Shown: piece by piece, positions 1 to 64,000 of the stretch | How the letters are laid out: each line of letters starts with the position of its first letter | Numbering within the stretch: the stretch's first letter is position 1 | Origin: Thermoplasmata archaeon | GTDB lineage: Archaea; Thermoplasmatota; Thermoplasmata; Sysuiplasmatales; Sysuiplasmataceae | Assembly (NCBI GenBank): GCA_021806165.1 | Contig: JAJZXY010000007.1 | Span: forward strand, 15,059-79,058 | Reading direction: 5' to 3' | Length of the DNA: 64,000 nt | Program-made: the position numbers and the translations under genes | The notes under the pieces: model-generated | Database searches by the model: none | Seen by the model: the letters and a program-made list of their open reading frames with translations, nothing else | What the model was told of the DNA's origin: nothing

Positions 1-590
1 TCATAGGCGGTTCCCCGGAGGTCACCGCCAAGCTTGTCCATTCAATAATATTCAGGTCGCTGGTGCAGTCCGGGGGCTGTGTGCTCTGGATAGACGGGGG
101 CAATTCGTTTGACCCGTACGAGATATCGGAACTTGCCGGACGGTGCGGGTATGATGCAAGGGATCTCCTGTCGAGGATAAGGATCGCAAGGGCGTTCACC
201 GCTCACCAGATGGAGGCGATATCACGCTCCGCCGCGCATGAGGCCGCAGGATGCAGCATATCCGCCGTCGCCGTCACATCTGTTGCCGAGCTTTTCACAG
301 GGGATGTGAAATGGAAGGAGGGTGTGGACCTGCTCCGCAGCACTGTGAGGAACATTACTGCCATAACAGAAAATTACCGCACCATTACTGTGATGACATC
401 CTGTGTGCAGGTGAGTTCAAGCGCAGAGATGGAGAGCATAATCAGCGGAAACTGCGCAAGGGTTGTGAATGTGGGGATGGAGTATGACGATCTTACCGTC
501 GAGAGTGATGGTGTGGTCATGACTGTCAACAGATGGGACGGGAGCAGGCACCAGAGGTCACTGCTTGAATTCATGGACAGGGGGAAATGA
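1..590 (+). CDS. RadA/Rad51-like ATPase-fold protein of the PolB2 cassette (5'-truncated by window edge)
   Basis: Frame is open back to position 3 (IGGSPEVTAKLVHSIIFRSLVQ...). Contains VLWIDGGNSFDPY and RIRIARAFTAHQM, typical of RadA-like proteins; lies directly upstream of the small conserved ORF and polB2. Confidence 0.8.
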   Translation, partial: IGGSPEVTAKLVHSIIFRSLVQSGGCVLWIDGGNSFDPYEISELAGRCGYDARDLLSRIRIARAFTAHQMEAISRSAAHEAAGCSISAVAVTSVAELFTGDVKWKEGVDLLRSTVRNITAITENYRTITVMTSCVQVSSSAEMESIISGNCARVVNVGMEYDDLTVESDGVVMTVNRWDGSRHQRSLLEFMDRGK

Positions 591-591
591 C

Positions 592-837
592 ACGGGCAGG
601 ACAGTGCCCACGTTCAGGGTGGAGATTGAGCGCATCATAGCCAGGTGGGAGAAATTCGGCAGCGCCCTGAGGAGGGAGGAGAGGTCTTACCTGGAGAGCG
701 TGATATCGAAGGCCAGACACCATGCGTCTGCATCAACCTATGCGGCGCTCATAAACCCTGTCGAGGGGATGATGCTCTCCATAATGATGGAGCAGGAAAA
801 GGAAATTGACATGCTCAAGAGGAAATACCACTTCTGA
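592..837 (+). CDS. Small conserved helical protein of PolB2 operons (arCOG07300-like)
   Basis: (T)GRTVPTFR...W..F..ALR.EE...KAR.HA.A..Y...P.E.M.LSI..EQ.K.I pattern. The codon at the expected Met is ACG (592); alternative in-frame TTG at 565. Confidence 0.75.
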   Translation, partial: TGRTVPTFRVEIERIIARWEKFGSALRREERSYLESVISKARHHASASTYAALINPVEGMMLSIMMEQEKEIDMLKRKYHF

Positions 838-851
838 GAGGCATCGGATGG

Positions 852-2987
852 ATGGAAGGATGGATTGCAGATGCATACGCTGACACCGCCAAAAGCAGTG
901 TGATTGTCTGGGTTAAAGGGCAGAGTGTCAGAAGATTTGAATTCAGGTATGTTCCGCCCTTCTACGTTGGAGGGAACCGGACATCCCTCACGGAGCTTGG
1001 GCGGAGGCTCGACAGGATGGGCGATACAGCCTGGAGGCGCACCCTCAGGAAGGCTGCCCCGGGAATGCGCCAGATGGACATGCTGGAGATAACGGCGCAT
1101 GACCTGAGGACATACCGCAAGCTCGCTGAGGGAATATGCTCCATGGGCTCACATGGCAGCTACACGGTGTATGATGCGGACATACCGGTGGAGCAGCATT
1201 TCATGCTCGACATGGGAATCTTTCCGCTGGCATTCGCATCAGTCACCGCAGACAGGATAGAATGCCTCGACTCTCCCGATGAACTGCACTACGAAATGCC
1301 GCCCTTCAGGACGCTGAGCATGGAGGTGGAATTCGATGAGAGGGATTCTGCAGGATATGCTGTCAGAGCAGTGTCTATCGACGGAAATGTGATCGACGGA
1401 GGGGAGGAGCGTATGCTGCTGGAAACATCGAGAATACTGGAGTCAGAGGCATGTGACATATTGCTGACATCCGGGGGCGACGCATATGCTCTCAGGCAGA
1501 TGTACAGGCGCGCCTCTCTGCTCGGGCTGGATGGCTTCACGCTTGGAAGGGAGGGGGGACTCAGGGGATCGTATGCCGCCAGGAGCTACATGAGCTACGG
1601 CAGGATACTGTACAAGCCGTCCCCCGCGCTGCTGATGGGGAGGGCGCACATAGACACCCTCAACTCATTCCTGCACTCGGAGTCGGGGCTTGCAGGACTT
1701 GTCGAGGTATCCAGGCTTTCCTACCTCGGCATACAGCAGCTCTCCAGGCTTTCTCCTGGAACTGCAATAAGCTCCATGGAGAGCATGGAGGCACTTAGGC
1801 AGAATGCAGCAGTGCCGTGGAAGAAAAACAGGGCGGAGATGTTCAAGACCGCGGAAGAACTTGTGCAGTCTGACAGGGGCGGTCTCATATACACGCCTGT
1901 CACCGGCTTCCATGCAGGCGTCTACGGCCTGGACTTCTCATCACTCTACCCGAGCATCATGAAGAGGGAGAATATTTCTGTAGATACGCTCAACTGCCCG
2001 TGCTGCGCCGGTGGAGGGCACAGGGTTCCAGGCCTTCCATACCACTTCTGCAGCAGGAGAGCAGGGCTCATCCCTTCTGTCATAGGAAGGCTGATCATGA
2101 GGCGCAGGAAGTACAAGGGGATGGGGGATGAGTTTGCGGGGAGGAGGAATGCGCTCAAGTGGGTGCTTGTCACATCATTCGGATACACGGGATACAAAAA
2201 TGCAAAATTCGGCAGCATCGAATGCCACGAATCCATCAACGCATTCGGCAGGGAGATGCTGCTGAGGGCAGCGAAAAGGGCTGAGGAGATGGGTTTCACC
2301 GTCCTGCACGGGATAGTGGATTCGCTGTGGATTAAGGGAGAAGGGGATGCAGAGAGATTTGCCGCTGCCATAGGGGATGAGACGGGCATACCGTTCGAGC
2401 TTGAGGGAAGGTACAGGTGGGTTGTATTCCTGAGCAACAAAGGTGACGGGGAGGGGAGCCTGAACAAGTACTATGGCCTCTTCGACGACGGCACTTACAA
2501 GCTGAGGGGGATTGAGCTGAGGAGATCGGATACACCTGAAGTTGTCAGATTTGCACAGAATGTGATGCTCGAGAGGCTGCGCGAATCGTCAGACAGGGAT
2601 GATTTCCTCAGGAGGGCGCGCAGCGGCATCGGGATGGTCAGGGATATAGTGAGGAATGTCAGGCGAGGCAACTATCCGCCGGAGGACATGGTGATAACGA
2701 GGCGCGTTTCGAAGAGGCTTGATGAATATTCGGGAAACGGCGAGGGGAGGAGGGCACTGGTGAGACTCAGGGAGGCAGGTGTCGAGGTCAGCGCAGGCGA
2801 GGTGGTGAAATATGTGGTTGCTGCCGCTGAAAAGGGGAGGAACATTGTCCCCGTCCAGCTGCTGGGTGCCGGAGTGGAGTATGAGGCAGCCCATTACACC
2901 AGGCTTATCGCACGTGCGGTGGCAACGATGCTGCTGCCTTTCGGATATACGGAGGAAAGAGTGCTTTCAATGCTCAGGCATTCTTGA
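852..2987 (+). CDS. polB2: Family B DNA polymerase, PolB2 group
   Basis: Motif A DFSSLYPSI; motif B ALKWVLVTSFGYTG; degenerate motif C HGIVDSLW; no recognisable exonuclease motifs; 711 aa. Confidence 0.9.
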   Translation: MEGWIADAYADTAKSSVIVWVKGQSVRRFEFRYVPPFYVGGNRTSLTELGRRLDRMGDTAWRRTLRKAAPGMRQMDMLEITAHDLRTYRKLAEGICSMGSHGSYTVYDADIPVEQHFMLDMGIFPLAFASVTADRIECLDSPDELHYEMPPFRTLSMEVEFDERDSAGYAVRAVSIDGNVIDGGEERMLLETSRILESEACDILLTSGGDAYALRQMYRRASLLGLDGFTLGREGGLRGSYAARSYMSYGRILYKPSPALLMGRAHIDTLNSFLHSESGLAGLVEVSRLSYLGIQQLSRLSPGTAISSMESMEALRQNAAVPWKKNRAEMFKTAEELVQSDRGGLIYTPVTGFHAGVYGLDFSSLYPSIMKRENISVDTLNCPCCAGGGHRVPGLPYHFCSRRAGLIPSVIGRLIMRRRKYKGMGDEFAGRRNALKWVLVTSFGYTGYKNAKFGSIECHESINAFGREMLLRAAKRAEEMGFTVLHGIVDSLWIKGEGDAERFAAAIGDETGIPFELEGRYRWVVFLSNKGDGEGSLNKYYGLFDDGTYKLRGIELRRSDTPEVVRFAQNVMLERLRESSDRDDFLRRARSGIGMVRDIVRNVRRGNYPPEDMVITRRVSKRLDEYSGNGEGRRALVRLREAGVEVSAGEVVKYVVAAAEKGRNIVPVQLLGAGVEYEAAHYTRLIARAVATMLLPFGYTEERVLSMLRHS

Positions 2988-4107
2988 GCCTGGAGAAGAA
3001 GCCCTTCCCCTTCTCCTCCTCAAGCGATTCGAATTTCTTCAGCAGCTGCTTCTGCTCCGAGGAGAGTTTCTTCGGGACCGTAACCTTGACAGTCACATAG
3101 AGGTCGCCGCTGCCGCGTCCGCCCAGGCGTGGCATGCCCATGGAATTCAACCTGAATACTGTCCCCGGCTGAGTCCCTGCGGGAATCTGCAGCTTTGCCT
3201 TGGAGGACATTGTGGGCACCTCCAGCTCCCCACCAAGGGCGGCAAAGGTGAAGGGCACTTCTGCGGAATAGTAGAGATTCTCCCCTTCCCTTTTGAATGT
3301 ATCATGCTCGGTAACATGTATGACAACGTAGAGATCGCCGCTCGGGCCGCCGTTTGACCCTGCCTCCCCGGCCCCCCGTACGCGGAGTCGCATGCCATCC
3401 TCAGCACCCTTGGGTATTGTAACTTCTATCGTGGACGTGGTCTGCTTCCTGCCGCTGCCGCCGCACGACTTGCACTTCTCACGTATTACCCTGCCCCTGC
3501 CTCCGCAGGTCTGGCATGTCCTGACAGTAACGAAATGGCCCCCGAGCGCAGTCTGCCTGTAGCTCAGCTGGCCCGTGCCGCCGCATGTCGGGCACTGTTC
3601 AAGCTTCCCCTTATCAGCCCCGGTGCCGCCGCACGGCTCGCACTTGACACCGCGCGGTATGTCGAGTCTCCTGCTTGAACCGCGATAAGCCTCGGCCAGG
3701 GTGATTTCAAGGTCATACTGAAGGGAGGCGCCGGTCTCGGGGTAGCTGCCCCTGCTCCCCTGCCCCCCGCCGAAGAAGAAGTCGAAGAGGGAACCTCCGC
3801 CCCCGAAGCCCATTCCGCCGAACAGGTCGCTTATATCCTGAAAGTGTGTGAAATTGGACCAGTCGAATCCCCTCGACCCGAATGTGACTCCCTCGGCGCC
3901 GAAACTGTCGTAGTTCCTCCTCTTGTCGGCATCCATAAGGACCTCGTACGCCTCGGATATCTCCTTGAACTTCTCCTCTGCGACCTTCCTCTCCAGCTTG
4001 GTGACGTCCGGGTGGTACTGCTGCGCAAGCTTCCTGTAAGCCCTCTTGATTTCGTCGGGCGACGCAGTCTTGCTTACTCCTAATGTTTCATAGTAGTCCT
4101 TTGTCAT
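2974..4107 (-). CDS. dnaJ: Chaperone DnaJ
   Basis: J domain with HPD, G/F-rich linker, four CxxCxGxG repeats. Confidence 0.98.
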   Translation of the reverse strand: MTKDYYETLGVSKTASPDEIKRAYRKLAQQYHPDVTKLERKVAEEKFKEISEAYEVLMDADKRRNYDSFGAEGVTFGSRGFDWSNFTHFQDISDLFGGMGFGGGGSLFDFFFGGGQGSRGSYPETGASLQYDLEITLAEAYRGSSRRLDIPRGVKCEPCGGTGADKGKLEQCPTCGGTGQLSYRQTALGGHFVTVRTCQTCGGRGRVIREKCKSCGGSGRKQTTSTIEVTIPKGAEDGMRLRVRGAGEAGSNGGPSGDLYVVIHVTEHDTFKREGENLYYSAEVPFTFAALGGELEVPTMSSKAKLQIPAGTQPGTVFRLNSMGMPRLGGRGSGDLYVTVKVTVPKKLSSEQKQLLKKFESLEEEKGKGFFSRLKNA

Positions 4108-4133
4108 CTGGAGCTGACCTCAGGCTGTGGGGT

Positions 4134-5999
4134 TCACTTGTCGTCAACTATCTTGTAGTTTGCGTCCACGACCCCATCACCTCCGCTGTCATCCCCCTGT
4201 CCATTGCCCGGCGGACTGGCACCCTGTGACTGCGATGCCTGCTGACTCTCCTCGGCCTGCTTCTGGTATATGCGGGAGGAGACTTCATAGACCTTCTTCG
4301 ACACCTGGTCTATCTTCTCCTTAAGTCCGTCTTCCGAGCCGCTTGCAAGCATTTCATCGAGTTCCTTGAGCTCCTTCTCTATTGCCTCCCTCTCGTCGGG
4401 CTGCACCTTGTCCTTCAGCTCATCAAGCGTTTTTCTGGTGCTGTAGGACAGGGATTCTGCCTGGTTGCGCAGTTCAGCCTTCTCCTTGCTCTTCTTGTCC
4501 TCGTCCGCGAACTGCTCTGCCTCCTTCATCATCCTGTCAATCTCGTCCTTCGACAGTTTGTTGCTTGCGGAGATGGTGATCTTCTGCTCCTTTCCCGTTC
4601 CAGTATCCTTTGCGCTTACATTCATGATTCCGTTGGCATCTATATCGAATGTCACCTCTATCTTTGGTATGCCGCGGGGCGCAGGCGGAATGCCGACAAG
4701 GCTGAAACGGCCGAGTGTGACGTTGTTGACGGCCATCGGCCTCTCTCCCTGCAGGACATGGATATCCACAGTCGACTGGCCGTCAGCTGCAGTGGTGAAC
4801 TGCTCCGACTTCTTGGCAGGTATGGTCGTGTTCCTTTCTATCAGCTTGTGGAAGACTCCTCCCTGAACCTCGACACCGAGCGAGAGGGGTGTCACGTCAA
4901 GCAGCAGTATGTCCTTGACAGTTCCCTCCAGGACACCGCCCTGGATTGCAGCGCCCATGGAGACACACTCCATGGGGTCTACACCCCTCACGATCTTCTG
5001 GCCAAGTATCTCCTCCACGAATTTCTGGACCACGGGCATCCTTGTCGGCCCCCCAACCATTATGATCTTGTCTATATTCTGCGCCGAAAGCTTTGCGTCG
5101 CCCAGCGCCTGCATTATTGGGTGCCTGCACTTCTCAATAATCGGGCGCACAAGGTCCTCCAGCTTTGCCCTGGTAATCTTCATTGTGAGGTGCTTCGGTC
5201 CGGAAGCATCCTGTGCTATGAACGGGAGGTTGATTTCAGTCTCCACAATCGTGGAAAGCTCAACCTTCGCCTTCTCGCAAGCCTCCCTGACTCTCTCGGC
5301 AGCCATCCTGTCATTCCTCAGGTCTATCCCTGACTCCGCCTTGAAAGTGCTGACCACGTAATTCACAAGCGCGTTGTCCATGTCTGTTCCGCCGAGCTGC
5401 GTGTCGCCGCTGGTGGAGATCACTTCAAAAACACCCTGGCCGAACTCCATCACTGTCACATCCAGAGTTCCGCCGCCTAGGTCGAAGACGAGTATCTTCT
5501 GCTCATGCTCGCTCTTGTCCAGCCCGTAAGCGAGTGCGGCTGCGGTGGGCTCGTTTATAATCCTCACAACCTCAAGACCGGCAATAGTGCCCGCATCCTT
5601 TGTTGCCTGGCGCTGATTGTCGTTGAAGTAGGCCGGAACTGTGATTACAGCCTTCTGCACGGATGAGCCGAGGAACGCCTCAGCATCCCTCTTTATCTTC
5701 TGCAGCACGAACGCTGATATCTGCTGCGGAGTGTACTCCTTTCCCGAAACCTTGAACTTGTAGTCGCTCCCCATCTTCCTCTTCGCAGCAAAGATGGTCC
5801 CCTCAGGGTTTGTGATTGCCTGCCGCCTTGCTGGCTCGCCGACGAGTACGCCGTCCTTCGTGAACGCAACCACCGAGGGGAACGCCTTCCCGCCTATGCT
5901 GGTCCCTTCTGCACTTGGTATAATTGTTGGCCGCCCCCCCTCAATGACTGATGCGGCCGAATTGCTTGTTCCAAGATCTATTCCTATGATTTTTGTCAT
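4134..5999 (-). CDS. dnaK: Chaperone DnaK (Hsp70)
   Basis: [39 protein letters not shown] at 5999 preceded by SD GAGGTG. Confidence 0.99.
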
Positions 6000-6016
6000 T
6001 TTCACACCTCTCCTTG

Positions 6017-6718
6017 TCAGACTTCCCTGTTCACCTGATCTCCATCCTCCCTCGGGCCAGTGTTACGCGAAACCCTGACTTTTGCAGGCCGCAGCACCTT
6101 TCCTCCGAGAGTGAATCCTTTCTGGTAGACTTCGGTGATCGTATTGTCATCATAATCATGGCTTTCCTCAACCACTATCGCCTCGTGATAGTATGGATCA
6201 AACTTGCCCGAGGTGGGTATCTCCTTCAGACCCTCTTCAACAAGAATCTGCATGGTGTTATTCCTGATTTTTTCAATTCCCTGCCTGAACGCATCGTAAC
6301 CGCCGTTGCCGCTCGACTCCGACAGTCCGCGCTCAAGGTCATCCATTATAGTGACAAGCTTCCGCACCATCTTCTCGTTGACGAACTTGCTGAACTCCTC
6401 CCTCTCGCGCTCAATCCTCTTCCTGTAATTGTCAAAATCTGCCTGTATCTTCTTCAGCAGATTCTCATAGTCCCTGATGATTCCCTCCTTCTCCTCAATC
6501 GTCTTCTTCAGTGATTCCACTTCCTGGGCAGACCTCTTCTGCTGCATGTCACGCTCTTCAAGCTTGGGGATTTCAGGCGCTCCAGAGAGTGCCTCTGTCT
6601 CCTCCCCCTCCAGCACCTGCACCTTTTCCGCCTCGGCTGCCTCCCCTGCCGGCGGCCTGGCCGACCCGGAGGAGGCATCATTCACAGCATCCTTTTCTTC
6701 CGACTTCCTATCTGACAT
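6017..6718 (-). CDS. grpE: Nucleotide exchange factor GrpE
   Basis: [34 protein letters not shown]. Confidence 0.97.
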
Positions 6719-6774
6719 GAAACACACCGTACCGACTGCTGCTGTTATTGAATCGCAGCGGCCCGATTAATAAT

Positions 6775-6799
6775 CTGCGGGATGTGGCGCATCCCGCAG
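6775..6799. terminator. Perfect 10-bp hairpin between thermosome and grpE
   Basis: CTGCGGGATG-tggcg-CATCCCGCAG, 12 nt after the thermosome stop and adjacent to a minus-strand ATTATTAA TATA-like element. Confidence 0.55.
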
Positions 6800-6811
6800 G
6801 AAGATGCTTAT

Positions 6812-8449
6812 TCAGTCCTCGTCCCCGCCAGGGGGCGGGGCTCCGGCGCCGCCACCGCCGGTTCCACCGCTTTTTGCGGCAATCACATCGTCAATCCTCA
6901 GTATCATCACGGCCGCATCGGTTGCAGACTGAATTGCCTGCTTGTCAACCCGTATGGGTTCGAACACCTTCTGCTTCTTCATGTCCGCCGCCTTGCCTGC
7001 GACCACGTCCACACCGTGATACTTGAGCCCCTTCTTGTGGCTGCTCCTGAGGTCGATGAGCATATCGATGGGGTCCAGACCTGCATTCTCCGCCAGTGCG
7101 CTGGGGATTACCTCAAGCGCGTTGGCGAACGCCTCAATCGCAATCTGCTCCCTGCCGCCGACAGATGTGGCGAAATCCTTGAGTTTCTGTGAGAGTTCGA
7201 TGGCCGTGGCTCCCGCACCTACGGTCAGCTTCCCGTCCTCTACTGCCAGGCCAGTGACGCTCAGTGCATCCACGAGGGACCTTTCAGCCTCGTCGACAAC
7301 ATGCTCGCTCCCGCCCCTGATGAGGACTGAAACAGACTTGGGGTTCTTGCAGCCTGTCACAAATGTCATCTCATCGTCCTGTATCTTCCTTACCTCGATG
7401 AGTTTCGCCTTGCCAAGCTCCTTCGAAGTCATGTCATCAAGCTTTGAAACCACAGTTGCACCTGTCGCCCTGGCCAGCTTCTCCATGTCTGACTTCTTGA
7501 CGCGCCTGACAGCGAGAATCCCCTCCTTGGCGAGGAAGTGCTGTGCGAGGTCGTCAATGCCCTTCTGGCAGAATACCACGTTGGCACCGGTGCTCTTGAT
7601 GGATTCGACCATCCTCCTGAGGAAACCCTCCTCCTCGTCAAGGAAGCCGCGAAGCTGAGACGGGTCTGTGATTTCAATCTTGGAGTCGAGTTCTGTCTTC
7701 TTGACCTCGAGTGCAACATCGATGACAGCGATGAGCGCGTCGTTGACGACGCGGGGCATTGATGGATGAACCGGTTCCTTGTCGATTATCACTCCGCTGA
7801 GCAGTTCGGTGTCTGAAAGGCCGCCACCCTGCTTCTTGACAAGCTGTATGTTCTCCCTGTCAGCCTTTCGTCCCCTGCCCGTCTCCTCGGCAACGCTTGT
7901 GATTGCATCAACAGCGATCTTGGCAAGTTTCTCCCTGCTTCCTGTGACCCCTTTCGAATTCATTGCGGTCTCGGCAACTGTCTGGAGAGCTGCCTTGTCC
8001 TTCGGATCCACGGGGAATGCCACCTCCTCCAGGTATTCCATGCACTTCGAAGATGCCTCCTTGAACCCTTTGGTCACAACTGTCGGATGCACGTTCGACT
8101 CGATCAATTCCTGGGCCTTCTTCAGGAGCTCACCTGCAAGGACCACGGCGGTTGTGGTGCCGTCGCCGCAGACTGCATCCTGCGTCTTGGCAACCTCGAC
8201 AAGCATCTTGGCTGCTGGGTGCTCGACGTCCATCTCCTTCAAAATGGTCACGCCATCGTTGGTAATCACAACATCGCCGAGGCTGTCGACAAGCATCTTG
8301 TCCATTCCCCTCGGCCCCAGTGTCGTCTTGACCGCGTTCGCAATGGCACGCGCCGCACTGATGTTGTTAGACTGTGCGTCTCGGCCCCTCTCGCGTTTAG
8401 TCCCTTCCTTCAGTATCAGTATAGGTACTTGCTGCTGTGCTCCTAACAT
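6812..8449 (-). CDS. ths: Thermosome subunit (group II chaperonin)
   Basis: [40 protein letters not shown]. Confidence 0.99.
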
Positions 8450-8490
8450 TGGGTCACCACAAATTCTCCATGAGCTTATGTTTGCTCTTC

Positions 8491-8499
8491 TATATAAAG
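8491..8499 (-). promoter_or_regulatory. TATA box of thermosome gene
   Basis: CTTTATATA on the minus strand about 41 nt upstream of the ATG; SD-like GTGGTGA just before the start. Confidence 0.6.
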
Positions 8500-8605
8500 T
8501 ATGCTATACGACGGACGCGCCCTCCCTGCAGTCGGCCTGCCACATGGCGGATGCCTGCGAACCATTAGGAATGTCTTTAATCTGACTCGCTTCTACCGGT
8601 ATGGA

Positions 8606-9232
8606 ATGGATGCAAAAAAGCTGGAACTCATCTACGAGTTCGATGTCGAGGCGGGCTGGACGGTCTACAGCGGCAAGCGCATGGATCCCTTTGACATAGT
8701 CGACGCTCTTCACGGCACGGACTCTAAGGTCTATCTCCATGACCTGGACAGCAGGGCGAAGGGCAGGCCGCAGCTCGATCTCGTCCAGGACCTTTCGCTT
8801 GAGATAGGCGTCTGGTACGATGGAGGGGCTAGGGTTGCAGACAACGTTATAGACCCGCTTGTAGCCGGCGCAGAGATGGTCGCTCTCGATCCTGCATATA
8901 TGAAAAACGAGACCGAATTCGATCATATCATGAAGCTCACCAACAATGTGTGCCTCGACCTGCTTAGCGAACACGAGGACAGGATACCCGACTACAACGG
9001 CTCGGTTGTTGCAGGCAGGGGCCTCTCTACACTCCTCGGCATGGGCTACAGAAATTTCGTGATACGGAAGGATGAGCTTGGTGCCTTCGATTCTATTCAG
9101 TTCGACGGGGTGGCCAGTGTCTGGATAAGGGACGGAGAAATGCCCTCAAACGGAGCTGAGTGGCACAGGCGGACGAACGTCGCCGGGACCGTGAAGGGCA
9201 TAGGTGAACTGGTGATAGAAGATGAAGGTTGA
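8606..9232 (+). CDS. HisA/HisF-like TIM-barrel protein
   Basis: YLHDLD...GRPQLDLVQ...WYDGGAR....V.D.LVAGAE.V pattern; ATG 8606 chosen over the upstream ORF start. Confidence 0.6.
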   Translation: MDAKKLELIYEFDVEAGWTVYSGKRMDPFDIVDALHGTDSKVYLHDLDSRAKGRPQLDLVQDLSLEIGVWYDGGARVADNVIDPLVAGAEMVALDPAYMKNETEFDHIMKLTNNVCLDLLSEHEDRIPDYNGSVVAGRGLSTLLGMGYRNFVIRKDELGAFDSIQFDGVASVWIRDGEMPSNGAEWHRRTNVAGTVKGIGELVIEDEG

Positions 9233-9692
9233 ACAGCTCAGGGCAGCGGTTGCCACCATATTCAGGAGGAAGGGGAAGCACATTATGAATGAGGAGGAAT
9301 TTATCTACGAGGTATCAATAGGGCTGAGGTGGTTCACGCCCTCGAAGGCGGCGATTTTTCTCTCGAACGCAAAGAAGTTCGGCCTCATAACCGCGAACAG
9401 GGACGAGCTGAGACCTTCGTTCGACCTTGACGGTGACATTGAACACATCATCAAGGCACCCGAGGAACTTGCAGAGGAAAATCAGAATCCCGTTGTTTCC
9501 ATAGTGGATATGATATGCGATCGCACCGGACAGCCGAAGAGTGAAGTCATGTCGAGAATAAACAGGCTGAAGAGGGAGTTGAATCTCGAGACGCAGGCAG
9601 CAGCCGTGCTCATTGCAACACAGCATGGCATAGACGTCTCCCGACTCGCCCAGGCGGCGGCCGATGAGCTGCTGCGGAGCTACGAGAAGTGA
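9222..9692 (+). CDS. DUF2240 family protein
   Basis: F.RKGK..M.EEEF...VS..L.WF.PS.A...L..A...GL pattern; overlaps the upstream gene. Confidence 0.8.
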   Translation: MKVEQLRAAVATIFRRKGKHIMNEEEFIYEVSIGLRWFTPSKAAIFLSNAKKFGLITANRDELRPSFDLDGDIEHIIKAPEELAEENQNPVVSIVDMICDRTGQPKSEVMSRINRLKRELNLETQAAAVLIATQHGIDVSRLAQAAADELLRSYEK

Positions 9693-9693
9693 G

Positions 9694-10203
9694 TCACTCC
9701 TTCATCAGGTCGCCCAGTGTGAGCTCTTTGCGCTTTACGCTCGGCAGCTTGTAGTCCTGGCTGACTGCCTCCCTTAAAGAAATCTTGAGCTGCTTTTCGA
9801 GCTTTCTTACCAGAGAATCGCTTGGCACTAAGGAGCCTGATTCAAGCTCCCTGATGACGCTCCTCTTCTCATTGAGCTTTGCAGCGAGTTCCTCCTGGTT
9901 GAACCCGAGTGCGTTTCTCGCCCTCAAAATACGCTTTGGATAATCTGAAGCGAGCTCTGTTCCCTGCCTTTCGAGCGGATCATTCTCCCTCGAAGCACGC
10001 TTCTGTGGTACAGCTGCCGCACTGCGCGTCTTCACAGGTGCCTTTGAAACGGCAGGCCTGACAGCAGACTTTACCGGTCGCTGCGGCGCATCAATCAGGA
10101 CACCGAATCTTGTGCACTCGGGACCTACGACAAGAACAGCCTTGTCCACCCTGATCCTGATGCCCCTGCCCACCTCTTTTCCGCACATTTCGCAAATGAC
10201 CAT
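9694..10203 (-). CDS. mbf1: Archaeal multiprotein bridging factor aMBF1 (Zn ribbon + HTH)
   Basis: N-terminal CEMCG; C-terminal HTH QEELAAKLNEKRSVIRELESG...KLEKQL. Confidence 0.93.
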   Translation of the reverse strand: MVICEMCGKEVGRGIRIRVDKAVLVVGPECTRFGVLIDAPQRPVKSAVRPAVSKAPVKTRSAAAVPQKRASRENDPLERQGTELASDYPKRILRARNALGFNQEELAAKLNEKRSVIRELESGSLVPSDSLVRKLEKQLKISLREAVSQDYKLPSVKRKELTLGDLMKE

Positions 10204-10412
10204 TCAAAGCCTCCTGCCCGACATCACAAATCCCGTCACACTCAGCTAAGGACGAGTTTGTATTTCAAGTAGTCTGATGAGGAGCTTCGTTCAATGCGAA
10301 GATTTAATGCATATGCCTGCCTGCACTGAACGTGAATTGCATCACAAAGCTTTTAATTGCTGAATTTCAATTCTTTGTTCGGAATATTGTCTTGTTGTGA
10401 GGTGTTCAGGGA

Positions 10413-11627
10413 TTGGTAGAAGCCGCTAAAGCGGGCAATGATGATGAGATCTACAGGAGACTGCTGCTGCTTGAGGAGAGAAACACCCAGCTGATGGAGC
10501 AGGCTCGCCGCGTTGAAGGGGAGAAGAGGTATGTGCAGAACGAGCTGGACAGGCTGCAGCGCGAGATAAGGAGGCTAAGGAGCGAGCTCGAGAGGCTCAA
10601 GGCTCCGCCACTCATCATAGGCAATGTCAGGGATGTTCTTAACGACGGAAGGGTGGTGGTAAAGAGTTCCACGGGCCCCGACTTCGTTGTCAACGTTGCA
10701 GAGAATGTCGAGGGTACAAAGCTTGAGGTGGGGGCAAGGGTCGCCCTGAACAAACAGACACTGGCTGTCATGGGACTCCTCCCTTCATCGCTCGACCCCA
10801 TTGTCACGGGTGCCGAGGTCATCGAGAAGCCGGACGCAACATATGGCGAAATAGGCGGACTCGAGAAGCAGCTTGTTGAAGTGAGGGAGGCTGTAGAAGA
10901 CCCCCTGCTCAGACCGGAGCTTTACAGGAAGGTGGGTATCGAGCCGCCTAAGGGTGTGCTTCTCGTCGGCCCGCCGGGCACCGGGAAGACGCTCATTGCC
11001 AAGGCTGTTGCCCACAACACAGATGCCACTTTCATCAGGCTCGTCGGTTCGGAGCTGGTCCAGAAATACATTGGCGAAGGTGCCAGGCTGGTCAGGGAGC
11101 TGTTTGAGCTTGCCAAGCAGAAGGCACCCAGCATAGTGTTCGTCGACGAGCTCGATTCGGTCGGCGCCAAGAGGCTTGATGTTGCCACATCCGGAGACAG
11201 GGAGGTTCAGAGGACGCTCATGCAGCTTCTGGCGGAACTCGACGGCTTCAATCCACTGGGCAATGTCAAGATCATAGGCGCGTCAAACAGGCCCGACATA
11301 CTGGACGAGGCTTTGCTGCGCCCCGGCAGGTTCGACAGGATTGTGAAGGTCCCTCCGCCAGGCGGCGAGGCAAGGGTGGACATATTCAAAATCCACACCA
11401 AGAGGATGAGCCTTGACAGCAACATAGACTTTGAAGAACTCTCTTCCAGGACTGACGGTGCTACCGGCGCAGACATACATGCCATATGCATGGAGGCGGG
11501 AATGTTTGCCATAAGGGAGAACAGGGACAGCGTCAACCTCTCTGACTTCGACAAGGCAATAACAAAGGTCATGGGAGAAGAGGAGCCGAAACAGGAAAGC
11601 GGGGAAGCTGGCCCGATGTTCGCTTGA
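10413..11627 (+). CDS. pan: Proteasome-activating nucleotidase
   Basis: N-terminal coiled coil, VVKSSTGP, Walker A GPPGTGKT, SELVQKYIGEG, EVQRTLMQLLAELDGF, C-terminal HbYX-like MFA; TTG start with SD GAGGTG. Confidence 0.97.
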   Translation: MVEAAKAGNDDEIYRRLLLLEERNTQLMEQARRVEGEKRYVQNELDRLQREIRRLRSELERLKAPPLIIGNVRDVLNDGRVVVKSSTGPDFVVNVAENVEGTKLEVGARVALNKQTLAVMGLLPSSLDPIVTGAEVIEKPDATYGEIGGLEKQLVEVREAVEDPLLRPELYRKVGIEPPKGVLLVGPPGTGKTLIAKAVAHNTDATFIRLVGSELVQKYIGEGARLVRELFELAKQKAPSIVFVDELDSVGAKRLDVATSGDREVQRTLMQLLAELDGFNPLGNVKIIGASNRPDILDEALLRPGRFDRIVKVPPPGGEARVDIFKIHTKRMSLDSNIDFEELSSRTDGATGADIHAICMEAGMFAIRENRDSVNLSDFDKAITKVMGEEEPKQESGEAGPMFA

Positions 11628-11628
11628 G

Positions 11629-11922
11629 CTATGCACCCTTCCTTTCCTCAATTTCCTTCTCGAATACTAGGGGGCCGATGTAGTCACATCTCTTGCAGTG
11701 GTACTTCTGGCCCGTGATTAGGCCTGCCTCGTAGTAGAGTTCGGTGGAACCGCAGGAGGGGCACTGTCTGACACGCCTGCGGGTGACACTGACGCCACAG
11801 TCCATGCACAGATAGGTGACGGCGTTCGCCTCCCTGGTCACAGCAGTGTTGAATGAGCCGCAGTCAGCACAGTGGTATTTCCTTACGCGCACGTACTGAG
11901 CATCCTGCTGCACGTATATCAT
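11629..11922 (-). CDS. Small double zinc-ribbon protein
   Basis: Four CxxC pairs (CADC, CMDC, CPSC, CKRC) in 97 aa; convergent with pan. Confidence 0.7.
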   Translation of the reverse strand: MIYVQQDAQYVRVRKYHCADCGSFNTAVTREANAVTYLCMDCGVSVTRRRVRQCPSCGSTELYYEAGLITGQKYHCKRCDYIGPLVFEKEIEERKGA

Positions 11923-12045
11923 TACCGCACATGCACATTTTTATGTTACGGGGTGAAGGCGGAAAAATCAACCGTGATAATGACCAAAAATGATTTAAAT
12001 ACCACATACAGGGAAATATGGGTAGCTAAAAGGCGAGGGTATCAA

Positions 12046-12390
12046 ATGCAACCTTTTGAAGCGATGCAACTGATGACCGACGAATACGCTGTGAAGATAC
12101 TCGTCGGGACGATGCGGAAACCGAGAACGGCAATAGACCTTTCCGAGCTGTTCGGAATACCTATAGCGGCATGCTACAGGAAGATCAGGCTCCTTGAGGA
12201 AATGGGCCTCATCACATGCATTGAGAGGAGGCTTACCAGGGAAGGGAAGCGCATAAGCGTCTATCAGTCGCAGCTCAAGAACGCTTACATGTCATTTGAA
12301 GATGGCAGGATGAGGGTCAGGTTTGAGCTTGCAAACGGCGTGGTCCAGGACTCCGGCGACCAGAGCCTGATTACGTCAATAACGGTCTGA
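12046..12390 (+). CDS. Winged-HTH (ArsR-like) transcriptional regulator
   Basis: DEYAVKIL...TAIDLSELFGIPIAACYRKIRLLEEMGL; ATG at 12046; TATA-like TTTAAATA upstream. Confidence 0.85.
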   Translation: MQPFEAMQLMTDEYAVKILVGTMRKPRTAIDLSELFGIPIAACYRKIRLLEEMGLITCIERRLTREGKRISVYQSQLKNAYMSFEDGRMRVRFELANGVVQDSGDQSLITSITV

Positions 12391-12498
12391 ATGGCACCCC
12401 TCGGGGCTGGCCCGGCAGATCTGCAAACAATTTAATTTCTCCTTTAAACTACTCTATTTCTCATCCATTCCTGGAAGCGGCGGCGGCGTGTAGAACAA

Positions 12499-12507
12499 CT
12501 TTAAGTA
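12499..12507 (+). promoter_or_regulatory. TATA box of topA (likely leaderless transcript)
   Basis: CTTTAAGTA 26 nt upstream of the ATG at 12534; no SD present. Confidence 0.5.
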
Positions 12508-12533
12508 TTGACCCTTTTCTTTAACGGAACATA

Positions 12534-14846
12534 ATGAAAAAGCTGATTATCAGTGAAAAGAACAGCGTTGCAATCCGGCTTGCATCCATACTTTCTTCAG
12601 GCAAATTCAAGAGGGAGAGCGGTGCGGGCGCTCCCGTTTACAGGTTTCAGCTCGACGGCGTTGAGTATGCCGTCATGGGCCTCAGGGGACACATAGTGGA
12701 ACTGGACTACCCCGAGGAATACAACAACTGGATGAAGGTCGACCCCAAGCACCTTGTCAATGCCGAACCGTACAAGAGGGTGATATACAGGAAGGCGGTG
12801 GATGCGCTGATACGGGAGGCAAAGGATGCCGACTGGATCATAATCGCCACCGACTTTGACAGGGAGGGGGAGCTCATTGGAATGGAGGCTCTCGAGCTGC
12901 TTAAGGCTGACAACCCTGCAACAGGCATCAGCAGCAGCTCTGACTTCCTCCCCAACGTCAGGATAAAGAGGGCGAGGTTCAGCAGCCTGGGCAGGAACGA
13001 GGTGCTCTCTGCCTTCGAAAATCTGCATGACCCGGATGAGAAGCTTGCAAAGTCCGCAGAGTGCAGGCAGGTCATTGACCTTGCATGGGGCGCCACACTC
13101 ACAAGAATGATATCTATCAGCGCGAATCAGGTGGGGAGAAACTTCCTGTCTGTCGGAAGGGTGCAGAGTCCGACACTCTCGCTCATCTCGAAGAGGGAGA
13201 TGGAGATAGAGAAATTCGTCCCGAAGGACTATTTCGAGATCCTCGGCAGGGCGAAGAAGGGGGATGAGTTCGGCATAAGCCATGAGTCGAATCCATTCTG
13301 GGAGGAGGAGAAGGTGAACGCCGTCTATTCGGCTATCAGGGATGTCAAGGAGGCCAGGGTCGTTTCTGCCGAAGTGGCGGAGAAGGAGGAGTACCCGCCC
13401 CCGCCATTCTCCACTACGCTCTTTCTGGTTGAGGCCACAAGGCTCGGCTATTCGGGCGCCGAGGCTATGGACATAGCTGAGAAGCTCTATTCAAGCGGCA
13501 TAATATCATACCCGAGAACAGACAACACCGTCTATCCCAGGTCGCTCTACCTGAAAGGTGTCCTTGAGAAGCTGTCAAGGACCGAGTTCCAGAAGGAGGC
13601 GGACGAACTCCTTTCGCAGGAGCGCATCATACCCTCCAGAGGACAGACTGAGACCACGGACCACCCGCCGATATACCCCGTGGAGGGTGCGAGCAGGAAG
13701 AAGCTCGGCAGGCGGGAATGGCCCATATACGAGCTCGTGGCGAGAAGATTCATGGCCACGGTGGCACCCAAGTCGGCCTATACGGAGATGGACGCGAAAC
13801 TTGATGTCGGAGGCGAGGTGTTCAATGCAAGGGGAAGGAGGCTTACAAGGGAGGGGTGGCGAAAATACTACCCGTACTTCAAGTTCACAGAGATGCCGGT
13901 GCCGGAGCTGCATGCCGGCGACTCCGCCCGGATAGTCTCCCTCAATGTCAGGAAGGAGAAGACAAAACCCCCGAGCAGGTACTCCCAGGGCTCACTCATA
14001 AAGGAGATGGAGAGAAGGGGGCTGGGAACCAAGAGCACAAGGCACGAAATCATTCAGAAGCTTGTCGACAGGAAGTATATCCAGGGGCAGACGATAAGAC
14101 CGACGCCCATCGGACTTTCGGTGACAGTTGCATTGGAGAAGTCGGCGCCTGAGATATGCGACAGCAAGATGACAGCCACCCTTGAGAAGGATATGGACAA
14201 GATTGCCGAGGGGCGGGTTGAGTACAGGGAGGTGTTGGGTGAGTCGAGGCAGATGCTCACATCCGTTGTCGACGAGATAAATGCAAACAGCAGGCAGATT
14301 GGCGATATGATTCGCGAAGCCATCATGAAGCAGAAGAGGATCGGGACCTGCGGATCCTGCGGAGGAGACCTGCGCATCGTTGAGAGCGCCCAGAGCAGGT
14401 TCGTGGGCTGCTCCAACTATCCTGAATGCAGGGTCACCTACTCCCTCCCGGCCGGATACCTTGTCCAGCCGTCAGAGGCAAGCTGCGAGACATGCGGCCT
14501 GCCAAGGATCAAGCTCATCACCAAGGGGCAGAAACCTGCGGAGGTGTGCGTAGACCCTGCCTGTGAATCTAACAGGAAGACCGGCTCCCTAGGCAAGTGC
14601 CCGAAGTGCGGGAAGGAGCTGAGGATTGTGAGGTCACAGAGGGGAAAGAGGTTTGTTGGCTGCACAGGCTACCCCTCATGCGACGTCACCTATCCGCTGC
14701 CACAGTTCGGCACAATCAATCCGCTCGGTTCTGCTTGCGAGGCATGCGGCGCACCGCTGATCGAGGTCAGCTCGGGAAGGAAGGGCAGGTGGCGCCTGTG
14801 CCCGAACCTGAACTGCCCGTCGCGGAAGAAGCGGCCTGATAAATGA
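12534..14846 (+). CDS. topA: DNA topoisomerase IA with C-terminal Zn ribbons
   Basis: LIISEK, IATDFDREGE, SVGRVQSPTL, catalytic ISYPRTD, GLGTKSTR, C-terminal Cys4 repeats. Confidence 0.98.
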   Translation: MKKLIISEKNSVAIRLASILSSGKFKRESGAGAPVYRFQLDGVEYAVMGLRGHIVELDYPEEYNNWMKVDPKHLVNAEPYKRVIYRKAVDALIREAKDADWIIIATDFDREGELIGMEALELLKADNPATGISSSSDFLPNVRIKRARFSSLGRNEVLSAFENLHDPDEKLAKSAECRQVIDLAWGATLTRMISISANQVGRNFLSVGRVQSPTLSLISKREMEIEKFVPKDYFEILGRAKKGDEFGISHESNPFWEEEKVNAVYSAIRDVKEARVVSAEVAEKEEYPPPPFSTTLFLVEATRLGYSGAEAMDIAEKLYSSGIISYPRTDNTVYPRSLYLKGVLEKLSRTEFQKEADELLSQERIIPSRGQTETTDHPPIYPVEGASRKKLGRREWPIYELVARRFMATVAPKSAYTEMDAKLDVGGEVFNARGRRLTREGWRKYYPYFKFTEMPVPELHAGDSARIVSLNVRKEKTKPPSRYSQGSLIKEMERRGLGTKSTRHEIIQKLVDRKYIQGQTIRPTPIGLSVTVALEKSAPEICDSKMTATLEKDMDKIAEGRVEYREVLGESRQMLTSVVDEINANSRQIGDMIREAIMKQKRIGTCGSCGGDLRIVESAQSRFVGCSNYPECRVTYSLPAGYLVQPSEASCETCGLPRIKLITKGQKPAEVCVDPACESNRKTGSLGKCPKCGKELRIVRSQRGKRFVGCTGYPSCDVTYPLPQFGTINPLGSACEACGAPLIEVSSGRKGRWRLCPNLNCPSRKKRPDK

Positions 14847-14954
14847 AGGGTGGTTCCAAATTTCGATCCCCGTTTAACAAAGTTCATATAGTGATTATTG
14901 TACAATAGGAATAGAAGGGAGGGATGGGTAAAATATTTTGACCATTCCCTTCCA

Positions 14955-14986
14955 GGGTGAGGTTTCCCCCACCTCACCCAAAAAAA
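14955..14986. terminator. Hairpin plus A7/T7 tract between convergent topA and the T4SS-like cluster
   Basis: GGGTGAGGT-ttccccc-ACCTCACCC followed by AAAAAAA; on the minus strand the T7 lies 9 nt after the stop at 14996. Confidence 0.6.
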
Positions 14987-14995
14987 CACTGTTTT

Positions 14996-15832
14996 TCAGA
15001 GAGCCTTCGCCTTGAGCTCTGTCTGTATCTGTTTCAGCTCGTATGAGCTGCTCGATCTGTTGACATAGTCTGCAATCATGTTCCTGACAAGGTAGGGGTG
15101 CTTGACGCCGTAGAAGCATTCACTGGGGAGCGCCCTCGGAACATCCGTCCCGTGGACAGCTATGGAGCCGCTGGCCCTCTCCCTCCCGGAGAGGTTGATA
15201 CCCGTTCCAACGCCAGCGGATGTGACTGGAACCACATTGCCGTATGAGAATATCCTGCCCAGCAGGGAAACATGCACGTCCACATCCACGATGTTCTCGT
15301 AGCGCATGTAAAGCTCATTGTAAGTGAGGAACTTCCTGATTAGAGCGACACGGAGATTTGTTACATAATACCTGTAGGACCTCCTGTAGAAGTCGGCAAG
15401 GAGCACCGCGGCCACGCCCGCCCCTGTTGTCACACCCGCAAGGAAAAGAGTGCTGTGTGACCTGAAGAGTGGGACTGATCTGAGTCCAAGCGAGGCGAGC
15501 GCAATCACGCCTATGAACGAAGCAAGTGTGAGCCAGTGCCTGTGCCTCCTCGTCAGATAGAGTGAGGATATGCCGATGAGGAGGGTCAGAGCTATCCAGA
15601 AGAGCACAGCGCTGTTGTTGCTTGTTGCCCCGAGGGCCACGGTAACATACTGGGCGGCGAAACCCATGTCCGGGGCAACATAGGCCAGCCAGAAACGAGT
15701 GTCCATGAAAGCGTAGTAGATGCCTGACCAGAGCAGGAGCATGATGCCCACCGCATAAATCCTTATGAACGAGAGGCGGCTCGGGTGCAGCTTCTTGACA
15801 AGTTTTTCATCCGGGAACGTCTGAATGTCCGT
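14996..15832 (-). CDS. Membrane protein with bacterial PH (bPH_2)-like domain
   Basis: Frame extends upstream of the annotated GTG to (T)DIQTFPDEKLVKKLHPSRLSF. About four TM helices, then RYYVTNLRV...Y..I.DVDVHVSLLGRIFSYGNV. The only plausible start is ACG at 15832. Confidence 0.75.
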   Translation of the reverse strand, partial: TDIQTFPDEKLVKKLHPSRLSFIRIYAVGIMLLLWSGIYYAFMDTRFWLAYVAPDMGFAAQYVTVALGATSNNSAVLFWIALTLLIGISSLYLTRRHRHWLTLASFIGVIALASLGLRSVPLFRSHSTLFLAGVTTGAGVAAVLLADFYRRSYRYYVTNLRVALIRKFLTYNELYMRYENIVDVDVHVSLLGRIFSYGNVVPVTSAGVGTGINLSGRERASGSIAVHGTDVPRALPSECFYGVKHPYLVRNMIADYVNRSSSSYELKQIQTELKAKAL

Positions 15833-15895
15833 TGCGATTCCTTCCTTCGGCTCTTCTGCTTCCGCTGCAAGCCGAGCAGTGTATGCCCTGCGCCC

Positions 15896-15903
15896 TTATT
15901 TAA
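15896..15903 (-). promoter_or_regulatory. TATA-like element for the bPH_2 gene
   Basis: TTAAATAA on the minus strand about 63 nt upstream of ACG 15832; GAAGGA SD-like motif 6 nt before the ACG. Confidence 0.4.
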
Positions 15904-15934
15904 CTGATCTTGTCTGACGGGCAGTCCCACGAAC

Positions 15935-16441
15935 TCAGCGCGGGTGCAATGCCTTATTCGCATCCCGCCCTTCCCACTGGCTTCCCAGTAGGGAAAGAAG
16001 TATTGAGAGGCGCCTGAGCTCCCTTCTCGCCTGCCCGCTGAGCCTTACGAACTGCCATCGCAGTAGCACCCTTCCCCCGGCCGCAACAAATGAGACACAT
16101 TCGGTGCCCATGATCGTGTCCAGAGCATGCCTCTCAATCCTGACCGAAGCCAGTGCTGTGGCCGGTACGGCAGTCCTCCTGAAGGGCACAAGCTCTACGA
16201 TTACGCTGCCGTCCCTTATGGAGTAGAGCGTCATGACCCTGAAGAAGGGGAAGCAGAGGAAAAGGGAGAGACTCAGCGCAATCGCCGGCGCTTCGGGAAG
16301 GAGGGGAGTCAGACCCATAGACAGCATCGCTCTGTAGACTGCCTGGAACTGAAGCGTGGAAAGGAGTGATAGAGGGATGCCTGCCGAAACGTACGGGAGC
16401 ATCGATGGCCTGATCCTGACAGAGGGTGAGTCAATCTTCAC
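15935..16441 (-). CDS. Small membrane protein, two TM helices plus PH-like C-terminus
   Basis: IRPSMLPY N-terminus, two hydrophobic segments, then TLYSI....V...TAVP...LASVRIER....I.GTE.V.F; GTGA overlap with the upstream gene. Confidence 0.55.
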   Translation of the reverse strand: MKIDSPSVRIRPSMLPYVSAGIPLSLLSTLQFQAVYRAMLSMGLTPLLPEAPAIALSLSLFLCFPFFRVMTLYSIRDGSVIVELVPFRRTAVPATALASVRIERHALDTIMGTECVSFVAAGGRVLLRWQFVRLSGQARRELRRLSILLSLLGSQWEGRDANKALHPR

Positions 16442-17106
16442 CTGTCTCCCCCTCCGCCCCCGGGTCTGCCCCGACCTCCTTCAACAAGACAGGCGGTGTA
16501 TCCTGCAAGCATTCCTGCCTTGAACGAGAGGCCCACAAGGGAGACCTGGGAGGGAGAAGAGAGGAACTCGTCCAGAGAAGCAAGGCATGCGCCCACGGCA
16601 CCGGACGCGTCGCATGGCATCCCGTCGTCGACGAAATTGGAGAGGTGGATTGAAACCAGTTCCGCTCCGGGCAGCGTGCCGCGTTCGTCTATGCGCCTGA
16701 CCACATTCATCACAGCCTCCCTTGCCCCGGCAGGGTTGACTGCCTCACCTTCAAGAGCCGGAGACGGGGACAGTGGGAGGGTGGACTGCATGGTATCGTG
16801 CAGTGAGAGGGAGTGCACCGTTATATTGCAGCGCTGAAGTGTGTCCAGTTCGCCCCTCAGCCACCCTGACCAGAATGCTATCTCCAGCAGGGTTGATGCC
16901 TGGTCGTCACCGGCTATTGCCACTTCCGGTCTCGCATCCTCCTTCAGCCTGCTCCTTATTCTCTCAGCCCACCACCTGTTGCCTCCGTCCGTCCCCTCGA
17001 GTATGGAGGAGGCCTCCGCCAGCTCCTCCTCGACCTCCGCAAGCCATGAGGAGAGCATGCCCTTCAGCATCTCGAGCCTCCTCCTGTATTTCATATTCTC
17101 TCCCAC
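16438..17106 (-). CDS. Hypothetical soluble accessory protein of the T4SS-like cluster
   Basis: 222-aa ORF tightly packed between neighbours; internal pseudo-repeat AFWSGWLRG / SFKAGMLAG. Confidence 0.55.
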   Translation of the reverse strand: MGENMKYRRRLEMLKGMLSSWLAEVEEELAEASSILEGTDGGNRWWAERIRSRLKEDARPEVAIAGDDQASTLLEIAFWSGWLRGELDTLQRCNITVHSLSLHDTMQSTLPLSPSPALEGEAVNPAGAREAVMNVVRRIDERGTLPGAELVSIHLSNFVDDGMPCDASGAVGACLASLDEFLSSPSQVSLVGLSFKAGMLAGYTACLVEGGRGRPGGGGGDR

Positions 17107-17109
17107 CGC

Positions 17110-18810
17110 TCACTCACCCCCTCCTGTCAGAGCAGAGAGTTCACGCAGGGAGTCAAGGGCCATCCTGCAGATTGCACCTTCAGGCGTTTCATGCTCAGGG
17201 GCATCGGAGCTGCACATAAGCCTCTCCTCCACGGAGGAGGGCACAAGGAGTGGAATCCTGTACCTTGATGTGATGAATATGCACCTGCCCGAGGAAGTGG
17301 CACGCGGCACGGAGTCTGAAATGAACGAGTATTCCCCGTCAGAGAGTGAGAGCGATCCTCCCATACTCCCCTCCCCCCTCTCATGCCTGAAGATGAAGTA
17401 ACTGCTGCAATTGTTGAGTATCCCCTCACCGAGCGAGCCTCCCCGGAAATCATCGACATTCTGAGACAGCAGTATGACACCGAGGCCGTAATGCCTGGAA
17501 TGCCTCATTATCTCGGACATGACATTCGCGGCCTCCCCGTCCCTGGAGAGATTCCATGCCTCGTCCACGATAAGCGTCTTCCTTCCCCCCAGGCGTCTGC
17601 AGCGCTCATACACTAGGGCGGAAATGAGGCATATCATAGGTGCCAGCCTGTCCCTCGGAAGCGAGCCCAGGTCGAATACGGTCAGGGCTCTACCCCCGGA
17701 GGGAATTCTGTTTCCGCCCATAAGTCTCAGAAATTCGGCGGAGCCGTATACTGAAGCCGCTCTGTCTGAGCTGCCGCGGGAAGATATGCACTCGGCCGCG
17801 ATCTGCGAGGGTGTCAATGACGGATTGTAGGCGGCAATCCCGGATGCAAGTGCCACAAGAGACGTTGAGTCTGCAACGTCAGGGCCCCCGCAATGCCGCA
17901 GGTAGAGAAGTAGACGGGGCAGGAGGCGCACGAATTCATCTGCACCGAGGAGGTTCAGACCGAGTCCTTCCCGTGCAACATCGATAACCTCGCCGCCACA
18001 ACCAAGCCCGCAGGTGAAGAATTCACCGAGCGGGTCGATTACAAACCAGCTCATTCCTGGAAAGGCACTTTCCCTCATGACAATCAGCTTGGCGAAGAAA
18101 CTCTTTCCGCTCCCGCTTTTGCCGACGATGGCCGCATTGAAGTTGGGGAGTGAGAAGCGATCGAACACCACCGCCGATCCGTCTACTGCATTCACACCCA
18201 GGAATGTACCCATGCTGTCTGCCACATCGGTCCCTGTAAACGGTATCAGGGCAGGCAGAGAATCTGCTGAAACCACAGGGCATCCGGCAAATGAGGGCCG
18301 CCGGTCAAGTGCAAATTCCCTGAGACCGTCCAGCTGCCTGTACCTCATGTTTGTGTAGGATACGGAGCTTGAAGCCAGCTCGGACTCGACAAGTCTCCTC
18401 TCCGATTCCGCGCCCTCCTGCGAAGTTGAGCAGACAGCGAGCAGCAGGGAAGCGTAATGGAGTGATGTCCTGGACATCCGGACATCCTCGGCGAGCGCCC
18501 TGAGCTCATCGGCGTCATTGACCAGCGCGTCCGCATGCTTTCCTGACTGCATCCTAGTGACTGCTTCAGCCCCCATTGCAAGCACGGTCCTGTCGATGAG
18601 ACCCGCAGAATGGGTCCTGGACATTCTGTACAGCGAGAGGGAGGCCGATACGAAGGGGTATCGGAGCAGTATGTCCGAAAGCCATCCGGCGGGCAGCGCC
18701 GGGGGGAAGGAGGTGACACGCAGCACTGAGACCGTGCCCGACCCTACAGACAGGGAGGTCGGGTCACGGCCTGCTGAAATTCCCCTTGACCGCATTCGCC
18801 TCCAAATCAT
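17110..18810 (-). CDS. VirB4-like P-loop ATPase
   Basis: FDRFSLPNFNAAIVGKSGSGKSFFAK (Walker A), FVIDPLGEF, LIVDEAW (Walker B), RHSRHYGLGVILLSQ, ILNNCSSYFIFRH; ATGA overlap with the upstream gene. Confidence 0.9.
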   Translation of the reverse strand: MIWRRMRSRGISAGRDPTSLSVGSGTVSVLRVTSFPPALPAGWLSDILLRYPFVSASLSLYRMSRTHSAGLIDRTVLAMGAEAVTRMQSGKHADALVNDADELRALAEDVRMSRTSLHYASLLLAVCSTSQEGAESERRLVESELASSSVSYTNMRYRQLDGLREFALDRRPSFAGCPVVSADSLPALIPFTGTDVADSMGTFLGVNAVDGSAVVFDRFSLPNFNAAIVGKSGSGKSFFAKLIVMRESAFPGMSWFVIDPLGEFFTCGLGCGGEVIDVAREGLGLNLLGADEFVRLLPRLLLYLRHCGGPDVADSTSLVALASGIAAYNPSLTPSQIAAECISSRGSSDRAASVYGSAEFLRLMGGNRIPSGGRALTVFDLGSLPRDRLAPMICLISALVYERCRRLGGRKTLIVDEAWNLSRDGEAANVMSEIMRHSRHYGLGVILLSQNVDDFRGGSLGEGILNNCSSYFIFRHERGEGSMGGSLSLSDGEYSFISDSVPRATSSGRCIFITSRYRIPLLVPSSVEERLMCSSDAPEHETPEGAICRMALDSLRELSALTGGGE

Positions 18811-19388
18811 GGATTCACCTCAGACAGAAGCATGCCCAGCAGCGGATGCATTTCCAGACTGCCGCCTTCCCGTGGTCTGACATTTGCCGACCCCACAGCC
18901 GGCTCGGCGGTGATTCCGCGTGGGAGCGCCATGTAGAAAGAGCGGCCGCATGAATCAGACATGCCCGGGACTGAAAGGAAGTGGACCGGCTCCCCCTCCC
19001 CTGCGCAGAGGCCGAGGAAGGATGAAAGGACTGCCTCCCTTTCATCATCAGGGGCGAATGAGAAGCTCAGGCCGGATATTGCATACTGGCGCATGCCTGA
19101 GTCATCCTTCTGCTGTGGAAGGAGAGGGGAGCGGTGAATTCCCATCCTGTATAGGATATACGAGTGAGCCAGGTGCAGTGGCCTCCTTCCCCGCCTCCCC
19201 TGGAATATCAGCCAGAATGCCATGCAAAGCGCAGCGACTGCGGCTGAGGCAGAGGCCTCCGGAGAGATGCGCCATGCCGCAAGCGGTACTGCCGAAATTC
19301 CGAGAGTTAGGCTTTCTCTCAGCGTGAACGGACCCATGACTGCTGACTCGTAGCGGAGTTGAGAGGGGAATGTGCAGTTCTCAGCCGT
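18807..19388 (-). CDS. PrgI/TcpE-like membrane protein carrying a VirB4-N-terminus-like segment
   Basis: FPSQLRYESAVMGPFTLRES + two TM helices, then YAISGLSFSFAPDDEREAVLSSF. Start is ACG 19388 (SD GGGGGTG) or GTG 19397; the ORF-track start overlaps the upstream gene by about 200 nt. Confidence 0.65.
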   Translation of the reverse strand, partial: TAENCTFPSQLRYESAVMGPFTLRESLTLGISAVPLAAWRISPEASASAAVAALCMAFWLIFQGRRGRRPLHLAHSYILYRMGIHRSPLLPQQKDDSGMRQYAISGLSFSFAPDDEREAVLSSFLGLCAGEGEPVHFLSVPGMSDSCGRSFYMALPRGITAEPAVGSANVRPREGGSLEMHPLLGMLLSEVNP

Positions 19389-20490
19389 TCCTTCCACCCC
19401 CTGCGTAAATCCTGTGTGGGGAGGATTCCTGCCCTGTCTTTCCCCCCACTCCAGCCCCGCCAGGCCTCCTGAGCGGCTGCGCACCCAGAGGCGATACTGC
19501 CTTCTGCCCGCTCCTTGCAGCGGTACCCGCAGCCCTTTCAAGGAGGAATCTGCCGTGCCTGCTTCCTGCATCGAATGCGCCTGCATAGCGCGACCGCCTG
19601 CCGCTCACCGGTGCTGCTGTCTTCCCGCCTGACGCGGCGCGGCGGAAGGGTGATGTGAAGAAGCCCGCGGCATAGGTGGCGGCACCCATCGATATTACGG
19701 AGGCTGCGCCCGCGACCGCAGCAAATGACGGCAAACCCAGGAACTGCATCACCCTCGCACCGCCGGGTGAGATTATGAATGGCATGATGAGAGGCAGAAT
19801 GTAGGTGCCGGCTATGACAAGGGACGGAACCTGCAGCGAGCTGAAGGTGGAATATGAGGTTGCTATTGCGATCCTGAAACCCACCGCCATGAAAAAGGGG
19901 AGGAATGCCATTTCAAGGAAGAAAGAGAACATCTTCCGGGAGAATGATCTCGTGGCGCCGAAAACATCGCAGAGGAGCAGCAGCGGCATTATCGCTGCGG
20001 TGAAGAATACGAGGAGGACCCTGACAATCAGGACAAGGTAGAGCAGCATTGTAACAATCCCAAGCAGCAGGAGAGCGCCTATGCTGAAACCTCCCAGTTT
20101 TGCCGCGATGGATGAGGAATAAGTGGCAAGCTCACTGTATGGGAGGACGAAAGAGGTCATTGCATCGTTGATGTCCAGAACCAGCTGTGCGAAATAGAGG
20201 GTGAAGGGCATGAGCACGATTGCCACAAGCAGCCTGCTGAGCGTCCTTGACGTCCCTCCCCTGCCATGTATCGGTATGCCCGTGAAGAGCGAGTAGGCAA
20301 CCAGGACAACCGCCACCGCGAGAAGCGATTCGGAAATGAAAAGGACTGCTTCCCATGCACTGAGAGTCCCGGTGGTGAACAGGTTGGTCGAGACAGCCAT
20401 TGCAGGCACGATCGCCCTGAGGACGGCCAGTATTGCGCTTCTGAAGAGGCCGTCGAAGGTCTGGACCACGATTGTTCCAATTCCCGCCAC
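19381..20490 (-). CDS. VirB6/CedA-like polytopic membrane protein
   Basis: About six TM segments; L..LL.AI.L.PFT.YF.Q..LD.NDA and LYLVLIVRVLLVFF.AAIMPL..L motifs; basic low-complexity tail; GTG start with SD GAGGTG. Confidence 0.75.
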   Translation of the reverse strand: MAGIGTIVVQTFDGLFRSAILAVLRAIVPAMAVSTNLFTTGTLSAWEAVLFISESLLAVAVVLVAYSLFTGIPIHGRGGTSRTLSRLLVAIVLMPFTLYFAQLVLDINDAMTSFVLPYSELATYSSSIAAKLGGFSIGALLLLGIVTMLLYLVLIVRVLLVFFTAAIMPLLLLCDVFGATRSFSRKMFSFFLEMAFLPFFMAVGFRIAIATSYSTFSSLQVPSLVIAGTYILPLIMPFIISPGGARVMQFLGLPSFAAVAGAASVISMGAATYAAGFFTSPFRRAASGGKTAAPVSGRRSRYAGAFDAGSRHGRFLLERAAGTAARSGQKAVSPLGAQPLRRPGGAGVGGKTGQESSPHRIYAGGGRNG

Positions 20491-20499
20491 AGTTTCACC

Positions 20500-20601
20500 T
20501 CACGGCTGCAGCCTCTCCTCCACGAAGACAGCGGCCCTGTAAATGGCGGCTGCAAGGAGGGAGGCTACTGCGGCGACTTCAAGCAGCGACTGGAAATCCA
20601 T
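20500..20601 (-). CDS. 33-aa single-TM peptide absent from the ORF track
   Basis: MDFQSLLEVAAVASLLAAAIYRAAVFVEERLQP*. ATG overlaps the pilin stop (TGATG); the stop overlaps the SD of the next gene. Confidence 0.6.
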   Translation of the reverse strand: MDFQSLLEVAAVASLLAAAIYRAAVFVEERLQP

Positions 20602-20948
20602 CAGACCACCAGCGACTGCGCCAGCTGCACAAGGAATGTCGAGACAAATAGAAGGAATATTCCAAATGTGACATCCATGAAATACCTCCTTGCCTTCGAC
20701 CGCTGTTCAGGATTGCCCGTGCTTGTCATCCACATGTATGCAGTCACAACATAGCCAATTGCTGCGATGACTGTGCCGATGGCAACGAGCAGATTCCTCA
20801 CGTTCGTCAGCGTTCCCACAAGCTCCTCCTGCGGCGTTGCAGCAGACGCAAGCCCTGCAGCGGCAACAAGTATTGCCGGCAGGAGGAGCGCTGCAATGCA
20901 CACTGTTGAGGCCCTAACTCTCCCCTTTCCCGCTCCTGAACCAGACAT
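20601..20948 (-). CDS. VirB2/TrbC-like pilin precursor
   Basis: Signal peptide ending LASA|A, then amphipathic helix, TM1 (LLVAIGTVIAAIGYVVTAY), basic loop (TGNPEQRSKARR) and TM2 (VTFGIFLLFVSTFLV). Confidence 0.8.
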   Translation of the reverse strand: MSGSGAGKGRVRASTVCIAALLLPAILVAAAGLASAATPQEELVGTLTNVRNLLVAIGTVIAAIGYVVTAYMWMTSTGNPEQRSKARRYFMDVTFGIFLLFVSTFLVQLAQSLVV

Positions 20949-21113
20949 TTACTAACACCTTCGATGGCCGGGCACCGGCTCTGCCGGTTCACAGCCGTCA
21001 GGTAAAGATGAGCGGCGGAACTCACTCAAAAGGCTGACTGATACATGTAACATGTTAACAGCACTGGAGGGGTGAAAACTGTTTAATCGGGCACATCATT
21101 CTGTGGCATCTGC

Positions 21114-21938
21114 ATGCAGCTTGAAATAAGGAAATTCGGGAAGGATGACATACCATTTGCAATCGGCATAACCGACAGGGAGGGATGGTACCTGACTGAA
21201 TACGACCTCTCATTCTACACTGGCGGCGGAGGAACGGGTGTGGTGGCACTCCTGGATGGGGAAAGGATTGGCATGGCAACCGCAGCAATATACGAGCGCT
21301 CTGCGTGGATAGGGAATGTTGTGGTTGACGCCGGACTCAGGGGATCGGGCTCCGGAAGGTCGATTGTTGAGGATCTGATGGAACGCCTGAAGGTTGCGGG
21401 TGCTGATACTGTACTGCTCTATGCGTACGACAGGAGCAGGACCCTTTACGAGAGAATGGGATTCAAGTTCGACAGCGTCCTCTGGGAGGTGACGGCAGAC
21501 ATCCCCCGTGGGGCCGGGGGAAGGTTCAGGCGGGGACTGACTGAAGGGGTGTATGCCCTGGACGCAGCGGTATTCCATGCCTCCCGGAGGAGTGTGCTGG
21601 ACCATGTTTCAGGCAGGGAGGGGTGCATCGTCCTGTCATCCGGAGCAGACGGCACTGATGCATTCCTCCTCTGCAGTCCAGGCGGTGCCGAATACGGTAC
21701 AGAGGTTGCACCCTTCATAGCCGACGGCGCATCAGTCCGTCAAATGCTTTCAGCTCTCGGCGGCATGCCCGGGCCGCTGCACTTGTATGTCCCGGAGGGG
21801 AATATAAGAACCCTGGAGCGTGAGGGGCTGGGATGCAGGCTGGTGCGAAGGATACACAGGGGGTACATCGGGGATGCGGCTCTGCTGCCTTCCCTCGGAG
21901 AAAATGTCATCTCCGCAGGTTTCCTCGAGTCGGGATGA
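21114..21938 (+). CDS. GNAT family N-acetyltransferase (two-domain)
   Basis: AWIGNVVVDAGLRGSGSGR acetyl-CoA motif, LYERMGF; second GNAT-like half begins V.ALDAAVFHASRRSVL. Confidence 0.9.
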   Translation: MQLEIRKFGKDDIPFAIGITDREGWYLTEYDLSFYTGGGGTGVVALLDGERIGMATAAIYERSAWIGNVVVDAGLRGSGSGRSIVEDLMERLKVAGADTVLLYAYDRSRTLYERMGFKFDSVLWEVTADIPRGAGGRFRRGLTEGVYALDAAVFHASRRSVLDHVSGREGCIVLSSGADGTDAFLLCSPGGAEYGTEVAPFIADGASVRQMLSALGGMPGPLHLYVPEGNIRTLEREGLGCRLVRRIHRGYIGDAALLPSLGENVISAGFLESG

Positions 21939-21998
21939 CGCCCATATGAGAAAATTTATTACTCTGTAGCATTAGAGAGGGGATGGGGTCAGTCTTCC

Positions 21999-23213
21999 GT
22001 GACCGTCTGGATTCACAATACATTGACACAAAAGAAGGATGAGGTCAGGGGAAGGGGTCTGGACCCGATGCACATAAACATGTATGTGTGCGGTCCGACA
22101 GTTTATGACTCGCCCCATCTTGGCCATGCGAGGAGTTATATCTTCTTTGATACTCTGAGGAGGACTCTGCTTCTAGATTCGTACACCGTGAAATACATAC
22201 AAAACTTCTCAGACATTGATGAAAAGATAGATCTCAGGGCGGTACAGGAGAATGTAATCCCCTCTGTAATCTCTGAACGGTACAGGGCTGAGTTCCTTGG
22301 TGACATGGATGCACTCAATGTGCTACGGTCGGATGTATACACTAGTGCGTCGCACATAAAGGGGTTTATGCACCGGGTAACTGGTATCCTGCTGAGGAAG
22401 GGAGTATGCTACAGGGCTGGGGACAACATCTATTTCGACGCGGCGTCCGGAGGAGGTTTCGGCAGCCTCCTCCACGACAGCCTGGACAATCTTGTTGCCG
22501 GAAATGAGGCAGACACATTCAGGTTCGACAAGAGGGACAAGCAGGATTTTGTCATCTGGCTTGGTGACTACAGGGATGATTCGGTTGAGGAGTCGGAAGG
22601 CAGGCCGTCGTGGAATCTCGAATGCTTCAGCATCGTGCACAGGCAGGTCGGATGTGAGCTCGACATACAGGGCGGCGGTCTGGACCTGATATTCCCGCAC
22701 CACGAGGTTGCCTCGGTCATATCAAAGTCATACTGCGGTGTCGAATTTGCCAATTACTACATTCATAATGCATTCGTCACCTCAAGGCAGGACAAGATGT
22801 CGAAATCCACGCAGAACTATGTCGCACTCACGGGACTTCTGGAAAAATACGGCGCTGATGCAATACGCATGTATCTGCTCTCCTCACACTTCATGGAGGG
22901 GATTGAGTACGATGAGGAAGAGCTCGCACGCTGGAAGGATGTAAGTCTGACGGTTTCGTCGAAGCTTGAAGGTGCGGGCATACTGGGCGGTGACCGAACG
23001 TATGCACCGCACTCCGGCGTCCCCGGCGGGGGAGCCTCGGGACTCATGGACGCGCTGAGGGATGACATGCACACTGAGAAGGCGCTAGATCTCTTTGTTG
23101 AGATGGCTGACGGATACCCGGGCAACGGCGCTGCGCCGGATGAGCTGAAGTTTGCCTGCACCGCACTCGGTCTGTTCGGCTTCACCCCCGCGGCTCCGGG
23201 CAGTCATAGCTGA
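21999..23213 (+). CDS. CysRS-like class I ligase lacking the anticodon domain (MshC-like features)
   Basis: YVCGPTVYDSPHLGH (HIGH), KMSKS, LEC, DIQGGGLDLIFPHHEVA; 404 aa, ending right after the DDMHTEKAL...LGL helix. Confidence 0.8.
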   Translation: MTVWIHNTLTQKKDEVRGRGLDPMHINMYVCGPTVYDSPHLGHARSYIFFDTLRRTLLLDSYTVKYIQNFSDIDEKIDLRAVQENVIPSVISERYRAEFLGDMDALNVLRSDVYTSASHIKGFMHRVTGILLRKGVCYRAGDNIYFDAASGGGFGSLLHDSLDNLVAGNEADTFRFDKRDKQDFVIWLGDYRDDSVEESEGRPSWNLECFSIVHRQVGCELDIQGGGLDLIFPHHEVASVISKSYCGVEFANYYIHNAFVTSRQDKMSKSTQNYVALTGLLEKYGADAIRMYLLSSHFMEGIEYDEEELARWKDVSLTVSSKLEGAGILGGDRTYAPHSGVPGGGASGLMDALRDDMHTEKALDLFVEMADGYPGNGAAPDELKFACTALGLFGFTPAAPGSHS

Positions 23214-23800
23214 TCCTGCTGCACCTCCACCGCCGATGCGCTGCACGTCCGCTCTATCAGGGCCGACTCGCGCTGCGTCAGAGCAACAGAGTCGACAAAG
23301 ACGACCATTGTGGCTGAGTGGTGGACCGCCAGATCTGAAAGCTGGCCGAGCATCTTGAGCACCGAGTTGAAATCATTTTCCAGCACAAGGTATTCGATGC
23401 CTTCCAGGAAGATGGCGGTTCCGGGAGAGTTTTCTATGAAATTCTTGACAATTGACACAATCCTCCCGAGGGAGGAGGGGGAAATCCTCTTCTCGCCGAC
23501 AAGGCCGGTAAGCCAGTAGATGTCCGAGCATCCCAGTGAAAGGGGAAAGGAGAGCTTGTCCGGGAATGTCCTTGTTATTGAGAGCAGCCTGGCGCCGCCA
23601 GGGACGTACCGCTCAAACACTGCGAGAGCATCCTCTGCCCCCTTCCCCCTTACGAGGAAAACGTCTCCTGGCACGCCATCCCTGCCTAGTGGATGTGAGC
23701 CCTGACTTCCGGCAGCAATTGCAACCATCCCATACGCCATCCTGATGCTCAGAACAGCCTGACTGTTAGAGTGTCCCGTTCCTGCTACTGCCTGACGCAT
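23204..23800 (-). CDS. DUF835 domain protein
   Basis: LSITRTFP...YWLT...ISPSSL..I......F......AIFLEGIEYLVLENDFNSVLKML..L.D. Confidence 0.85.
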   Translation of the reverse strand: MRQAVAGTGHSNSQAVLSIRMAYGMVAIAAGSQGSHPLGRDGVPGDVFLVRGKGAEDALAVFERYVPGGARLLSITRTFPDKLSFPLSLGCSDIYWLTGLVGEKRISPSSLGRIVSIVKNFIENSPGTAIFLEGIEYLVLENDFNSVLKMLGQLSDLAVHHSATMVVFVDSVALTQRESALIERTCSASAVEVQQDQL

Positions 23801-23844
23801 ATAAGGCAGATACAGCGTGATTATCCGGATTGATAATCTGTAGA

Positions 23845-25134
23845 CTAGAGCTCGCGCCTGAAGGAGGAGATGCCGGCAAACTTGATGCCGGGCTCCCTCT
23901 GCTCGATTTCCAGCAGCCTGTTATACTTGGCTGCCCTCTCGCCTCTGGCTGGCGCACCTGTCTTGATCTGACCGTTGCCCAGACCGACGGCCATGTCCGC
24001 GATGAACGTGTCGGTGGTCTCACCCGACCTGTGGCTGACAACCGCACTCATCCCAGAACCCATGGTCAGTAGAGAGCTTTCCAGCGTCTCGGTCACGCTT
24101 CCTATCTGGTTCAGCTTGATCAGGACGGCGTTCGACGACTTCATTTCTATCCCCCTGGAAATTCTGGCCACGTTGGTGACGTAGATGTCGTCACCGATAA
24201 CCTGCACCTTCCCCCCAGTCCTGGCCGTGAATGAGGCAAAGTCGGCGAACGACTCCTCGTCGAATGGATCCTCAATCGATATCAGCGGGAAAGAATTTGC
24301 CAGCTCCATATAGTAATCTGAGAGCTCACCCGCGGAGAATCGCCTGCCGTCAAGCGCGTAGCTTCCGTCGCGGTAGAATTCAGAGGCGGCTGCATCGATG
24401 GCCATGAATACCTCCTTTCCAGGCGAATAGCCGGCAGCCGACACGGCCTCATGAATTGCTGAAAGCGCCTCGGCAGTGCTCTTCATCGGCGGTGCAAAAC
24501 CACCCTCATCCCCCACGTTTGTGGCGGAGGGGGGATATTTTGACTTCAGCCTTCCCTTGAGCGTCTGGTATATCTCGGCCGCAGCCCTCAGCGCTTCCGA
24601 GAACGTTGGAAGACCTGCTGGCACTATCAGGAACTCCTGGACGGCCAGATCGCCTCCGGCGTGGACGCCTCCGTTGATGATGTTCAGCAGCGGCACTGGG
24701 AGAATGGGATTCCGTCCAGGAGAGCCGGCAAAGTGTGCATACAGCTCCTTCCCTGCTGAAATGGCGGCGAGCCTGGCTGCGGCCATCGAGGCGCCGAGTA
24801 CTGCATTGGCCCCCAGGTTGGACTTGTTGGGAGTCCCGTCAAGGGCAATCATCGCCTCATCAATTCCCTTCTGGTCCGCCGAATCCATCCCCTTGAGCTT
24901 CTCTGCTATTCTTGTATTGACATTGCTGACAGCCTTCATTACTCCTTTACCGCCGTACATGCTCCCGCCGTCGCGGAGCTCCAGTGCCTCGTGCTTCCCG
25001 GTGCTCGCACCTGACGGAACTGACGCACTGACGGTGCTCACGCCGTCTGACATGAACACCCTTACGGTCGGGTTTCCCCTTGAATCAAGTATCTGCAAGC
25101 CCTTAACTTCAGCTATAATTCCTCTTCCCTGCAT
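23845..25134 (-). CDS. eno: Enolase
   Basis: ILDSRGNPTV, VPSGASTG..EALELRD, VGDEGGFAP, VSHRSGET, GQIKTG. Confidence 0.99.
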   Translation of the reverse strand: MQGRGIIAEVKGLQILDSRGNPTVRVFMSDGVSTVSASVPSGASTGKHEALELRDGGSMYGGKGVMKAVSNVNTRIAEKLKGMDSADQKGIDEAMIALDGTPNKSNLGANAVLGASMAAARLAAISAGKELYAHFAGSPGRNPILPVPLLNIINGGVHAGGDLAVQEFLIVPAGLPTFSEALRAAAEIYQTLKGRLKSKYPPSATNVGDEGGFAPPMKSTAEALSAIHEAVSAAGYSPGKEVFMAIDAAASEFYRDGSYALDGRRFSAGELSDYYMELANSFPLISIEDPFDEESFADFASFTARTGGKVQVIGDDIYVTNVARISRGIEMKSSNAVLIKLNQIGSVTETLESSLLTMGSGMSAVVSHRSGETTDTFIADMAVGLGNGQIKTGAPARGERAAKYNRLLEIEQREPGIKFAGISSFRREL

Positions 25135-25238
25135 ATTCAGACCACATTCCATCGAGGCATCCTGCAGATGTCTCCGCCTCCAGCTATATAGTGCTCGCTA
25201 TTAGCAGTTTGGGAATGCAACAGGTTGTGGCAGGTCAC

Positions 25239-25544
25239 TCATTTTTTCATTGCCTTCTTCCTGCGCTCCTTTGAGGAGTAGCCCGTGACCCTGAGGAGGA
25301 ACCTATTGTACCTGGCAATCGTTTCGGCCGCCTCTTCGTTGGAGACGTCCGACCTGCTCTTTGTATCAACACATACCTTCTTCCTCTCGCTCAGCCAGCA
25401 TTCAAGACTCGTGATTCCGCCATAGGCAGTAAAAAGGTGCCCATCGCTCTCATCGCACTTTCCAAATTCCTCATTCAGCGCATCCCTTAGCGTCTCAAGA
25501 GTTATCGAACTCTTGAGCTGCCTCTTCACATCATATTCCTGCAA
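25239..25544 (-). CDS. DUF5611-like small conserved archaeal protein
   Basis: (M)QEYDVKR...YG.I..LE...........YN.FL..VTGYSSKERRKKAMKK; TTG start at 25544. Confidence 0.7.
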   Translation of the reverse strand: MQEYDVKRQLKSSITLETLRDALNEEFGKCDESDGHLFTAYGGITSLECWLSERKKVCVDTKSRSDVSNEEAAETIARYNRFLLRVTGYSSKERRKKAMKK

Positions 25545-26628
25545 CTCCAACACCCCTTTCCGCAATTCTCTTCCTGTAGTCGACGGCAAAAAAAGGCTGG
25601 GAGAGGGAGGAGAGGCGCATCTCGGCCTCCCACACCCGCCTGCAGCCGCAGTCTAGAGACTCCAGCGTCTCCAGCCTCCTGTGCCTCGAATAATCCGCAA
25701 TGCCCTTCATGACGGCGGTGTCGCACCTGCCGCAGTTGTGCGCCCCTCTTACTGTCCCCGCGCCGGTGGGCTTGCTGAGCACCCTCTTGTCTAGTGAATG
25801 TGTCCTCTTCAGCACCTCGACAACGCTCCACAGCCATGGCGGACGGAAGTTGCCCTTTCTCCACATCAGCTCCACGACGGTGTCCTTCTGTATGTTGGTG
25901 GGATTCACCGATATCGAGTAGGTATGCTGTGATATTTCGGTTGCCGTCCGGACAGCATCGTTCACGGCGTCCCCCTCGGACATGAAGGGGGGCTTGAGCA
26001 TCAGGTAGCTCTTGATCCTGAATCCAATGTCCGAGGCGAGTTTAGTGGTCTTCAGGAAGTGGGCGTAATTGGAGGGTTTGTTGACGGAATAGTTGAGAAC
26101 AGCGTCATTGGAGCTCTCCAGACCAACTGCAAGGACAAGCTTGTCCCTGAAGGCGGATATGCTTTCAAGATTCTGCCTTGTGATATACTCGTGCCTTGTC
26201 TCCACCACTATCTCGTCAACCCTCGGATAAAGGTCGGAGAGTATCCTGAGTCTCAGCCCGTGGGATATCTCGAATGTGTCAAGGAAGGAGCCTGAAGTGT
26301 AAATCTTGACAATGCGCTGCTCACTGAGGGCGGAGACAGCCTTCCCGTACTGAACCCAGATGCTTTCGTCGGTGGCTCCGCTCGCCGAGTCGTTTGTATA
26401 GCCGCACATGCTGCATCCTGACCTGAGTGCCCATGAACATCCCTTGGTTGCAAGAATCATGACGAGAGCGGAGCAGTCACTGCCATTGTGAGTCTCCTCC
26501 TCCGTCCACGAAGAAACGTAGCTGTACGGGTCGAGGTCCTTCATCGCCCTGGCGCGCTCGGTGGATGCCGCCTCCCTGATGCTCCTTAGCAGAGGCTGCG
26601 AAAGATGGGGTGCTGTTGTAACGGCCAC
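25531..26628 (-). CDS. raSEA: Radical SAM enzyme for archaeosine synthesis (RaSEA)
   Basis: TKGCSWALRSGCSMCGY, KIYTSGSFLD, LAVGLES, YLMLKPPF, PPWLWS, GAHNCG.CD. Confidence 0.9.
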   Translation of the reverse strand: MAVTTAPHLSQPLLRSIREAASTERARAMKDLDPYSYVSSWTEEETHNGSDCSALVMILATKGCSWALRSGCSMCGYTNDSASGATDESIWVQYGKAVSALSEQRIVKIYTSGSFLDTFEISHGLRLRILSDLYPRVDEIVVETRHEYITRQNLESISAFRDKLVLAVGLESSNDAVLNYSVNKPSNYAHFLKTTKLASDIGFRIKSYLMLKPPFMSEGDAVNDAVRTATEISQHTYSISVNPTNIQKDTVVELMWRKGNFRPPWLWSVVEVLKRTHSLDKRVLSKPTGAGTVRGAHNCGRCDTAVMKGIADYSRHRRLETLESLDCGCRRVWEAEMRLSSLSQPFFAVDYRKRIAERGVGVAGI

Positions 26629-26739
26629 GTTGTTGCACTAACCGTGCCCCGCTAATAAACCTAACCTGCTCACCGCACTGGCCGTGCGTGGAACATCAGC
26701 CCTCCCTGATATGTATTATATGGACGTTAGGACTCAGCA

Positions 26740-27795
26740 GTGTCGATGAACGCTTTTGAGAAGGCGGAGTTCATAGCGGCACAGTCGCAGGAGGTTGTGA
26801 CAATGGATGAGCTTGTCCACATCCTCGAGACCAGGGAGAGACCGAAGGCATACATTGGATTCGAGCCCTCCGGCTACCTCCACATAGGAAGCCTCCTTGT
26901 CCCGTCAAGGATGGTAAATTCACTGCTCGACTGCGGATTTTCGGTAACAATCCTGCTCGCTGACTGGCATGCGCTCATAAATGACAAGCTCGGTGGCAAT
27001 ATGGAGAAGATCAGGGCATGCGGCGACTACATGGCCGATGCGTTCAGCTTCATGGCCGGAAACAGGGAAGGGCTGGAGTTCAAGTTTGCGACCGACCTCA
27101 TATCGGAGACTGACTACTGGACTGATCTCATCAAAAATGCAAAGTGTGCGACACTGCAGAGGCTGAAGAGGGCAATGACAATCATGGGCAGAAATGAGGA
27201 CGAGGCAGAGCTTGACTCATCGAAACTCCTCTACCCGCTTATGCAGGTAACGGACATATTCAGGCTTGGGGTCGATGTCGCATACGCAGGCATGGACCAG
27301 CGGAAGGCGCACATGCTCGCAAGGGAGGTGGCGGAGGCATCGGGCAGGCGGAAGCCCGTGGCAGTCCACACCCCGCTGCTTTCGAGCCTCAAGAGCAGCA
27401 GCAGGATGGATGCCGCAATATCCAAGATGTCAAAGAGCGATCCAGGCTCTTCCATTTATGTGCATGACGATGAAGCTACGATAGCTGCGAAAATGAAGGG
27501 TGCCTTCTGCCCGAAGGAGACGGAGGGGAATCCGGTAACCGACATCTGCAGGTATATCATATTCCCTTACAGCGGCCACCTTGAGATCAGAAGGAGCACA
27601 AAGTACGGCGGTAACCTGGATTTCAAATCATACGGTGAACTGGAGAAGGTGTATTCGGAGGGCACCCTTCACCCCATGGACCTCAAGTCGGGGGTTGCCT
27701 CGGCACTGTGGCAGCTGCTCAAGCCTCTGAACAAGCATTATGCCGACAGCCCGGCGCTGCTCGAGTGGATGAGCGGTGCGGCTGTCACCAGGTAA
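26740..27795 (+). CDS. tyrS: Tyrosine-tRNA ligase (archaeal type)
   Basis: AYIGFEPSG.LHIG, LYPLMQVTD, GMDQRKAHMLARE, KMSKS, LHPMDLK. Confidence 0.97.
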   Translation: MSMNAFEKAEFIAAQSQEVVTMDELVHILETRERPKAYIGFEPSGYLHIGSLLVPSRMVNSLLDCGFSVTILLADWHALINDKLGGNMEKIRACGDYMADAFSFMAGNREGLEFKFATDLISETDYWTDLIKNAKCATLQRLKRAMTIMGRNEDEAELDSSKLLYPLMQVTDIFRLGVDVAYAGMDQRKAHMLAREVAEASGRRKPVAVHTPLLSSLKSSSRMDAAISKMSKSDPGSSIYVHDDEATIAAKMKGAFCPKETEGNPVTDICRYIIFPYSGHLEIRRSTKYGGNLDFKSYGELEKVYSEGTLHPMDLKSGVASALWQLLKPLNKHYADSPALLEWMSGAAVTR

Positions 27796-27842
27796 AAGCC
27801 AGAGCCCGGGCCTGGAGCGGGTCTGCTCTGCATTCGCATAGA

Positions 27843-27850
27843 TATTTAAA
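27843..27850 (+). promoter_or_regulatory. TATA box of the pnt operon
   Basis: TATTTAAA 42 nt upstream of ATG 27893. Confidence 0.5.
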
Positions 27851-27892
27851 CCCTGAAAGTTTCGCGTCCCCCGTTGGCTGGTGAAACGAGGC

Positions 27893-29032
27893 ATGGCAGT
27901 TACTGTTGCCGTCGCAAAAGAGAAGAGTGAAGGCGAAAAGAGGGTCGCCCTGGTCCCCGAAGTTGTGTCGAGGCTGACCAAGTCGGGCGTCCGGGTCCTG
28001 GTAGAATCAGGTGCAGGGGAGGAAGCATACTACACGGACGGGGCCTACAGCTCCGCAGGCGCTGAAATCATGCATGACAGGAAGAGCATTCTGTCCCAGG
28101 CGGATGTGCTCCTCGTCCTGCAGCCTCCGGCCCCCGCCGAGATTGCGCTTCTGAGGGAGAAGGCTATCATCATTGGCTTCATGAGCGCCTCCAAGAATGT
28201 GGAGAGCATCAGAAAGATGAAGGAAAGGAAGCTGACAGCCTTTGCGCTCGAACTTGTTCCAAGGATAACGCGCGCACAGAGCATGGATGCACTCTCATCG
28301 CAGGCAACAATCGGAGGGTACAAGGCGGCGCTCGTCGCAGCGGACTATTCCCCCAAGCTCCTCCCGATGCTGACGACCGCGGCCGGAACGATCAGGCCGG
28401 CGAAGGTGCTCATACTCGGCGCTGGAGTGGCGGGGCTGATGGCCATAGCCACTGCAAGGAGGCTGGGCGCCATGGTGGAGGCATATGATGTGAGGAGGGC
28501 GGCAGGCGAGCAGGTCAGGAGCTTGGGTGCCAGGTTCCTCGAACTGCAGATCGACGCGGAGGCAGCCGGCGGATATGCCAGGGAGCTGACTCCTGAGGAG
28601 AAGCAGAAGGAGCAGGCCATGGTGAATGAGGCGGTATCCCAGGCCGACGCGGTGATAACAACTGCGAACATCCCGGGCAGGAAGGCCCCGAGGCTGATAT
28701 CAAAGGAGATGGTGTCGGGGATGAAACCAGGTTCGGTAATAGTTGACCTCGCTGCCGAGACAGGAGGAAACTGCGAACTGACAAAGGCTGGAGGGGTTGT
28801 CGTCGAGAATGATGTGACAATTGTGGGACCGCTGAACCTGCCGGGGCAGATACCATTCCATGCAAGCCAGATGTATTCAAAGAACCTGCAGTCGTTCCTG
28901 GGCCTTGTCATAGACAGGGAGGGGAAGCTTGCAGTTAATTTCGATGATGAGATTCTCAAAGGCAGCCTGATGGTGCATGACGGCGAAATCAGGCATGCAC
29001 AGACCAAGGAACTAGTGGAGGGAAGGCAGTGA
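27893..29032 (+). CDS. pntA: NAD(P) transhydrogenase alpha subunit, part 1 (domain I)
   Basis: EKRVALVP, PRITRAQSMDALSSQA..GGYKA, ILGAGVAGL, TANIPGRKAP, VDLAAETGGNC. Confidence 0.97.
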   Translation: MAVTVAVAKEKSEGEKRVALVPEVVSRLTKSGVRVLVESGAGEEAYYTDGAYSSAGAEIMHDRKSILSQADVLLVLQPPAPAEIALLREKAIIIGFMSASKNVESIRKMKERKLTAFALELVPRITRAQSMDALSSQATIGGYKAALVAADYSPKLLPMLTTAAGTIRPAKVLILGAGVAGLMAIATARRLGAMVEAYDVRRAAGEQVRSLGARFLELQIDAEAAGGYARELTPEEKQKEQAMVNEAVSQADAVITTANIPGRKAPRLISKEMVSGMKPGSVIVDLAAETGGNCELTKAGGVVVENDVTIVGPLNLPGQIPFHASQMYSKNLQSFLGLVIDREGKLAVNFDDEILKGSLMVHDGEIRHAQTKELVEGRQ

Positions 29033-29328
29033 TTTCAGTACTGTATGTCAGCATCTATATTGCGCTCCTTGCAGCCTTCACGGGCTACGAGGTGATCACG
29101 AGGGTGCCGGTAATCCTGCACACGCCGCTTATGTCTGGTTCGAACTTCATACACGGCATAGTGCTTGTGGGGGCAATGATTGCCCTAGGCCTGGCCCAGA
29201 CGCCCCTGGAGCAGGCAATAGGCTTTATCGCGGTAGTAATGGGGGCGCTGAACGTCACTGGAGGGTATGCCGTGACTGAAAGGATCCTCCAGATGTTTGA
29301 GAAGGGAAAATCGAAGAAGGGGAACTGA
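29029..29328 (+). CDS. NAD(P) transhydrogenase alpha subunit, part 2 (membrane)
   Basis: VPVILHTPLMSGSNFIHG, NVTGGY.VT.R.L.MF. Confidence 0.95.
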   Translation: MISVLYVSIYIALLAAFTGYEVITRVPVILHTPLMSGSNFIHGIVLVGAMIALGLAQTPLEQAIGFIAVVMGALNVTGGYAVTERILQMFEKGKSKKGN

Positions 29329-30693
29329 ATGTTTCCTGACATCTACGATCCAGTTTACGTCGTCACAATTATATTCTTCATTGTGGGACTGCACAGGATG
29401 AGCCACCCCAGGACTGCGAGGAGCGGCATCATGTGGGCGGGTGGCGCAATGGCGATCGCCGTCCTTGTTACATTCTTCTACCCTGGAATGCACAACCTGA
29501 CCCTTATAGTGGTGGGCATAGCCATAGGCGGAAGCATAGGTTGGATTGCGGCGAAGCGCGTCGCAATGACAGACATGCCGCAGATGGTTGCCATCTACAA
29601 TGGAATGGGCGGCGGGGCTGCCGGTGCGATTGCAGCTGTAGAGCTGCTTACATCCGCATCAAACGGTGCTTACTCGGCGCTCGCGGTGGCTGGTGCTGCC
29701 ATAGGAGGCATCTCCATCTCGGGGAGCGTCATTGCATTCCTGAAGCTCCAGGGATGGATGAGGCAGAAGCCCATCACATACCCGGGGCAGCAGCCTGTCA
29801 ACATCATAGTCCTGCTGGCGACCATCGCTTTCGGCGTCCTGGTGCTCTTTCCGGGCATCGCCGGCTTCAACACACTCCTGCTCTTCTTCATATTCGCAAT
29901 CGGGTATGGTATACTGATGACCCTGCCGATTGGCGGGGCGGACATGCCAGTGGTCATATCACTCTACAATGCGCTCACGGGTCTGGCGGTGGCGATGGAC
30001 GGCTTCTCGCTCCAGAACTATGCAATGGTGGTTGCCGGAACGCTTGTCGGTGCAGCCGGTTCCCTGCTGACGCTTCTGATGGCAAAGGCCATGAACAGGT
30101 CCATCGGCAATGTGCTCTTCAGCGCCTTCGGTGCAAAGGAGGAGGAGAATGCAAACATCACGGGCTCAATGAAGCCTGTACAGCCCGAAGATGCTGCGGT
30201 AATGCTCGCATACGCCAACAGCGTGATAATCGCCCCCGGTTACGGCATGGCTGTCGCACAGGCTCAGCAGAAGGTCAAGGAGCTCGTAGACCTGCTTGAG
30301 TCCAAGGACATACCTGTCAAGTTTGCAATACACCCTGTTGCGGGGAGAATGCCGGGCCACATGAACGTCCTTCTTGCTGAAGCTGGCGTTTCATACGACC
30401 ACCTCTTCGACAGGGACGAAATCAACGCAGACTTCCCCAACACGGACGTTGTGCTGGTCATTGGAGCAAATGATGTTGTGAACCCTGCAGCAAGGAGGGA
30501 GGGAAGCGCACTGGCCGGAATGCCCATCCTGGATGTCGACAAGGCGAAGAATGTCATTGTGTTCAAGAGGGGGCAGGGAAGGGGATTCTCCGGTATAGAG
30601 AATGAGCTCTTCTATGCCGACAACACCAAGATGCTCTACGGTGATGCAAAGGATTCTGTTTCAAAGATCATACAGGAACTGAAGAAGCTCTGA
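29329..30693 (+). CDS. pntB: NAD(P) transhydrogenase beta subunit
   Basis: TDMPQMVAIYNGMGGG, PIGGADMPVVIS, PGYGMAVAQAQ, HPVAGRMPGHMNVLLAEA, GANDVVNPAA. Confidence 0.98.
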   Translation: MFPDIYDPVYVVTIIFFIVGLHRMSHPRTARSGIMWAGGAMAIAVLVTFFYPGMHNLTLIVVGIAIGGSIGWIAAKRVAMTDMPQMVAIYNGMGGGAAGAIAAVELLTSASNGAYSALAVAGAAIGGISISGSVIAFLKLQGWMRQKPITYPGQQPVNIIVLLATIAFGVLVLFPGIAGFNTLLLFFIFAIGYGILMTLPIGGADMPVVISLYNALTGLAVAMDGFSLQNYAMVVAGTLVGAAGSLLTLLMAKAMNRSIGNVLFSAFGAKEEENANITGSMKPVQPEDAAVMLAYANSVIIAPGYGMAVAQAQQKVKELVDLLESKDIPVKFAIHPVAGRMPGHMNVLLAEAGVSYDHLFDRDEINADFPNTDVVLVIGANDVVNPAARREGSALAGMPILDVDKAKNVIVFKRGQGRGFSGIENELFYADNTKMLYGDAKDSVSKIIQELKKL

Positions 30694-30694
30694 T

Positions 30695-31642
30695 TCAACC
30701 GCGGATGGACGAAGCGCACCTGGAAATGCATGCATTGAGCAGAGCTTCCGGATCCCCGGTGCATTCAAGGACAGCTGCCCCGGCATGGCCTCCCGACCTT
30801 CCGCAGAACTGCCTTGCCACATCGCCCAGTATGGACGGCAGGTCAAGACCGCATTCAATTCCCCTCTGTGAAAGCCGTGCGGTCACCCTTATCTTCCCCT
30901 CCCTGTCTGATGCGACAAAGGATGCATCCGCCCCGGCGCCGACCATTGCCGATGCAACCGACGATTCGTATGAGGATACTTCGCTGCTGCACAGGAAGAG
31001 CCCCCGTTTCTCAACATGCCTCATCCTTTCAAGCCCTTTCAGCACCGCTATCTGCTCTCCCCTCCCCTTCCCCTGGCCGAACTTCAGCAGAAGGTGCTCA
31101 ATGTCTGAGCCTGCCACATCAAGCAGACGTGCAACCGCCGCAAAGGTTGCCGCACTCCCGCGTCTGAACCTGCCGGTGTCTGAAAGAATGCCTGCAGCAA
31201 GCGCCTCGGCCGAGGGACCGTCTATGGAGAGGCCTGCGCCCTCGACTACGCGCAATGCAAGCTCTGAGCATGAACGCGCATCCGCATCGATGCAGTGTGT
31301 GCACTGCGGCGATTCGCCCTGAATGGGATGATGGTCGAGAATCAAGAGCTCAATGCCTGAGACGTCAAGCTGCGGTATCTCCTGCGTGTCCACCACAAGA
31401 AGCCTGCCGCATTCGGGCATTGTTTCCACGGCAGCTATATCCATGACAGCGGCCATTGCTGACGCATCCCTGTCAAGTCCGCCGGGCGCCCATATGGAAG
31501 GTGAACCAAAACTCCTCTGAATCGCCCATGCGCTCGCAAGGGCATCCCGGTCTGCATGCATGTGGACTGCAATGCAGAAAGGGCCGCTCAGCAGCTTCCT
31601 GCCCAGTTCGCCGGGCGTCAGTCCGGTGCCATGGGCAGTCAA
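30695..31642 (-). CDS. DHH/DHHA1 family phosphoesterase
   Basis: HMHADRDA, VVDT, LDHHP, GILSDTGRF, GGHAGAA. Confidence 0.88.
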   Translation of the reverse strand: MTAHGTGLTPGELGRKLLSGPFCIAVHMHADRDALASAWAIQRSFGSPSIWAPGGLDRDASAMAAVMDIAAVETMPECGRLLVVDTQEIPQLDVSGIELLILDHHPIQGESPQCTHCIDADARSCSELALRVVEGAGLSIDGPSAEALAAGILSDTGRFRRGSAATFAAVARLLDVAGSDIEHLLLKFGQGKGRGEQIAVLKGLERMRHVEKRGLFLCSSEVSSYESSVASAMVGAGADASFVASDREGKIRVTARLSQRGIECGLDLPSILGDVARQFCGRSGGHAGAAVLECTGDPEALLNACISRCASSIRG

Positions 31643-32007
31643 GAACCCTCTTCCCTGCCCTGGGACGGCCCCAGGACCTTTGACAGCTCTTCCTGCAGGG
31701 ACTGGTAGCGTTCCCTGAGATGCTTTTCCTGCTTCTCGATTGATTTGACCCTGATGTCGAGCGTCTCCTTCTGCTCAGTGAGATCCTTCAGGACAGTCTC
31801 CCTGTCCTTCGCCTTTATCATCAGTGAGCCGACGTTCTTGTAAATGACAGCGTCCTGCTGGAGACCGTTGAGCTCCTCCAGCGCCTTCGAAACCTCCCTG
31901 GACTGGGCCTCCAGCTGGTACCTCTGGCTGGAAAGTACCTGAATCTGCTGCTGTATCTGCTGGTACTGTGAAATCTGGTTCTGCAACTTGGGACTGATGT
32001 CATTCAT
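31639..32007 (-). CDS. pfdB: Prefoldin beta subunit
   Basis: QNQISQYQQIQQQ...KALEEL......IYKNVGSLMIK; ATG at 32007. Confidence 0.95.
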   Translation of the reverse strand: MNDISPKLQNQISQYQQIQQQIQVLSSQRYQLEAQSREVSKALEELNGLQQDAVIYKNVGSLMIKAKDRETVLKDLTEQKETLDIRVKSIEKQEKHLRERYQSLQEELSKVLGPSQGREEGS

Positions 32008-32281
32008 CGGTATCACTCCTGGGGGACTCGCGTGACTTTCCGGCCGCGCTCTTCCGCACGTCGAGTGCAAGATGAGTCCATCTTATATAAGAATTCATAG
32101 CCGCCCTCAGCGCACCCAGATCCTCCGCCTCTACGCACATGGCCCCCTCCCCCGCGGTCATGCTCCATCTGACACGGCACTTTGGAACCTCCCTCTCCAC
32201 CTCGGGACCCAGAACGCTCCTGAGGTACTCCGCCTCCTCCCGGGTGAAAACAATTCTGGCCGTGTGCCTGTATACGCTCAT
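32000..32281 (-). CDS. pcc1: KEOPS complex subunit Pcc1
   Basis: AEDLGALRAAMNSYIRW motif; conserved position between rpoP and pfdB. Confidence 0.88.
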   Translation of the reverse strand: MSVYRHTARIVFTREEAEYLRSVLGPEVEREVPKCRVRWSMTAGEGAMCVEAEDLGALRAAMNSYIRWTHLALDVRKSAAGKSRESPRSDTDE

Positions 32282-32412
32282 TTGGAGATTAGCTGCTTCT
32301 TGACGTTTGGCCTTTCCTTCACGAATATCTTGGAGCCGCACTTGTCGCATTGCAGGCCCACGGTGTTAACGCCCGAACGGGCGGGTTCACCGCACCTTAT
32401 GCACTTGTACAT
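32278..32412 (-). CDS. rpoP: RNA polymerase subunit Rpo12 (RpoP), 44 aa, absent from the ORF track
   Basis: MYKCIRCG...LQCDKCGSKIFVKERPNVKKQLISK*; lies between rpl37Ae and pcc1. Confidence 0.93.
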   Translation of the reverse strand: MYKCIRCGEPARSGVNTVGLQCDKCGSKIFVKERPNVKKQLISK

Positions 32413-32413
32413 T

Positions 32414-32680
32414 TCAGAGGCCTCCCTTGCTTCCCTCTTGCCTGGGGACGTTCAGGTTTCTTGCGGTTGCAACATACGCCCTTGCGGCGTACTTGTAGCC
32501 GCAGTGCCTGCACTTCCATATGGCTGATGCCTCGCGCTCAACCGAAGCGGTGCCGCACTTGGGACATGCAGTCTTCCTGTTGCGCTCCCTGTCTACTTCC
32601 AGTATTCTTGACCTGATCCGAACGCCGTAGCGCGGGCCGTACCTTGCGGCGGACCCTATCTTCTTTGCATTGTTGGACAT
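32414..32680 (-). CDS. rpl37ae: 50S ribosomal protein L37Ae
   Basis: GSAARYGPRYG, CPKCG...V.R....IW.C..CG. Confidence 0.97.
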   Translation of the reverse strand: MSNNAKKIGSAARYGPRYGVRIRSRILEVDRERNRKTACPKCGTASVEREASAIWKCRHCGYKYAARAYVATARNLNVPRQEGSKGGL

Positions 32681-32691
32681 CTTTCAGCACC

Positions 32692-33465
32692 TCACAGCTT
32701 TTCCCTTATCGCCTTGCCGGCTTCGGTGGACATCTGTATCGCCTTCTTGACCTCTTCGTAGGTGAAGAAGCCGTTTCCACCCTTCTGCATTGCCCGGAGG
32801 TCACCGTTCTCGTCCGTCGCAACCGTCAGCCTGGCCGATGACACCTCATCCTCCTCAAGCGTCGGGTCGAGAACCAGGTAGTCACCGATCTTCACAGTTG
32901 TGCATGATATTGGCATGGAGCGGAGCGGCAGCTGGAAGTCCTCCCCCTTGCCGAAGCGTTTCGCAGGCACAACGGTGTTCTTGAGCGCGGCAACAGCCGC
33001 AATCGACGAAGCGTCGAACAGGTTGCCGTCGTAGTCGAGAGCATATATGTCAACATAGAGCACCCAGACCTCCTTCTTTGGCTCGATGCAGAGCCCCTCG
33101 AGGTCTATCATCTGGCTCTCCCTTATTCCCCTGTCGACCACCCTGGAAAGTTCAATGGCCATTGGGGACGGCGGTCCGCTTTCGAACTCCTCGAATGCCA
33201 TGGGGATGAGTTCCACGTTCGTTGTGAGCACTCCCTTGTTGGGCGTGTCGCCGAACGGTTCCCCTACGCCCATCTTGATGCCCACCGCAACCTCAGTGTT
33301 GCCAAGCTTCATTCTGGCCGAACCTTCGGCTGTCTCGATGGCCCCCTCGATGATGGAGACGGGTCTCATCTCGTCGAGATTCCTCCCGTCACTCCTCTTC
33401 CCCTTGGAAAGGAGGGTGCTTATATGTCCCTTCTTGACTTCTGAAAGCGGGCTCCTCTGGCTCAT
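32692..33465 (-). CDS. rrp42: Exosome core subunit Rrp42
   Basis: [40 protein letters not shown]. Confidence 0.97.
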
Positions 33466-34256
33466 GCCTCATTCCCCCCTGCTTCCTGTTCGCTCTCCTG
33501 CGCATCCCCGCCTGCGAAGGCATAGCGCCTGCGAAGGGCGTCCTGCTGCAGGCCGTAGATTGTGGTGCATCCACCCTTGGCGAGTTCGATTGCCCTGTCA
33601 AACTCGGCCTGTGTTAGATGGCCGTCCATCTGGAGAAGCAGTATCTCCCCCGTCCTCGGTATGTATGCAAGCGGAACGTCGGCATCACCGAAGTTGTCCT
33701 CCTCCTTGTTCAGATCCAGGACCACCGTGTCGGCAACCTTGCCTGCGGCGCAGGCAGGTATCAGGTCCCTCATCGGGATTCCTGCGTCAGCAACAGCAAC
33801 GGATGCGGCTGTCAGCCCGGCGCACCTCGTCCCCGCGTTTGCCTGGAGAACAGCTATGTAGACATCAATGGAGGTGCGCGGAAACTGCTCAAGGAATATG
33901 CTGTATTCCAGCGCCTCTCCCACGATCTTCGATATTTCAACCGAGCGCCTGTCAGGCCCTGGCCTCTTCCTGTCGTCGACAGAGAAAGAGAGCATGTTGT
34001 AGTGGCACTGCACAATAGCCCTTGTAGGGTCCTGGAGATGCCTTGGATGGCACTCCCTCGGCCCGTAAACGGCTGCAAGAATCTTGTTCTTGCCCATCTC
34101 CACGTAGGCTGAGCCGTCTGCCCTTCTCAGCACGCCTGCCTCAATCTTTATGGGGCGCAGCTCATCGGCCCTCCTTCCGTCCAGCCTCTTTCCTTCCTCA
34201 TCTATCAGTTTCAATCCTTCGGGTAAATCCATACTCATTAAATCACCGTAACTCAT
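33462..34256 (-). CDS. rrp41: Exosome core subunit Rrp41
   Basis: [45 protein letters not shown]. Confidence 0.97.
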
Positions 34257-34945
34257 TCATTTGCGGCGGGAAAGGTCTTCTCGAGGTAGTCCCTTACCCT
34301 GTCCGTCAGGCCGTGCGTGTGGGCCCCTTCGTCTATCATGCGTATCGCCTTCGCAAGGGCGACGATATTCTCAACCTCGCCGTCAAGCCATATCTTCCCG
34401 TTCTTCCCTACAAGCATCTTGCAGCCCGAATAGCGCTTGAGCATATCAATCATCGAGCCGCTCTTCCCTATCACCCTGGGGACCTTTGCATACGGGATGC
34501 TCACCACATGCCCCCCTCTGAGCTTCCTCAGGCTCTGGTCCCTCATGGTGAGCTGGACATGCTTTGAGTCGTCTACCGACAGTATCCTGGCAGTGACGTT
34601 GTCACCCAGCTCAAGGTACTTGGCAGTCGCACCGAATTCCACCCTCCACGGGGATTCTGAAGCATGCAGAACCCCAGGATAAGGCGAATTTATATCCATC
34701 AGCCAGTTGGATGATGTCATGTCCGTCACAGTTCCTATGACATCGTCCCCTGAGAATGGAACGTACTTCCCAGAAAGGGGGAGTATGTCGACATAATTCC
34801 CCTTGGATATCCTGAGTCCCAGCGTCGTCGAGTACGCCTTGCCCTCCTTCCTGTATGTGCCGAAGCCCGGGCGCCTGCTGCCTGTATCCACCGGCTGCCC
34901 TGGAATCACTATGGCTCTTTCCGCCTCACCGCTTGTCGCCGACGT
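34253..34945 (-). CDS. rrp4: Exosome RNA-binding subunit Rrp4
   Basis: [20 protein letters not shown] (S1), [20 protein letters not shown] (KH). Start is ACG 34945 or GTG 34909. Confidence 0.95.
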
Positions 34946-34995
34946 TTAAATACACACTCCGCTCTTGGACCAAAACGCTGTTCAATTTGCGTTCT

Positions 34996-35691
34996 CTATT
35001 TTAATATTTTGGTCTCCGCCCTTCCCCTTGTCTTGTGGCCAAGCTTCTCAAACAGATCTGTCTGGAGGCCCGCCGGAAGCTCGACAACAGCGACCCAGCT
35101 TCCGTCATTCAGCCACTCCTCCTTTGTTATGTGGCCCAGAGAGAGTATGTCCTCATAGCACCTGCCATAATCCTCGCCAGGCAGCTTCACTGCAATCCTT
35201 GCGCTGTCAAACCTTATTGGAATGATAGGGCGCAGGGCGTCCAGCACCTCCTGCACCTGCGACTCCGCTGACTTCAGCGGGTCTATCCTCACCCTTGCCT
35301 CCTCCATCGCCGCCTCGATCCTGACAAGGGGGTGAGGAGTCTTGGTCTGCGGATTTATCGCATTCCTTGCTATTATGGCTGCAACCTGCTTCCGCTTTGT
35401 TTCGGCCATAATGTGGCGCTGCTCGGTGGTCAGCTGGACTGAGCCACGCCTGACGATCTCCCTGGCAACCTCCCCGACTTCGGTGGTGCCGAATATCTCC
35501 CTCAGCTTTTCATCGGACTGCTTGGTTCCCTTCCTTGCGTCCTTGAATATCTCGTCGACGGCCATGTGGAGTGCCACATCGACCTCCTTCCCCTCCTTGA
35601 GGTACTTGACAATCTTGGGGTCTATGAGAATCTCAAAGGTCTCGCCCCTGGTCTCGAACCTACCTACGATTGCCTCCTCAATGTCCACCAT
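34996..35691 (-). CDS. Ribosome maturation factor SBDS/Sdo1
   Basis: FEIL.DP, IFKDARKG, QLTTEQR, INPQTKTPHP..RIE.AM. Confidence 0.96.
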   Translation of the reverse strand: MVDIEEAIVGRFETRGETFEILIDPKIVKYLKEGKEVDVALHMAVDEIFKDARKGTKQSDEKLREIFGTTEVGEVAREIVRRGSVQLTTEQRHIMAETKRKQVAAIIARNAINPQTKTPHPLVRIEAAMEEARVRIDPLKSAESQVQEVLDALRPIIPIRFDSARIAVKLPGEDYGRCYEDILSLGHITKEEWLNDGSWVAVVELPAGLQTDLFEKLGHKTRGRAETKILK

Positions 35692-35725
35692 GTGCCCAGC
35701 ACCGGTAATCCAGGAAAGGATTGGT

Positions 35726-36445
35726 TCAGGAAGCTGAAGCCAACTTTACGTACTTCTCCACTTCACCGAGTTCAAGCTTGCCGAAATTCTGGTCCACCCT
35801 GACAAGGCCAATCTCTATTGCCTTCGGGTTGAGCTCCTCCTCGGTTGCCTTCTTCAGCCCCTTTAGAGCGAGAACAACAGCATCGCCGACATCGAGCTCC
35901 TCGCGGTAATTCTCCTCGAAGAAGTCCATCACCACATTCCTGCCGGCCCCGATTGAGCTTGCCTTGTAGGAGGCAAGGCCGCCGCTGGGGTCTGTCTCGA
36001 AGAGATGTGCGCCCCTGTCGTCCACCCCTGCGACGAGCAGCGAAGTGCCGAATGGCCTGACGCCGCCGTACTGGGTGTACTGCTGCTTGTAGTCACAAAT
36101 GCGCTTGACAAGCGCCTCGACGCCAATCCTGTCACCGTAGGTAATCTTGTTCACCTGAGAAATCACCCTTGCATTGTCGACAAGCACGCGCGCATCTGCA
36201 ACGAGGCCTGATGTGGCACAGCCTATGTGCTCATCGATGAGGTAAATCTTCTCCATGGAGGTGGGCTCCATCAGCCGGCTGGCAATCCTCTTGTCCACAA
36301 CGAGGGCAACACCATCCTTGAACTTGATGCCCACGGTGGTAGTTCCTCTCCTGACCGCCTCTCTTGCATATTCCACCTGAAAGAGTCTCCCATCCGGTGA
36401 AAAGACCGTAATCGCCCTGTCGTATGCCATCTGTCCTGGCTGCAT
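35726..36445 (-). CDS. psmA: Proteasome alpha subunit
   Basis: YDRAITVFSPDGRLFQVEYA.EAV, RPFGTSLL, TDPSG. Confidence 0.98.
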   Translation of the reverse strand: MQPGQMAYDRAITVFSPDGRLFQVEYAREAVRRGTTTVGIKFKDGVALVVDKRIASRLMEPTSMEKIYLIDEHIGCATSGLVADARVLVDNARVISQVNKITYGDRIGVEALVKRICDYKQQYTQYGGVRPFGTSLLVAGVDDRGAHLFETDPSGGLASYKASSIGAGRNVVMDFFEENYREELDVGDAVVLALKGLKKATEEELNPKAIEIGLVRVDQNFGKLELGEVEKYVKLASAS

Positions 36446-36561
36446 TTTAGTTTCAACTCCAATTTATAGCGTTTACAACATTCGTCTATTCTATTTAACC
36501 ATAAAAACTCTTCTCATGGACAATCGCCTTGCATCAGCAGCCTTCATCCATGCGGACTGGC

Positions 36562-36861
36562 CTACAGGAGTCCGTATTTCTCCTTCACCGTCCGGACGGT
36601 GCCCGATACAAGCAGTGTGCGCGAAGTGTAGGGCCCGAGGGAGCCGTTGAGAACGGCCGACACGGGCGTTACCGCGGTGTGAGCACATGACACCACGGCC
36701 GTCTCCCCGTCCAGTATCAGGAGCCTGATGCGCTCCGGGGATATGCCTGCGCGCCTGAATCCTGCCAGCATTGCATGCCATGCATCCCCCCTGCTCCTGG
36801 GGGCCGGGGTCAGCTTCACCGCGATATATCTCCGTCTGCCCCGCTTTGCCTTGACAGTCAA
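36562..36861 (-). CDS. RNase P protein Pop5/Rpp14
   Basis: [10 protein letters not shown], .VSC.H, C-terminal [11 protein letters not shown]; typical position upstream of psmA. Confidence 0.85.
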
Positions 36862-36886
36862 GAGTACCGCCGTGCTCCGACCGACT

Positions 36887-37975
36887 TCATCTTATAAAGT
36901 CAATTCCCTTCTGCCCGGGCTGCCCCTGGGAGAGCATGAATTCCGACTTCACTCCCGTGATGACCACGAGAACCTTTATCTTGCCCTCCGACTCGGGCTC
37001 GACGCTGCATCCCCATATTGTGCGCGCCTTGGGGCCCATCATTGCGGATGCGGCCTCCACGACCCTCTCGGCCTCCTTGAGGGACATGTCCTCCCCTCCA
37101 ACGACCCTGATGAGAGCGCCCTTCGCCTCCTTGATATCTATATTCCCGAGGAGGGGTGATGTAAGTGCCTGGCGGAGCGCATCCTCCACCCTTTCGTCTT
37201 TCGGCCCGGATGACTCGCCCATTCCAATCATTGCCACGCCGCCTGAGCTCATTATCGTCTTGATGTCGGCGAAGTCTATGTTCACAAGCCCCGGCTTCGT
37301 CACAATCTCGGTTATTCCCTTGATGCACTGTGCCAGCACCTCGTCGGCAACCCTGAATGCCGCGTCCAGAGGCAGGCGTGGAACTATTTCGAGAAGCTTG
37401 TCATTGGGAATCACAACCGTTGTGTCCGCGTAGAGTCTCAGCCTCTCCAGGCCGCGCACCGCATTCTGCATACGGAGTGCCCCCTCCGCCTTGAACGGGA
37501 GAGTGACAACTGCCATGACGAGCGCCCTTCCCTCCTTTGCTATTTCAGCAACAACAGGGATGGAACCGGTACCGGTTCCACCGCCCATGCCTGCTGTGAC
37601 GAATACAATGTCATTGCTCCTGACATACTTGCCGAGGTCTTCCCTCGCCTCGTCTGCCGCCTGGCTTCCAACCTCAGGGATTGCGCCCGCGCCCAGTCCC
37701 CTTGTAAGCCTCCGGCCGAGGAGCACCTTGTGGGGTGCATTGAGGAGCAGCAGGTGCCTCGCATCCGTGTTCGCAGCGACAAGCGAGGCACCGAATATGC
37801 CGCCCTGGTTAAGGCGCCTTATCGTGTTCGAACCTCCGCCGCCGCATCCAACTATGCTTATCTTCACGCGAAGTGACTCGACAAGCTGCATGAGCTCTTC
37901 GTCAGTGGCGTCCATGCCAACGCCGGCAGATGCTGCAGGCTCCTCTCTCAGAACATCCTCGACAATTGATTTCAT
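36887..37975 (-). CDS. ftsZ: Cell division protein FtsZ
   Basis: [45 protein letters not shown]. Confidence 0.98.
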
Positions 37976-38155
37976 AACGTTCCCATCCCTGAATGAGTGC
38001 AGTGTGCAGGTAGTGCTTCCTTGATATTTAAAACATTATTCTCAGGACGCGTGACTCCCGCGCTCTTTTGACAGGTTCCCTAACGAAATCGTCAGAAAAT
38101 TGTCTGACAATCAGCAGACAACCACACCATGGCAGAAAGAGAGGAGATGCATGTT

Positions 38156-38767
38156 TCAGTGCATCGAATAGCCGCAGCCGCACATCCCCGGGCTGTCGCT
38201 GAGGAGGTGACAGCAGGGACACCTGTAAAAAACCTTGGGTTCCTGGCAGTAGGCCGTGCCGCAGTATCTGCAGTAGTCACAACCATCAGCCACTTCGCAC
38301 GAGCATACAATGCACCTTAGCCCTTCCATCGTTGCAAGCTGCATCCCGCACGAGCCGCAATGGCGGTCATCTGCTGAAACAGGCGCAAGGCATGAAAGGC
38401 AGGAGAATGAGGAGAGCACCTGCTCCCCTCCCCTGTCCGAAAAGTGAGGTATCTTTGGAAACCATGGGGAGAAGCGCCTCGACGGCGCCTGTGTGACGGG
38501 GGCGTCGCACCTGACGCAGCTGGAAGCGAATAGCATGCATGCCTGATGGTAGTCTGCACCGCATTCACACCTGCCTGAATCCGCCTCGTCGATGTCGAGG
38601 AGGCAGACAGAGCAGTGGCCATCTCTTTCACCTGCCACAAGCACGTGTCCGATGCCTGCCTTCAGCATCACCCTTCCCAGGAGCCTGCCCGGGGCGGACC
38701 TCATCTCCAGCTGCCTCCCCCGGCGCAGGAAGACTGACCCTCCCTGTCCGTACCTGGCATCAGACAT
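38156..38767 (-). CDS. Cys-rich protein: C4HC3 RING-like finger plus double zinc ribbons
   Basis: C-x2-C-x11-C-x-C-x4-H-x2-C-x6-C-x2-C, followed by CLSC/CGSC, CIVC/CRYC and CPCC/CGC pairs. Confidence 0.65.
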   Translation of the reverse strand: MSDARYGQGGSVFLRRGRQLEMRSAPGRLLGRVMLKAGIGHVLVAGERDGHCSVCLLDIDEADSGRCECGADYHQACMLFASSCVRCDAPVTQAPSRRFSPWFPKIPHFSDRGGEQVLSSFSCLSCLAPVSADDRHCGSCGMQLATMEGLRCIVCSCEVADGCDYCRYCGTAYCQEPKVFYRCPCCHLLSDSPGMCGCGYSMH

Positions 38768-38798
38768 GATGCCTGAATCTGAAAATCGGTAGATAACA

Positions 38799-39551
38799 TT
38801 ATTCGCTGTTCGATGAAACGGTGCCTATGTACGTCCCGTCCAGAAGATAGAGCCTGCCGCTGGAGAGACTTATGAGACCGTCCCTGAAGAAGGGGCCTAG
38901 CCCGCGGCTCCCGCGTGCATTGACTGCAGTCCCTGTCAGTAGCGGGTTGAATGCAGGGATGACGACCATCTCCGCAGGGAGAGAGCTGTACTTCCCGGAT
39001 GGGTCCGTCCTCCTGAATGGAACCCTCAGCCAGCACTTCTCGATGTAGATATTTCCGAGGGAGTCTGTGAACCTTACTGCCGGATGTAGATGCCCCATGA
39101 CCAGTAGACGGGAGGACATCATCGCCCTGCCGGGCCATGCATGGCCGTGGCAGTATGATATCCCCTTCTCGGCAAAACCGGCCGTGCTGTGAAGGACAAT
39201 GCGCTGGGGAAGTGATCGTGCGATCAGTGAATCATGGTTGCCCGGAACCACATCGATGCTGTCGTAACTCCTCAGGAGGGACGACATGAAGGCGGGGAGG
39301 CTGCTGCGCCTGGAATACCCTATTGTGTGTTTCAGGTCACCCAGCATTATCAGCCGCCCGGCGAGTGACGAGAGTTCCTCGAGTTCTGAGAGCATGACCT
39401 CATTCTGCCCCTCGATGAAGACTCCCTTCCCCTCCAGCTCCTCCCCGTATCCGAGGTGCAGGTCCGCTATGACCAACGCATCCGCTTCACCGCGCACTCG
39501 CAGTGCGGCATGGCCGGCCACAGGCTCTATACGCTCTTTCGTCTCAGACAC
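38799..39551 (-). CDS. Calcineurin-like metallophosphoesterase
   Basis: IADLHLG, LGDLKH, PGNHD, CHGH, MGHLHP, PAFN. Confidence 0.9.
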   Translation of the reverse strand: MSETKERIEPVAGHAALRVRGEADALVIADLHLGYGEELEGKGVFIEGQNEVMLSELEELSSLAGRLIMLGDLKHTIGYSRRSSLPAFMSSLLRSYDSIDVVPGNHDSLIARSLPQRIVLHSTAGFAEKGISYCHGHAWPGRAMMSSRLLVMGHLHPAVRFTDSLGNIYIEKCWLRVPFRRTDPSGKYSSLPAEMVVIPAFNPLLTGTAVNARGSRGLGPFFRDGLISLSSGRLYLLDGTYIGTVSSNSE

Positions 39552-40209
39552 CCCACCTCAACCTTTCTGAAAGCGGCTGCGGCAGGGATGCTGCCTCATT
39601 TGACCTGACCACGTCCTCAATATCATAGACAACTCTGCAAATGACACACTCCTTCCCGTCGAGGATGGCATAGGATGCCCTGGCGTCGCCGTCCCTCGGC
39701 TGGCCGACAGAGCCCGGATTCACCACCATCTTCCCCCCAACCTCCCGGACGTAAGGGACATGAGTGTGGCCAAGGACTGTTACCCACTTCCCGGATTTTG
39801 ATGCGAGCTTCTCATCCACCATGTCCGCGTAGATGTATTCATTGCTGTCGAACGGGGAGCCGTGGTATACCGCCATGTCATCAAGCGTGATGGAAGTTGT
39901 GAGTGAGGAAATGAAATCCCTGTTCTCCCCCTCCGTATGCTCCCTGTTCCATCTGATTGCCTCGGCTGCCAGTGAGTTCATCAGCCTCTCACCGCCCGGT
40001 TCAAGCATTGCCTCATCATGGTTTCCGCGTATGCAGTATATGCGCCTCTTACGAAGCTCCGCTATCACCTCATTGGGCTGGGAGTTGTATCCTACAATGT
40101 CTCCTGCGCAGACTATGCTGTCCACTCCCTGCTCATCTATCTCGCGCAGGACCGCAAGGAGAGCCACATGGTTGGAGTGGATATCCGATATCAGCGCATA
40201 TCTTGTCAT
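39544..40209 (-). CDS. Metallophosphoesterase (PPP/YfcE-like)
   Basis: ISDIHSN, AGDIVGY, RGNHD, YHGSP, GHTHVP, NPGSVGQPRDGD. Confidence 0.93.
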   Translation of the reverse strand: MTRYALISDIHSNHVALLAVLREIDEQGVDSIVCAGDIVGYNSQPNEVIAELRKRRIYCIRGNHDEAMLEPGGERLMNSLAAEAIRWNREHTEGENRDFISSLTTSITLDDMAVYHGSPFDSNEYIYADMVDEKLASKSGKWVTVLGHTHVPYVREVGGKMVVNPGSVGQPRDGDARASYAILDGKECVICRVVYDIEDVVRSNEAASLPQPLSERLRWGV

Positions 40210-41654
40210 TTCACTGCTCCGGTATAACGAACAAGGACTGACGGTATATCTTCAATCACATCGGTTGCCAGAAGTCCGTATGATTTTGTCTCGAATGAGA
40301 TGTCGCCTGCAGAACCGTTGATATATGCGCCAAGGCGGGCAGCGTCGAATGGCGAGGCACCCTTTGACATCAGCGAGGCGACGATGCCGGTGAGCACATC
40401 GCCAGTGCCACCTACCGTCATGCCTGCATTTCCTGTGTCGTTCATCTTGAGCCTCCCGCCGTCAGATATGATGTCAACGGCACCCTTGAGGAGTATTGTT
40501 ATGCCGAGCCTTTCCGCCCATGAGCGTATCTGCTCCCCCCTCTTGCCAAGGTCCGTGGCCGCCTCCTCCCCGGTCAGCCTCTCGAACTCCCTGGCATGGG
40601 GTGTGACAACCACCTTCCTTCCTCTGATGAGGCTGTGCTCCCTCCCTGCAACCGCAATTGCGGCCGCATCCACGACGAGTGGAATGGATGCCTCCCGGAG
40701 GAAGGAGGAGATGAATGATGACGTCTCCTCCCCCCCGTCCATACCGGGCCCGATCACTGCTGCGCCGGATCTGCCTGCCCAGCGCAGTGCGAGGGGCACG
40801 TCTGACACCGAGAATGCATCTCCGCCCGAGGGGAAAGGCATGAGATTCGGGGAGAAGGATGCAACGGCCTGATAGTTCACGCCTGGAACGATTGTATAAA
40901 CGAGGTCGGCACCCGTCCTGTATGCGGCCATGGAAGAAAAGGCGGGCGCTCCTGCAAACGGTCCGCCTCCTATGACGGTCACAACCCCGTTCTTCCCCTT
41001 GTGCGAATCATGCTGCGGCGGAGGGTAGAGGAGCATCTCACCGGGGCCCGTGAATGCTGTTGCCTTCTCCGGTATACCTATGTCGGCAACCTCAATACTC
41101 CCGCTGTTCCCCTCATTCATTCCTGACTTGATGTCGTGGAAGGTAACTGTGATGTCGGGGTGCAGAAGAGTGGAGACAGGGAAGCCCGACGGCACATCTG
41201 CCGATATAAGCAGGCTGCCGCCATCCCGCATCCCGCGCATGAGCTCAATGGCCTTCAGGAATTCACCCGCCGGGGGTCGGTTTGCGCCTGAGCCAAGCAG
41301 CGCATCGACTACAACTGTTTTCGAAGGGTCGAGAGACCGCACGAAGGCTTCGTCTGCGACGAGATCCGCAACGCGTGAAAAGTGAATGGCTGCGAGGGCG
41401 CTCCCGGGCGGGGTGCCCGGCGGGACCTGAAGGACATGGACTGCAAACCTGTCCCTGAGAGATGCTGCCGCAGCATAGCCGTCACCGCCGTTGTTTCCGG
41501 GGCCGCAGACGACAAGCACATCACTCCTCCCTGGCGCCTCCCTTTCAACTGCGAGGGCAAGCCGCCTCCCCGCATTCTCCATCAGCGCCGAGACTGGCAC
41601 CCCGCGGAATGCCGAATTGATGTCCAGGATTCTGAATTCAATCAGGTCCAGCAT
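40206..41654 (-). CDS. nnr: Bifunctional NAD(P)H-hydrate epimerase/dehydratase
   Basis: LMENAG, CGPGNNGGDG, VDALLGSG, DSHKGKNG, TPHAREF, TVGGTGDVL. Confidence 0.95.
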   Translation of the reverse strand: MLDLIEFRILDINSAFRGVPVSALMENAGRRLALAVEREAPGRSDVLVVCGPGNNGGDGYAAAASLRDRFAVHVLQVPPGTPPGSALAAIHFSRVADLVADEAFVRSLDPSKTVVVDALLGSGANRPPAGEFLKAIELMRGMRDGGSLLISADVPSGFPVSTLLHPDITVTFHDIKSGMNEGNSGSIEVADIGIPEKATAFTGPGEMLLYPPPQHDSHKGKNGVVTVIGGGPFAGAPAFSSMAAYRTGADLVYTIVPGVNYQAVASFSPNLMPFPSGGDAFSVSDVPLALRWAGRSGAAVIGPGMDGGEETSSFISSFLREASIPLVVDAAAIAVAGREHSLIRGRKVVVTPHAREFERLTGEEAATDLGKRGEQIRSWAERLGITILLKGAVDIISDGGRLKMNDTGNAGMTVGGTGDVLTGIVASLMSKGASPFDAARLGAYINGSAGDISFETKSYGLLATDVIEDIPSVLVRYTGAVK

Positions 41655-41675
41655 ACATACCTCCGCCGGCCGTCC

Positions 41676-41960
41676 TCACTTTGCCCTCTTCCGGATCTCA
41701 GCGGAGACGAGCCGTAGTATCTCCTTCTTGCCCATGTCGTTCCGGACGAGCACCCTCCCCTCCTTCCTGTACCACCGTGAAGGATAGGATGCTGATTCGT
41801 CCACCTCGTGCTCAATGCCCAGGGCGGTGAGCGCTTCAGAAATCATCTGGACAGTGGGTGAATCTACAGCTTCCTTCTTCGTGACCCTCCTTCCGTCTTT
41901 GCGCTTCAGACGTGAGTCGATGTAGGAGGGCCAGAGAACCCATCTGTTCTTGAACTGCAT
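41676..41960 (-). CDS. srp19: Signal recognition particle protein SRP19
   Basis: VLWPSYID..L....GRRV.K..AV..PT, YP..W....GRV.V. Confidence 0.93.
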   Translation of the reverse strand: MQFKNRWVLWPSYIDSRLKRKDGRRVTKKEAVDSPTVQMISEALTALGIEHEVDESASYPSRWYRKEGRVLVRNDMGKKEILRLVSAEIRKRAK

Positions 41961-42092
41961 TTCGACCGGCTGAACATTCAACTGCTGTTAAATAATGATT
42001 TTGCACTTCGTGACAGGTCGGATGAACCTGCTGCCGAGTGTTAATAAGATGGTTTGCAATCATAAGTCACCCGGAGTCTGTGTGGTAGTGGT

Positions 42093-42614
42093 ATGAAGCT
42101 GCAGATAGGCGTTATCGGTGGAAGCGAGCCCGACAGTGAGCACAGGAAGATGGCTTTCGAGGTCGGAATACTGCTGGCAAGAAGCTCTGTGACGGTGATA
42201 TGCGGCGGCCTCACCGGCGTGATGGAAGCTGTTGCAGAAGGGGTTGAGAAGGAGGGAGGGATCTGCATAGGCATCCTTCCCGGGATGAATCCCGGAGGGG
42301 GAAACAGCCACCTGACCGCAGGCATCTCAACCGGCATGGGTTTCGCAAGGAACTTCCTTGTGGTAAGGGCTTCGGATGCACTGATTGCAATCGATGGTTC
42401 GAACGGCACGCTGTCCGAAGCTTCGTTCGCAATAGCGGAGGGGAAGTCTGTCATCTCACTTGACAGCTTCACACTGAAAAGGAGGAAGAAGAGTGAGGGC
42501 AGGTTCATTGCCGCCGGTTCACCAGCGGAGGCTGTGTCACTTGCCGCGCTGGAGGCTGAGAAGAGGAGAAGGAGCTACGCCAGGATGCGGAATGGAGCGG
42601 ATGAGGGGAGCTGA
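42093..42614 (+). CDS. TIGR00725 family (LOG/DprA-like Rossmann fold) protein
   Basis: IGVIGG, ICGGLTGVMEA..G....GG..IGILP, TGMGFARN, GTLSE. Confidence 0.9.
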   Translation: MKLQIGVIGGSEPDSEHRKMAFEVGILLARSSVTVICGGLTGVMEAVAEGVEKEGGICIGILPGMNPGGGNSHLTAGISTGMGFARNFLVVRASDALIAIDGSNGTLSEASFAIAEGKSVISLDSFTLKRRKKSEGRFIAAGSPAEAVSLAALEAEKRRRSYARMRNGADEGS

Positions 42615-42657
42615 CGCCAGACTTAACTAATGCCGTTCCATATGGCACCTGAGTTGA

Positions 42658-44091
42658 ATGAGGAAATCGGAGGATGACCAGGAAGGCTATGCACTGGCTG
42701 AGAAGGCAGTGGCACTCTGCTCCGGCAGAGGGGTGATCTATGCAAATGCCACATACCGCAGGTCCAGCGAGCTGGGCATGTTCTTCAAGAACGGGTCTCT
42801 CAGCGTCATATCACCCGACTCTGATGCGGGCATTTCAGTAAGGGTTGTTACAGACAGGGGTGTCGGTTTTGCATCGACGAACCACCTCGGGGCGGGCGGC
42901 GTGCGCACCGCGGTATCCCATGCACTTTCCATGGCAAGAGCGGGCAGCGGCAACAGCGCCGATTTTGCCGCAGGGAAGGCGGAGGTGGCAGAATGGACCT
43001 CCCCGCAGAAGATAAAATTCGGGGACGTTGACACGGAGGAGAAGGTCAGGCGCATTTCAGAGCTGGATTCGGCAATGAGCGATGCAAGCAGGCTCAAGAG
43101 CTTCAGGCAGGTTGGATACGGGGAAACAGTTGAGCACAAGTTCTATGCAGACACCGACGGTGCGAGGATCACGGCCCTGGACCCCAAGGTCGAGATAAGC
43201 TATTTCATCATGCTTCAGAAGGGCGGGGATTACGAACAGGCGCACAGGCAGCTGGGATACAGCGGCGGCTTCGAGGCGATAGACGAACTCAAGGCGGAGA
43301 GCAGGGCCGTGGAAGAGGTCATGGCTGTGGAAACGATGCTGGAGAAGGGCAGGCGTTTCGTTCCGGGCACATATGACCTTGTCTGCGGAAACGAGGTCAC
43401 GGGCATAGCGTGCCATGAGAGCTGCGGCCATCCCATGGAGGCGGACAGGATTATGGGCAGGGAAGCTGCCCAGGCAGGCAAGTCGTTTGTGGAACTGGAC
43501 TCGGGAGGGATGAGGATTGGTTCGGAGCTGGTGACAATTGTCGACGACCCGACAATAGAGAGGAGTTTCGGATTCTACCTCTACGATGACGAGGGGGTGA
43601 AGGCGAGAAGGAGGACACTCTACAGAAGGGGTGTTGTCGACGAGTTCCTTCAGAACAGGGAGAGCGGATCAAAGTCAGGGAGCATATCAAACGGGGCGGG
43701 CAGGGCGGCGTCATACGACTCGGAGCCGCTTGTCAGGATGGCAAACACCTATCTTCTTCCGGGCGGACACAGTGACCAGGAGCTTGTGGAGGGTGTGAAG
43801 AGGGGTGTGCTGCTCAAGAGCTTCAATGAATGGAATATAGATGACAGGAGGTTCAACCAGAAATACGTCGGAAGGGAGGCCTATCTCATCGAGAACGGGG
43901 AAATAACTGTCCCTGTCAGGTCTCCCGTCCTTGAGATAACCACTCCAGGATTCTGGAGCGCTGTCGACGCGGTGGCGAAGAGGATCGAATATTCGGGCGG
44001 GACATGCGGGAAGGGCGATCCCATGCAGGGGATGGAGGTCGACATGGGCGGACCGATGATCAGGCTGCGCGGCATTAGGATGAAGGGGTGA
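42658..44091 (+). CDS. tldD: TldD family metalloprotease
   Basis: HESCGHPMEAD (HExxGH), YLYDDEG, RMANTY, CGKGDPMQ....GGP. Confidence 0.93.
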   Translation: MRKSEDDQEGYALAEKAVALCSGRGVIYANATYRRSSELGMFFKNGSLSVISPDSDAGISVRVVTDRGVGFASTNHLGAGGVRTAVSHALSMARAGSGNSADFAAGKAEVAEWTSPQKIKFGDVDTEEKVRRISELDSAMSDASRLKSFRQVGYGETVEHKFYADTDGARITALDPKVEISYFIMLQKGGDYEQAHRQLGYSGGFEAIDELKAESRAVEEVMAVETMLEKGRRFVPGTYDLVCGNEVTGIACHESCGHPMEADRIMGREAAQAGKSFVELDSGGMRIGSELVTIVDDPTIERSFGFYLYDDEGVKARRRTLYRRGVVDEFLQNRESGSKSGSISNGAGRAASYDSEPLVRMANTYLLPGGHSDQELVEGVKRGVLLKSFNEWNIDDRRFNQKYVGREAYLIENGEITVPVRSPVLEITTPGFWSAVDAVAKRIEYSGGTCGKGDPMQGMEVDMGGPMIRLRGIRMKG

Positions 44092-45422
44092 AATCAATGG
44101 ATGTCACAAAATTCAGCGAGAGGGCAGATGACATTGCATCCTACACCTCCAGGAAGGGTGCGGACGACGTCATTGTCAACGCATTTTCAACCGACTCGAG
44201 GCAGATACGCTTCAGTGAAAGCAGGCAGGACATATTCAAGCGGTGGAACCAGACCTACTTCCACATCTTTCTTGCCAAGGAGAGGAGGGTGGTATCCACG
44301 ACAGTCAAGGGTTGGGAGGACTACCGGCGCATAGTCGATGCGGCAATCAGAACGGCAGAGCTATCACAGCCTTCAGATGACTACATGGGGATTGCCTCGG
44401 TCACAAGTGCAAGGAGCAGGAGGAAAGGCTGGAAGCCTCAAAGCGACGCGGCGCTTGGCGAGCTTGTGACCCGGGCGGTAAACGCATCGGCCGAGAACGG
44501 CGCTGCAAGGGCCGCCGGGACCCTCTACAACACGTTCGCAGAGCACTACCTCACAAGCTCAGCCGGTATCAGCAGGCATGAGAACGGTTCATCGCTCTAC
44601 CTGTCCATCCGATGCTTCGCCGACGAGCAGGCCAGCGGACATTCGGTGATTTCCTCGCTCAGCGAAACCAGATTCAGGCCGGAGAAGGCTGCGGAGAAGG
44701 CGGCCGGCCTGGCAGTACTGGCACGAAACCCTGTAAGGGGTGATGAGGGGCGCTTTGACTCACTGCTCGATCCAATGGTAGTGGCGACGCTCACCTCCGA
44801 GGCAGGCTCAATGTGCTCCGCGTTCAATGTGATGAGCGGTTTTTCATGCTTCGAAGGAAAGCTGGGCAGGAGGGTTGCCTCCGAGGCTGTTTCCATCGAC
44901 GATGATGCCACAAGGAACCTCAGCGGGAAGAGGTATTTCGACGATGAGGGGGTGGCTGTCAGGAAGACAGCGCTCATAAGCAGGGGGGTGCTGAAGCACT
45001 ACCTGCACAACACGTCAACCGCCAGAAGAATGAAGGAAAGGAGCACAGGCAATGCCGGCCTGATAGCTCCCGAGGCATTCTCCATCTCCATGAAGGGGGG
45101 AAGAGAGGGCTGGAGGGAGATGCTCTCCGGCATGAGGGACGGCCTCTACATAAACAATGTCTGGTACACGAGATACCAGAACAGGCGCGCAGGCACCTTC
45201 TCCACCATCCCCCGCGACGCCATACTCAGGGTCCGCAGGGGGGAGATAACGGGTGCCGTAAGGGACATACGCGTCACCGAGAACCTGATAAACATACTGA
45301 AGCATGTAAGCGCGGTGTCCATGGAGAGGGAGCATGTGAGCTGGTGGCTGGAATCATACACCCCTAGCACTGTCCCCTACGCGCTGGTAAGGAAGGTCAA
45401 TATCACGCGCTCGGCGGACTGA
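44088..45422 (+). CDS. TldE/PmbA family partner subunit
   Basis: FDDEGVA, GVL..YLHN..TA, STGNAG, VRDIRVTEN; no HExxxH; GTGA overlap with tldD. Confidence 0.9.
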   Translation: MKSMDVTKFSERADDIASYTSRKGADDVIVNAFSTDSRQIRFSESRQDIFKRWNQTYFHIFLAKERRVVSTTVKGWEDYRRIVDAAIRTAELSQPSDDYMGIASVTSARSRRKGWKPQSDAALGELVTRAVNASAENGAARAAGTLYNTFAEHYLTSSAGISRHENGSSLYLSIRCFADEQASGHSVISSLSETRFRPEKAAEKAAGLAVLARNPVRGDEGRFDSLLDPMVVATLTSEAGSMCSAFNVMSGFSCFEGKLGRRVASEAVSIDDDATRNLSGKRYFDDEGVAVRKTALISRGVLKHYLHNTSTARRMKERSTGNAGLIAPEAFSISMKGGREGWREMLSGMRDGLYINNVWYTRYQNRRAGTFSTIPRDAILRVRRGEITGAVRDIRVTENLINILKHVSAVSMEREHVSWWLESYTPSTVPYALVRKVNITRSAD

Positions 45423-45427
45423 AGATT

Positions 45428-45817
45428 CTATTCCTGCTTTTCAAGCAGCGTGGCGTTGACCATCCCGTGCTGGCCCGGCCTTGATGTGATAACGGCCATG
45501 CCGAGCTCGGTCTGGATCACGGCACCCTTGTTCATAATATTGCGCTGCGTGTAGTTGGGGTTTGCAGGGTTCTGCTTGACTGTGACAATCCTGCTTTTCT
45601 TTGTGACGCCTGTCTTGCTGTCGGTGACGTTTGCAAAATCGGTGGCAAGGACGCGCGTCTTGGAATTGGCACCCTTAGTCCTGTATACCTTGAGCCTCTC
45701 GCTGCCCACAAATGTGAACTGCTTTTCGCGGCCCACCTCGAACTTCCTCTTCTTCCTGCCCTGGACGTATCTGCCGCCCGTGGGCTTTCTCCTTGACCTT
45801 CCGTTCCACGTCGCCAT
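45428..45817 (-). CDS. rps8e: 30S ribosomal protein S8e
   Basis: MATWNGRSRRKPTGGR, NPANPNY.QRNIM.KGAVI.T..G.A.ITSRPGQHG.VNA. Confidence 0.97.
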   Translation of the reverse strand: MATWNGRSRRKPTGGRYVQGRKKRKFEVGREKQFTFVGSERLKVYRTKGANSKTRVLATDFANVTDSKTGVTKKSRIVTVKQNPANPNYTQRNIMNKGAVIQTELGMAVITSRPGQHGMVNATLLEKQE

Positions 45818-45875
45818 GCGATCAGCTGTTGTAGCTTTTGTTGTATAAAAATCTTTGTCAGGAGCGGGAAGTGGC

Positions 45876-46841
45876 CTAAAGGTGCAGTGCAAAGCCGAAG
45901 CCTAGATTCTGGAAGACCACCAGGTATGATATGATGAAACCAAGGATTGTGCCTGTGTTGAGGAGTGGGAGGCCAGCCTGCGGCCTTCCCCTTGATGTCA
46001 GCCGCATCAGCAGAACGAAACCGGTGAATGCGCCGATCAGGCTGCCTGCGGCAACAAGCAAATCTCCCCCAAGACCTCCTATAACGGCGGCCGAAGGGAG
46101 GTTGGAGAAGGCGCTGACTATGAGAACACCCGGGATAATCATATCCCCGAGCCCGATGTAGAGCGCCTCCCTCTCGCCCCCGCCCCCCCGCAGTTCGGGC
46201 TTCCTGGAGCTGAAATTGCTGAACCCGGCCTTCCTCGGGACCATCATCATTATAGGCAGGTTGAGTTCCATCGCCCCCTCGGCTATGCTGAGCATGTGCT
46301 TTGTCCTGTAGACTGCGACGAAATCGTAGGCTGCCATCGCCATCAGAAGGACGAATGCGGGCAGTATGCCCAGCGATATGCCGAAGATGGATGTTATGCC
46401 CGCAGCCATGATGAATCCCCAGGTGTCGACGACATACCATTCTGGATAGAGCCACAGTGCAAGCGCTATTGCAATCATTATCCCCACGGAGAGGTAGAAG
46501 TCGAAATCAGGGTAGGAGGGGAGGATGAGTATGAACACAGGGAAGAGGACGTAGATTGCGGAGAACGACATGATGAATATGAATATCCCGCGGAGCCAGT
46601 TTCCCTTCCCCTTCTTGAATATGTACAGCAGCACGGCGGTGAATACAATGAGGAATGCGACATATGCGAGAGGTATGAGCGGATTCGACTTCCCCTGGGG
46701 GCCGAATGCCTGGTAGCCGAAATACTCGTACTGTGGAACGAGCAGCAGCGCCGCCACCTGGACAAGGACAAAGATGGCTGCTGTTACACCTGCAGGCAGG
46801 TAGAATGAGACGAGACGCTCCTCACCCGCCAAGCGCAGCAC
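45876..46841 (-). CDS. Presenilin-family intramembrane aspartyl protease
   Basis: AAYDFVAVYRTKHM, IGLGD, PQAGLPLLN; about nine TM segments. Confidence 0.93.
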   Translation of the reverse strand: MLRLAGEERLVSFYLPAGVTAAIFVLVQVAALLLVPQYEYFGYQAFGPQGKSNPLIPLAYVAFLIVFTAVLLYIFKKGKGNWLRGIFIFIMSFSAIYVLFPVFILILPSYPDFDFYLSVGIMIAIALALWLYPEWYVVDTWGFIMAAGITSIFGISLGILPAFVLLMAMAAYDFVAVYRTKHMLSIAEGAMELNLPIMMMVPRKAGFSNFSSRKPELRGGGGEREALYIGLGDMIIPGVLIVSAFSNLPSAAVIGGLGGDLLVAAGSLIGAFTGFVLLMRLTSRGRPQAGLPLLNTGTILGFIISYLVVFQNLGFGFALHL

Positions 46842-46845
46842 CCTT

Positions 46846-47466
46846 TCAGGGGACCACGGAGGCGAACGCTATCGTTCCCGTGACCCTGTTTATCTTCACA
46901 TTGACCCTGGATCCCTTCTGGGCGCCCTGGACGTATATGACGTACTTGTCAATCCTTGCGACGCCGTCCCCCTTCGATCCCGTGTCCTCTATCATGACTT
47001 CAAGCACGGCGCCCTCCCTGACGGCAGGTCCCTCCTGGACAACCGCCGCGCGCTTTACAGTCACGGGGCGCTTGGCTCCGCATGCCTCACACTCCAGGAA
47101 ATGCACCCTTCCATCCTTGACAAGTTTCGTGTCGGGCCTCCCGCACTCGGAGCATATGACGTATGAGACGGTATACTCCCTGATCCTGTCTGCAAGCTGC
47201 AGAGGGTTCACCTTCGACTTGAAAACAACCCTCCTTCCCTCTATCGTGCCGGGGGTGCCCAGCTCCCTGAGAAGGTACTGGAGGAGGTGCTCCGGATCGC
47301 GGTTGAGCCTCTCGCATATATCCATGAAGTTGCGCAGCACCGAACTCTTCCCTTCGAGTATGACGTCCGGTTCGGGCACCTGGAATCTCTCTCCAGAGGA
47401 GAGGGAATCAGGTATCTCCTGCTTGGCGCGCTTCAGCAATTTCTGGTAATCAAATTCATCAGACAA
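46846..47466 (-). CDS. eif2b: Translation initiation factor aIF-2 beta with C-terminal TRAM domain
   Basis: ERFQVP, LLRELGTPG, YVICSECGRPDT...CEACGA; TRAM IEDTGSKGDGVAR...IYV. Confidence 0.95.
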   Translation of the reverse strand: MSDEFDYQKLLKRAKQEIPDSLSSGERFQVPEPDVILEGKSSVLRNFMDICERLNRDPEHLLQYLLRELGTPGTIEGRRVVFKSKVNPLQLADRIREYTVSYVICSECGRPDTKLVKDGRVHFLECEACGAKRPVTVKRAAVVQEGPAVREGAVLEVMIEDTGSKGDGVARIDKYVIYVQGAQKGSRVNVKINRVTGTIAFASVVP

Positions 47467-47539
47467 TCAAATCATTCCTTCAATGGCACAGCTGGAGAGT
47501 TAGGCAACCTACGATATATATGTAATTACGGGAGTCGGC

Positions 47540-49159
47540 TCAGACGGAGCCGTATTTCTGCCTTATCGCGGCCCTTATCAGGCCGAGGTGGAGGGGCGAG
47601 GGCCTGCCTGGCCTCGACTTGAACTCCGGATGGAACTGGGAGCCCACGAAGTAGTCGCCCGACTGCAGCTCTGCCACTTCCATCCTCCTGCCATCCTCCG
47701 ACCTGCCGGTAAAATGGAGCCTTCCTGAGGTGAGGTCCGAAATGAGCTCGGGGTTGACTTCATACCTGTGCCTGTGCCTTTCGGATATTTCTGTCGAGGC
47801 GTAGAGGGAGGCTACCTTAGATCCCTGCTCAAGCAGCACCCTGTGCGCGCCAAGGCGCATGGTACCTCCCTTTTCGGAGACGCTCCTCTGCTCCGGCAGC
47901 AGATCGATGACTGGGTGCGGTGTCCCAGGATCGAATTCTGTGCTGTTCGCCCTCTCCCAGCCAAGGACATTTCTTGCATAATCAATGACAGCGCACTGGA
48001 ATCCCAGGCATATGCCCAGATAGGGCTTGTTGGACTCGCGTGCATATCCTGCTGCGCCTATCTTCCCCTCGATCCCCCTGGAACCGAACCCGCCCGGGAC
48101 GAGTATTGCATCGGAGGCGGACAGCAGCTTCTCTGCCCCCTTCAGCTCAATGTCTTCGGACTCTATGAACTTGGTATTTACCCTGCACTCAGTCTCGGCG
48201 CCGACATGGTGGAATGCCTCGATGTGGCTGATATAGGCGTCCGCAAGCTCGGTGTACTTGCCCACTATTGCAACGTCGACAAAATACTTGGGATGTTCAA
48301 GCCTGCTGTAGAACGCCTCCCATTTCGACAGTTCCGGCTTTCCAAGAGGCAGGCCGAGCTTGCGCAGTATGTAGTCTGCCACATGCTGCTCCTCCAGCCA
48401 CATTGGAAGGCCATAGATGGACGGTAGATTGGGGGCGCTGATTACAGCGTCCACAGGGACGTTGCAGAAGAGTGATATCTTCTTCTTTATGTCCTGCTCG
48501 ATGTCCCTCTCCGCCCTCGCTATTATAATGTCAGGGTCTATACCGATGGCCCTCAGCTCCCTCACCGAGTGCTGTGTGGGCTTGGTCTTCTGCTCCCCCA
48601 CTGAACCTACCTCCGGGACAAGCGTGGTGTGCATGAAGAGGCAGTCCCTGTGTCCATTCCTGCCACCCATCTCCATGCTCATCTGCCTTACAGACTCGAG
48701 GAAGGGCATCGACTCTATATCACCGACGGTTCCACCCAGTTCGATGATGGCGACGTCGGCACCTGACGACTCGACTGCAGTGACAATCTTCCTCTTGATC
48801 TCGTTGGTGACATGCGGGATTATCTGCACAGTCTTTCCAAGATAGACGCCACCCCGCTCCTTGTCAATGACAGACTGGTAGATCTTGCCTGTGGTGATAT
48901 TGTGCTCCTTGGAAAGGCTCACATCGAGAAAGCGCTCATAGGTTCCCAGGTCGAGGTCAACCTCACCGCCGTCGTCCATCACGAAGACCTCGCCGTGCTC
49001 GAATGGATTCATTGTTCCGGCATCAATGTTGAGATACGGGTCTATCTTCACGGCAGTGACCTTCAGCCCCCTCGCAACGAAGAGCCTGCCGAGAGCGGCC
49101 GCGGTCGTTCCCTTCCCCAGCCCTGAAATAACACCGCCCGTGACGAAAATATATTTCAT
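47540..49159 (-). CDS. pyrG: CTP synthase
   Basis: MKYIFVTGGVISGLGKG, KIDPYLNIDAGTMNPFEHGE, LGICLG, HRHRYE, QFHPE. Confidence 0.99.
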   Translation of the reverse strand: MKYIFVTGGVISGLGKGTTAAALGRLFVARGLKVTAVKIDPYLNIDAGTMNPFEHGEVFVMDDGGEVDLDLGTYERFLDVSLSKEHNITTGKIYQSVIDKERGGVYLGKTVQIIPHVTNEIKRKIVTAVESSGADVAIIELGGTVGDIESMPFLESVRQMSMEMGGRNGHRDCLFMHTTLVPEVGSVGEQKTKPTQHSVRELRAIGIDPDIIIARAERDIEQDIKKKISLFCNVPVDAVISAPNLPSIYGLPMWLEEQHVADYILRKLGLPLGKPELSKWEAFYSRLEHPKYFVDVAIVGKYTELADAYISHIEAFHHVGAETECRVNTKFIESEDIELKGAEKLLSASDAILVPGGFGSRGIEGKIGAAGYARESNKPYLGICLGFQCAVIDYARNVLGWERANSTEFDPGTPHPVIDLLPEQRSVSEKGGTMRLGAHRVLLEQGSKVASLYASTEISERHRHRYEVNPELISDLTSGRLHFTGRSEDGRRMEVAELQSGDYFVGSQFHPEFKSRPGRPSPLHLGLIRAAIRQKYGSV

Positions 49160-49301
49160 CGATTCACGGGATCGGAACATTAGACAGGTCACTATTTCAA
49201 ACTTATGTCCTGCAGGCCGGTTGGCTGCAGGTGACAGAGCATGCGGAAGCTGAACGGAAATCGTCCCTGCGCTGTAGTCCGGTGAAGGGAAGATGACCTG
49301 A

Positions 49302-50369
49302 TCATGCCTTCCTCGAGGCAATCGTGTTTTTCAGATGAGTGAGCACATCCACAGGTGAAGGGTCTGTTCCGCGGAGCAGTGCGAGGTAGTAGCTTGTCAT
49401 GTCCCCTGCAGCTATGAGCCTGAGCATCTTGTCAAGCACCCCTCCCTCCCCGTGCCCGATGCATCTCGTCTCCATCCTCCCTTCGAACAGTTCGCCCACC
49501 ACTCCCATCCTCCTCCTGAGTAGCGGTTCATCGACAATGCTCTCAAGCAGGAGAGCCCTGTAGCCTGAAGAGGTAGGGTCCAGCTGCACGGGGACCCAGT
49601 CGTTGTGGTTTGCCTCCGGCATTATCATCAGCCATGCAAATCTCTTTGAATTCTCATTGAACTGCGTCTTCACCCTCTCGGCAACAGCATAGATGTCAGG
49701 TGTCGCGACGATTACTGGAGTCGCGTCTCCAATCCAGGCGGCTGTCTGCTTTGCCTCATTTTCGGCAAAGGGGACGTCGGGTGCAACAGCGGAAACGGCG
49801 CTTCGCGCAGCCTGCACGGCCCCCATGATGGTCCGGCTGAAGTCATGAATCCCCAGTTTCGTTGCTATTCCAAGCAGCGATGAGAGCATGTAGCCGAGGG
49901 CAGCCCTCGGCTGCTCCCCTGAAGGTATCTTTATGAACGGGAGGGAATGCTCCCTGCATATCTCCTCCAGCTTACCGCCTGATGAAATTCCCATCGAGGG
50001 GAGGCCCGCCTCCAGCCCCCGGGAGAAGCTTGTAATCGTCTCCTCCGTGTTTCCCGAATAGCTGATTCCGATATGCAGCGTCCCGTCGCGCAGGTTGCCA
50101 GGCAGCCAGTAGCTCCTGTTCACCTGGACCGCAGCTCCGCCCAGGTGTGCCATGAGGTCTGAGAAAATGTCGCCGCCGATGGCAGACCCGCCCATACCGG
50201 AGATAAGTATGCTGACAGGGTGCTCAGGCGTGCCGCCCATGTCTGCATTGTTTGACAGTTCCCATCCCTTCTCCAGCTGAAAAGGGAATGATACCAGTGC
50301 AGCGGACATGCCCTCCCTGTCTATTGCCTTCCTCTTTTCCGCGCTGTCCAGAATGCTGATGTCCGTCAT
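49302..50369 (-). CDS. Bifunctional phosphoglucose/phosphomannose isomerase
   Basis: GMGGSAIGG, ISYSGNTEET, SSGG.L, QPRAAL, KTQFNENSK, PEANHN. Confidence 0.93.
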   Translation of the reverse strand: MTDISILDSAEKRKAIDREGMSAALVSFPFQLEKGWELSNNADMGGTPEHPVSILISGMGGSAIGGDIFSDLMAHLGGAAVQVNRSYWLPGNLRDGTLHIGISYSGNTEETITSFSRGLEAGLPSMGISSGGKLEEICREHSLPFIKIPSGEQPRAALGYMLSSLLGIATKLGIHDFSRTIMGAVQAARSAVSAVAPDVPFAENEAKQTAAWIGDATPVIVATPDIYAVAERVKTQFNENSKRFAWLMIMPEANHNDWVPVQLDPTSSGYRALLLESIVDEPLLRRRMGVVGELFEGRMETRCIGHGEGGVLDKMLRLIAAGDMTSYYLALLRGTDPSPVDVLTHLKNTIASRKA

Positions 50370-50486
50370 CGCCCCTCGCTAAGGTATGCCTGGTATTTTA
50401 CGAATACTGTCTCGAGCGGGAGGAACTGGAGGGGCAAAGTCAAAGTACATTGGAGCTTTCACTCATACACAGACAAAGGGAAGGGA

Positions 50487-51008
50487 TTGCTGATAACCCA
50501 AGAGGAGAAGAGCGTCAGGGTAATGGCGTCGGGCGTCTTCGACATAGTCCACCTTGGACACGTCCACTACCTTCAGGAGGCAAGGAAGCTTGGAAGCGAG
50601 CTTGTCGTTGTGGTTGCGACCGATGCAACTGTCAGGAAGATGAAGCACGAACCCATCACCCCGGGGAGGATGAGGGTCGAGCTTGTTGCCGCGCTGAAGC
50701 CTGTGGACAGGGCGCTCCTCGGACATGAAGATGACATATTCAGGACTGTGGAAGAGGTGAAACCTGATATCATAGCGCTTGGATATGACCAGCACTTCGA
50801 CGAGAAGGAGCTGGAAAGGCAGCTGGCAGCCAGGGGGTTGGGCGGCATCAGGATTGTCAGGCTGTCCAAGATGGACTATGACCTGAACGGAACAAGGAAG
50901 ATAATTCAGAGGGTCATCGACTGGTACACCCTCGAGAACAGGCTGAAGCTTGGCGGTGAGGGTAAAGATGCTCAGAGGCGGCAGACCGATATTAATATGA
51001 AAGACTAG
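50487..51008 (+). CDS. ribL: FAD synthase (cytidylyltransferase family)
   Basis: VMASGVFDIVHLGH..YL.EA..LG, PDIIALGYDQ. Confidence 0.88.
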   Translation: MLITQEEKSVRVMASGVFDIVHLGHVHYLQEARKLGSELVVVVATDATVRKMKHEPITPGRMRVELVAALKPVDRALLGHEDDIFRTVEEVKPDIIALGYDQHFDEKELERQLAARGLGGIRIVRLSKMDYDLNGTRKIIQRVIDWYTLENRLKLGGEGKDAQRRQTDINMKD

Positions 51009-51023
51009 AAACTACCAGTTGAC

Positions 51024-51893
51024 GTGATAATAGTCAGGGGTTCAAGCAGTGCTCTGCTTTCAGAACATTTGGCTGCAGAATCGGGGTGGGGACTTGCCTC
51101 TTCCGAACTGAAGCGTTTCCCGGACGGGGAGAGCTATGTCAGGGTCGTTTCACCGCTTGAAGGGGAGGACATCCTGGTGGTTTCGGCCACCTTCCCTGAC
51201 AGCAATATTATTGAGACGCTGCTGCTGCATGACGCCGTTTCAAGAAAGAAGCCTGCATCCATCAGGCTGCTGGTCCCTTATTATGGCTACCAGAGGCAGG
51301 ACAAGCTGTTCAAGGATGGCGAATCTGTGAGTGCAGAGGTCATAGCAGGCGTTCTTGACAACAGGTTCGACGAGATAATGACAGTCGACCTTCATGCCGA
51401 GGGGGTGTCAAAGTACATAAGGAACACAAAGACGAAGAATTTCGTCGCATCCCCCCAGATTGCAAAGCATTTCAGGAGAAAGGAGATTGACACCGTGATT
51501 TCACCCGACGGGGGACTCAGGGCTGTCGAGTATGCGAAGATAGCGGCAAAGGAGCTTGGATGCGACTACGACTATTTCCTGAAGGAGCGCATTGATTCTG
51601 CAACTGTGAAGCTCTACCCGAAGAAGGTTGATGTGAAGGACAGGAATGTGCTGATTGTCGATGACATAATTGCCACAGGCGGTTCAATGCTGGCAGCAAT
51701 CAGGAGGCTCAAGGAGCTGGGTGCGAAGCACATATACGCCGGCTGCACACACGGCCTCTTCACAGACAGCGCGCTTGCCAAGCTGAAGGAGGCTGCGGAT
51801 GAGGTCATTTCCACGGACACCATCGAGAGTGAGGCATCGGCCGTTTCGATAGCACCTCTCGTTTCGGAGCACCTGTTCGAGCTCAGGCACTAG
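51024..51893 (+). CDS. prs: Ribose-phosphate pyrophosphokinase
   Basis: KRFPDGESYVR, PYYGYQRQDK.F, VDDIIATGGS, CTHGLF. Confidence 0.97.
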   Translation: MIIVRGSSSALLSEHLAAESGWGLASSELKRFPDGESYVRVVSPLEGEDILVVSATFPDSNIIETLLLHDAVSRKKPASIRLLVPYYGYQRQDKLFKDGESVSAEVIAGVLDNRFDEIMTVDLHAEGVSKYIRNTKTKNFVASPQIAKHFRRKEIDTVISPDGGLRAVEYAKIAAKELGCDYDYFLKERIDSATVKLYPKKVDVKDRNVLIVDDIIATGGSMLAAIRRLKELGAKHIYAGCTHGLFTDSALAKLKEAADEVISTDTIESEASAVSIAPLVSEHLFELRH

Positions 51894-51954
51894 CTTCCCC
51901 TCCAGAACATTTTAATTACCGCCCCAGTTCATGCATGGGCATCGCGGCTGAGTA

Positions 51955-53361
51955 GTGGTTCGTGTGAAGAAGGAAGAGAACTTTAGCGACTGGTACAACG
52001 AGGTTGTGGAGGAGAACGGCCTCACAGACAAGAGGTATCCCATCAAGGGTATGAACGTCTGGCCGCCCTACGGCTGGAAGACGATGCTCCTCATTGACGC
52101 CATAGTGAGGAGGGAATTCGACTCCAGGGGGCATGACGAGGTGAACTTCCCGCTGCTCATCCCCGAGGACCAGTTTGAGAAGGAGAAGGAGCACATCAAG
52201 GGATTCGACTCCCAGGTCTTCTGGGTGACAAAGGCAGGCGACAATGAACTCGACATAAGGCTTCTGCTCAGGCCGACTAGCGAAACGGCGATGTACCCCC
52301 TCTTCGCGACATGGATAAGGTCGCATGCTGACCTTCCGCTCAGGATCTACCAGATAGTCAACACATTCAGGTATGAGACAAAGCAGACAAGGGCGTTCAT
52401 CAGGGTCAGGGAGATACATTTCATTGAGGGGCACACCTGCCACGCCACATTTGAGGATGCAGAGAGGCAGATCAATGAGGACATTGAAATCATGAGGGAC
52501 ATTGCAAAGGGTCTCTGCCTGCCTTTCAGGATACACACCAGGCCCGACTGGGACAAGTTCCCCGGTGCATTCTATACCAAGGCCATAGACACCCTCCTGC
52601 CGGACGGGAGGACGCTGCAGATAGCGTCCATCCACCAGTACAGGAGCAATTTCGCAGTGCCTTACGGCATTTACTTCGAGGAGGAGGATGGCACACGCAA
52701 GCCGGTCTTCCAGACAACTTTCGGCCTTAGCGAGAGGATGCTTGGCGCGGTGGTAGCTGTGCATGGGGACGACATGGGGCTGGTTATGCCGCCTCCGATT
52801 GCACCCGTGCAGGCCGTCGTCGTCCCGGTACCCGTGAAGGGGGAGGCAGGAAGCATCGGCGGGGAGGCGGAGAAGGTGTGGAAGAGGCTTTCGGCCGCAG
52901 GCGTACGCGCCAGGCTGGACAGCCGCGACATCAGGCCCGGAAACAAGTATTATGAATGGGAGAGGAAGGGTGTTCCACTGCGCATAGAGGTGGGCAGGAG
53001 GGAGGCGGCCGAGAAATTTGTAACCGCAGTCAGGAGGGACAGCGGCGAGAAGTCAAGGATAGACGGCGCTTCGCTGGAGGATGGCGTGAAGGAGCTGCTT
53101 GATGAAATATCGGATTCACTCAGGAGGAGGGCGGCCGAGAAGGAGAAGCTCCTTGAGAAGGAGGCAGCGGCACTGGCTGACATCGGGCCGGGCCTCAACA
53201 TGGTCTGGTGGTGCGGCTCGGAGGAGTGTGGAAAAGGCATAGACGAGAAGACAGGCTCGAGCATCCTGGGCATACCCGAGGGGAAGCAGGAGGGTAGCGG
53301 CAGGTGCATAGTTTGCGGAAAGGAGACAGGCACAAGGGCGGCGGTATCAAGGCCTATGTAG
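51955..53361 (+). CDS. proS: Proline-tRNA ligase (archaeal/eukaryotic type)
   Basis: RYPIKGM, RPTSET, FRYETK.TR.FIRVREI, KWERKGVPLR.E.G, C-terminal Zn site. Confidence 0.98.
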   Translation: MVRVKKEENFSDWYNEVVEENGLTDKRYPIKGMNVWPPYGWKTMLLIDAIVRREFDSRGHDEVNFPLLIPEDQFEKEKEHIKGFDSQVFWVTKAGDNELDIRLLLRPTSETAMYPLFATWIRSHADLPLRIYQIVNTFRYETKQTRAFIRVREIHFIEGHTCHATFEDAERQINEDIEIMRDIAKGLCLPFRIHTRPDWDKFPGAFYTKAIDTLLPDGRTLQIASIHQYRSNFAVPYGIYFEEEDGTRKPVFQTTFGLSERMLGAVVAVHGDDMGLVMPPPIAPVQAVVVPVPVKGEAGSIGGEAEKVWKRLSAAGVRARLDSRDIRPGNKYYEWERKGVPLRIEVGRREAAEKFVTAVRRDSGEKSRIDGASLEDGVKELLDEISDSLRRRAAEKEKLLEKEAAALADIGPGLNMVWWCGSEECGKGIDEKTGSSILGIPEGKQEGSGRCIVCGKETGTRAAVSRPM

Positions 53362-53577
53362 TCACTGCCCTGCAGGCCTCTTCCTGAAGAGGAGAATGCC
53401 GAGGGCGCCTATGCCCGCAAAGAAGACCACTATGGAGTATACGCCGTCGTTGCCGGGGGAGAAAATATTCCATTCCCCGTAGGCGAGACCGTATCCCCAG
53501 TAGAACGAAATGCCGATGACTAGCATCAGAGCCGAGCCAGTCATTTTCAAGCGCCTGGAGAGTTCCCCTTCAGCCAT
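53362..53577 (-). CDS. Small two-TM membrane protein
   Basis: 71 aa from ATG 53577 with two hydrophobic helices and a YWG...WN loop; fills the gap convergent with proS. Confidence 0.65.
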   Translation of the reverse strand: MAEGELSRRLKMTGSALMLVIGISFYWGYGLAYGEWNIFSPGNDGVYSIVVFFAGIGALGILLFRKRPAGQ

Positions 53578-53685
53578 CTGAAGGTGCAAGAATGCGTATG
53601 CTTTATAAATCTTATTCCGGAGCAATGCTGACGGGAACGGGGCAAAGATTACGAACAGGCTGGCGCATCCTGCTGCAGTGGCAAA

Positions 53686-54108
53686 ATGAGGACGGCAGTC
53701 AATCAGAATGTGGCGGTGCTCCTTGACGACGGCGAATCTGTCATGGACGGCATAGCAAAAGCATGTGAGCAGGCTGGAACAGACTCTGCAATGGTTCTTT
53801 CCGGCATAGGCATGATGAGGGAGGTCGAACTGGGATACTGGAACGGAAGGGAGTATGAATTGCACTCCTTCGAATCACCGATGGAGCTGCTCTCACTGGG
53901 CGGCTCATTTGCCATGCTTGAAGGCAGTCCCTCGGTCCATCTGCACGCAGCACTTGCGGACGGGAGCCACATGGTTATGGGCGGCCACCTTTCAAGGGGA
54001 GTGGTGCACAATATCAATGAGATCGCACTTGCACCGTTCGGCAGAGGCATGTTCGCCAGGAAGTACAGTGAAAGGACGAGACTCAACATGCTTCAATTCA
54101 CCCGCTGA
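53686..54108 (+). CDS. PPC/DUF296 domain protein
   Basis: LSGIG, ELLSLGG, HLHAALAD...V.GGHL..G.V...NEI. Confidence 0.92.
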   Translation: MRTAVNQNVAVLLDDGESVMDGIAKACEQAGTDSAMVLSGIGMMREVELGYWNGREYELHSFESPMELLSLGGSFAMLEGSPSVHLHAALADGSHMVMGGHLSRGVVHNINEIALAPFGRGMFARKYSERTRLNMLQFTR

Positions 54109-54193
54109 GACGCTGTGGGCAGGTTTGGCGGAAAACATTTTAAGAGCGGGGAGGGTAGTATACACAATAACAGGAGCGGAGTGTGGAAAGACA

Positions 54194-54970
54194 ATGGGAC
54201 GAATGAACAGATTCATGAGAAACGGCAGGAGCATCATTCTTGCATATGACCAGGGACTTGAGCACGGTCCAACAGACTTTGATGAGAGGAACGTGGACCC
54301 GAAGTTTGTGATTGACATAGCCAACAGGGGAGGGTATGACGCATTTGCATGCCAGAAGGGCATAGCAGAGAAATACCACGAGCTCATCGAGGCACCCCTC
54401 CTCATAAAGCTGAACGGAAAGACAAAGATCTACGGGAAGGAGCCAATAGCAGCGCAGAACTGCTCGGTTGAGAAGGCGGTCAAGCTCGGTGCATCCGCCG
54501 TGGGCTACACCATATACATAGGGAGTGCACACGAGCATGAAATGATGAAGGAGTTCGGCAGGATCGAGGAGGAGGCGCATGATGCCGGCCTCGCAGTTGT
54601 CATGTGGATATACCCCAGGGGGGAGTATGTGAAAGATGACACCGCCGGGGACATGGTGGCATATGCTGCGCGCACAGCGCTTGAGCTCGGAGCGGATGCT
54701 GCCAAGGTTAAGTTCACAGGGGACAGGGAGAGCTTCAGATGGGTGGTGAGGGCAGCCGGGAACATACCAGTTTACATGGCCGGCGGGCCGAAGACGAAGA
54801 GCGAGGAGGAATTCCTCTCCCATGTGTCAGGCGTTGTGGAGTCGGGAGCAGCGGGCATTGCTGTGGGCAGGAACGTCTGGCAGAGCGACGACCCCTTCAG
54901 GACATCAAAGCTGCTTAACCAGATTATCATAGAGGGCAAGGGGCAGAAAGAGATCGCAAAGACAGCGTGA
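54194..54970 (+). CDS. fba: Class I (DhnA-type) fructose-bisphosphate aldolase
   Basis: LAYDQGLEHGP, GASAVGYTIY.GS, W.YPRG, YAAR...ELGAD..KVK, AGGPK, GRNVWQ. Confidence 0.93.
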   Translation: MGRMNRFMRNGRSIILAYDQGLEHGPTDFDERNVDPKFVIDIANRGGYDAFACQKGIAEKYHELIEAPLLIKLNGKTKIYGKEPIAAQNCSVEKAVKLGASAVGYTIYIGSAHEHEMMKEFGRIEEEAHDAGLAVVMWIYPRGEYVKDDTAGDMVAYAARTALELGADAAKVKFTGDRESFRWVVRAAGNIPVYMAGGPKTKSEEEFLSHVSGVVESGAAGIAVGRNVWQSDDPFRTSKLLNQIIIEGKGQKEIAKTA

Positions 54971-56001
54971 TTCAATTGAAGATAGGCATACTGAACGGAG
55001 GGGGCGACTGCGCCGGCCTCAATGCAGTCACTCGCGGCGCCGTCAGGGCTGCAGAGGACGCAGGTGACAGCGTAGTGGCCATAAGAAGGGGATGGGCAGG
55101 CCTGCTTGAGAAGGATGCATCACCCATCACATACTCGGATTTCGAGATGCTGATCGGGGAAGGGGGCACAGCTCTCGGCACCTCCAGAACGAACCCGCTG
55201 AAGAGGGAGCATGGGCTCGAAGTCGTGTCGCAGAATATACGCTCTCTCGGGCTCGACGCACTGATTGCGGTCGGAGGAGACGATACACTGGGTGTTGCCA
55301 GGGAACTGTCGCTTGCAGGGGAGAAGGTAATCGGCGTTCCGAAGACAATAGACAATGACCTTGCAGGAACGGATTATTCATTCGGCTTCTTCACCGCAGT
55401 AGATGAGGCGATGAGGATGATTGAGAGCCTTGCAACAACAGGCCGCTCCCACTCCAGGACTATGATTGTTGAGGTGATGGGGCGCGATGCGGGGTGGATA
55501 TCCCTGTATGCAGGTAGCGCCGCCGGAGCCAACATGGTGCTCATACCTGAATTCAGGACGGGTGCCGATGACGTGATAAAGCTACTTGAAGAGAGGAAGA
55601 AGGCGGGGAAGCGCAGCTCGGTCATAGTTGTGGCGGAGGGCGTGAGTTTCGTCCAGCGCGAAGGTGTCGAAAAGGATGAATTCGACCATGAACTGATTGC
55701 AAAGGCGCCCGGAGAGAGCAATGCGAGCTACCTCGCGAGACTCATTGAGGAAAGGACAGGGCTGGAAACAAGGGCGACGGTGCTAGGCCACACCATCAGG
55801 GGAACGAGGCCCAATGCCTATGACCGCATAATGAGCATAAGGCTTGGCGCCAGGGCAGCCGCGGCTGCTCACGGCGGCAGGTTCGGCGTCATGGTGGCCA
55901 TCAGGGGCGCGGGCATCGAAGAGGTGCCGCTCACCGAGGGCACAAAGAAGAAGTTTGTGGACGAGGAGACATGGAAGTCGCTGCGCATCTTCTTCTCATG
56001 A
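54967..56001 (+). CDS. pfp: PfkA-family phosphofructokinase, PPi-dependent signature
   Basis: GGGDCAGLNA, GGDDT, PKTIDND, EVMGR.AG, LGH..RG..P...DR. Confidence 0.88.
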   Translation: MIQLKIGILNGGGDCAGLNAVTRGAVRAAEDAGDSVVAIRRGWAGLLEKDASPITYSDFEMLIGEGGTALGTSRTNPLKREHGLEVVSQNIRSLGLDALIAVGGDDTLGVARELSLAGEKVIGVPKTIDNDLAGTDYSFGFFTAVDEAMRMIESLATTGRSHSRTMIVEVMGRDAGWISLYAGSAAGANMVLIPEFRTGADDVIKLLEERKKAGKRSSVIVVAEGVSFVQREGVEKDEFDHELIAKAPGESNASYLARLIEERTGLETRATVLGHTIRGTRPNAYDRIMSIRLGARAAAAAHGGRFGVMVAIRGAGIEEVPLTEGTKKKFVDEETWKSLRIFFS

Positions 56002-56005
56002 GCGC

Positions 56006-57043
56006 CTACGCGTAATCCAGAACAACCTTCCCGGCGCGCCCGTGCTCGCCGAGCCTCTTCATGGCAGCGGGCAGCTCACTGAACGGATGCACCGAATCAA
56101 TCAGGGGCCTGATTTTGCCCTCTGCCATGGCCTTCATTGCGCCAAGCGTGTCTGAGCGCGAAAAGGTTGTTGAACCGATATACTCCACCTGCATGGAATA
56201 GAGATGCAGGAGGCTGAGCTTTGCCTCTGTGCCCGTAAGCGTTCCGCATGTGGCGTAGCGCCCGAGAGGGGCAAGAGAGGCGGAGCTCATTTCGAATGTT
56301 GCACTCCCGACCGGGTCTATGACAATATCCGCGCCCCTGCCGCCCGTGAGCCGCCTGACCTCACCGGCCACATCCACGGCATTCCTGTCTATCACATGGT
56401 CTGCACCTGCATCCTTCATCAAGCGCTCATGGGCGCTGCCTCCGACAACTGCGGCGACCTCGCATCCGTAGAGCCTTGCAATCTGGACAGCAAATGAGCC
56501 GACACCTCCGTTTGCACCGACAACGAGCGCGAATTCATTCAGCGCAGGTCTCGCCCTCATCACGAGATGCCATGCTGTTGCGCCGTCAACAGCTATCGTG
56601 CTTGCATCCCTGAAGGACAGCCCTGATGGAATGGGCAGAATGTTTTCCTCCGGAACAGACACCCTCTCCTGCCATCCTCCCTCCCTCGAGACGCCGATGA
56701 TGTGGGGGGCCCTGCTCATCCTGCTGTTTGAAAGGCAGGCGCTTTCCTGTCCGCGCAGGCAGTAGTAGCAGCTGCCGCAGAAGAGTTTCGGGTTGACGAG
56801 CACATGCGCGCCGGCCTCAAGGCCTGCAGCGGGGCCGGTGAGCACTCCTGCGAATTCCGCGCCGGTGACGAAGGGCGGCTTTATCCAGTCGAACCTGCCT
56901 CCGATGGTCGATCTGTCCACAGGATTGACCCCTGCCGCCTTTACCTCCACCACTGCTTCACCCTCCCGAGCAACAGGCTCGGGCACGTCGGCGCCGACAA
57001 GCTTCTCAGGACCGCCAAACTCCCTGAAGATCCATGCCTTCAA
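56006..57043 (-). CDS. MDR superfamily (quinone/alcohol) oxidoreductase
   Basis: AAGVNPVD, structural Zn CGSCYYC...C, GANGGVGSFAVQ, GKVVL. Confidence 0.9.
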   Translation of the reverse strand: MKAWIFREFGGPEKLVGADVPEPVAREGEAVVEVKAAGVNPVDRSTIGGRFDWIKPPFVTGAEFAGVLTGPAAGLEAGAHVLVNPKLFCGSCYYCLRGQESACLSNSRMSRAPHIIGVSREGGWQERVSVPEENILPIPSGLSFRDASTIAVDGATAWHLVMRARPALNEFALVVGANGGVGSFAVQIARLYGCEVAAVVGGSAHERLMKDAGADHVIDRNAVDVAGEVRRLTGGRGADIVIDPVGSATFEMSSASLAPLGRYATCGTLTGTEAKLSLLHLYSMQVEYIGSTTFSRSDTLGAMKAMAEGKIRPLIDSVHPFSELPAAMKRLGEHGRAGKVVLDYA

Positions 57044-57212
57044 CTATATCCCTCCGCAACGGAAGGGAAAGGGCTTGATTTAACCATTTTGGAATGCTGA
57101 CTCATGCAGCTGTCCGTCAGATTGGATTAAATAGGTGCAGCTGTGTGAAAAAGAGAGCCGGAACGAGTGACACCCCATGGAAGAAAATGCAGGCGGAAGC
57201 ACAGGGACAGGC

Positions 57213-57905
57213 ATGGAGAGGGATTCGTGGAACAGGGTGGAAAGTGATATCGAGTCCATCGGCGAATTCTACGACAGCGCCGCGTCAATAATATCATTCG
57301 GCATGATGGACAGGTGGAGGAAGAAGGCTGCGCTGGAGACCGCTGACGGCATGGACGTGCTGGAGGTCGGCAGCGGCCCGGGGTCATTCTCAAGGCACCT
57401 GAAGGGAAGGGTTGTGATGCTCGAACCCAACGAGGCCATGCTGAGAAAGTCGCTCAAGGGCGGGCTATCCGAAGGGAGGTATGTCCCTGTCATAGGCGTG
57501 GCCGAGCACCTTCCATTCGTCGACGGTGCCTTCGACAGGGTAATGTCTGGATTCTCATTCAAGAATTTCATGGACAAGGGGAAGGCGCTGCTTGACATCC
57601 ACAGGGTTCTCAGGCAGGACGGAAGGGTTGTCATAATCGACATAGCAGAACCGGATTCGGGGATTAGGAGAAGGGTGATGGCTTTCTACATGAAGCACCT
57701 TCTCGGCAGGCTTGCCATCCTTGCAGTTCCGCGCAGCAGGAGGAAGGAGTGGAAATCCAACCCCTGGCACCACCTGAGCCTCGCATACATGAACCTCGGG
57801 AGGCCCGATGCCCTGGCGGAAAGGATGAAAAGAATGGGGTACAGCAGCTCCGCCTACAGGTACCTGATGACGCACGGGGTGGCAATAGTCACCGGAGAGA
57901 AGTGA
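57213..57905 (+). CDS. UbiE/MenG-family SAM-dependent methyltransferase
   Basis: YD......SFG....WR, VLEVGSGPG, AEHLPF.D..FD, L.D..RVL...G. Confidence 0.85.
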   Translation: MERDSWNRVESDIESIGEFYDSAASIISFGMMDRWRKKAALETADGMDVLEVGSGPGSFSRHLKGRVVMLEPNEAMLRKSLKGGLSEGRYVPVIGVAEHLPFVDGAFDRVMSGFSFKNFMDKGKALLDIHRVLRQDGRVVIIDIAEPDSGIRRRVMAFYMKHLLGRLAILAVPRSRRKEWKSNPWHHLSLAYMNLGRPDALAERMKRMGYSSSAYRYLMTHGVAIVTGEK

Positions 57906-57923
57906 GATGCGGTTATCCTGTTA

Positions 57924-58853
57924 ATGGAAAGACTTTTAATCGCACTGAATCTCGGCAGTTGGAAGATGAACATAACCAAGACGAACATAATTCTGTGGAG
58001 GGTGGTCTTCGAGCCGCACCTCCTCATCAGCTTCCTCTATGTTGTGCTCGGCGTGCTGATTGCTGCCAGGCAGGGCATATTCTCCCTCCCCCTCTTCCTC
58101 ATGACGCTGATAGGCGCGGTCGTTTCCCAGATTGCGGCAAACACGTATGACGAGTATTTCGACCACAGGATAGGAACTGACCTGATTACAGAAAAGACTC
58201 CTTACAGCGGCGGTGGAAGGATCATATTTCCCGGCGGACTTGCGCCGCGTGATGCATTCATACTTGCAACGGTGGCTCTGATAGTGTCATTCTTCTTCGG
58301 AGTTTACCTCGCGATAGTTTCGGGCTGGGAGCTTATACCCCTCTTCTTCCTCGGCGGATTCGCCGGAACATTCTATTCAACCATATGGCAGAGGAACGGC
58401 CTGGGAGAATTCATGCTGTGCGTAATTGGCCTCATTGTCATGGGTGCATACTTTGTCCAGACAGGCTACTACTCTGTGGAGTCTGTTGCAGTGGCAATCC
58501 CATCCGGGATGCTTATTGCCAACCTCGTTATAATGAACGAGGTGCCTGACGCGGAGGCCGACGCCGCCACGGGCAGGAGGAATGTCACCACCACGCTGGG
58601 CAGGACCAATGCGATAAACGCCTACGCCCTGATCGGGGCCGTGATATACATCTGGGTTGTGGCTGCAGCACTTCTGCGCATCACTCCGCCCTACACAGTC
58701 ATATCGCTCCTCTCCGCTCCCCTCATATACAGCTCATTCCTCCATGCCAGAAGGGGGCTTGGGGACAGGCCGCTGCTTATCCGCGCACTGAGGAACAATA
58801 TCATCGGGATGTACGTGTTCATCATACTGATGGTGGCTGCATACCTCGTCTGA
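57924..58853 (+). CDS. MenA-like UbiA-family prenyltransferase
   Basis: NTYDEYFDHRIGTD...TPYSGGG, GLGE, NEVPDAEADAATGRRN; about nine TM segments. Confidence 0.88.
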   Translation: MERLLIALNLGSWKMNITKTNIILWRVVFEPHLLISFLYVVLGVLIAARQGIFSLPLFLMTLIGAVVSQIAANTYDEYFDHRIGTDLITEKTPYSGGGRIIFPGGLAPRDAFILATVALIVSFFFGVYLAIVSGWELIPLFFLGGFAGTFYSTIWQRNGLGEFMLCVIGLIVMGAYFVQTGYYSVESVAVAIPSGMLIANLVIMNEVPDAEADAATGRRNVTTTLGRTNAINAYALIGAVIYIWVVAAALLRITPPYTVISLLSAPLIYSSFLHARRGLGDRPLLIRALRNNIIGMYVFIILMVAAYLV

Positions 58854-58903
58854 GTGTGCAACGTTTATTAGCAGATGGGCAATCTCAGGCAGCAGCGCTT
58901 GGG

Positions 58904-59800
58904 ATGATGATGCACGCTATTGTATGGCTCAAGGGACTCCGTCTGCCTCTCTACTGGGCTTCGGGAGCACCCATACTGCTGTCGCTTGCACTGGCCCTCG
59001 GCTCCTCCTCGCTGACCAGACCCGTCCTGTGGGCTGCTGGAGCTGCGGCGCTCCTGATATTCGAGGTGGGGGTTAACATAGTGGCCGAGATAGCCGACAG
59101 GAGCGAAGGTGTCTTCGTCACACAGCGCGAGGGCTGGTTACCCACGGGACCCTACCTCATCGAGGAGACTGGTATAAGCAATGAGAAGATGGAGAGGTAT
59201 GCTGCCCTCTCATTTGCAGTTTCAGGACTCATAGGACTCTACCTTGCATTCGTGACAGGTTTCGTTGTCATACTGCTGACAGGGGTTGCAGGACTCGCAC
59301 TGACGCTCATCTATGCGGCGCCCCCCCTGATGCTTGGGCTCAGGGGGCTAGGGGAGCCTGTGCCCTTCCTTGCATTCGGGCCGCTTCCCGGCTTTGCACT
59401 CTACTTCCTTGCAACAGGCGCCATCTCTGCTGAAGCTGTCCTGCTGATGCTCCCCACGGCCTTCTGGATCACTGCGGTAAGATTTGCCCACCACCTGCCA
59501 GACAGGAGCATGAGAAGGGGGGCGAGATTCGAGGGGACGCACAGGCTCAGGGTGAAATACTCTTTACAGCTGCTCACCGCATTTGTTCTTCTTGCCATTG
59601 CCAGCATCGCAGTGATGCTCCCTGTTTCAGGCCCTTACACGCTTCTCCCCGTTGCAGCAGCCGCACCCTTCACATGGGCTGCTCTCAGATCCAGCAGGAG
59701 GGCGGCAGGCAATGCAGTCTCAGTCTCAAGGGGGACGAAGTATTATGTTGCCCTCCAGATTGCTGGCAGCGTGGCGATGGCAGTCGCACTCATCCTCTGA
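58904..59800 (+). CDS. Second MenA-like prenyltransferase paralog with degenerate Asp motifs
   Basis: WLKGLRLP, NIVAEIAD, YAAPPL.LG.RGLGE, HHLPD; about nine TM segments. Confidence 0.78.
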   Translation: MMMHAIVWLKGLRLPLYWASGAPILLSLALALGSSSLTRPVLWAAGAAALLIFEVGVNIVAEIADRSEGVFVTQREGWLPTGPYLIEETGISNEKMERYAALSFAVSGLIGLYLAFVTGFVVILLTGVAGLALTLIYAAPPLMLGLRGLGEPVPFLAFGPLPGFALYFLATGAISAEAVLLMLPTAFWITAVRFAHHLPDRSMRRGARFEGTHRLRVKYSLQLLTAFVLLAIASIAVMLPVSGPYTLLPVAAAAPFTWAALRSSRRAAGNAVSVSRGTKYYVALQIAGSVAMAVALIL

Positions 59801-59844
59801 CCTGCGAAAGATTAAGAGCATGGTTGAAGCGATATGGTGATGAA

Positions 59845-60969
59845 ATGCTGCTCCTATGCAACCGCCTGACCCGGGACAGTGACTGCTATCTGCAAGGGGA
59901 TGTCTGGAGACTGAGGGCAGGCGGACTCACGGAAGAGGCGTGCGGCAGGCTCTCGGCCGCCCTGTCTCGGGCGGGTGCCGCCTGGAAGAGACGGGATGCT
60001 GCCGCGGAGAGGCTGATAGTCGCCGAGGGGAGCCTTGAGGCAATCAGGGGGGCAGTCGAGAAGGGCGCCGGTGCGGAGGGTGGAGGCGAACTGCTTGAAC
60101 AGGCCCTCAGGAGGAGGCGGGAGAGGGGAGGAGTGCTTCCCCGCGCACTTGAAGGCATGCAGGCCGCGGGCGCAGCCGTCATGGGAATACTGAACGTAAC
60201 GCCCGATTCGTTCTCGGACGGCGGCCTCTATTTCGAAAGGGAGAAGGCTGTTGTGAGGGCGCTGGAACTCCATTCATCAGGCGCGCATATCGTCGACATA
60301 GGAGGGGAATCCACGCGCCCGGGTGCGGAGAGTGTTTCTGAAGAGGAGGAGCTGAGGAGGGTCTTACCAGTCATCGAGGGGATCATGGGAGAGAGGAGCA
60401 TTCCCCTCTCCATAGACACGATGAAGAGCGCGGTCGCGGCTGCAGCGCTGGACGCAGGTGCACTTGTGGTCAATGATGTCGGCGGCATGGCTTCCGCCGG
60501 TATGAGGGCCGTCGCAGCAGAGAGGGGATGTCCGGTGGTTGTGATGCATATGAAGGGGAATCCGCGCAGCATGCAGGAGGACCCCAGGTATGCGGATGTT
60601 GTTTACGAGGTTGCATCCTTTCTTGCAGAGAGGATAAGGGTGTGTGTCAATGAGGGGATGGATGAGTGCAGCATTATCGTTGATCCAGGCATAGGCTTCG
60701 GGAAGACGCCTGCGCACAACCTGCAGCTCCTGTCGGAGCTTGATGCTCTCTTCTCCCTCGGAAGGCCGGTACTGGTAGGCGCATCCAGGAAGAGTTTCAT
60801 CAAAGCTGCAGGAGGAGAGGGGGGTGGCAGGCTGGAAGGGAGCATCGCATCCGCGCTCTATGCACATATGATGGGAGCTCAGATTCTGCGCGTCCACGAT
60901 GTTTCAGGGACGGTGAGGGCGCTGTCTGTGTGGGATAGCATTGACGGCGGCAAGGCACCGCCCCCGTGA
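59845..60969 (+). CDS. folP: Dihydropteroate synthase with N-terminal extension
   Basis: MGILNVTPDSFSDGG, IGGESTRPG, SIDT, MHMKG, DPGIGFGK, GASRKSF, LRVHDV. Confidence 0.95.
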   Translation: MLLLCNRLTRDSDCYLQGDVWRLRAGGLTEEACGRLSAALSRAGAAWKRRDAAAERLIVAEGSLEAIRGAVEKGAGAEGGGELLEQALRRRRERGGVLPRALEGMQAAGAAVMGILNVTPDSFSDGGLYFEREKAVVRALELHSSGAHIVDIGGESTRPGAESVSEEEELRRVLPVIEGIMGERSIPLSIDTMKSAVAAAALDAGALVVNDVGGMASAGMRAVAAERGCPVVVMHMKGNPRSMQEDPRYADVVYEVASFLAERIRVCVNEGMDECSIIVDPGIGFGKTPAHNLQLLSELDALFSLGRPVLVGASRKSFIKAAGGEGGGRLEGSIASALYAHMMGAQILRVHDVSGTVRALSVWDSIDGGKAPPP

Positions 60970-60978
60970 CCTCCCTGG

Positions 60979-62265
60979 TCACATTTTTCTGTATGCGGAA
61001 AGCATGTCGCGGAGCATCCTGATTCTGGATACCTTCCCCTTCATGTTTTCGGACAGTATTGACGAGACGCTCCCGTGGCCGAAGCCGTCGATGCTGAAGA
61101 GATCTGACATGAAGTCGGAGATGAGGTGTGTATAGTCGGAGAATATGCGAGGGTTGTGCAGTACGTCCGCGCCCCTTTCCGCCCTCTCGAGCTCTGGCAG
61201 CACTGCTTCAGCAAGGTGGGAATGGTATGATGCAAGCTGTTCGCGGCTGTATCCGCCGGATGAATGGGCAGCCACAACAGCCTTTGCTGCCGCCTCCCCG
61301 GAAGCCATGGCGAGGTCCACACCGCGGTATGTGAAACCATGATTGATGAACAGACCCGCGGCATCCCCCGCAGCGATGAAATTGCCCCTGACGAGATTCT
61401 CGGGCGCAACCGGAACTGAGTTGGGAATCATGTGAGCGGAGTATTCAATAACACTCCCTCCCCTCAGCAGCCTCCTCATGAAAGGGTGCAGCCTGAAATC
61501 CTCCACCAGCCGCTGAACCTCGATCCTTGACGCGGAAAGTTTGACCGGGTCTGCCACCACGCCTATCGAAACGCTGTCTGAATTGGTGTAGATGAATGCG
61601 CCGCTCGCCTCGAGATAGCCGGCAGGGTAGCCGATAAAGACAGATGCCGCCCCTTCGTCGTCTTCGAGGGAGAAGCGGTCATTGACCTGCTCTCTTGAGA
61701 GCTTGACGGTCTCCTTCACTCCCACCTTCACCTGGCCGGGCAGGACATCGCTCCTGAGGCCGCCCCTGCGGGCAAGCGTTGCCGACACACCTTCGGCATC
61801 CACAACGCAGTCCGCGTCAATGCTCTCGCCTGCGGAAATGATGCCCCTTATCTCCCCATTTTCAATGTAGAGGTCGTCAACCCTGGTGCCTGTCACGAGG
61901 AGTGCGCCCTCAGCCTCCGCCCTTTCCGAAAGCCACTTGTCGAACCGCGACCTCCTTGCTATGAAACTTGAAGCATCGCGCGTCCCCCTCCTCCTGGATG
62001 AGAAGTCAAGCAATGTGCAGTCGGAATCGGTCATCAGGCCGAGCGACTCCCTGACAACATATCTCTCTACGGGAGCTTCGTCCCCGAAATTCCCGAATAT
62101 GCGCTTCAGCACGTGAGAATAAATCCTCCCTCCGAAGATATTCTTCTCTCCGGGGCTCTTCCCCCTCTCCAGCAGCAGCACCTTCAATCCCCCCCTGGCC
62201 ATGAGGTATGCTGCCGTGCTGCCGGCCGGCCCGGCTCCTACCACTATGACATCGAACTTCTCCAA
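60979..62265 (-). CDS. FixC-like FAD-dependent oxidoreductase (ETF-quinone oxidoreductase family)
   Basis: FDVIVVGAGPAG, ERG..PG.KN.FGG, EYSAHMIP, AGDAAG, RGVDLA..SG; TTG start at 62265. Confidence 0.88.
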   Translation of the reverse strand: MEKFDVIVVGAGPAGSTAAYLMARGGLKVLLLERGKSPGEKNIFGGRIYSHVLKRIFGNFGDEAPVERYVVRESLGLMTDSDCTLLDFSSRRRGTRDASSFIARRSRFDKWLSERAEAEGALLVTGTRVDDLYIENGEIRGIISAGESIDADCVVDAEGVSATLARRGGLRSDVLPGQVKVGVKETVKLSREQVNDRFSLEDDEGAASVFIGYPAGYLEASGAFIYTNSDSVSIGVVADPVKLSASRIEVQRLVEDFRLHPFMRRLLRGGSVIEYSAHMIPNSVPVAPENLVRGNFIAAGDAAGLFINHGFTYRGVDLAMASGEAAAKAVVAAHSSGGYSREQLASYHSHLAEAVLPELERAERGADVLHNPRIFSDYTHLISDFMSDLFSIDGFGHGSVSSILSENMKGKVSRIRMLRDMLSAYRKM

Positions 62266-62416
62266 GAAAGTCAGCCCGTCTGTGGTTATGGCTGATGCTC
62301 TAAATACACTTTCACGCGACAGCCGCGCGCCGCGGTGAAACATACCTATTTATCTGATTTGCCTTTTGTCAAACACAGGCGCTGTCTGAAGGACAGAGCG
62401 CCCGAATGTGATTCAA

Positions 62417-63364
62417 ATGTCTGGTGTCCATAAAATATCAATGATAGGGGCTGGCAATGTAGGCGCAACCGCCGGGCAGAAGATAGCCGAGAGGAATATA
62501 GCGGACGAGGTTGTGTTTGTCGACGTTGTTGAGGGACTTCCTCAGGGAAGGGCCCTTGATATGATGGAGTCGGCGCCTGTCGAGGGGTTCAACACAAAGG
62601 TCAGGGGGACCAATGATTTCTCAGAGATCAGTGGTTCGGATGTCATAGTGGTAACTGCAGGACTTGCACGAAAGCCTGGAATGACAAGGTCTGACCTGCT
62701 TGACAAGAATGCATCCATAATGTCCGGTGTCAGCGAGCACATCAGGAAGGAGGCGCCAAATTCCATCGTCATTGTTGTCACGAACCCAATGGACATAATG
62801 ACATACCTTACCTTCCGCAAGACAGGTTTTGACAGGAAGAAGGTCATTGGGATGGCGGGCGTCCTTGACACTTCAAGGTTCAGGACATTTGTTGCCGAGG
62901 CTCTTGGCATGTACCCCTCCCAGGTGACAGGTTTTGTTCTTGGCGGACATGGCCCCTCGATGGTGCCCGTGATAAGCAACACATCCGTCGGAGGAGTTCC
63001 GCTTACGCAGCTCATGAGCAGGGAGAAGATAGAGCAGATTGTGCAGAGGACAAGGATGGGTGGCGACGAGATCGTCAACTTCCTGAAGACAGGCAGCGCC
63101 TTCTATGCCCCGGCCTCCTCAATCTACGAGATGGTAAAGTCCATTGCGCTGGATGAACGCAAGGTGCTGCCATGCTCAGCTTTCCTGGACGGCGAATACG
63201 GCATAAGGGACATATACACAGGCGTCCCGGTTGTGCTGGGAAGCGGAGGGATAGAGAGGGTGCTGGAACTTCAGATTAGCCAGGAGGAGAGCACCGCCCT
63301 GAAGGGAAGCGCGGACGCTGTGAGAAAGGACGTTGAGCTGCTGAAGGAGCACAAGCACCTCTGA
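62417..63364 (+). CDS. mdh: Malate dehydrogenase (LDH-like)
   Basis: GAGNVG, TAGLARKPGMTRSDLL, VTNPMD, LD.SR, GGHG, SAFYAP. Confidence 0.96.
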   Translation: MSGVHKISMIGAGNVGATAGQKIAERNIADEVVFVDVVEGLPQGRALDMMESAPVEGFNTKVRGTNDFSEISGSDVIVVTAGLARKPGMTRSDLLDKNASIMSGVSEHIRKEAPNSIVIVVTNPMDIMTYLTFRKTGFDRKKVIGMAGVLDTSRFRTFVAEALGMYPSQVTGFVLGGHGPSMVPVISNTSVGGVPLTQLMSREKIEQIVQRTRMGGDEIVNFLKTGSAFYAPASSIYEMVKSIALDERKVLPCSAFLDGEYGIRDIYTGVPVVLGSGGIERVLELQISQEESTALKGSADAVRKDVELLKEHKHL

Positions 63365-63365
63365 G

Positions 63366-64000
63366 TCAGTAGAAGACAGGCTCGAACCGTTCGTCGCGAT
63401 AGTGCTTTCCGCGCCTCCCCTCAATGGGGATGCCGTGGCCGCAGGTCGTGCACCTGTTGCTGCTGTCGAGGTTCCACGATGTGATGGCAAACCCGTGCCT
63501 CCCGACGGCGATGGCCCCGCACCCCGGGCAGTAAGTGTTCTCATAGGGGTGGCCGGGCACGTTGCCTATGTAGACGTAGTTCAGCCCTTCCGCCCTTGCA
63601 GCCTCCCAGTGCCTCTCAAGCGTGTATACCGGAGTTGGAGGGAAGGAGGACATCCTGTAGTCGGGGTGGAATCTGAGGAAGTGGAGAGGAACGTCAGGAC
63701 CGTAATTGTCCATAATCCACCTTGAAAGCCTGTGAGCCTCGCCAAGGTCGTCGCCCACGCGCGGCACGACGAGGTCTGTGAACTCCACGTGCACATTGGT
63801 CCTCCTCTTCAGTTCCAGCAGGTATGCGAAGATGGGTTCGGGGTCCTGAATCCCGATGTACTTGCGTACGAACCCCCTCTCAGCATTCCCCTTGAAGTCC
63901 ACTGTGATGGCATCAAGAAAGTCATTGACCAGGGGAATGGCATCAGGTGTGGCATAACCATTTGAAACAAACAGGCTGAAGAGTCCCTCCCTGCGTGCCG
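63366..64000 (-). CDS. Radical SAM enzyme, AmmeMemoRadiSam/PFL-activase-like (5' part outside window)
   Basis: Open to the window edge (VSNGY...DAITVDFKG); LHFLRFHPDYRM, GLNYVYIGNV, TYCPGCG. Confidence 0.85.
   Translation of the reverse strand, partial: ARREGLFSLFVSNGYATPDAIPLVNDFLDAITVDFKGNAERGFVRKYIGIQDPEPIFAYLLELKRRTNVHVEFTDLVVPRVGDDLGEAHRLSRWIMDNYGPDVPLHFLRFHPDYRMSSFPPTPVYTLERHWEAARAEGLNYVYIGNVPGHPYENTYCPGCGAIAVGRHGFAITSWNLDSSNRCTTCGHGIPIEGRRGKHYRDERFEPVFY

Follow-up and report, generated by a model that had tools for sequence, protein, structure and literature searches.

To our knowledge, archaeal translation is taken to initiate only at AUG, GUG and UUG, and ACG is excluded both from code table 11 and by all standard gene callers. 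Rare non-AUG starts in bacteria and archaea include GUG and UUG generally, the AUU of infC and pcnB, and the CUG and AUH codons (AUC, AUA and AUU) listed in table 11. Near-cognate ACG starts occur in eukaryotes and viruses, where they are used for AAV VP2, Sendai virus C′ and the mitochondrial isoform of yeast ALA1, and in plant chloroplasts and mitochondria genomic ACG is edited to AUG in transcripts such as those of psbL and ndhD. ACG initiates at about 0.1–1% of the AUG level in E. coli (10.1101/063800) and archaeal aIF1 is reported to reject AUU (PMC4705826), and efficient use of ACG would therefore be unusual. We found no report of an archaeal ACG start in the literature searched. Comparison of related genomes nevertheless suggests that ACG is most likely a real and previously unrecognised archaeal start codon, because it is kept in two genes across many genomes that lack a normal start at that place.

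ACG triplets at family start columns

The analysed DNA (the window) is a 64,000-nucleotide stretch from an uncultivated acid-mine Thermoplasmata archaeon. The original prediction had placed four ACG triplets behind purine-rich motifs, at positions 592, 15832, 19388 and 34945, and all four are there, each in frame with a downstream open reading frame (ORF; Table 1). As a raw pattern, a Shine–Dalgarno (SD) motif followed by ACG is not beyond chance: of the 750 in-frame codons that precede the first canonical start in the window ORFs, 118 match the anti-SD equally well, with no enrichment of ACG among those 118. The four triplets are significant because each coincides with the ortholog-defined start column of its gene (4 of 4); initiation elsewhere in the orthologs, with Thr absent from the Met column, is not what the alignments showed. 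The genes had been called unrelated, a slight overstatement for sites 15832 and 19388 because both belong to one conserved T4SS-like cluster.

Table 1 Features of the four window genes with ACG at the start column
Feature	Position	Strand	Remark
SD-like GGGGG	580..584	+	7 nt before ACG 592; predicted pairing -9.1 kcal/mol, aligned spacing 2
ACG at DUF8156 Met column	592..594	+	Family N-terminus M-GRTVPT[YF]R in almost all homologs
DUF8156 (PF26485) gene from ACG	592..837	+	81 codons; 1 nt past TGA (588-590) of RadA-like gene
bPH_2 gene from ACG	14996..15832	-	278-codon ORF
ACG at start column of bPH_2 (bacterial PH domain) membrane protein	15830..15832	-	Orthologs with Met there
SD-like GAAGGAAGGA, then ATC (conserved ATN at -2)	15836..15848	-	Predicted pairing -7.8 kcal/mol
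TATA-like TTAAATAA, putative promoter	15896..15903	-	About 64 nt upstream of bPH_2 ACG
T4SS-cluster gene from ACG	18807..19388	-	193-codon ORF
ACG at start column of T4SS-cluster gene	19386..19388	-	Gene between TrbL/VirB6-like and VirB4-like genes; column from ortholog starts
SD GGGGGTG	19395..19401	-	6 nt before ACG; rival in-frame GTG 19397 inside
Rrp4 gene from ACG	34253..34945	-	230 codons; Pfam ECR1_N_2, S1 and KH domains
ACG at Rrp4 start column	34943..34945	-	Strongest case; nine codons before conserved R-x-I-V-x-P-G
In-frame TAA directly upstream of Rrp4 ACG	34946..34948	-	Preceded by ATT 34951-34949
SD-like GGAGTG	34955..34960	-	9 nt before ACG; predicted pairing -9.6 kcal/mol, aligned spacing 4

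Computed with RNAduplex against the usual archaeal 16S 3′ end (GAUCACCUCCU, an assumed sequence, as the window holds no 16S), SD pairing at the four ACGs is predicted at -7.8 to -13.8 kcal/mol with an aligned spacing of 2–4 nt, compared with a median of -8.6 kcal/mol at 36 curated canonical starts, a background of -3.9 kcal/mol and a canonical spacing mode of 2–5 nt. No canonical rival reaches the pairing strength of its ACG, and weaker canonical alternatives do exist for three of the four sites, as had been stated correctly: TTG 565 or GTG 604, GTG 19397 or ATG 19337, and GTG 34909. Across related loci totalling about 150 kb, with about 230 ORFs surveyed, only Rrp4 and bPH_2 had long conserved coding sequence ahead of the first canonical start. 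The ACGs at sites 592 and 19388 are confined to the window lineage.

Conservation of ACG in Rrp4 and bPH_2

Replacement of the initiator codon by ACG is strongly supported, on comparative sequence grounds, for the exosome subunit Rrp4 and for bPH_2. Met occupies the ACG column in Rrp4 orthologs P0099, P0106, P0128, P0135 and P0152, and positions 1-220 of the NCBIfam profile NF003181 match residues 9-223 of the protein read from ACG; the database call for the window gene starts at GTG 34909 (218 aa), at a cost of 12 residues. The TAA next to the ACG means that no start further upstream in frame is available, the conserved ATT at -2 included. Identical ACG codons are found in five lineages (the window, L006/7, L008/9 from GCA_046706185.1, L015 from YP4.bin116 and L016 from YF1.bin95), all with an in-frame stop 0 or 2 codons upstream and all five with GGAG[TA]G (GGAGTG or GGAGAG) at a constant distance of 9 nt. 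After that stop, the first ATG, GTG or TTG lies 47 codons (L006, L015 and L016) or 77 codons (L008) along, within or past the conserved N-terminal domain, and no canonical start in these four relatives can give the conserved Rrp4 N-terminus. In this start-free stretch L006 and L008 are separated by 20 synonymous changes and 9 nonsynonymous ones (third-position differences, 24/37), a pattern indicating that it is under purifying selection. Outgroups carry ATG (L017, Ca. Sysuiplasma superficiale, and L018) or GTG (L036-38) instead, and TTG and GTG starts are used freely in the same clade. The window is the sole Rrp4 lineage with a TAA-blocked ATT and also the sole one with a nearby GTG (34909).

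The bPH_2 gene presents the same situation over a greater evolutionary distance. Met stands at the ACG column in P0004 (MEIQLFPDEKL) and P0010/L029 (ATG AAT GTT CAA CTG TTC), and in the close relative L029 this ATG follows GAAGGG-ATT-NNN. ACG is carried by the window, L002/3, L004, L005, L019/20, L030/31 and L032-35, the codon being identical in six lineages whose proteins share as little as about 50% amino acid identity; the bPH_2 ACG is ancient, and the use of ACG is not specific to this genome. The upstream element GAAGG[AG]+ATN is kept in all seven lineages. The window gene has no ATG, GTG or TTG from the stop at 15898 to GTG 15751 (48 codons), and a canonical start is likewise missing in L004, L020 and L032. 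Comparison of the window with L004 over codons 1-26 after the ACG gives 15 synonymous changes and 3 nonsynonymous ones. Upstream of the ACG the two sequences cannot be aligned, and the coding signature begins at the ACG itself. The TATA-like octamer is also present in L004 and L005, and a promoter at this position would make the bPH_2 mRNA leadered and SD-bearing.

Retention of these codons exceeds synonymous expectation. Internal ACG codons of the window are retained as ACG in 24–31% of cases (28 of 116, or 24%, in GCA_046706185.1), against identity in six bPH_2 and five Rrp4 lineages, with probabilities that are rough because the lineages share phylogeny and are not independent. Annotation has been affected accordingly: because gene callers disallow ACG, database proteins are truncated, and Rrp4 appears in public databases as fragments of 155–185 aa and the PH-domain protein as 245–249 aa.

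At the other two sites an ACG start is plausible, each with an in-frame canonical rival present. Orthologs of the 19388 gene have ATG (L004, L029 and L030) or TTG (L005) at the start column; their N-termini align with that of the window protein (x-x-E-x-C-x-[IF]-P...GPFT), and the ACG and the orthologous ATG and TTG starts share an 8-nt overlap with the upstream TGA (NNG NNT GAN). Predicted pairing is -13.8 kcal/mol at spacing 3 for this ACG, compared with -5.0 kcal/mol at spacing -5 for the rival GTG 19397, and the database call at ATG 19337 (176 aa) aligns to an internal Leu of the orthologs. At site 592, the window and P0020 (99% identical) have the DUF8156 N-terminus T-GRTVPTFR, and relatives use TTG (L012-14) or CTG (L010/11) at this column. 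The rival here is TTG 565, which follows a GAGGT SD with an aligned spacing of 2. An ATG at 587 that looks ancestral and overlaps the TGA is retained out of frame, and the start region of this gene may therefore simply be damaged.

Explanations for the ACG codons

We consider it probable that the ACG triplets are genuine initiation codons recognized as near-cognates with the help of the SD. On a leadered or translationally coupled mRNA, an SD at normal spacing would place ACG in the ribosomal P site, where ordinary initiator Met-tRNA would decode it directly despite the C:A mismatch at its middle base, with an output that is presumably lowered but sufficient. Such low output may itself be under selection, through Rrp4 stoichiometry and the dosage of the T4SS-cluster protein. 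Termination–reinitiation coupling may help at sites 592 and 19388, because both lie within 1–5 nt of the stop of the upstream gene. Of the mechanisms originally proposed, the most parsimonious is relaxed or near-cognate recognition of the codon combined with down-tuning.

The main rival start in both strong cases is an ATN two codons upstream, which is conserved in all lineages of Rrp4 and bPH_2 with its third base free. ACG could then be an ordinary, unusually conserved N-terminal Thr codon, with translation beginning elsewhere: at this AUN in bPH_2 and in the Rrp4 of relatives, at GTG 34909 in the window Rrp4, at TTG 565 or at GTG 19397. We regard this as unlikely, even though AUH is a better near-cognate start than ACG in E. 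coli (10.1101/063800). The Rrp4 frame of L006, L008, L015 and L016 opens exactly at ATA or ATT after a TGA, P0011/L030 has ATG at the -2 column of bPH_2, the TAA after the ATT of the window Rrp4 occurs together with the unique GTG 12 codons downstream, and TTG 565 has its own well-spaced GAGGT, all of which favour starts other than ACG. The geometry of the -2 codons argues the other way. In bPH_2 the aligned spacing is 2 for ACG and -4 for ATC, the latter a value absent among 21 canonical starts, and RNAduplex pairs the AUC with 16S GAU, which would make it part of the SD; in Rrp4 the -2 codon has a spacing of -1 to -2, at the margin of the canonical range. The SD is poorly placed for both GTG 19397 and GTG 34909 (-5 and 14), and the sequence ATT TAA ACG rules out the ATT in the window Rrp4. 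Moreover, L018 and L029 keep ATT at -2 despite a plain ATG at the ACG column, so conservation of ATT does not imply a start function, and a start elsewhere leaves the absence of synonymous change at ACG unexplained when baseline retention is so low.

Other readings accept ACG as the site of initiation and change how it is read. The Sysuiplasmatales-related Thermoplasmata clade might have maintained over a long time a lineage-specific, proper ACG start for an essential RNA-processing gene, by mRNA C-to-U editing, an initiator tRNA dedicated to ACG or changes in aIF1/aIF2; we hold this broad proposal to be quite unlikely. Altered initiation, with an extra initiator-like tRNA of CGU anticodon or relaxed aIF1/aIF2 making ACG efficient at a few percent of genes, is improbable when taken alone. 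It would fit the frequency of ACG at start columns, which is similar to that of TTG (about 4 of 60 window genes and 2 of about 45 in GCA_046706185.1), and the turnover of single start columns among ATG, GTG, TTG, CTG and ACG; deep conservation of ACG in only two genes argues against it, as does the window aIF2 beta, which is the known long TRAM-fused form (full-length match to NF008993). No tRNA genes were found in the window or in any related locus retrieved. C-to-U editing at specific sites, of the kind found in plant organelles, would turn the genomic ACG into AUG in the mRNA and leave initiation canonical. A genomic ACG aligned with ATG in relatives is what classically marks edited organellar starts, the two codons alternate between close relatives (L029 and L032-35), and "ACG initiation codon" in the literature searched always referred to eukaryotic or organellar systems. 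Against this, we know of no archaeal mRNA C-to-U editing, only of tRNA C8 editing in Methanopyrus, and the ACGs of the four genes and their orthologs have no upstream context in common besides the SD, joined by ATN in two genes. Editing is improbable overall; if true, it would be the first of mRNA C-to-U type in Archaea.

Overall, it is very improbable that the ACGs arose as errors of sequencing or assembly, or through recent loss of the start codon in genes undergoing decay. The sequence does come from a metagenome-assembled genome, site 592 has its ancestral ATG out of frame, and the ACG at 19388 is known from this genome only. The possibility of assembly error, allowed for in the original prediction, is nevertheless refuted at 592, 15832 and 34945, because ACG or Thr recurs there in independent assemblies and samples (Thr in P0020 for 592). 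The same ACG was recovered from different samples with different pipelines, in Logan assemblies (SRR31012008, SRR31309758, SRR31229537, SRR16630536 and SRR31012000), NCBI assemblies (JBJKPR01, JAKAVR01, JAKAPY01, JAJZMQ01, DAICOD01 and DAIFAH01), JGI Ga0080006 and ENA ERZ27237452. Each of the four ORFs is intact and has the residues that are invariant in its family, and the excess of synonymous over nonsynonymous changes indicates purifying selection and not decay.

Comparison with known non-AUG starts

Near-cognate initiation at ACG would concern Rrp4, an essential and universally conserved protein whose gene lacks any other usable start in four of five related ACG lineages, and bPH_2, in which ACG has persisted through deep divergence. 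If confirmed, it would mean that SD-anchored archaeal ribosomes use a codon mismatched at its second position productively, would provide a natural system for studying archaeal start-codon fidelity (aIF1/aIF2) and would expose a systematic annotation error; the ortholog-column comparison can be applied across all archaeal genomes.

The proposed mechanism resembles eukaryotic and viral ACG starts in having a conserved initiator ACG that would be read by initiator Met-tRNA at lower efficiency and so set dosage. Those starts depend on 40S scanning, Kozak context and eIF1/eIF5 control and serve alternative isoforms, whereas in this archaeon an SD:anti-SD duplex or coupling to an upstream stop would position the codon, and the Rrp4 ACG would be the sole start. 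Organellar editing likewise involves a genomic ACG exactly at a conserved Met column that reads ATG in related genomes, but it depends on PPR-type editing factors and on a specific cis-element upstream. We know of neither in archaea, and the sites described here have no cis-element in common beyond the SD. With the rare non-AUG starts of bacteria and archaea, the ACG codons share an SD-led mRNA and a weak start that selection may keep for down-tuned or regulated expression; unlike those starts, ACG lies outside table 11 and carries its mismatch at the second codon position.

Rrp4 and bPH_2 genes in the window and its relatives

The original prediction placed ACG at the initiator position of four genes. 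All four triplets lie where it put them. Each shares the frame of the ORF that follows, has the described purine-rich motif in front of it and, in alignments with orthologs, falls on the start column of its gene. The window corresponds, on the opposite strand, to a piece of contig DAHWIL010000017.1 in MAG GCA_027345105.1. The closest named relatives of the organism are the acid-mine-drainage Thermoplasmata MAGs YP4.bin116, YF1.bin95 and WH2.bin25, and Candidatus Sysuiplasma superficiale (order Ca. Sysuiplasmatales) serves as outgroup. Below, L-handles denote DNA loci of relatives and P-handles homologous database proteins.

Features discussed in the text and their window coordinates
Feature	Coordinates	Strand	Remarks
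DUF8156/PF26485 protein gene	592..837	+	Starts 1 nt past the stop of the RadA-like gene
bPH_2 membrane protein gene	14996..15832	-	ACG lineages: window with L002/L003; L004; L005; L019/L020 (52% identity); L030/L031; L032-L035 (four assemblies)
Small membrane protein gene	18807..19388	-	Between the TrbL/VirB6-like and VirB4-like genes of the T4SS-like cluster
Exosome subunit Rrp4 gene	34253..34945	-
ATN two codons before ACG	15836-15838 and 34949-34951	-	Same column in L004, L005, L006, L008, L015, L016, L018, L020, L029, L030, L032
RadA/DUF8156/polymerase unit	63-2987	+	Conserved in L010-L013
T4SS-like cluster	14996-20948	-
Conserved element between SBDS and Rrp4	34965-34995	-	Also in L006, L008, L015, L016
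aIF2 beta gene	46846-47466	-	TTG start

In a protein alignment of Rrp4 (A3), orthologs with ordinary starts place Met about 9-10 residues before the conserved R-x-I-V-x-P-G, and ACG 34945 falls on this column. The database entries of the nearest relatives are fragments of 155-185 amino acids, and we therefore inspected their DNA. The sequence GGAG[TA]G-TGA-AT[AT]-NNN-ACG is read in L006/L007 (two Logan assemblies), L008/L009 (GCA_046706185.1 and a Logan assembly), L015 (JAKAVR01) and L016 (JAKAPY01), with ACG in the same column and at the same 9-nt distance from the SD. Past the upstream in-frame stop, no ATG, GTG or TTG occurs for 47 codons (L006, L015 and L016) or 77 codons (L008), yet this stretch codes for the conserved N-terminal domain and S1 domain. 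It evolves like coding sequence: of the codon changes between L006 and L008, 20 are synonymous and 9 nonsynonymous. Outgroup Rrp4 genes start with ATG (L017, L018) or GTG (L036-L038). TAA directly precedes ACG in the window, so no upstream codon can serve as start there. A nearby GTG (34909) is found only in the window; starting there would cost Rrp4 12 residues, and its SD geometry is poor. The reading that translation really starts at this GTG, and that ACG just happens to follow a stop within the TATA-like TATTTAAA, is overturned by the relatives that lack the GTG. The interval between SBDS and Rrp4 also holds a conserved element of about 25 nt (GCAAATTGAACAGCGTTTTGGTCC), on the downstream side of a TATA-like, A/T-rich tract. 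This element may have a regulatory role in the exosome operon, either in its 5'-UTR or close to its promoter.

In the bPH_2 gene of the window, the 48 codons past the stop at 15898 include no canonical start, yet they encode the N-terminal motif shared across the family, x-[DE]-I-Q-x-F-P-D-E-K-L-x-x-x-H-P-S-R. Homologs P0004 and P0010 show Met at the ACG column. GAAGG[AG]-ATN-NNN is present in the DNA of seven lineages and is followed by ACG in six; only L029 carries ATG, and its N-terminus, MNVQLF, otherwise matches the TNVQLF of L032 there. Downstream of ACG, the window and L004 differ by 15 synonymous and 3 nonsynonymous changes, and in the region before it only the SD and, about 60 nt away, a TATA-like TTAAATAA can be aligned. 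As a baseline, 28 of 116 internal ACG codons of the window remain ACG in GCA_046706185.1. A metagenome scan for the gene gained only one lineage. We rejected a homopolymer indel at 15832 (an out-of-frame ATG at 15810 precedes A5, and one extra A would give MKKLVKKLHPS) because the FPDEKL motif is in the ACG frame in all orthologs. Coupling of the two genes at the level of lineages, with ACG in both or neither, was likewise rejected, as GCA_021798215.1 has ACG in the bPH_2 gene and ATG in Rrp4.

Sites 19388 and 592 and their gene neighbourhoods

Orthologs of the gene at 19388 start with ATG (L004, L029, L030) or TTG (L005), always overlap the stop of the TrbL-like gene by 8 nt (NNG-NNT-GAN) and lie 6-7 nt past GGGGTG, AAGGTG or GGGGAGG. 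In the window, ACG-GCT-GAG occupies the same 8-nt overlap and the N-termini align. The database start, ATG 19337, aligns to an internal Leu of the orthologs, and the rival GTG 19397 lies inside the SD at an aligned spacing of -5. The surrounding T4SS-like cluster encodes a TrbC/VirB2-like pilin, a 33-aa ORF, a TrbL/VirB6-like protein, the small membrane protein, a VirB4/HerA-like ATPase, two unknowns and the bPH_2 protein. Seven Thermoplasmata lineages keep the order of these genes between an acetyltransferase gene and that of topoisomerase I, which marks the cluster as a vertically inherited part of the chromosome and not a plasmid or an integrated element. We had considered whether 15832 and 19388 sit among the sloppy genes of a mobile conjugative element, and the same synteny led us to reject this. 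The cluster may represent a Ced/Ted-like DNA-transfer apparatus.

Site 592 is the weakest of the four cases. MGRTVPT[YF]R opens almost all of the 74 DUF8156 homologs found, and the family Met column holds T in the window and in the 99%-identical P0020, which shows the same frame at the DUF8156 start. Close relatives have TTG (L012-L014) or CTG (L010/L011) at this column, plus an in-frame ATG or GTG three codons upstream; given the GTG, we do not claim CTG as an extra non-canonical start in L010. In the window this upstream ATG is retained at 587, where it forms an ATGA overlap with TGA 588-590, as is typical of coupled genes, and is out of frame with DUF8156 because the ATG-to-GGC spacer is four bases shorter (5 nt, versus 9 nt in L010 and L012). 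A rival TTG at 565 has a GAGGT SD at good spacing. The gene forms part of a conserved three-gene unit encoding a RadA/Rad51-like protein, DUF8156 and a family-B DNA polymerase (711 aa), whose genes overlap or abut; dnaJ-dnaK-grpE and thermosome genes adjoin.

SD pairing, frequency and rival starts

Between upstream stops and the first ATG, GTG or TTG of window ORFs, 118 of 750 in-frame codons match the anti-SD equally well or better, and ACG is not enriched among these 118. A pattern-only enrichment test is uninformative because any codon shows the pattern. The bare SD+ACG pattern does not exceed chance, and the weight of the case comes from comparison with relatives, which lay beyond the reach of the original prediction. 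SD elements are clearly used by the organism: predicted pairing to GAUCACCUCCU has a median of -8.6 kcal/mol at 36 curated canonical starts versus -3.9 at random positions. Values at ACG 592, 15832, 19388 and 34945 are -9.1, -7.8, -13.8 and -9.6 kcal/mol, every rival start scores worse, and the aligned spacing of 2-4 nt is within the mode of canonical starts. Further cases were sought in three ways: the N-termini encoded by about 45 genes of the window were compared with syntenic loci of relatives, Pfam coordinates were checked for the rest of the window, and about 230 ORFs in relatives' loci were surveyed. No further case emerged, and Pfam showed no other gene in the rest of the window whose domain begins before the first canonical start. 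Other genes start with ATG, GTG or, fairly often, TTG. TTG starts conserved in relatives (10413 (+), 36861 (-), 47466 (-) and 56006-57043 (-)) include those of proteasome-activating nucleotidase, aIF2 beta and a 99-aa protein encoded just ahead of the proteasome alpha subunit gene; ATG, GTG and TTG alternate between lineages at several start columns.

The main rival start could lie two codons upstream of ACG, where the codon is ATN in every lineage of both Rrp4 and bPH_2, the two strong cases, and could act as an AUH start. Consistent with this, only the window combines a blocked ATT with a new GTG downstream, in Rrp4. However, Rrp4 in the window reads ATT-TAA-ACG, SD spacing in bPH_2 is impossible for ATN, whose AU is predicted as the 3' end of the SD duplex, and ATT is kept in L018 and L029 although plain ATG fills the ACG column; an ATN start also leaves the invariance of ACG unexplained. 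The conserved ATN may be either part of a longer SD duplex, forming its 3' end with AU paired to 16S GAU, or such a rival start.

Probable near-cognate initiation in an archaeal setting

SD-assisted or termination-coupled near-cognate initiation at ACG is the most economical explanation. The normal initiator tRNA would read ACG with SD assistance, termination coupling could help instead at 592 and 19388, and efficiency would probably be low. C-to-U editing, a special tRNA or altered factors might conceivably lie behind these starts. Searches for tRNA genes and Rfam families gave no hit in the window or in 14 loci of relatives. The window aIF2 beta, with a C-terminal TRAM domain and a full-length match to NCBIfam NF008993, is the known TRAM-fused long form and no novelty.

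Archaeal starts are considered to be AUG, GUG or UUG. AUU is rejected by aIF1 in vitro (PMC4705826), and in E. coli ACG yields 0.1-1% of AUG output with an N-terminus of Met and some Thr (10.1101/063800). Together, this norm, the aIF1 rejection and the low E. coli output make productive ACG use surprising. Public calls for relatives are N-terminally truncated for Rrp4 (P0096, P0097, P0101, P0109 and P0117; 155-185 aa, not about 230) and bPH_2 (P0001, P0005-P0008, P0013, P0014 and P0016; 245-249 aa, not about 278), because gene callers disallow ACG starts. We found no report of a natural ACG start in archaea or bacteria in the literature searched, which describes ACG initiation in plant organelles (with editing), eukaryotic genes and viruses. 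Judged from sequence comparison, the archaeal ACG start would be near-cognate initiation, itself a known kind, in a new setting.

Follow-up and report, generated by a model that had tools for sequence, protein, structure and literature searches.

The cluster lies in a 64-kb stretch of genome (the window) from an uncultured, acid-loving Thermoplasmata archaeon (Ca. Sysuiplasmatales), in agreement with the Thermoplasmata-like host proposed in an earlier note on this DNA. For each relative, ~20 kb was analyzed. All eight co-oriented genes that the note had placed at 14996-20948 were found as ORFs on the minus strand at exactly these positions (Table 1), in the order pilin, 33-aa peptide, VirB6, PrgI/VirB3-like protein, VirB4, 222-aa protein, 168-aa protein and bPH protein. 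The pilin gene and the 33-aa ORF overlap by 1 base, and a 9-nt gap follows before the VirB6 gene. The PrgI/VirB3-like gene shares its first 17 nt with the end of the VirB6 gene and its last 4 nt with the start of the VirB4 gene. The VirB4 gene is separated by 3 nt from the 222-aa gene, which in turn overlaps the 168-aa gene by 4 nt. A gap of ~185 nt lies upstream of the bPH gene, which may have its own promoter.

Table 1. Genes and predicted cis elements of the cluster, in the direction of transcription (positions are those of the window).
Feature	Position	Strand	Basis or remark
Conserved promoter-proximal operator (predicted), CTGTTAACATGTTACATGTATCAG	21038..21061	-	intergenic conservation
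VirB2/TrbC-type T4SS pilin, 115 aa	20601..20948	-	Pfam T4SS_pilin, TrbC; hydropathy; conservation
33-aa single-TM peptide	20500..20601	-	translationally coupled to pilin gene
VirB6/TrbL-like polytopic channel protein, 369 aa	19381..20490	-	Pfam TrbL, TrbL_3, TM segments
PrgI/VirB3-like membrane protein, 196 aa	18807..19397	-	ortholog alignment, codon check, hhalign
VirB4-family ATPase, 566 aa	17110..18810	-	NCBIfam, Pfam, PDB sequence match, motifs
Soluble all-helical protein, 222 aa	16438..17106	-	lineage-specific; AF2 model
168-aa membrane protein	15935..16441	-	ortholog alignment; translationally coupled to 222-aa gene
bPH_2 membrane protein, 248-251 aa	14996..15751	-	start GTG 15751 or ATG 15742
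7-T run, then GGTGAGGT/ACCTCACC hairpin	14956..14986	-	sequence read directly; right after last stop codon

The core of the predicted operator is a 16-bp palindrome, CTGTTACATGTAACAG, with a third half-site, and is followed by a T-rich TATA-like stretch. The operator sequence is unique in the window (0 chance matches expected). It is kept between the GNAT gene and the operon in Sysuiplasmatales-type loci, where the remaining intergenic sequence is not conserved. In L169, only a variant is visible in the alignment, and the operator 12-mer has only two matches among the other 158 loci. This conserved upstream palindrome suggests regulated rather than constitutive expression, with a dedicated regulator turning the operon on. 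At the opposite end, the T run and hairpin likely mark the end of the transcription unit, judging from the sequence.

The first gene encodes a VirB2/TrbC-type pilin, as the note had recognized, with matches to Pfam T4SS_pilin (35.7 bits, 9.3e-9) and TrbC (35.0 bits, 1.7e-8), both above the gathering cutoffs. The hydropathy profile displays a signal peptide, then two hydrophobic helices with the basic loop NPEQRSKARRYF between them. Among orthologs, the signal region is 22% conserved and the mature region 77%, with the step at A-x-A / TPQQEL. The position of the 33-aa ORF is kept in six lineages, with a conserved motif LL..YR..VF.E..L.P and pN < pS in 15 of 15 pairs; it was not found in the L009, L010, L088 and L169 clusters. 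The polytopic membrane protein had been proposed to be VirB6, and this assignment stands: Pfam TrbL is matched by the protein of the window (E=6.6e-4) and by six of nine orthologs (best 1.1e-6), and TrbL_3 is the precomputed annotation on the window's own protein. It has at least seven TM segments and a basic, poorly conserved C-terminal tail, whereas the terminal H(R/K)IY is conserved.

For the fourth gene, a 259-aa ORF starting at 19586 was rejected, ortholog alignment and the codon check placing the start at GTG 19397. The resulting 196-aa protein also includes the opening segment of the N-terminal domain of VirB4. It is collinear with the N-termini of PrgI-VirB4 fusions (hhalign E=1.7e-3, 173 columns, probability 15.7%), PrgI is matched by its L168 ortholog (1.3e-4), and its HMM retrieves CPR ORFs that are themselves genuine PrgI (27.6-46 bits). 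The PrgI-like identity claimed earlier is thus borne out by reciprocal evidence; the individual scores are weak, a point against the explanation preferred below. VirB3 and VirB4 form a single ORF in the basal lineages L088, L089 and L169 and two genes in the window, and this split is conserved, with translational coupling by the 4-nt overlap.

The fifth protein carries the Walker A motif GKSGSGKS (residues 230-237) and the Walker B motif DEAW (416-419), which are invariant, together with other ATPase motifs, in 13 homologs. The top curated NCBIfam models are VirB4_plasma (Mycoplasma ICE, 8.5e-28) and CD1110 (Firmicutes, 1.3e-24), with scores of 96.5 and 86.5 bits, far under the equivalog cutoffs of 590 and 325. 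The best PDB sequence match is the VirB4 structure 4AG5 (8e-26, versus 1e-6 for HerA). The AF2 model of the fused ortholog P0013, of low confidence at its N-terminus, matches TrwK/VirB4 at 3.7e-21, HerA at 4e-11, FtsK at 1e-7 and TrwB at 2e-7. A HerA/FtsK identity is therefore rejected by sequence and, for P0013, by predicted fold, which upholds the earlier choice of VirB4. In a rough tree, the Sysuiplasmatales VirB4s are monophyletic (100% of bootstraps) and group with other Thermoplasmata and haloarchaeal-plasmid VirB4s, beside a Patescibacteria/MPF-FATA clade. The haloarchaeal VirB4 is the sister of the Thermoplasmata group (78% support), and the nearest non-archaeal VirB4s are those of Patescibacteria. 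VirB4 is usually the most conserved T4SS protein. Here, it is among the fastest-evolving proteins of the cluster lineages, with a mean identity of 38%, far below the conservation of the mature pilin; this also sits uneasily with the preferred explanation.

All three distal proteins are orphans specific to the lineage and co-occur strictly with the cluster. Among 5.8 billion proteins, just 13 clusters are homologous to the 222-aa protein, and a set of 1.84 billion contains 18 representatives. The 222-aa protein has no Pfam match, and its predicted model (pLDDT 62, helices throughout) has no fold match in the PDB. The 168-aa protein, seen only in Sysuiplasmatales-type loci, has an N-terminal RPSxxPY motif and two hydrophobic segments, and its C-terminal domain is bPH-like but divergent. 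Two PH-like membrane proteins had been announced. The last gene qualifies, with 3-4 TM segments and a Pfam bPH_2 score of 28.1 bits (cutoff 22), whereas the 168-aa protein has no Pfam match and displays only two TM segments and a YdbS-like alignment pattern. The bPH protein (mean identity across lineages 59%) has homologs in 14 clusters only, on the same contigs as the T4SS cluster wherever the contig could be matched.

The cluster occupies a core-genome site. Among the ~50 ORFs scanned or annotated in the window, the identifiable ones are housekeeping genes (PolB, DnaK/J/GrpE, thermosome, PAN, topA, CysRS, enolase, TrpRS, FtsZ, exosome, proteasome, CTP synthase, ProRS, PFK and MDH), and a few have no Pfam match. 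No integrase, relaxase, coupling protein (T4CP) or mobility gene was found among them, and the 64 kb contain no tRNA, no Rfam match and no att-like repeats, repeats being at chance level only. The absence of relaxase, VirD4, integrase, tRNA and direct repeats that had been noted thus extends to the whole window. The GNAT-cluster-topA order recurs in about nine lineages (the window; L001/L008; L004; L168; L009; L010; L088; L169; L170), and the cluster lies at this same site in every related lineage examined, with neither att repeats nor integrase or relaxase. It is inherited vertically: VirB4 pairwise identity correlates with that of topA (Pearson 0.84), and both give the same groupings. In comparison with a 94.8%-identical strain (2530 bp, no indels), dN/dS is 0.22 for the VirB4 C-terminus, 0.24 for the 222-aa gene, 0.057 for the 168-aa gene and 0.092 for the bPH gene, which indicates functional genes under purifying selection. 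Conserved site, co-divergence with topA and purifying selection together identify a domesticated cluster, as the note had supposed, and not an ICE remnant.

Our preferred reading, to which we give about an even chance, is that this domesticated, vertically inherited operon is a minimal single-membrane T4SS pilus machine, likely for contact-dependent transfer of chromosomal DNA within the lineage. The pilin precursor would enter the membrane, where its signal peptide would be cleaved immediately before the conserved TPQQEL. The PrgI/VirB3-like protein would tether a hexameric VirB4 ATPase to the membrane and supply the first piece of its N-domain. VirB4 would pull pilin out of the membrane and, on the VirB6-type platform, assemble it into a hollow polymeric filament that contains lipid. 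Lineage-specific parts would be the 33-aa peptide, the helical 222-aa protein and both PH-domain membrane proteins, probably in scaffold or gating roles filled elsewhere by VirB8/VirB10 or a coupling protein. Expression would not be constitutive, the dedicated regulator acting through the palindromic operator. The most likely use would be comparable to that of the crenarchaeal Ced and Ted, and import would be the more probable direction, since neither coupling protein nor relaxase accompanies the machine. T4SSs without either have precedents in Ced and Ted (PMC9905601, PMC11868833) and in Patescibacteria (PMC12102498).

It is possible, though on balance unlikely, that the same machine handles a cargo other than DNA, serving cell-cell or surface contact, or moving proteins, lipids or nutrients into or out of the cell. 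Patescibacteria (CPR) have a chromosomal T4SS that is free of relaxase and essential for their epibiotic growth, and such a role has been proposed for it (PMC12102498, PMC12857230). This T4SS, in the closest non-archaeal source of VirB4, may move no DNA. It has in common with the Sysuiplasmatales cluster an MPF-FATA-related VirB4, a VirB2-type pilin in a monoderm, a PrgI/VirB3 adjoining VirB4, a separate protein for the VirB4 N-terminal part (TrsD in CPR) and a chromosomal location, usually without relaxase. Pilin and PrgI profiles cross-match CPR proteins, which are also, with VirB4 included, the best bacterial matches. A non-DNA cargo would also fit an operon with no DNA-processing genes in it or beside it, a mature pilin conserved at 77%, as expected of a strongly constrained structural or adhesive filament, and the link of bPH_2 membrane proteins to peptide export (PMC8657885). 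However, the rough tree puts the Sysuiplasmatales VirB4s with archaeal ones, among them a transfer protein of a haloarchaeal plasmid, and outside the CPR clade. Accessory proteins differ, and the cluster, unlike CPR systems, lacks pilin arrays as well as homologs of VirB1, VirB8 and T4CP. The operon holds no candidate effector or adhesin gene, and the normal glycolytic, nucleotide and cofactor enzymes in the window give no indication of a host-dependent lifestyle; the organism seems metabolically self-sufficient.

Rather improbable is a mating-pair-formation half of a full conjugation system, with coupling ATPase and DNA processing encoded elsewhere, which would export chromosomal or plasmid DNA as in Mycoplasma ICE-driven chromosomal transfer or Hfr-like transfer. 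The top curated VirB4 models are indeed conjugation ATPases, and the pilin weakly matches the Mycoplasma pilin-like conjugal protein family NF045849 (4e-4). Genes for a coupling protein or a relaxase analogue could lie in other parts of the genome: t4cp genes are frequently distant from virB4 (PMC12102498), and archaeal conjugative plasmids also have no recognizable relaxase (PMC9905601, PMC12857230). The minimal MPF-FATA apparatus of Mycoplasma ICEs and CD1110-type elements resembles the cluster in having no VirB1 or VirB8 (PMC12857230). Yet these systems, whose cutoffs are not reached, reside on ICEs with VirD4 and integration functions; neither the 64 kb nor, in several relatives, the ~10 kb nearest the cluster revealed a T4CP/FtsK-like gene, and the conserved core-genome site argues against a link to mobile elements. 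Plasmid VirB4 matches are all partial and below about 35% identity. The closest, at about 27-34%, belong to the 'transfer complex' clusters of haloarchaeal megaplasmids (e.g., Haloprofundus pMHR1-2), which differ in being plasmid-borne, in having large extra conjugal transfer proteins and in sharing no accessory genes with the cluster. The decay of a former integrated conjugative element or plasmid into a functionless remnant would account for the missing VirB1, VirB8, T4CP and relaxase, the two-ORF VirB3-VirB4 and the fast VirB4 divergence, but is highly implausible and strongly contradicted by the present data: ~8 genes intact in the same order and site across lineages down to 63% topA identity, dN/dS of 0.06-0.24 without indels, invariant ATPase motifs, a VirB3/VirB4 split that is itself conserved and coupled, a conserved cis-regulatory palindrome, and no integrase, att repeat or tRNA found in the window.

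Returning to the proposed DNA-transfer machine, the Ced/Ted-like character suggested in the note holds for architecture and genomic status, not for membership in Ced. VirB4 was rejected as a Ced member (CedB model 29.9 bits, cutoff 700), the CedD model gives E=0.09, and no Ced model matches the pilin or the channel. Ced (Sulfolobales/Desulfurococcales; CedA, CedA1, CedA2, CedB, CedD, CedE; PMC9905601, PMC11868833) is chromosomal too and derives from a T4SS, and it comprises a pilin, a VirB6-like channel, a VirB4-like ATPase and small accessory proteins of 1-2 TM. In both, the VirB4 N-domain is spread over two polypeptides, arising by gene fission in Sysuiplasmatales (196-aa protein and VirB4) versus a paralogous ATPase pair in Ced (CedB/CedD). 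The Ced pilin is unprocessed, in contrast to the Sysuiplasmatales pilin with its signal peptide. Ted (Thermoproteales; TedC pilin, TedA VirB6-like, TedB VirB4-like; PMC9905601) likewise resembles the cluster by architecture and genomic status, both being chromosomal, domesticated and order-wide, with a minimal VirB2/VirB6/VirB4 core, a cleavable pilin signal peptide and neither relaxase nor coupling protein. Ted belongs to another phylum, and the Sysuiplasmatales cluster adds a separate PrgI/VirB3-like gene, the 33-aa peptide, the helical orphan and two bPH proteins. The ParA/VirC1, HerA and Rad50 neighbors of Ted are absent here; no HerA, NurA, Rad50 or ParA gene adjoins the cluster, unlike many Ted loci, which counts against the preferred explanation. 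The operon looks like a third archaeal domestication of the bacterial conjugation machine, and the first outside Crenarchaeota.

The eight open reading frames on the minus strand proposed in the earlier note were all found in the sequence. They are tightly packed, most junctions being overlaps of 1–17 nt or gaps of 3–9 nt, and only the last gene is preceded by a larger gap (~185 nt). A run of seven T and then a hairpin lie directly 3' of the stop codon of this last gene. The intergenic regions around the cluster were inspected by eye, and a scan with sigma-70 promoter and intrinsic-terminator models, which are ill-suited to an archaeon, gave no excess over shuffled sequence. The GC content of the cluster (0.56–0.60) is the same as in the remaining window. 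Next to the pilin end of the cluster are the GNAT acetyltransferase, CysRS, DUF835 and enolase genes; beyond its last gene come topA, a small wHTH-like gene, a zinc-ribbon gene and PAN.

Features of the gene cluster, its flanks and VirB4-bearing loci from other genomes (L-numbers)
Feature	Locus	Position	Strand	Remark
Zinc-ribbon gene	window	11629-11922	-	beside the wHTH-like gene
ORF holding the wHTH-like gene	window	11872-12390		no Pfam match
Small wHTH-like gene	window	12048-12390	+	~114 aa; between topA and PAN
topA	window	12534-14846	+	flanks the cluster
bPH gene	window	14996-15751	-	251 aa
168-aa gene	window	15935-16441	-	
222-aa gene	window	16438-17106	-	
VirB4 gene	window	17110-18810	-	566 aa
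PrgI/VirB3-like gene	window	18807-19397	-	196 aa
VirB6-like gene	window	19381-20490	-	369 aa
VirB6-like C-terminal tail	window	19381-19690	-	~100 aa
33-aa gene	window	20500-20601	-	
Pilin gene	window	20601-20948	-	115 aa
Conserved block CTGTTAAC-N-TGTTACATGTAWCAG	window	21038-21061		from intergenic alignment
GNAT acetyltransferase gene	window	21114-21938	+	274 aa; flanks the cluster, divergent from the pilin gene
Palindromic block	L001	7666-7681		
Palindromic block	L010	7179-7202		
Palindromic block	L088	7905-7916		
VirB3(PrgI)-VirB4 single ORF	L088	9251-11575		
VirB3(PrgI)-VirB4 single ORF	L169	8570-10645		
Extra ORF	L009 and L010	7239-7613		124 aa; between palindromic motif and pilin gene; coordinates of L010, same position in L009
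Extra DUF1059 protein	L170	3687-3905		72 aa; between GNAT gene and pilin
PrgI-like gene omitted by automatic call	L087	9430-10001		window's contig in Logan SRR7275281

Two Pfam pilin models, T4SS_pilin and TrbC/VirB2, match the pilin above their gathering scores. A hydrophobic leader is followed by two hydrophobic helices with a basic loop between them. Over nine lineages, identity rises from 22% in the leader to 77% from the TPQQEL motif on, just after an A-x-A site. This step fits a predicted cleavage by signal peptidase, such as TedC and bacterial VirB2 undergo (PMC9905601). With two models above cutoff, a predicted signal peptide and a two-helix hairpin, the earlier assignment to VirB2/TrbC stands; a search against PDB sequences returned matches to designed helical proteins only.

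The VirB6-like protein has at least seven TM segments. Its match to Pfam TrbL is weak (6.6e-4, under the gathering score), six of nine orthologs match this model (best 1.1e-6), and a precomputed TrbL_3 annotation agrees with the polytopic VirB6 homolog originally proposed. The VirB6 profile found no match in the PDB. The C-terminal part forms an Arg/Gly-rich, basic cytoplasmic tail of low conservation (27%), barring F..G..H and a terminal H(R/K)IY motif, the latter invariant in nine lineages.

Among curated models, the ATPase is best matched by the NCBIfam equivalogs VirB4_plasma (Mycoplasma-ICE; 8.5e-28) and Firmicutes CD1110 (1.3e-24), compared to 2e-7 for CedB, 0.023 for VirD4-like and 0.12 for HerA. 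Its best solved relative by sequence is VirB4 (PDB 4AG5, 8e-26, versus 1e-6 for HerA). The AlphaFold model of P0013, an ortholog in which PrgI and VirB4 are fused, matches R388 TrwK/VirB4 over ~580 columns (3.7e-21), ahead of HerA (4e-11) and TrwB (2e-7), with FtsK also well behind. Both NTP-binding motifs, Walker A (GKSGSGKS) and Walker B (DEAW), are unchanged across 13 homologs. A HerA or FtsK identity was rejected, as VirB4 models, PDB matches and the predicted fold of P0013 all favour the VirB4 named in the earlier note.

The fourth gene had been drawn as a 259-aa ORF, which was over-extended: the orthologs start at a position matching the GTG at 19397, leaving 196 aa. This gene shares 17 nt with the end of the VirB6 gene and 4 nt with the beginning of the VirB4 gene. 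The 196-aa protein has no Pfam match of its own, and its closest ortholog (in L168) matches PrgI at 1.3e-4, under the gathering score. The family HMM recovers ORFs upstream of the VirB4 genes of Patescibacteria (CPR), which are bona fide PrgI (27.6–46 bits). The family is also collinear with the N-termini of PrgI-VirB4 fusions from a sister Thermoplasmata clade, one of which exceeds the PrgI gathering score (hhalign: 173 columns, E=1.7e-3, with a probability of only 15.7%). This alignment does not end with the TM region but takes in the 'VNF...SF' segment, with which the VirB4 N-domain opens, and the window VirB4 can be aligned to the fusion protein from residue 318 on only. In the AF2 model of P0013, residues 1–156 are under pLDDT 50, save one TM helix. 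Combined, this evidence, no item of which is decisive, is supportive of a PrgI/VirB3 identity.

In the basal lineages L088/L089 and L169, VirB3(PrgI) and VirB4 form one ORF of 691–774 aa, and in the sister clade (P0014–P0018) a single ORF of 858–921 aa. In the window and nearer relatives, they are encoded by two translationally coupled genes, with the break inside the VirB4 N-domain. From the single ORF in basal lineages and the collinear alignment it follows that, in Sysuiplasmataceae-like lineages, a fusion of a VirB3-like protein and VirB4 has undergone a fission that is conserved and translationally coupled. A separate protein for the VirB4 N-terminus has a precedent in TrsD of pGO1 and CPR (PMC12102498) and, in a different fashion, in CedB/CedD (PMC11868833). 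The automatic gene call of L087 omits the PrgI-like gene, and this VirB3-type component is likely to be overlooked when the system is annotated by pipelines.

About 50 ORFs were scanned or annotated over the 64 kb, and no integrase, relaxase, coupling protein, ParA or HerA was found; the identifiable ones have housekeeping roles and a few lack any Pfam match. Nor does the window contain a tRNA, an Rfam family or flanking repeats beyond chance, and att-like repeats around the cluster are short chance matches within coding sequence only. The lack of a relaxase, VirD4 coupling protein, integrase, tRNA or direct repeat described in the earlier note thus extends to the whole window. VirB4 homologs at 32–44% identity are found in Ca. 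Sysuiplasmataceae, Ca. Sysuiplasma superficiale and unclassified Thermoplasmata MAGs. Wherever one of these loci is covered by enough sequence (L001/2/3/7/8, L004/5/6, L009, L010, L088/89, L168, L169 and L170), gene content and order agree with the window, and the flanking GNAT and topA genes are the same. This synteny persists even in loci with rearranged outer flanks (CysRS, DUF835, enolase), so that the GNAT-topA position, to which the earlier note had drawn attention, is shared by all related lineages examined.

The cluster is part of the chromosome and inherited vertically. The pairwise identities of VirB4 and topA are correlated (Pearson 0.84) and give the same groupings. Relative to a 94.8%-identical strain (L174), no indels are present over 2.5 kb, and dN/dS is 0.22 for the VirB4 C-terminus, 0.24 for the 222-aa, 0.057 for the 168-aa and 0.092 for the bPH protein. 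A self-transmissible element is not what is seen, with no mobility feature in 64 kb and a syntenic distribution in all lineages examined. Because of the conserved position, the co-divergence with topA, the purifying-type dN/dS, the intact reading frames free of indels and the lack of integrase, repeats and tRNA in the window, a remnant of an ICE or plasmid is very unlikely and was rejected.

Averaged over lineages, identity is 77% in the mature pilin, 59% in bPH, 52% in VirB6 and 38% in VirB4 (18% over residues 301–400), compared to 67% in the neighbouring topA and 86% in PAN. Typical T4SSs show the reverse pattern of rates: here the pilin is conserved and VirB4 is fast. Two loci (L009 and L010) have an extra 124-aa ORF upstream of the pilin gene, and L170 has an extra DUF1059 protein there. 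Six lineages retain the 33-aa ORF, with pN < pS in 15/15 pairs, and four lack it.

The remaining genes are specific to these lineages. The 222-aa protein has 13 relatives in 5.8 billion clustered proteins and 18 in 1.84 billion representatives, none with a Pfam domain; a profile search of the latter returned orthologs and two repetitive proteins only. Its AF2 model is all-helical at low confidence (pLDDT 62, pTM 0.39), and Foldseek found nothing in the PDB below E=0.45. The two PH-like membrane proteins of the earlier note fared differently. The last gene product matches Pfam bPH_2 above the cutoff (28.1 bits versus 22) and has at least three TM segments; the 168-aa protein has no Pfam match and shows only a pattern-level likeness, its alignment being laid out as two TM segments and then a YdbS-like domain. 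The 14 relatives of the bPH protein lie on cluster-bearing contigs wherever the contig could be matched. HMMs of the 222-aa, 168-aa and bPH proteins found no match in ~150 other VirB4 loci (CPR, other Thermoplasmata). Since their phyletic pattern is the same as that of the cluster, the three genes very probably encode parts of the machine.

Alignment of the GNAT-pilin intergenic regions revealed a single conserved block, the remaining sequence being unalignable. Its core is a 16-bp palindrome, CTGTTACATGTAACAG, perfect in L010 and L088; a third half-site is also present, and a T-rich TATA-like stretch follows. The block occurs once in the window, where the chance expectation is 0 matches. All Sysuiplasmatales-type loci have it, L169 in a variant form, and its 12-mer has only two matches in the other 158 loci. 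Based on this conservation, the block is a phylogenetic footprint of the putative operator of a dimeric regulator, which suggests that the operon may be expressed conditionally. The motif may also control the divergent GNAT gene.

The GNAT gene adjoins the cluster in every lineage, even with rearranged outer flanks. F-pilin is N-acetylated by TraX, and it is conceivable that the GNAT product modifies the pilin. On the other side of the cluster, the wHTH-like and zinc-ribbon genes are kept in all related loci, and the wHTH-like gene is a candidate regulator. An HTH_3 gene adjoining PAN is another candidate.

The nearest VirB4 sequences outside the order (23–29% identity) belong to other Thermoplasmata, with two further clades, one including Ca. 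Lutacidiplasma, and to many Patescibacteria (Microgenomates-type). The best plasmid matches are haloarchaeal 'transfer complex' proteins and CD1110-type ATPases of Firmicutes/Actinobacteria; a close plasmid relative was rejected, the plasmid VirB4s being partial and 21–35% identical among the matches listed. An NJ tree (50 bootstraps, few reference sequences, rooted on Sulfolobus pING1, without CedB, CedD and TedB), which is indicative only, recovers the Sysuiplasmatales VirB4s as monophyletic (100%). It groups them with the other Thermoplasmata (52%), then with a haloarchaeal plasmid VirB4 (78%), and places this archaeal group beside CPR and a Bacillus plasmid (90%). As far as this rough tree and the sequence matches indicate, the cluster VirB4 belongs to the broad MPF-FATA radiation, outside the CPR clade and outside Ced.

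The two other Thermoplasmata clades also have VirB4-VirB6 clusters (L073 of Ca. Lutacidiplasma silvani, L035, L055, L070, L074 and L084; L012, L027, L040, L082, L086 and L090), on contigs of up to 888 kb. The L073 cluster adjoins fibrillarin; the ten plausible ORFs scanned around its VirB4, called unreliably at high GC, gave recognisable matches to fibrillarin, an Ig-domain protein and an MFS transporter only, and to no coupling protein. In L086, a 1145-aa protein follows VirB4, and an IS605-type TnpB lies ~9 kb away. T4SS-like clusters may be widespread in the class Thermoplasmata. Many TPA MAG records among L015–L085 are titled 'uncultured Gammaproteobacteria bacterium', but carry VirB4s clustering tightly with Levyibacteriota and Gottesmanbacteria (Patescibacteria); these titles look like mislabels.

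The earlier description of the cluster as Ced/Ted-like fails for Ced at the level of sequence membership, whereas Ted was compared by architecture only. The VirB4 scores 29.9 bits with the CedB model (cutoff 700) and E=0.093 with CedD, and no Ced match was obtained for the pilin, the channel protein or the other small proteins. The pilin-like CedA1/CedA2 are unprocessed, in contrast to the predicted signal peptide here. In Ted, HerA-like, Rad50 and ParA/VirC1-like genes are often neighbours, which is not the case here. In the literature searched, which does not cover the original Sysuiplasmatales description, chromosomal T4SS derivatives in archaea are described for Crenarchaeota only (PMC9905601, PMC11868833, PMC12857230). 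For Thermoplasmata, the only trace is a VirB4 gene of 'E-plasma' mentioned in passing (PMC10354927), and papers on Lutacidiplasmatales and on Thermoplasmatales pili do not mention T4SS genes. The accessory gene set and the phylum are classed as new, and the domesticated minimal T4SS as a known kind.

The homologies support a single-membrane machine, which would assemble a VirB2-type filament on a VirB6/VirB3/VirB4 platform. DNA exchange is the favoured role by analogy, because Ced and Ted, the sole characterised domesticated archaeal T4SS derivatives, import DNA, because T4SSs without a coupling protein are typically importers, and because the system sits in a free-living-looking genome. ComB of H. 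pylori is such an importer without a coupling protein. Two other readings are serious competitors: a contact-dependent role not involving DNA, like the one put forward for Patescibacteria, and a complete conjugation system whose partner genes are encoded distally, beyond the window in which relaxase and coupling protein are missing. The most far-reaching version of the DNA-exchange reading is a tentative one, with the balance somewhat against it. The cluster would be a third independent domestication of a conjugation machine in archaea, the first outside Crenarchaeota, serving the regulated exchange of chromosomal DNA among acidophilic Thermoplasmata. An accessory module not seen before (two PH-domain membrane proteins, the helical orphan and the 33-aa peptide) would then replace the coupling protein and the VirB8-type scaffold.

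A paper of 2023 presented the recruitment of conjugation machinery to cellular functions as peculiar to hyperthermophilic Crenarchaeota (PMC9905601); such domestication was later found in Patescibacteria too. The locus offers a compact set of accessory proteins, a natural VirB3-VirB4 fusion/fission series and a conserved putative operator, and its pilin, conserved to an unusual degree, is well suited to cryo-EM, by which it could be compared with the mating pili of Ced, Ted and bacteria. An operon of pilin, VirB6, VirB3 and VirB4 that lacks a relaxase and is inherited vertically in an order of Thermoplasmata would mean that domestication took place repeatedly, also in non-hyperthermophiles, which bears on gene exchange and DNA repair in uncultured archaea. 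If the DNA-exchange reading is true, then together with the related chromosomal VirB4-VirB6 clusters in other Thermoplasmata orders, T4SS-derived DNA exchange would be a widespread archaeal trait.
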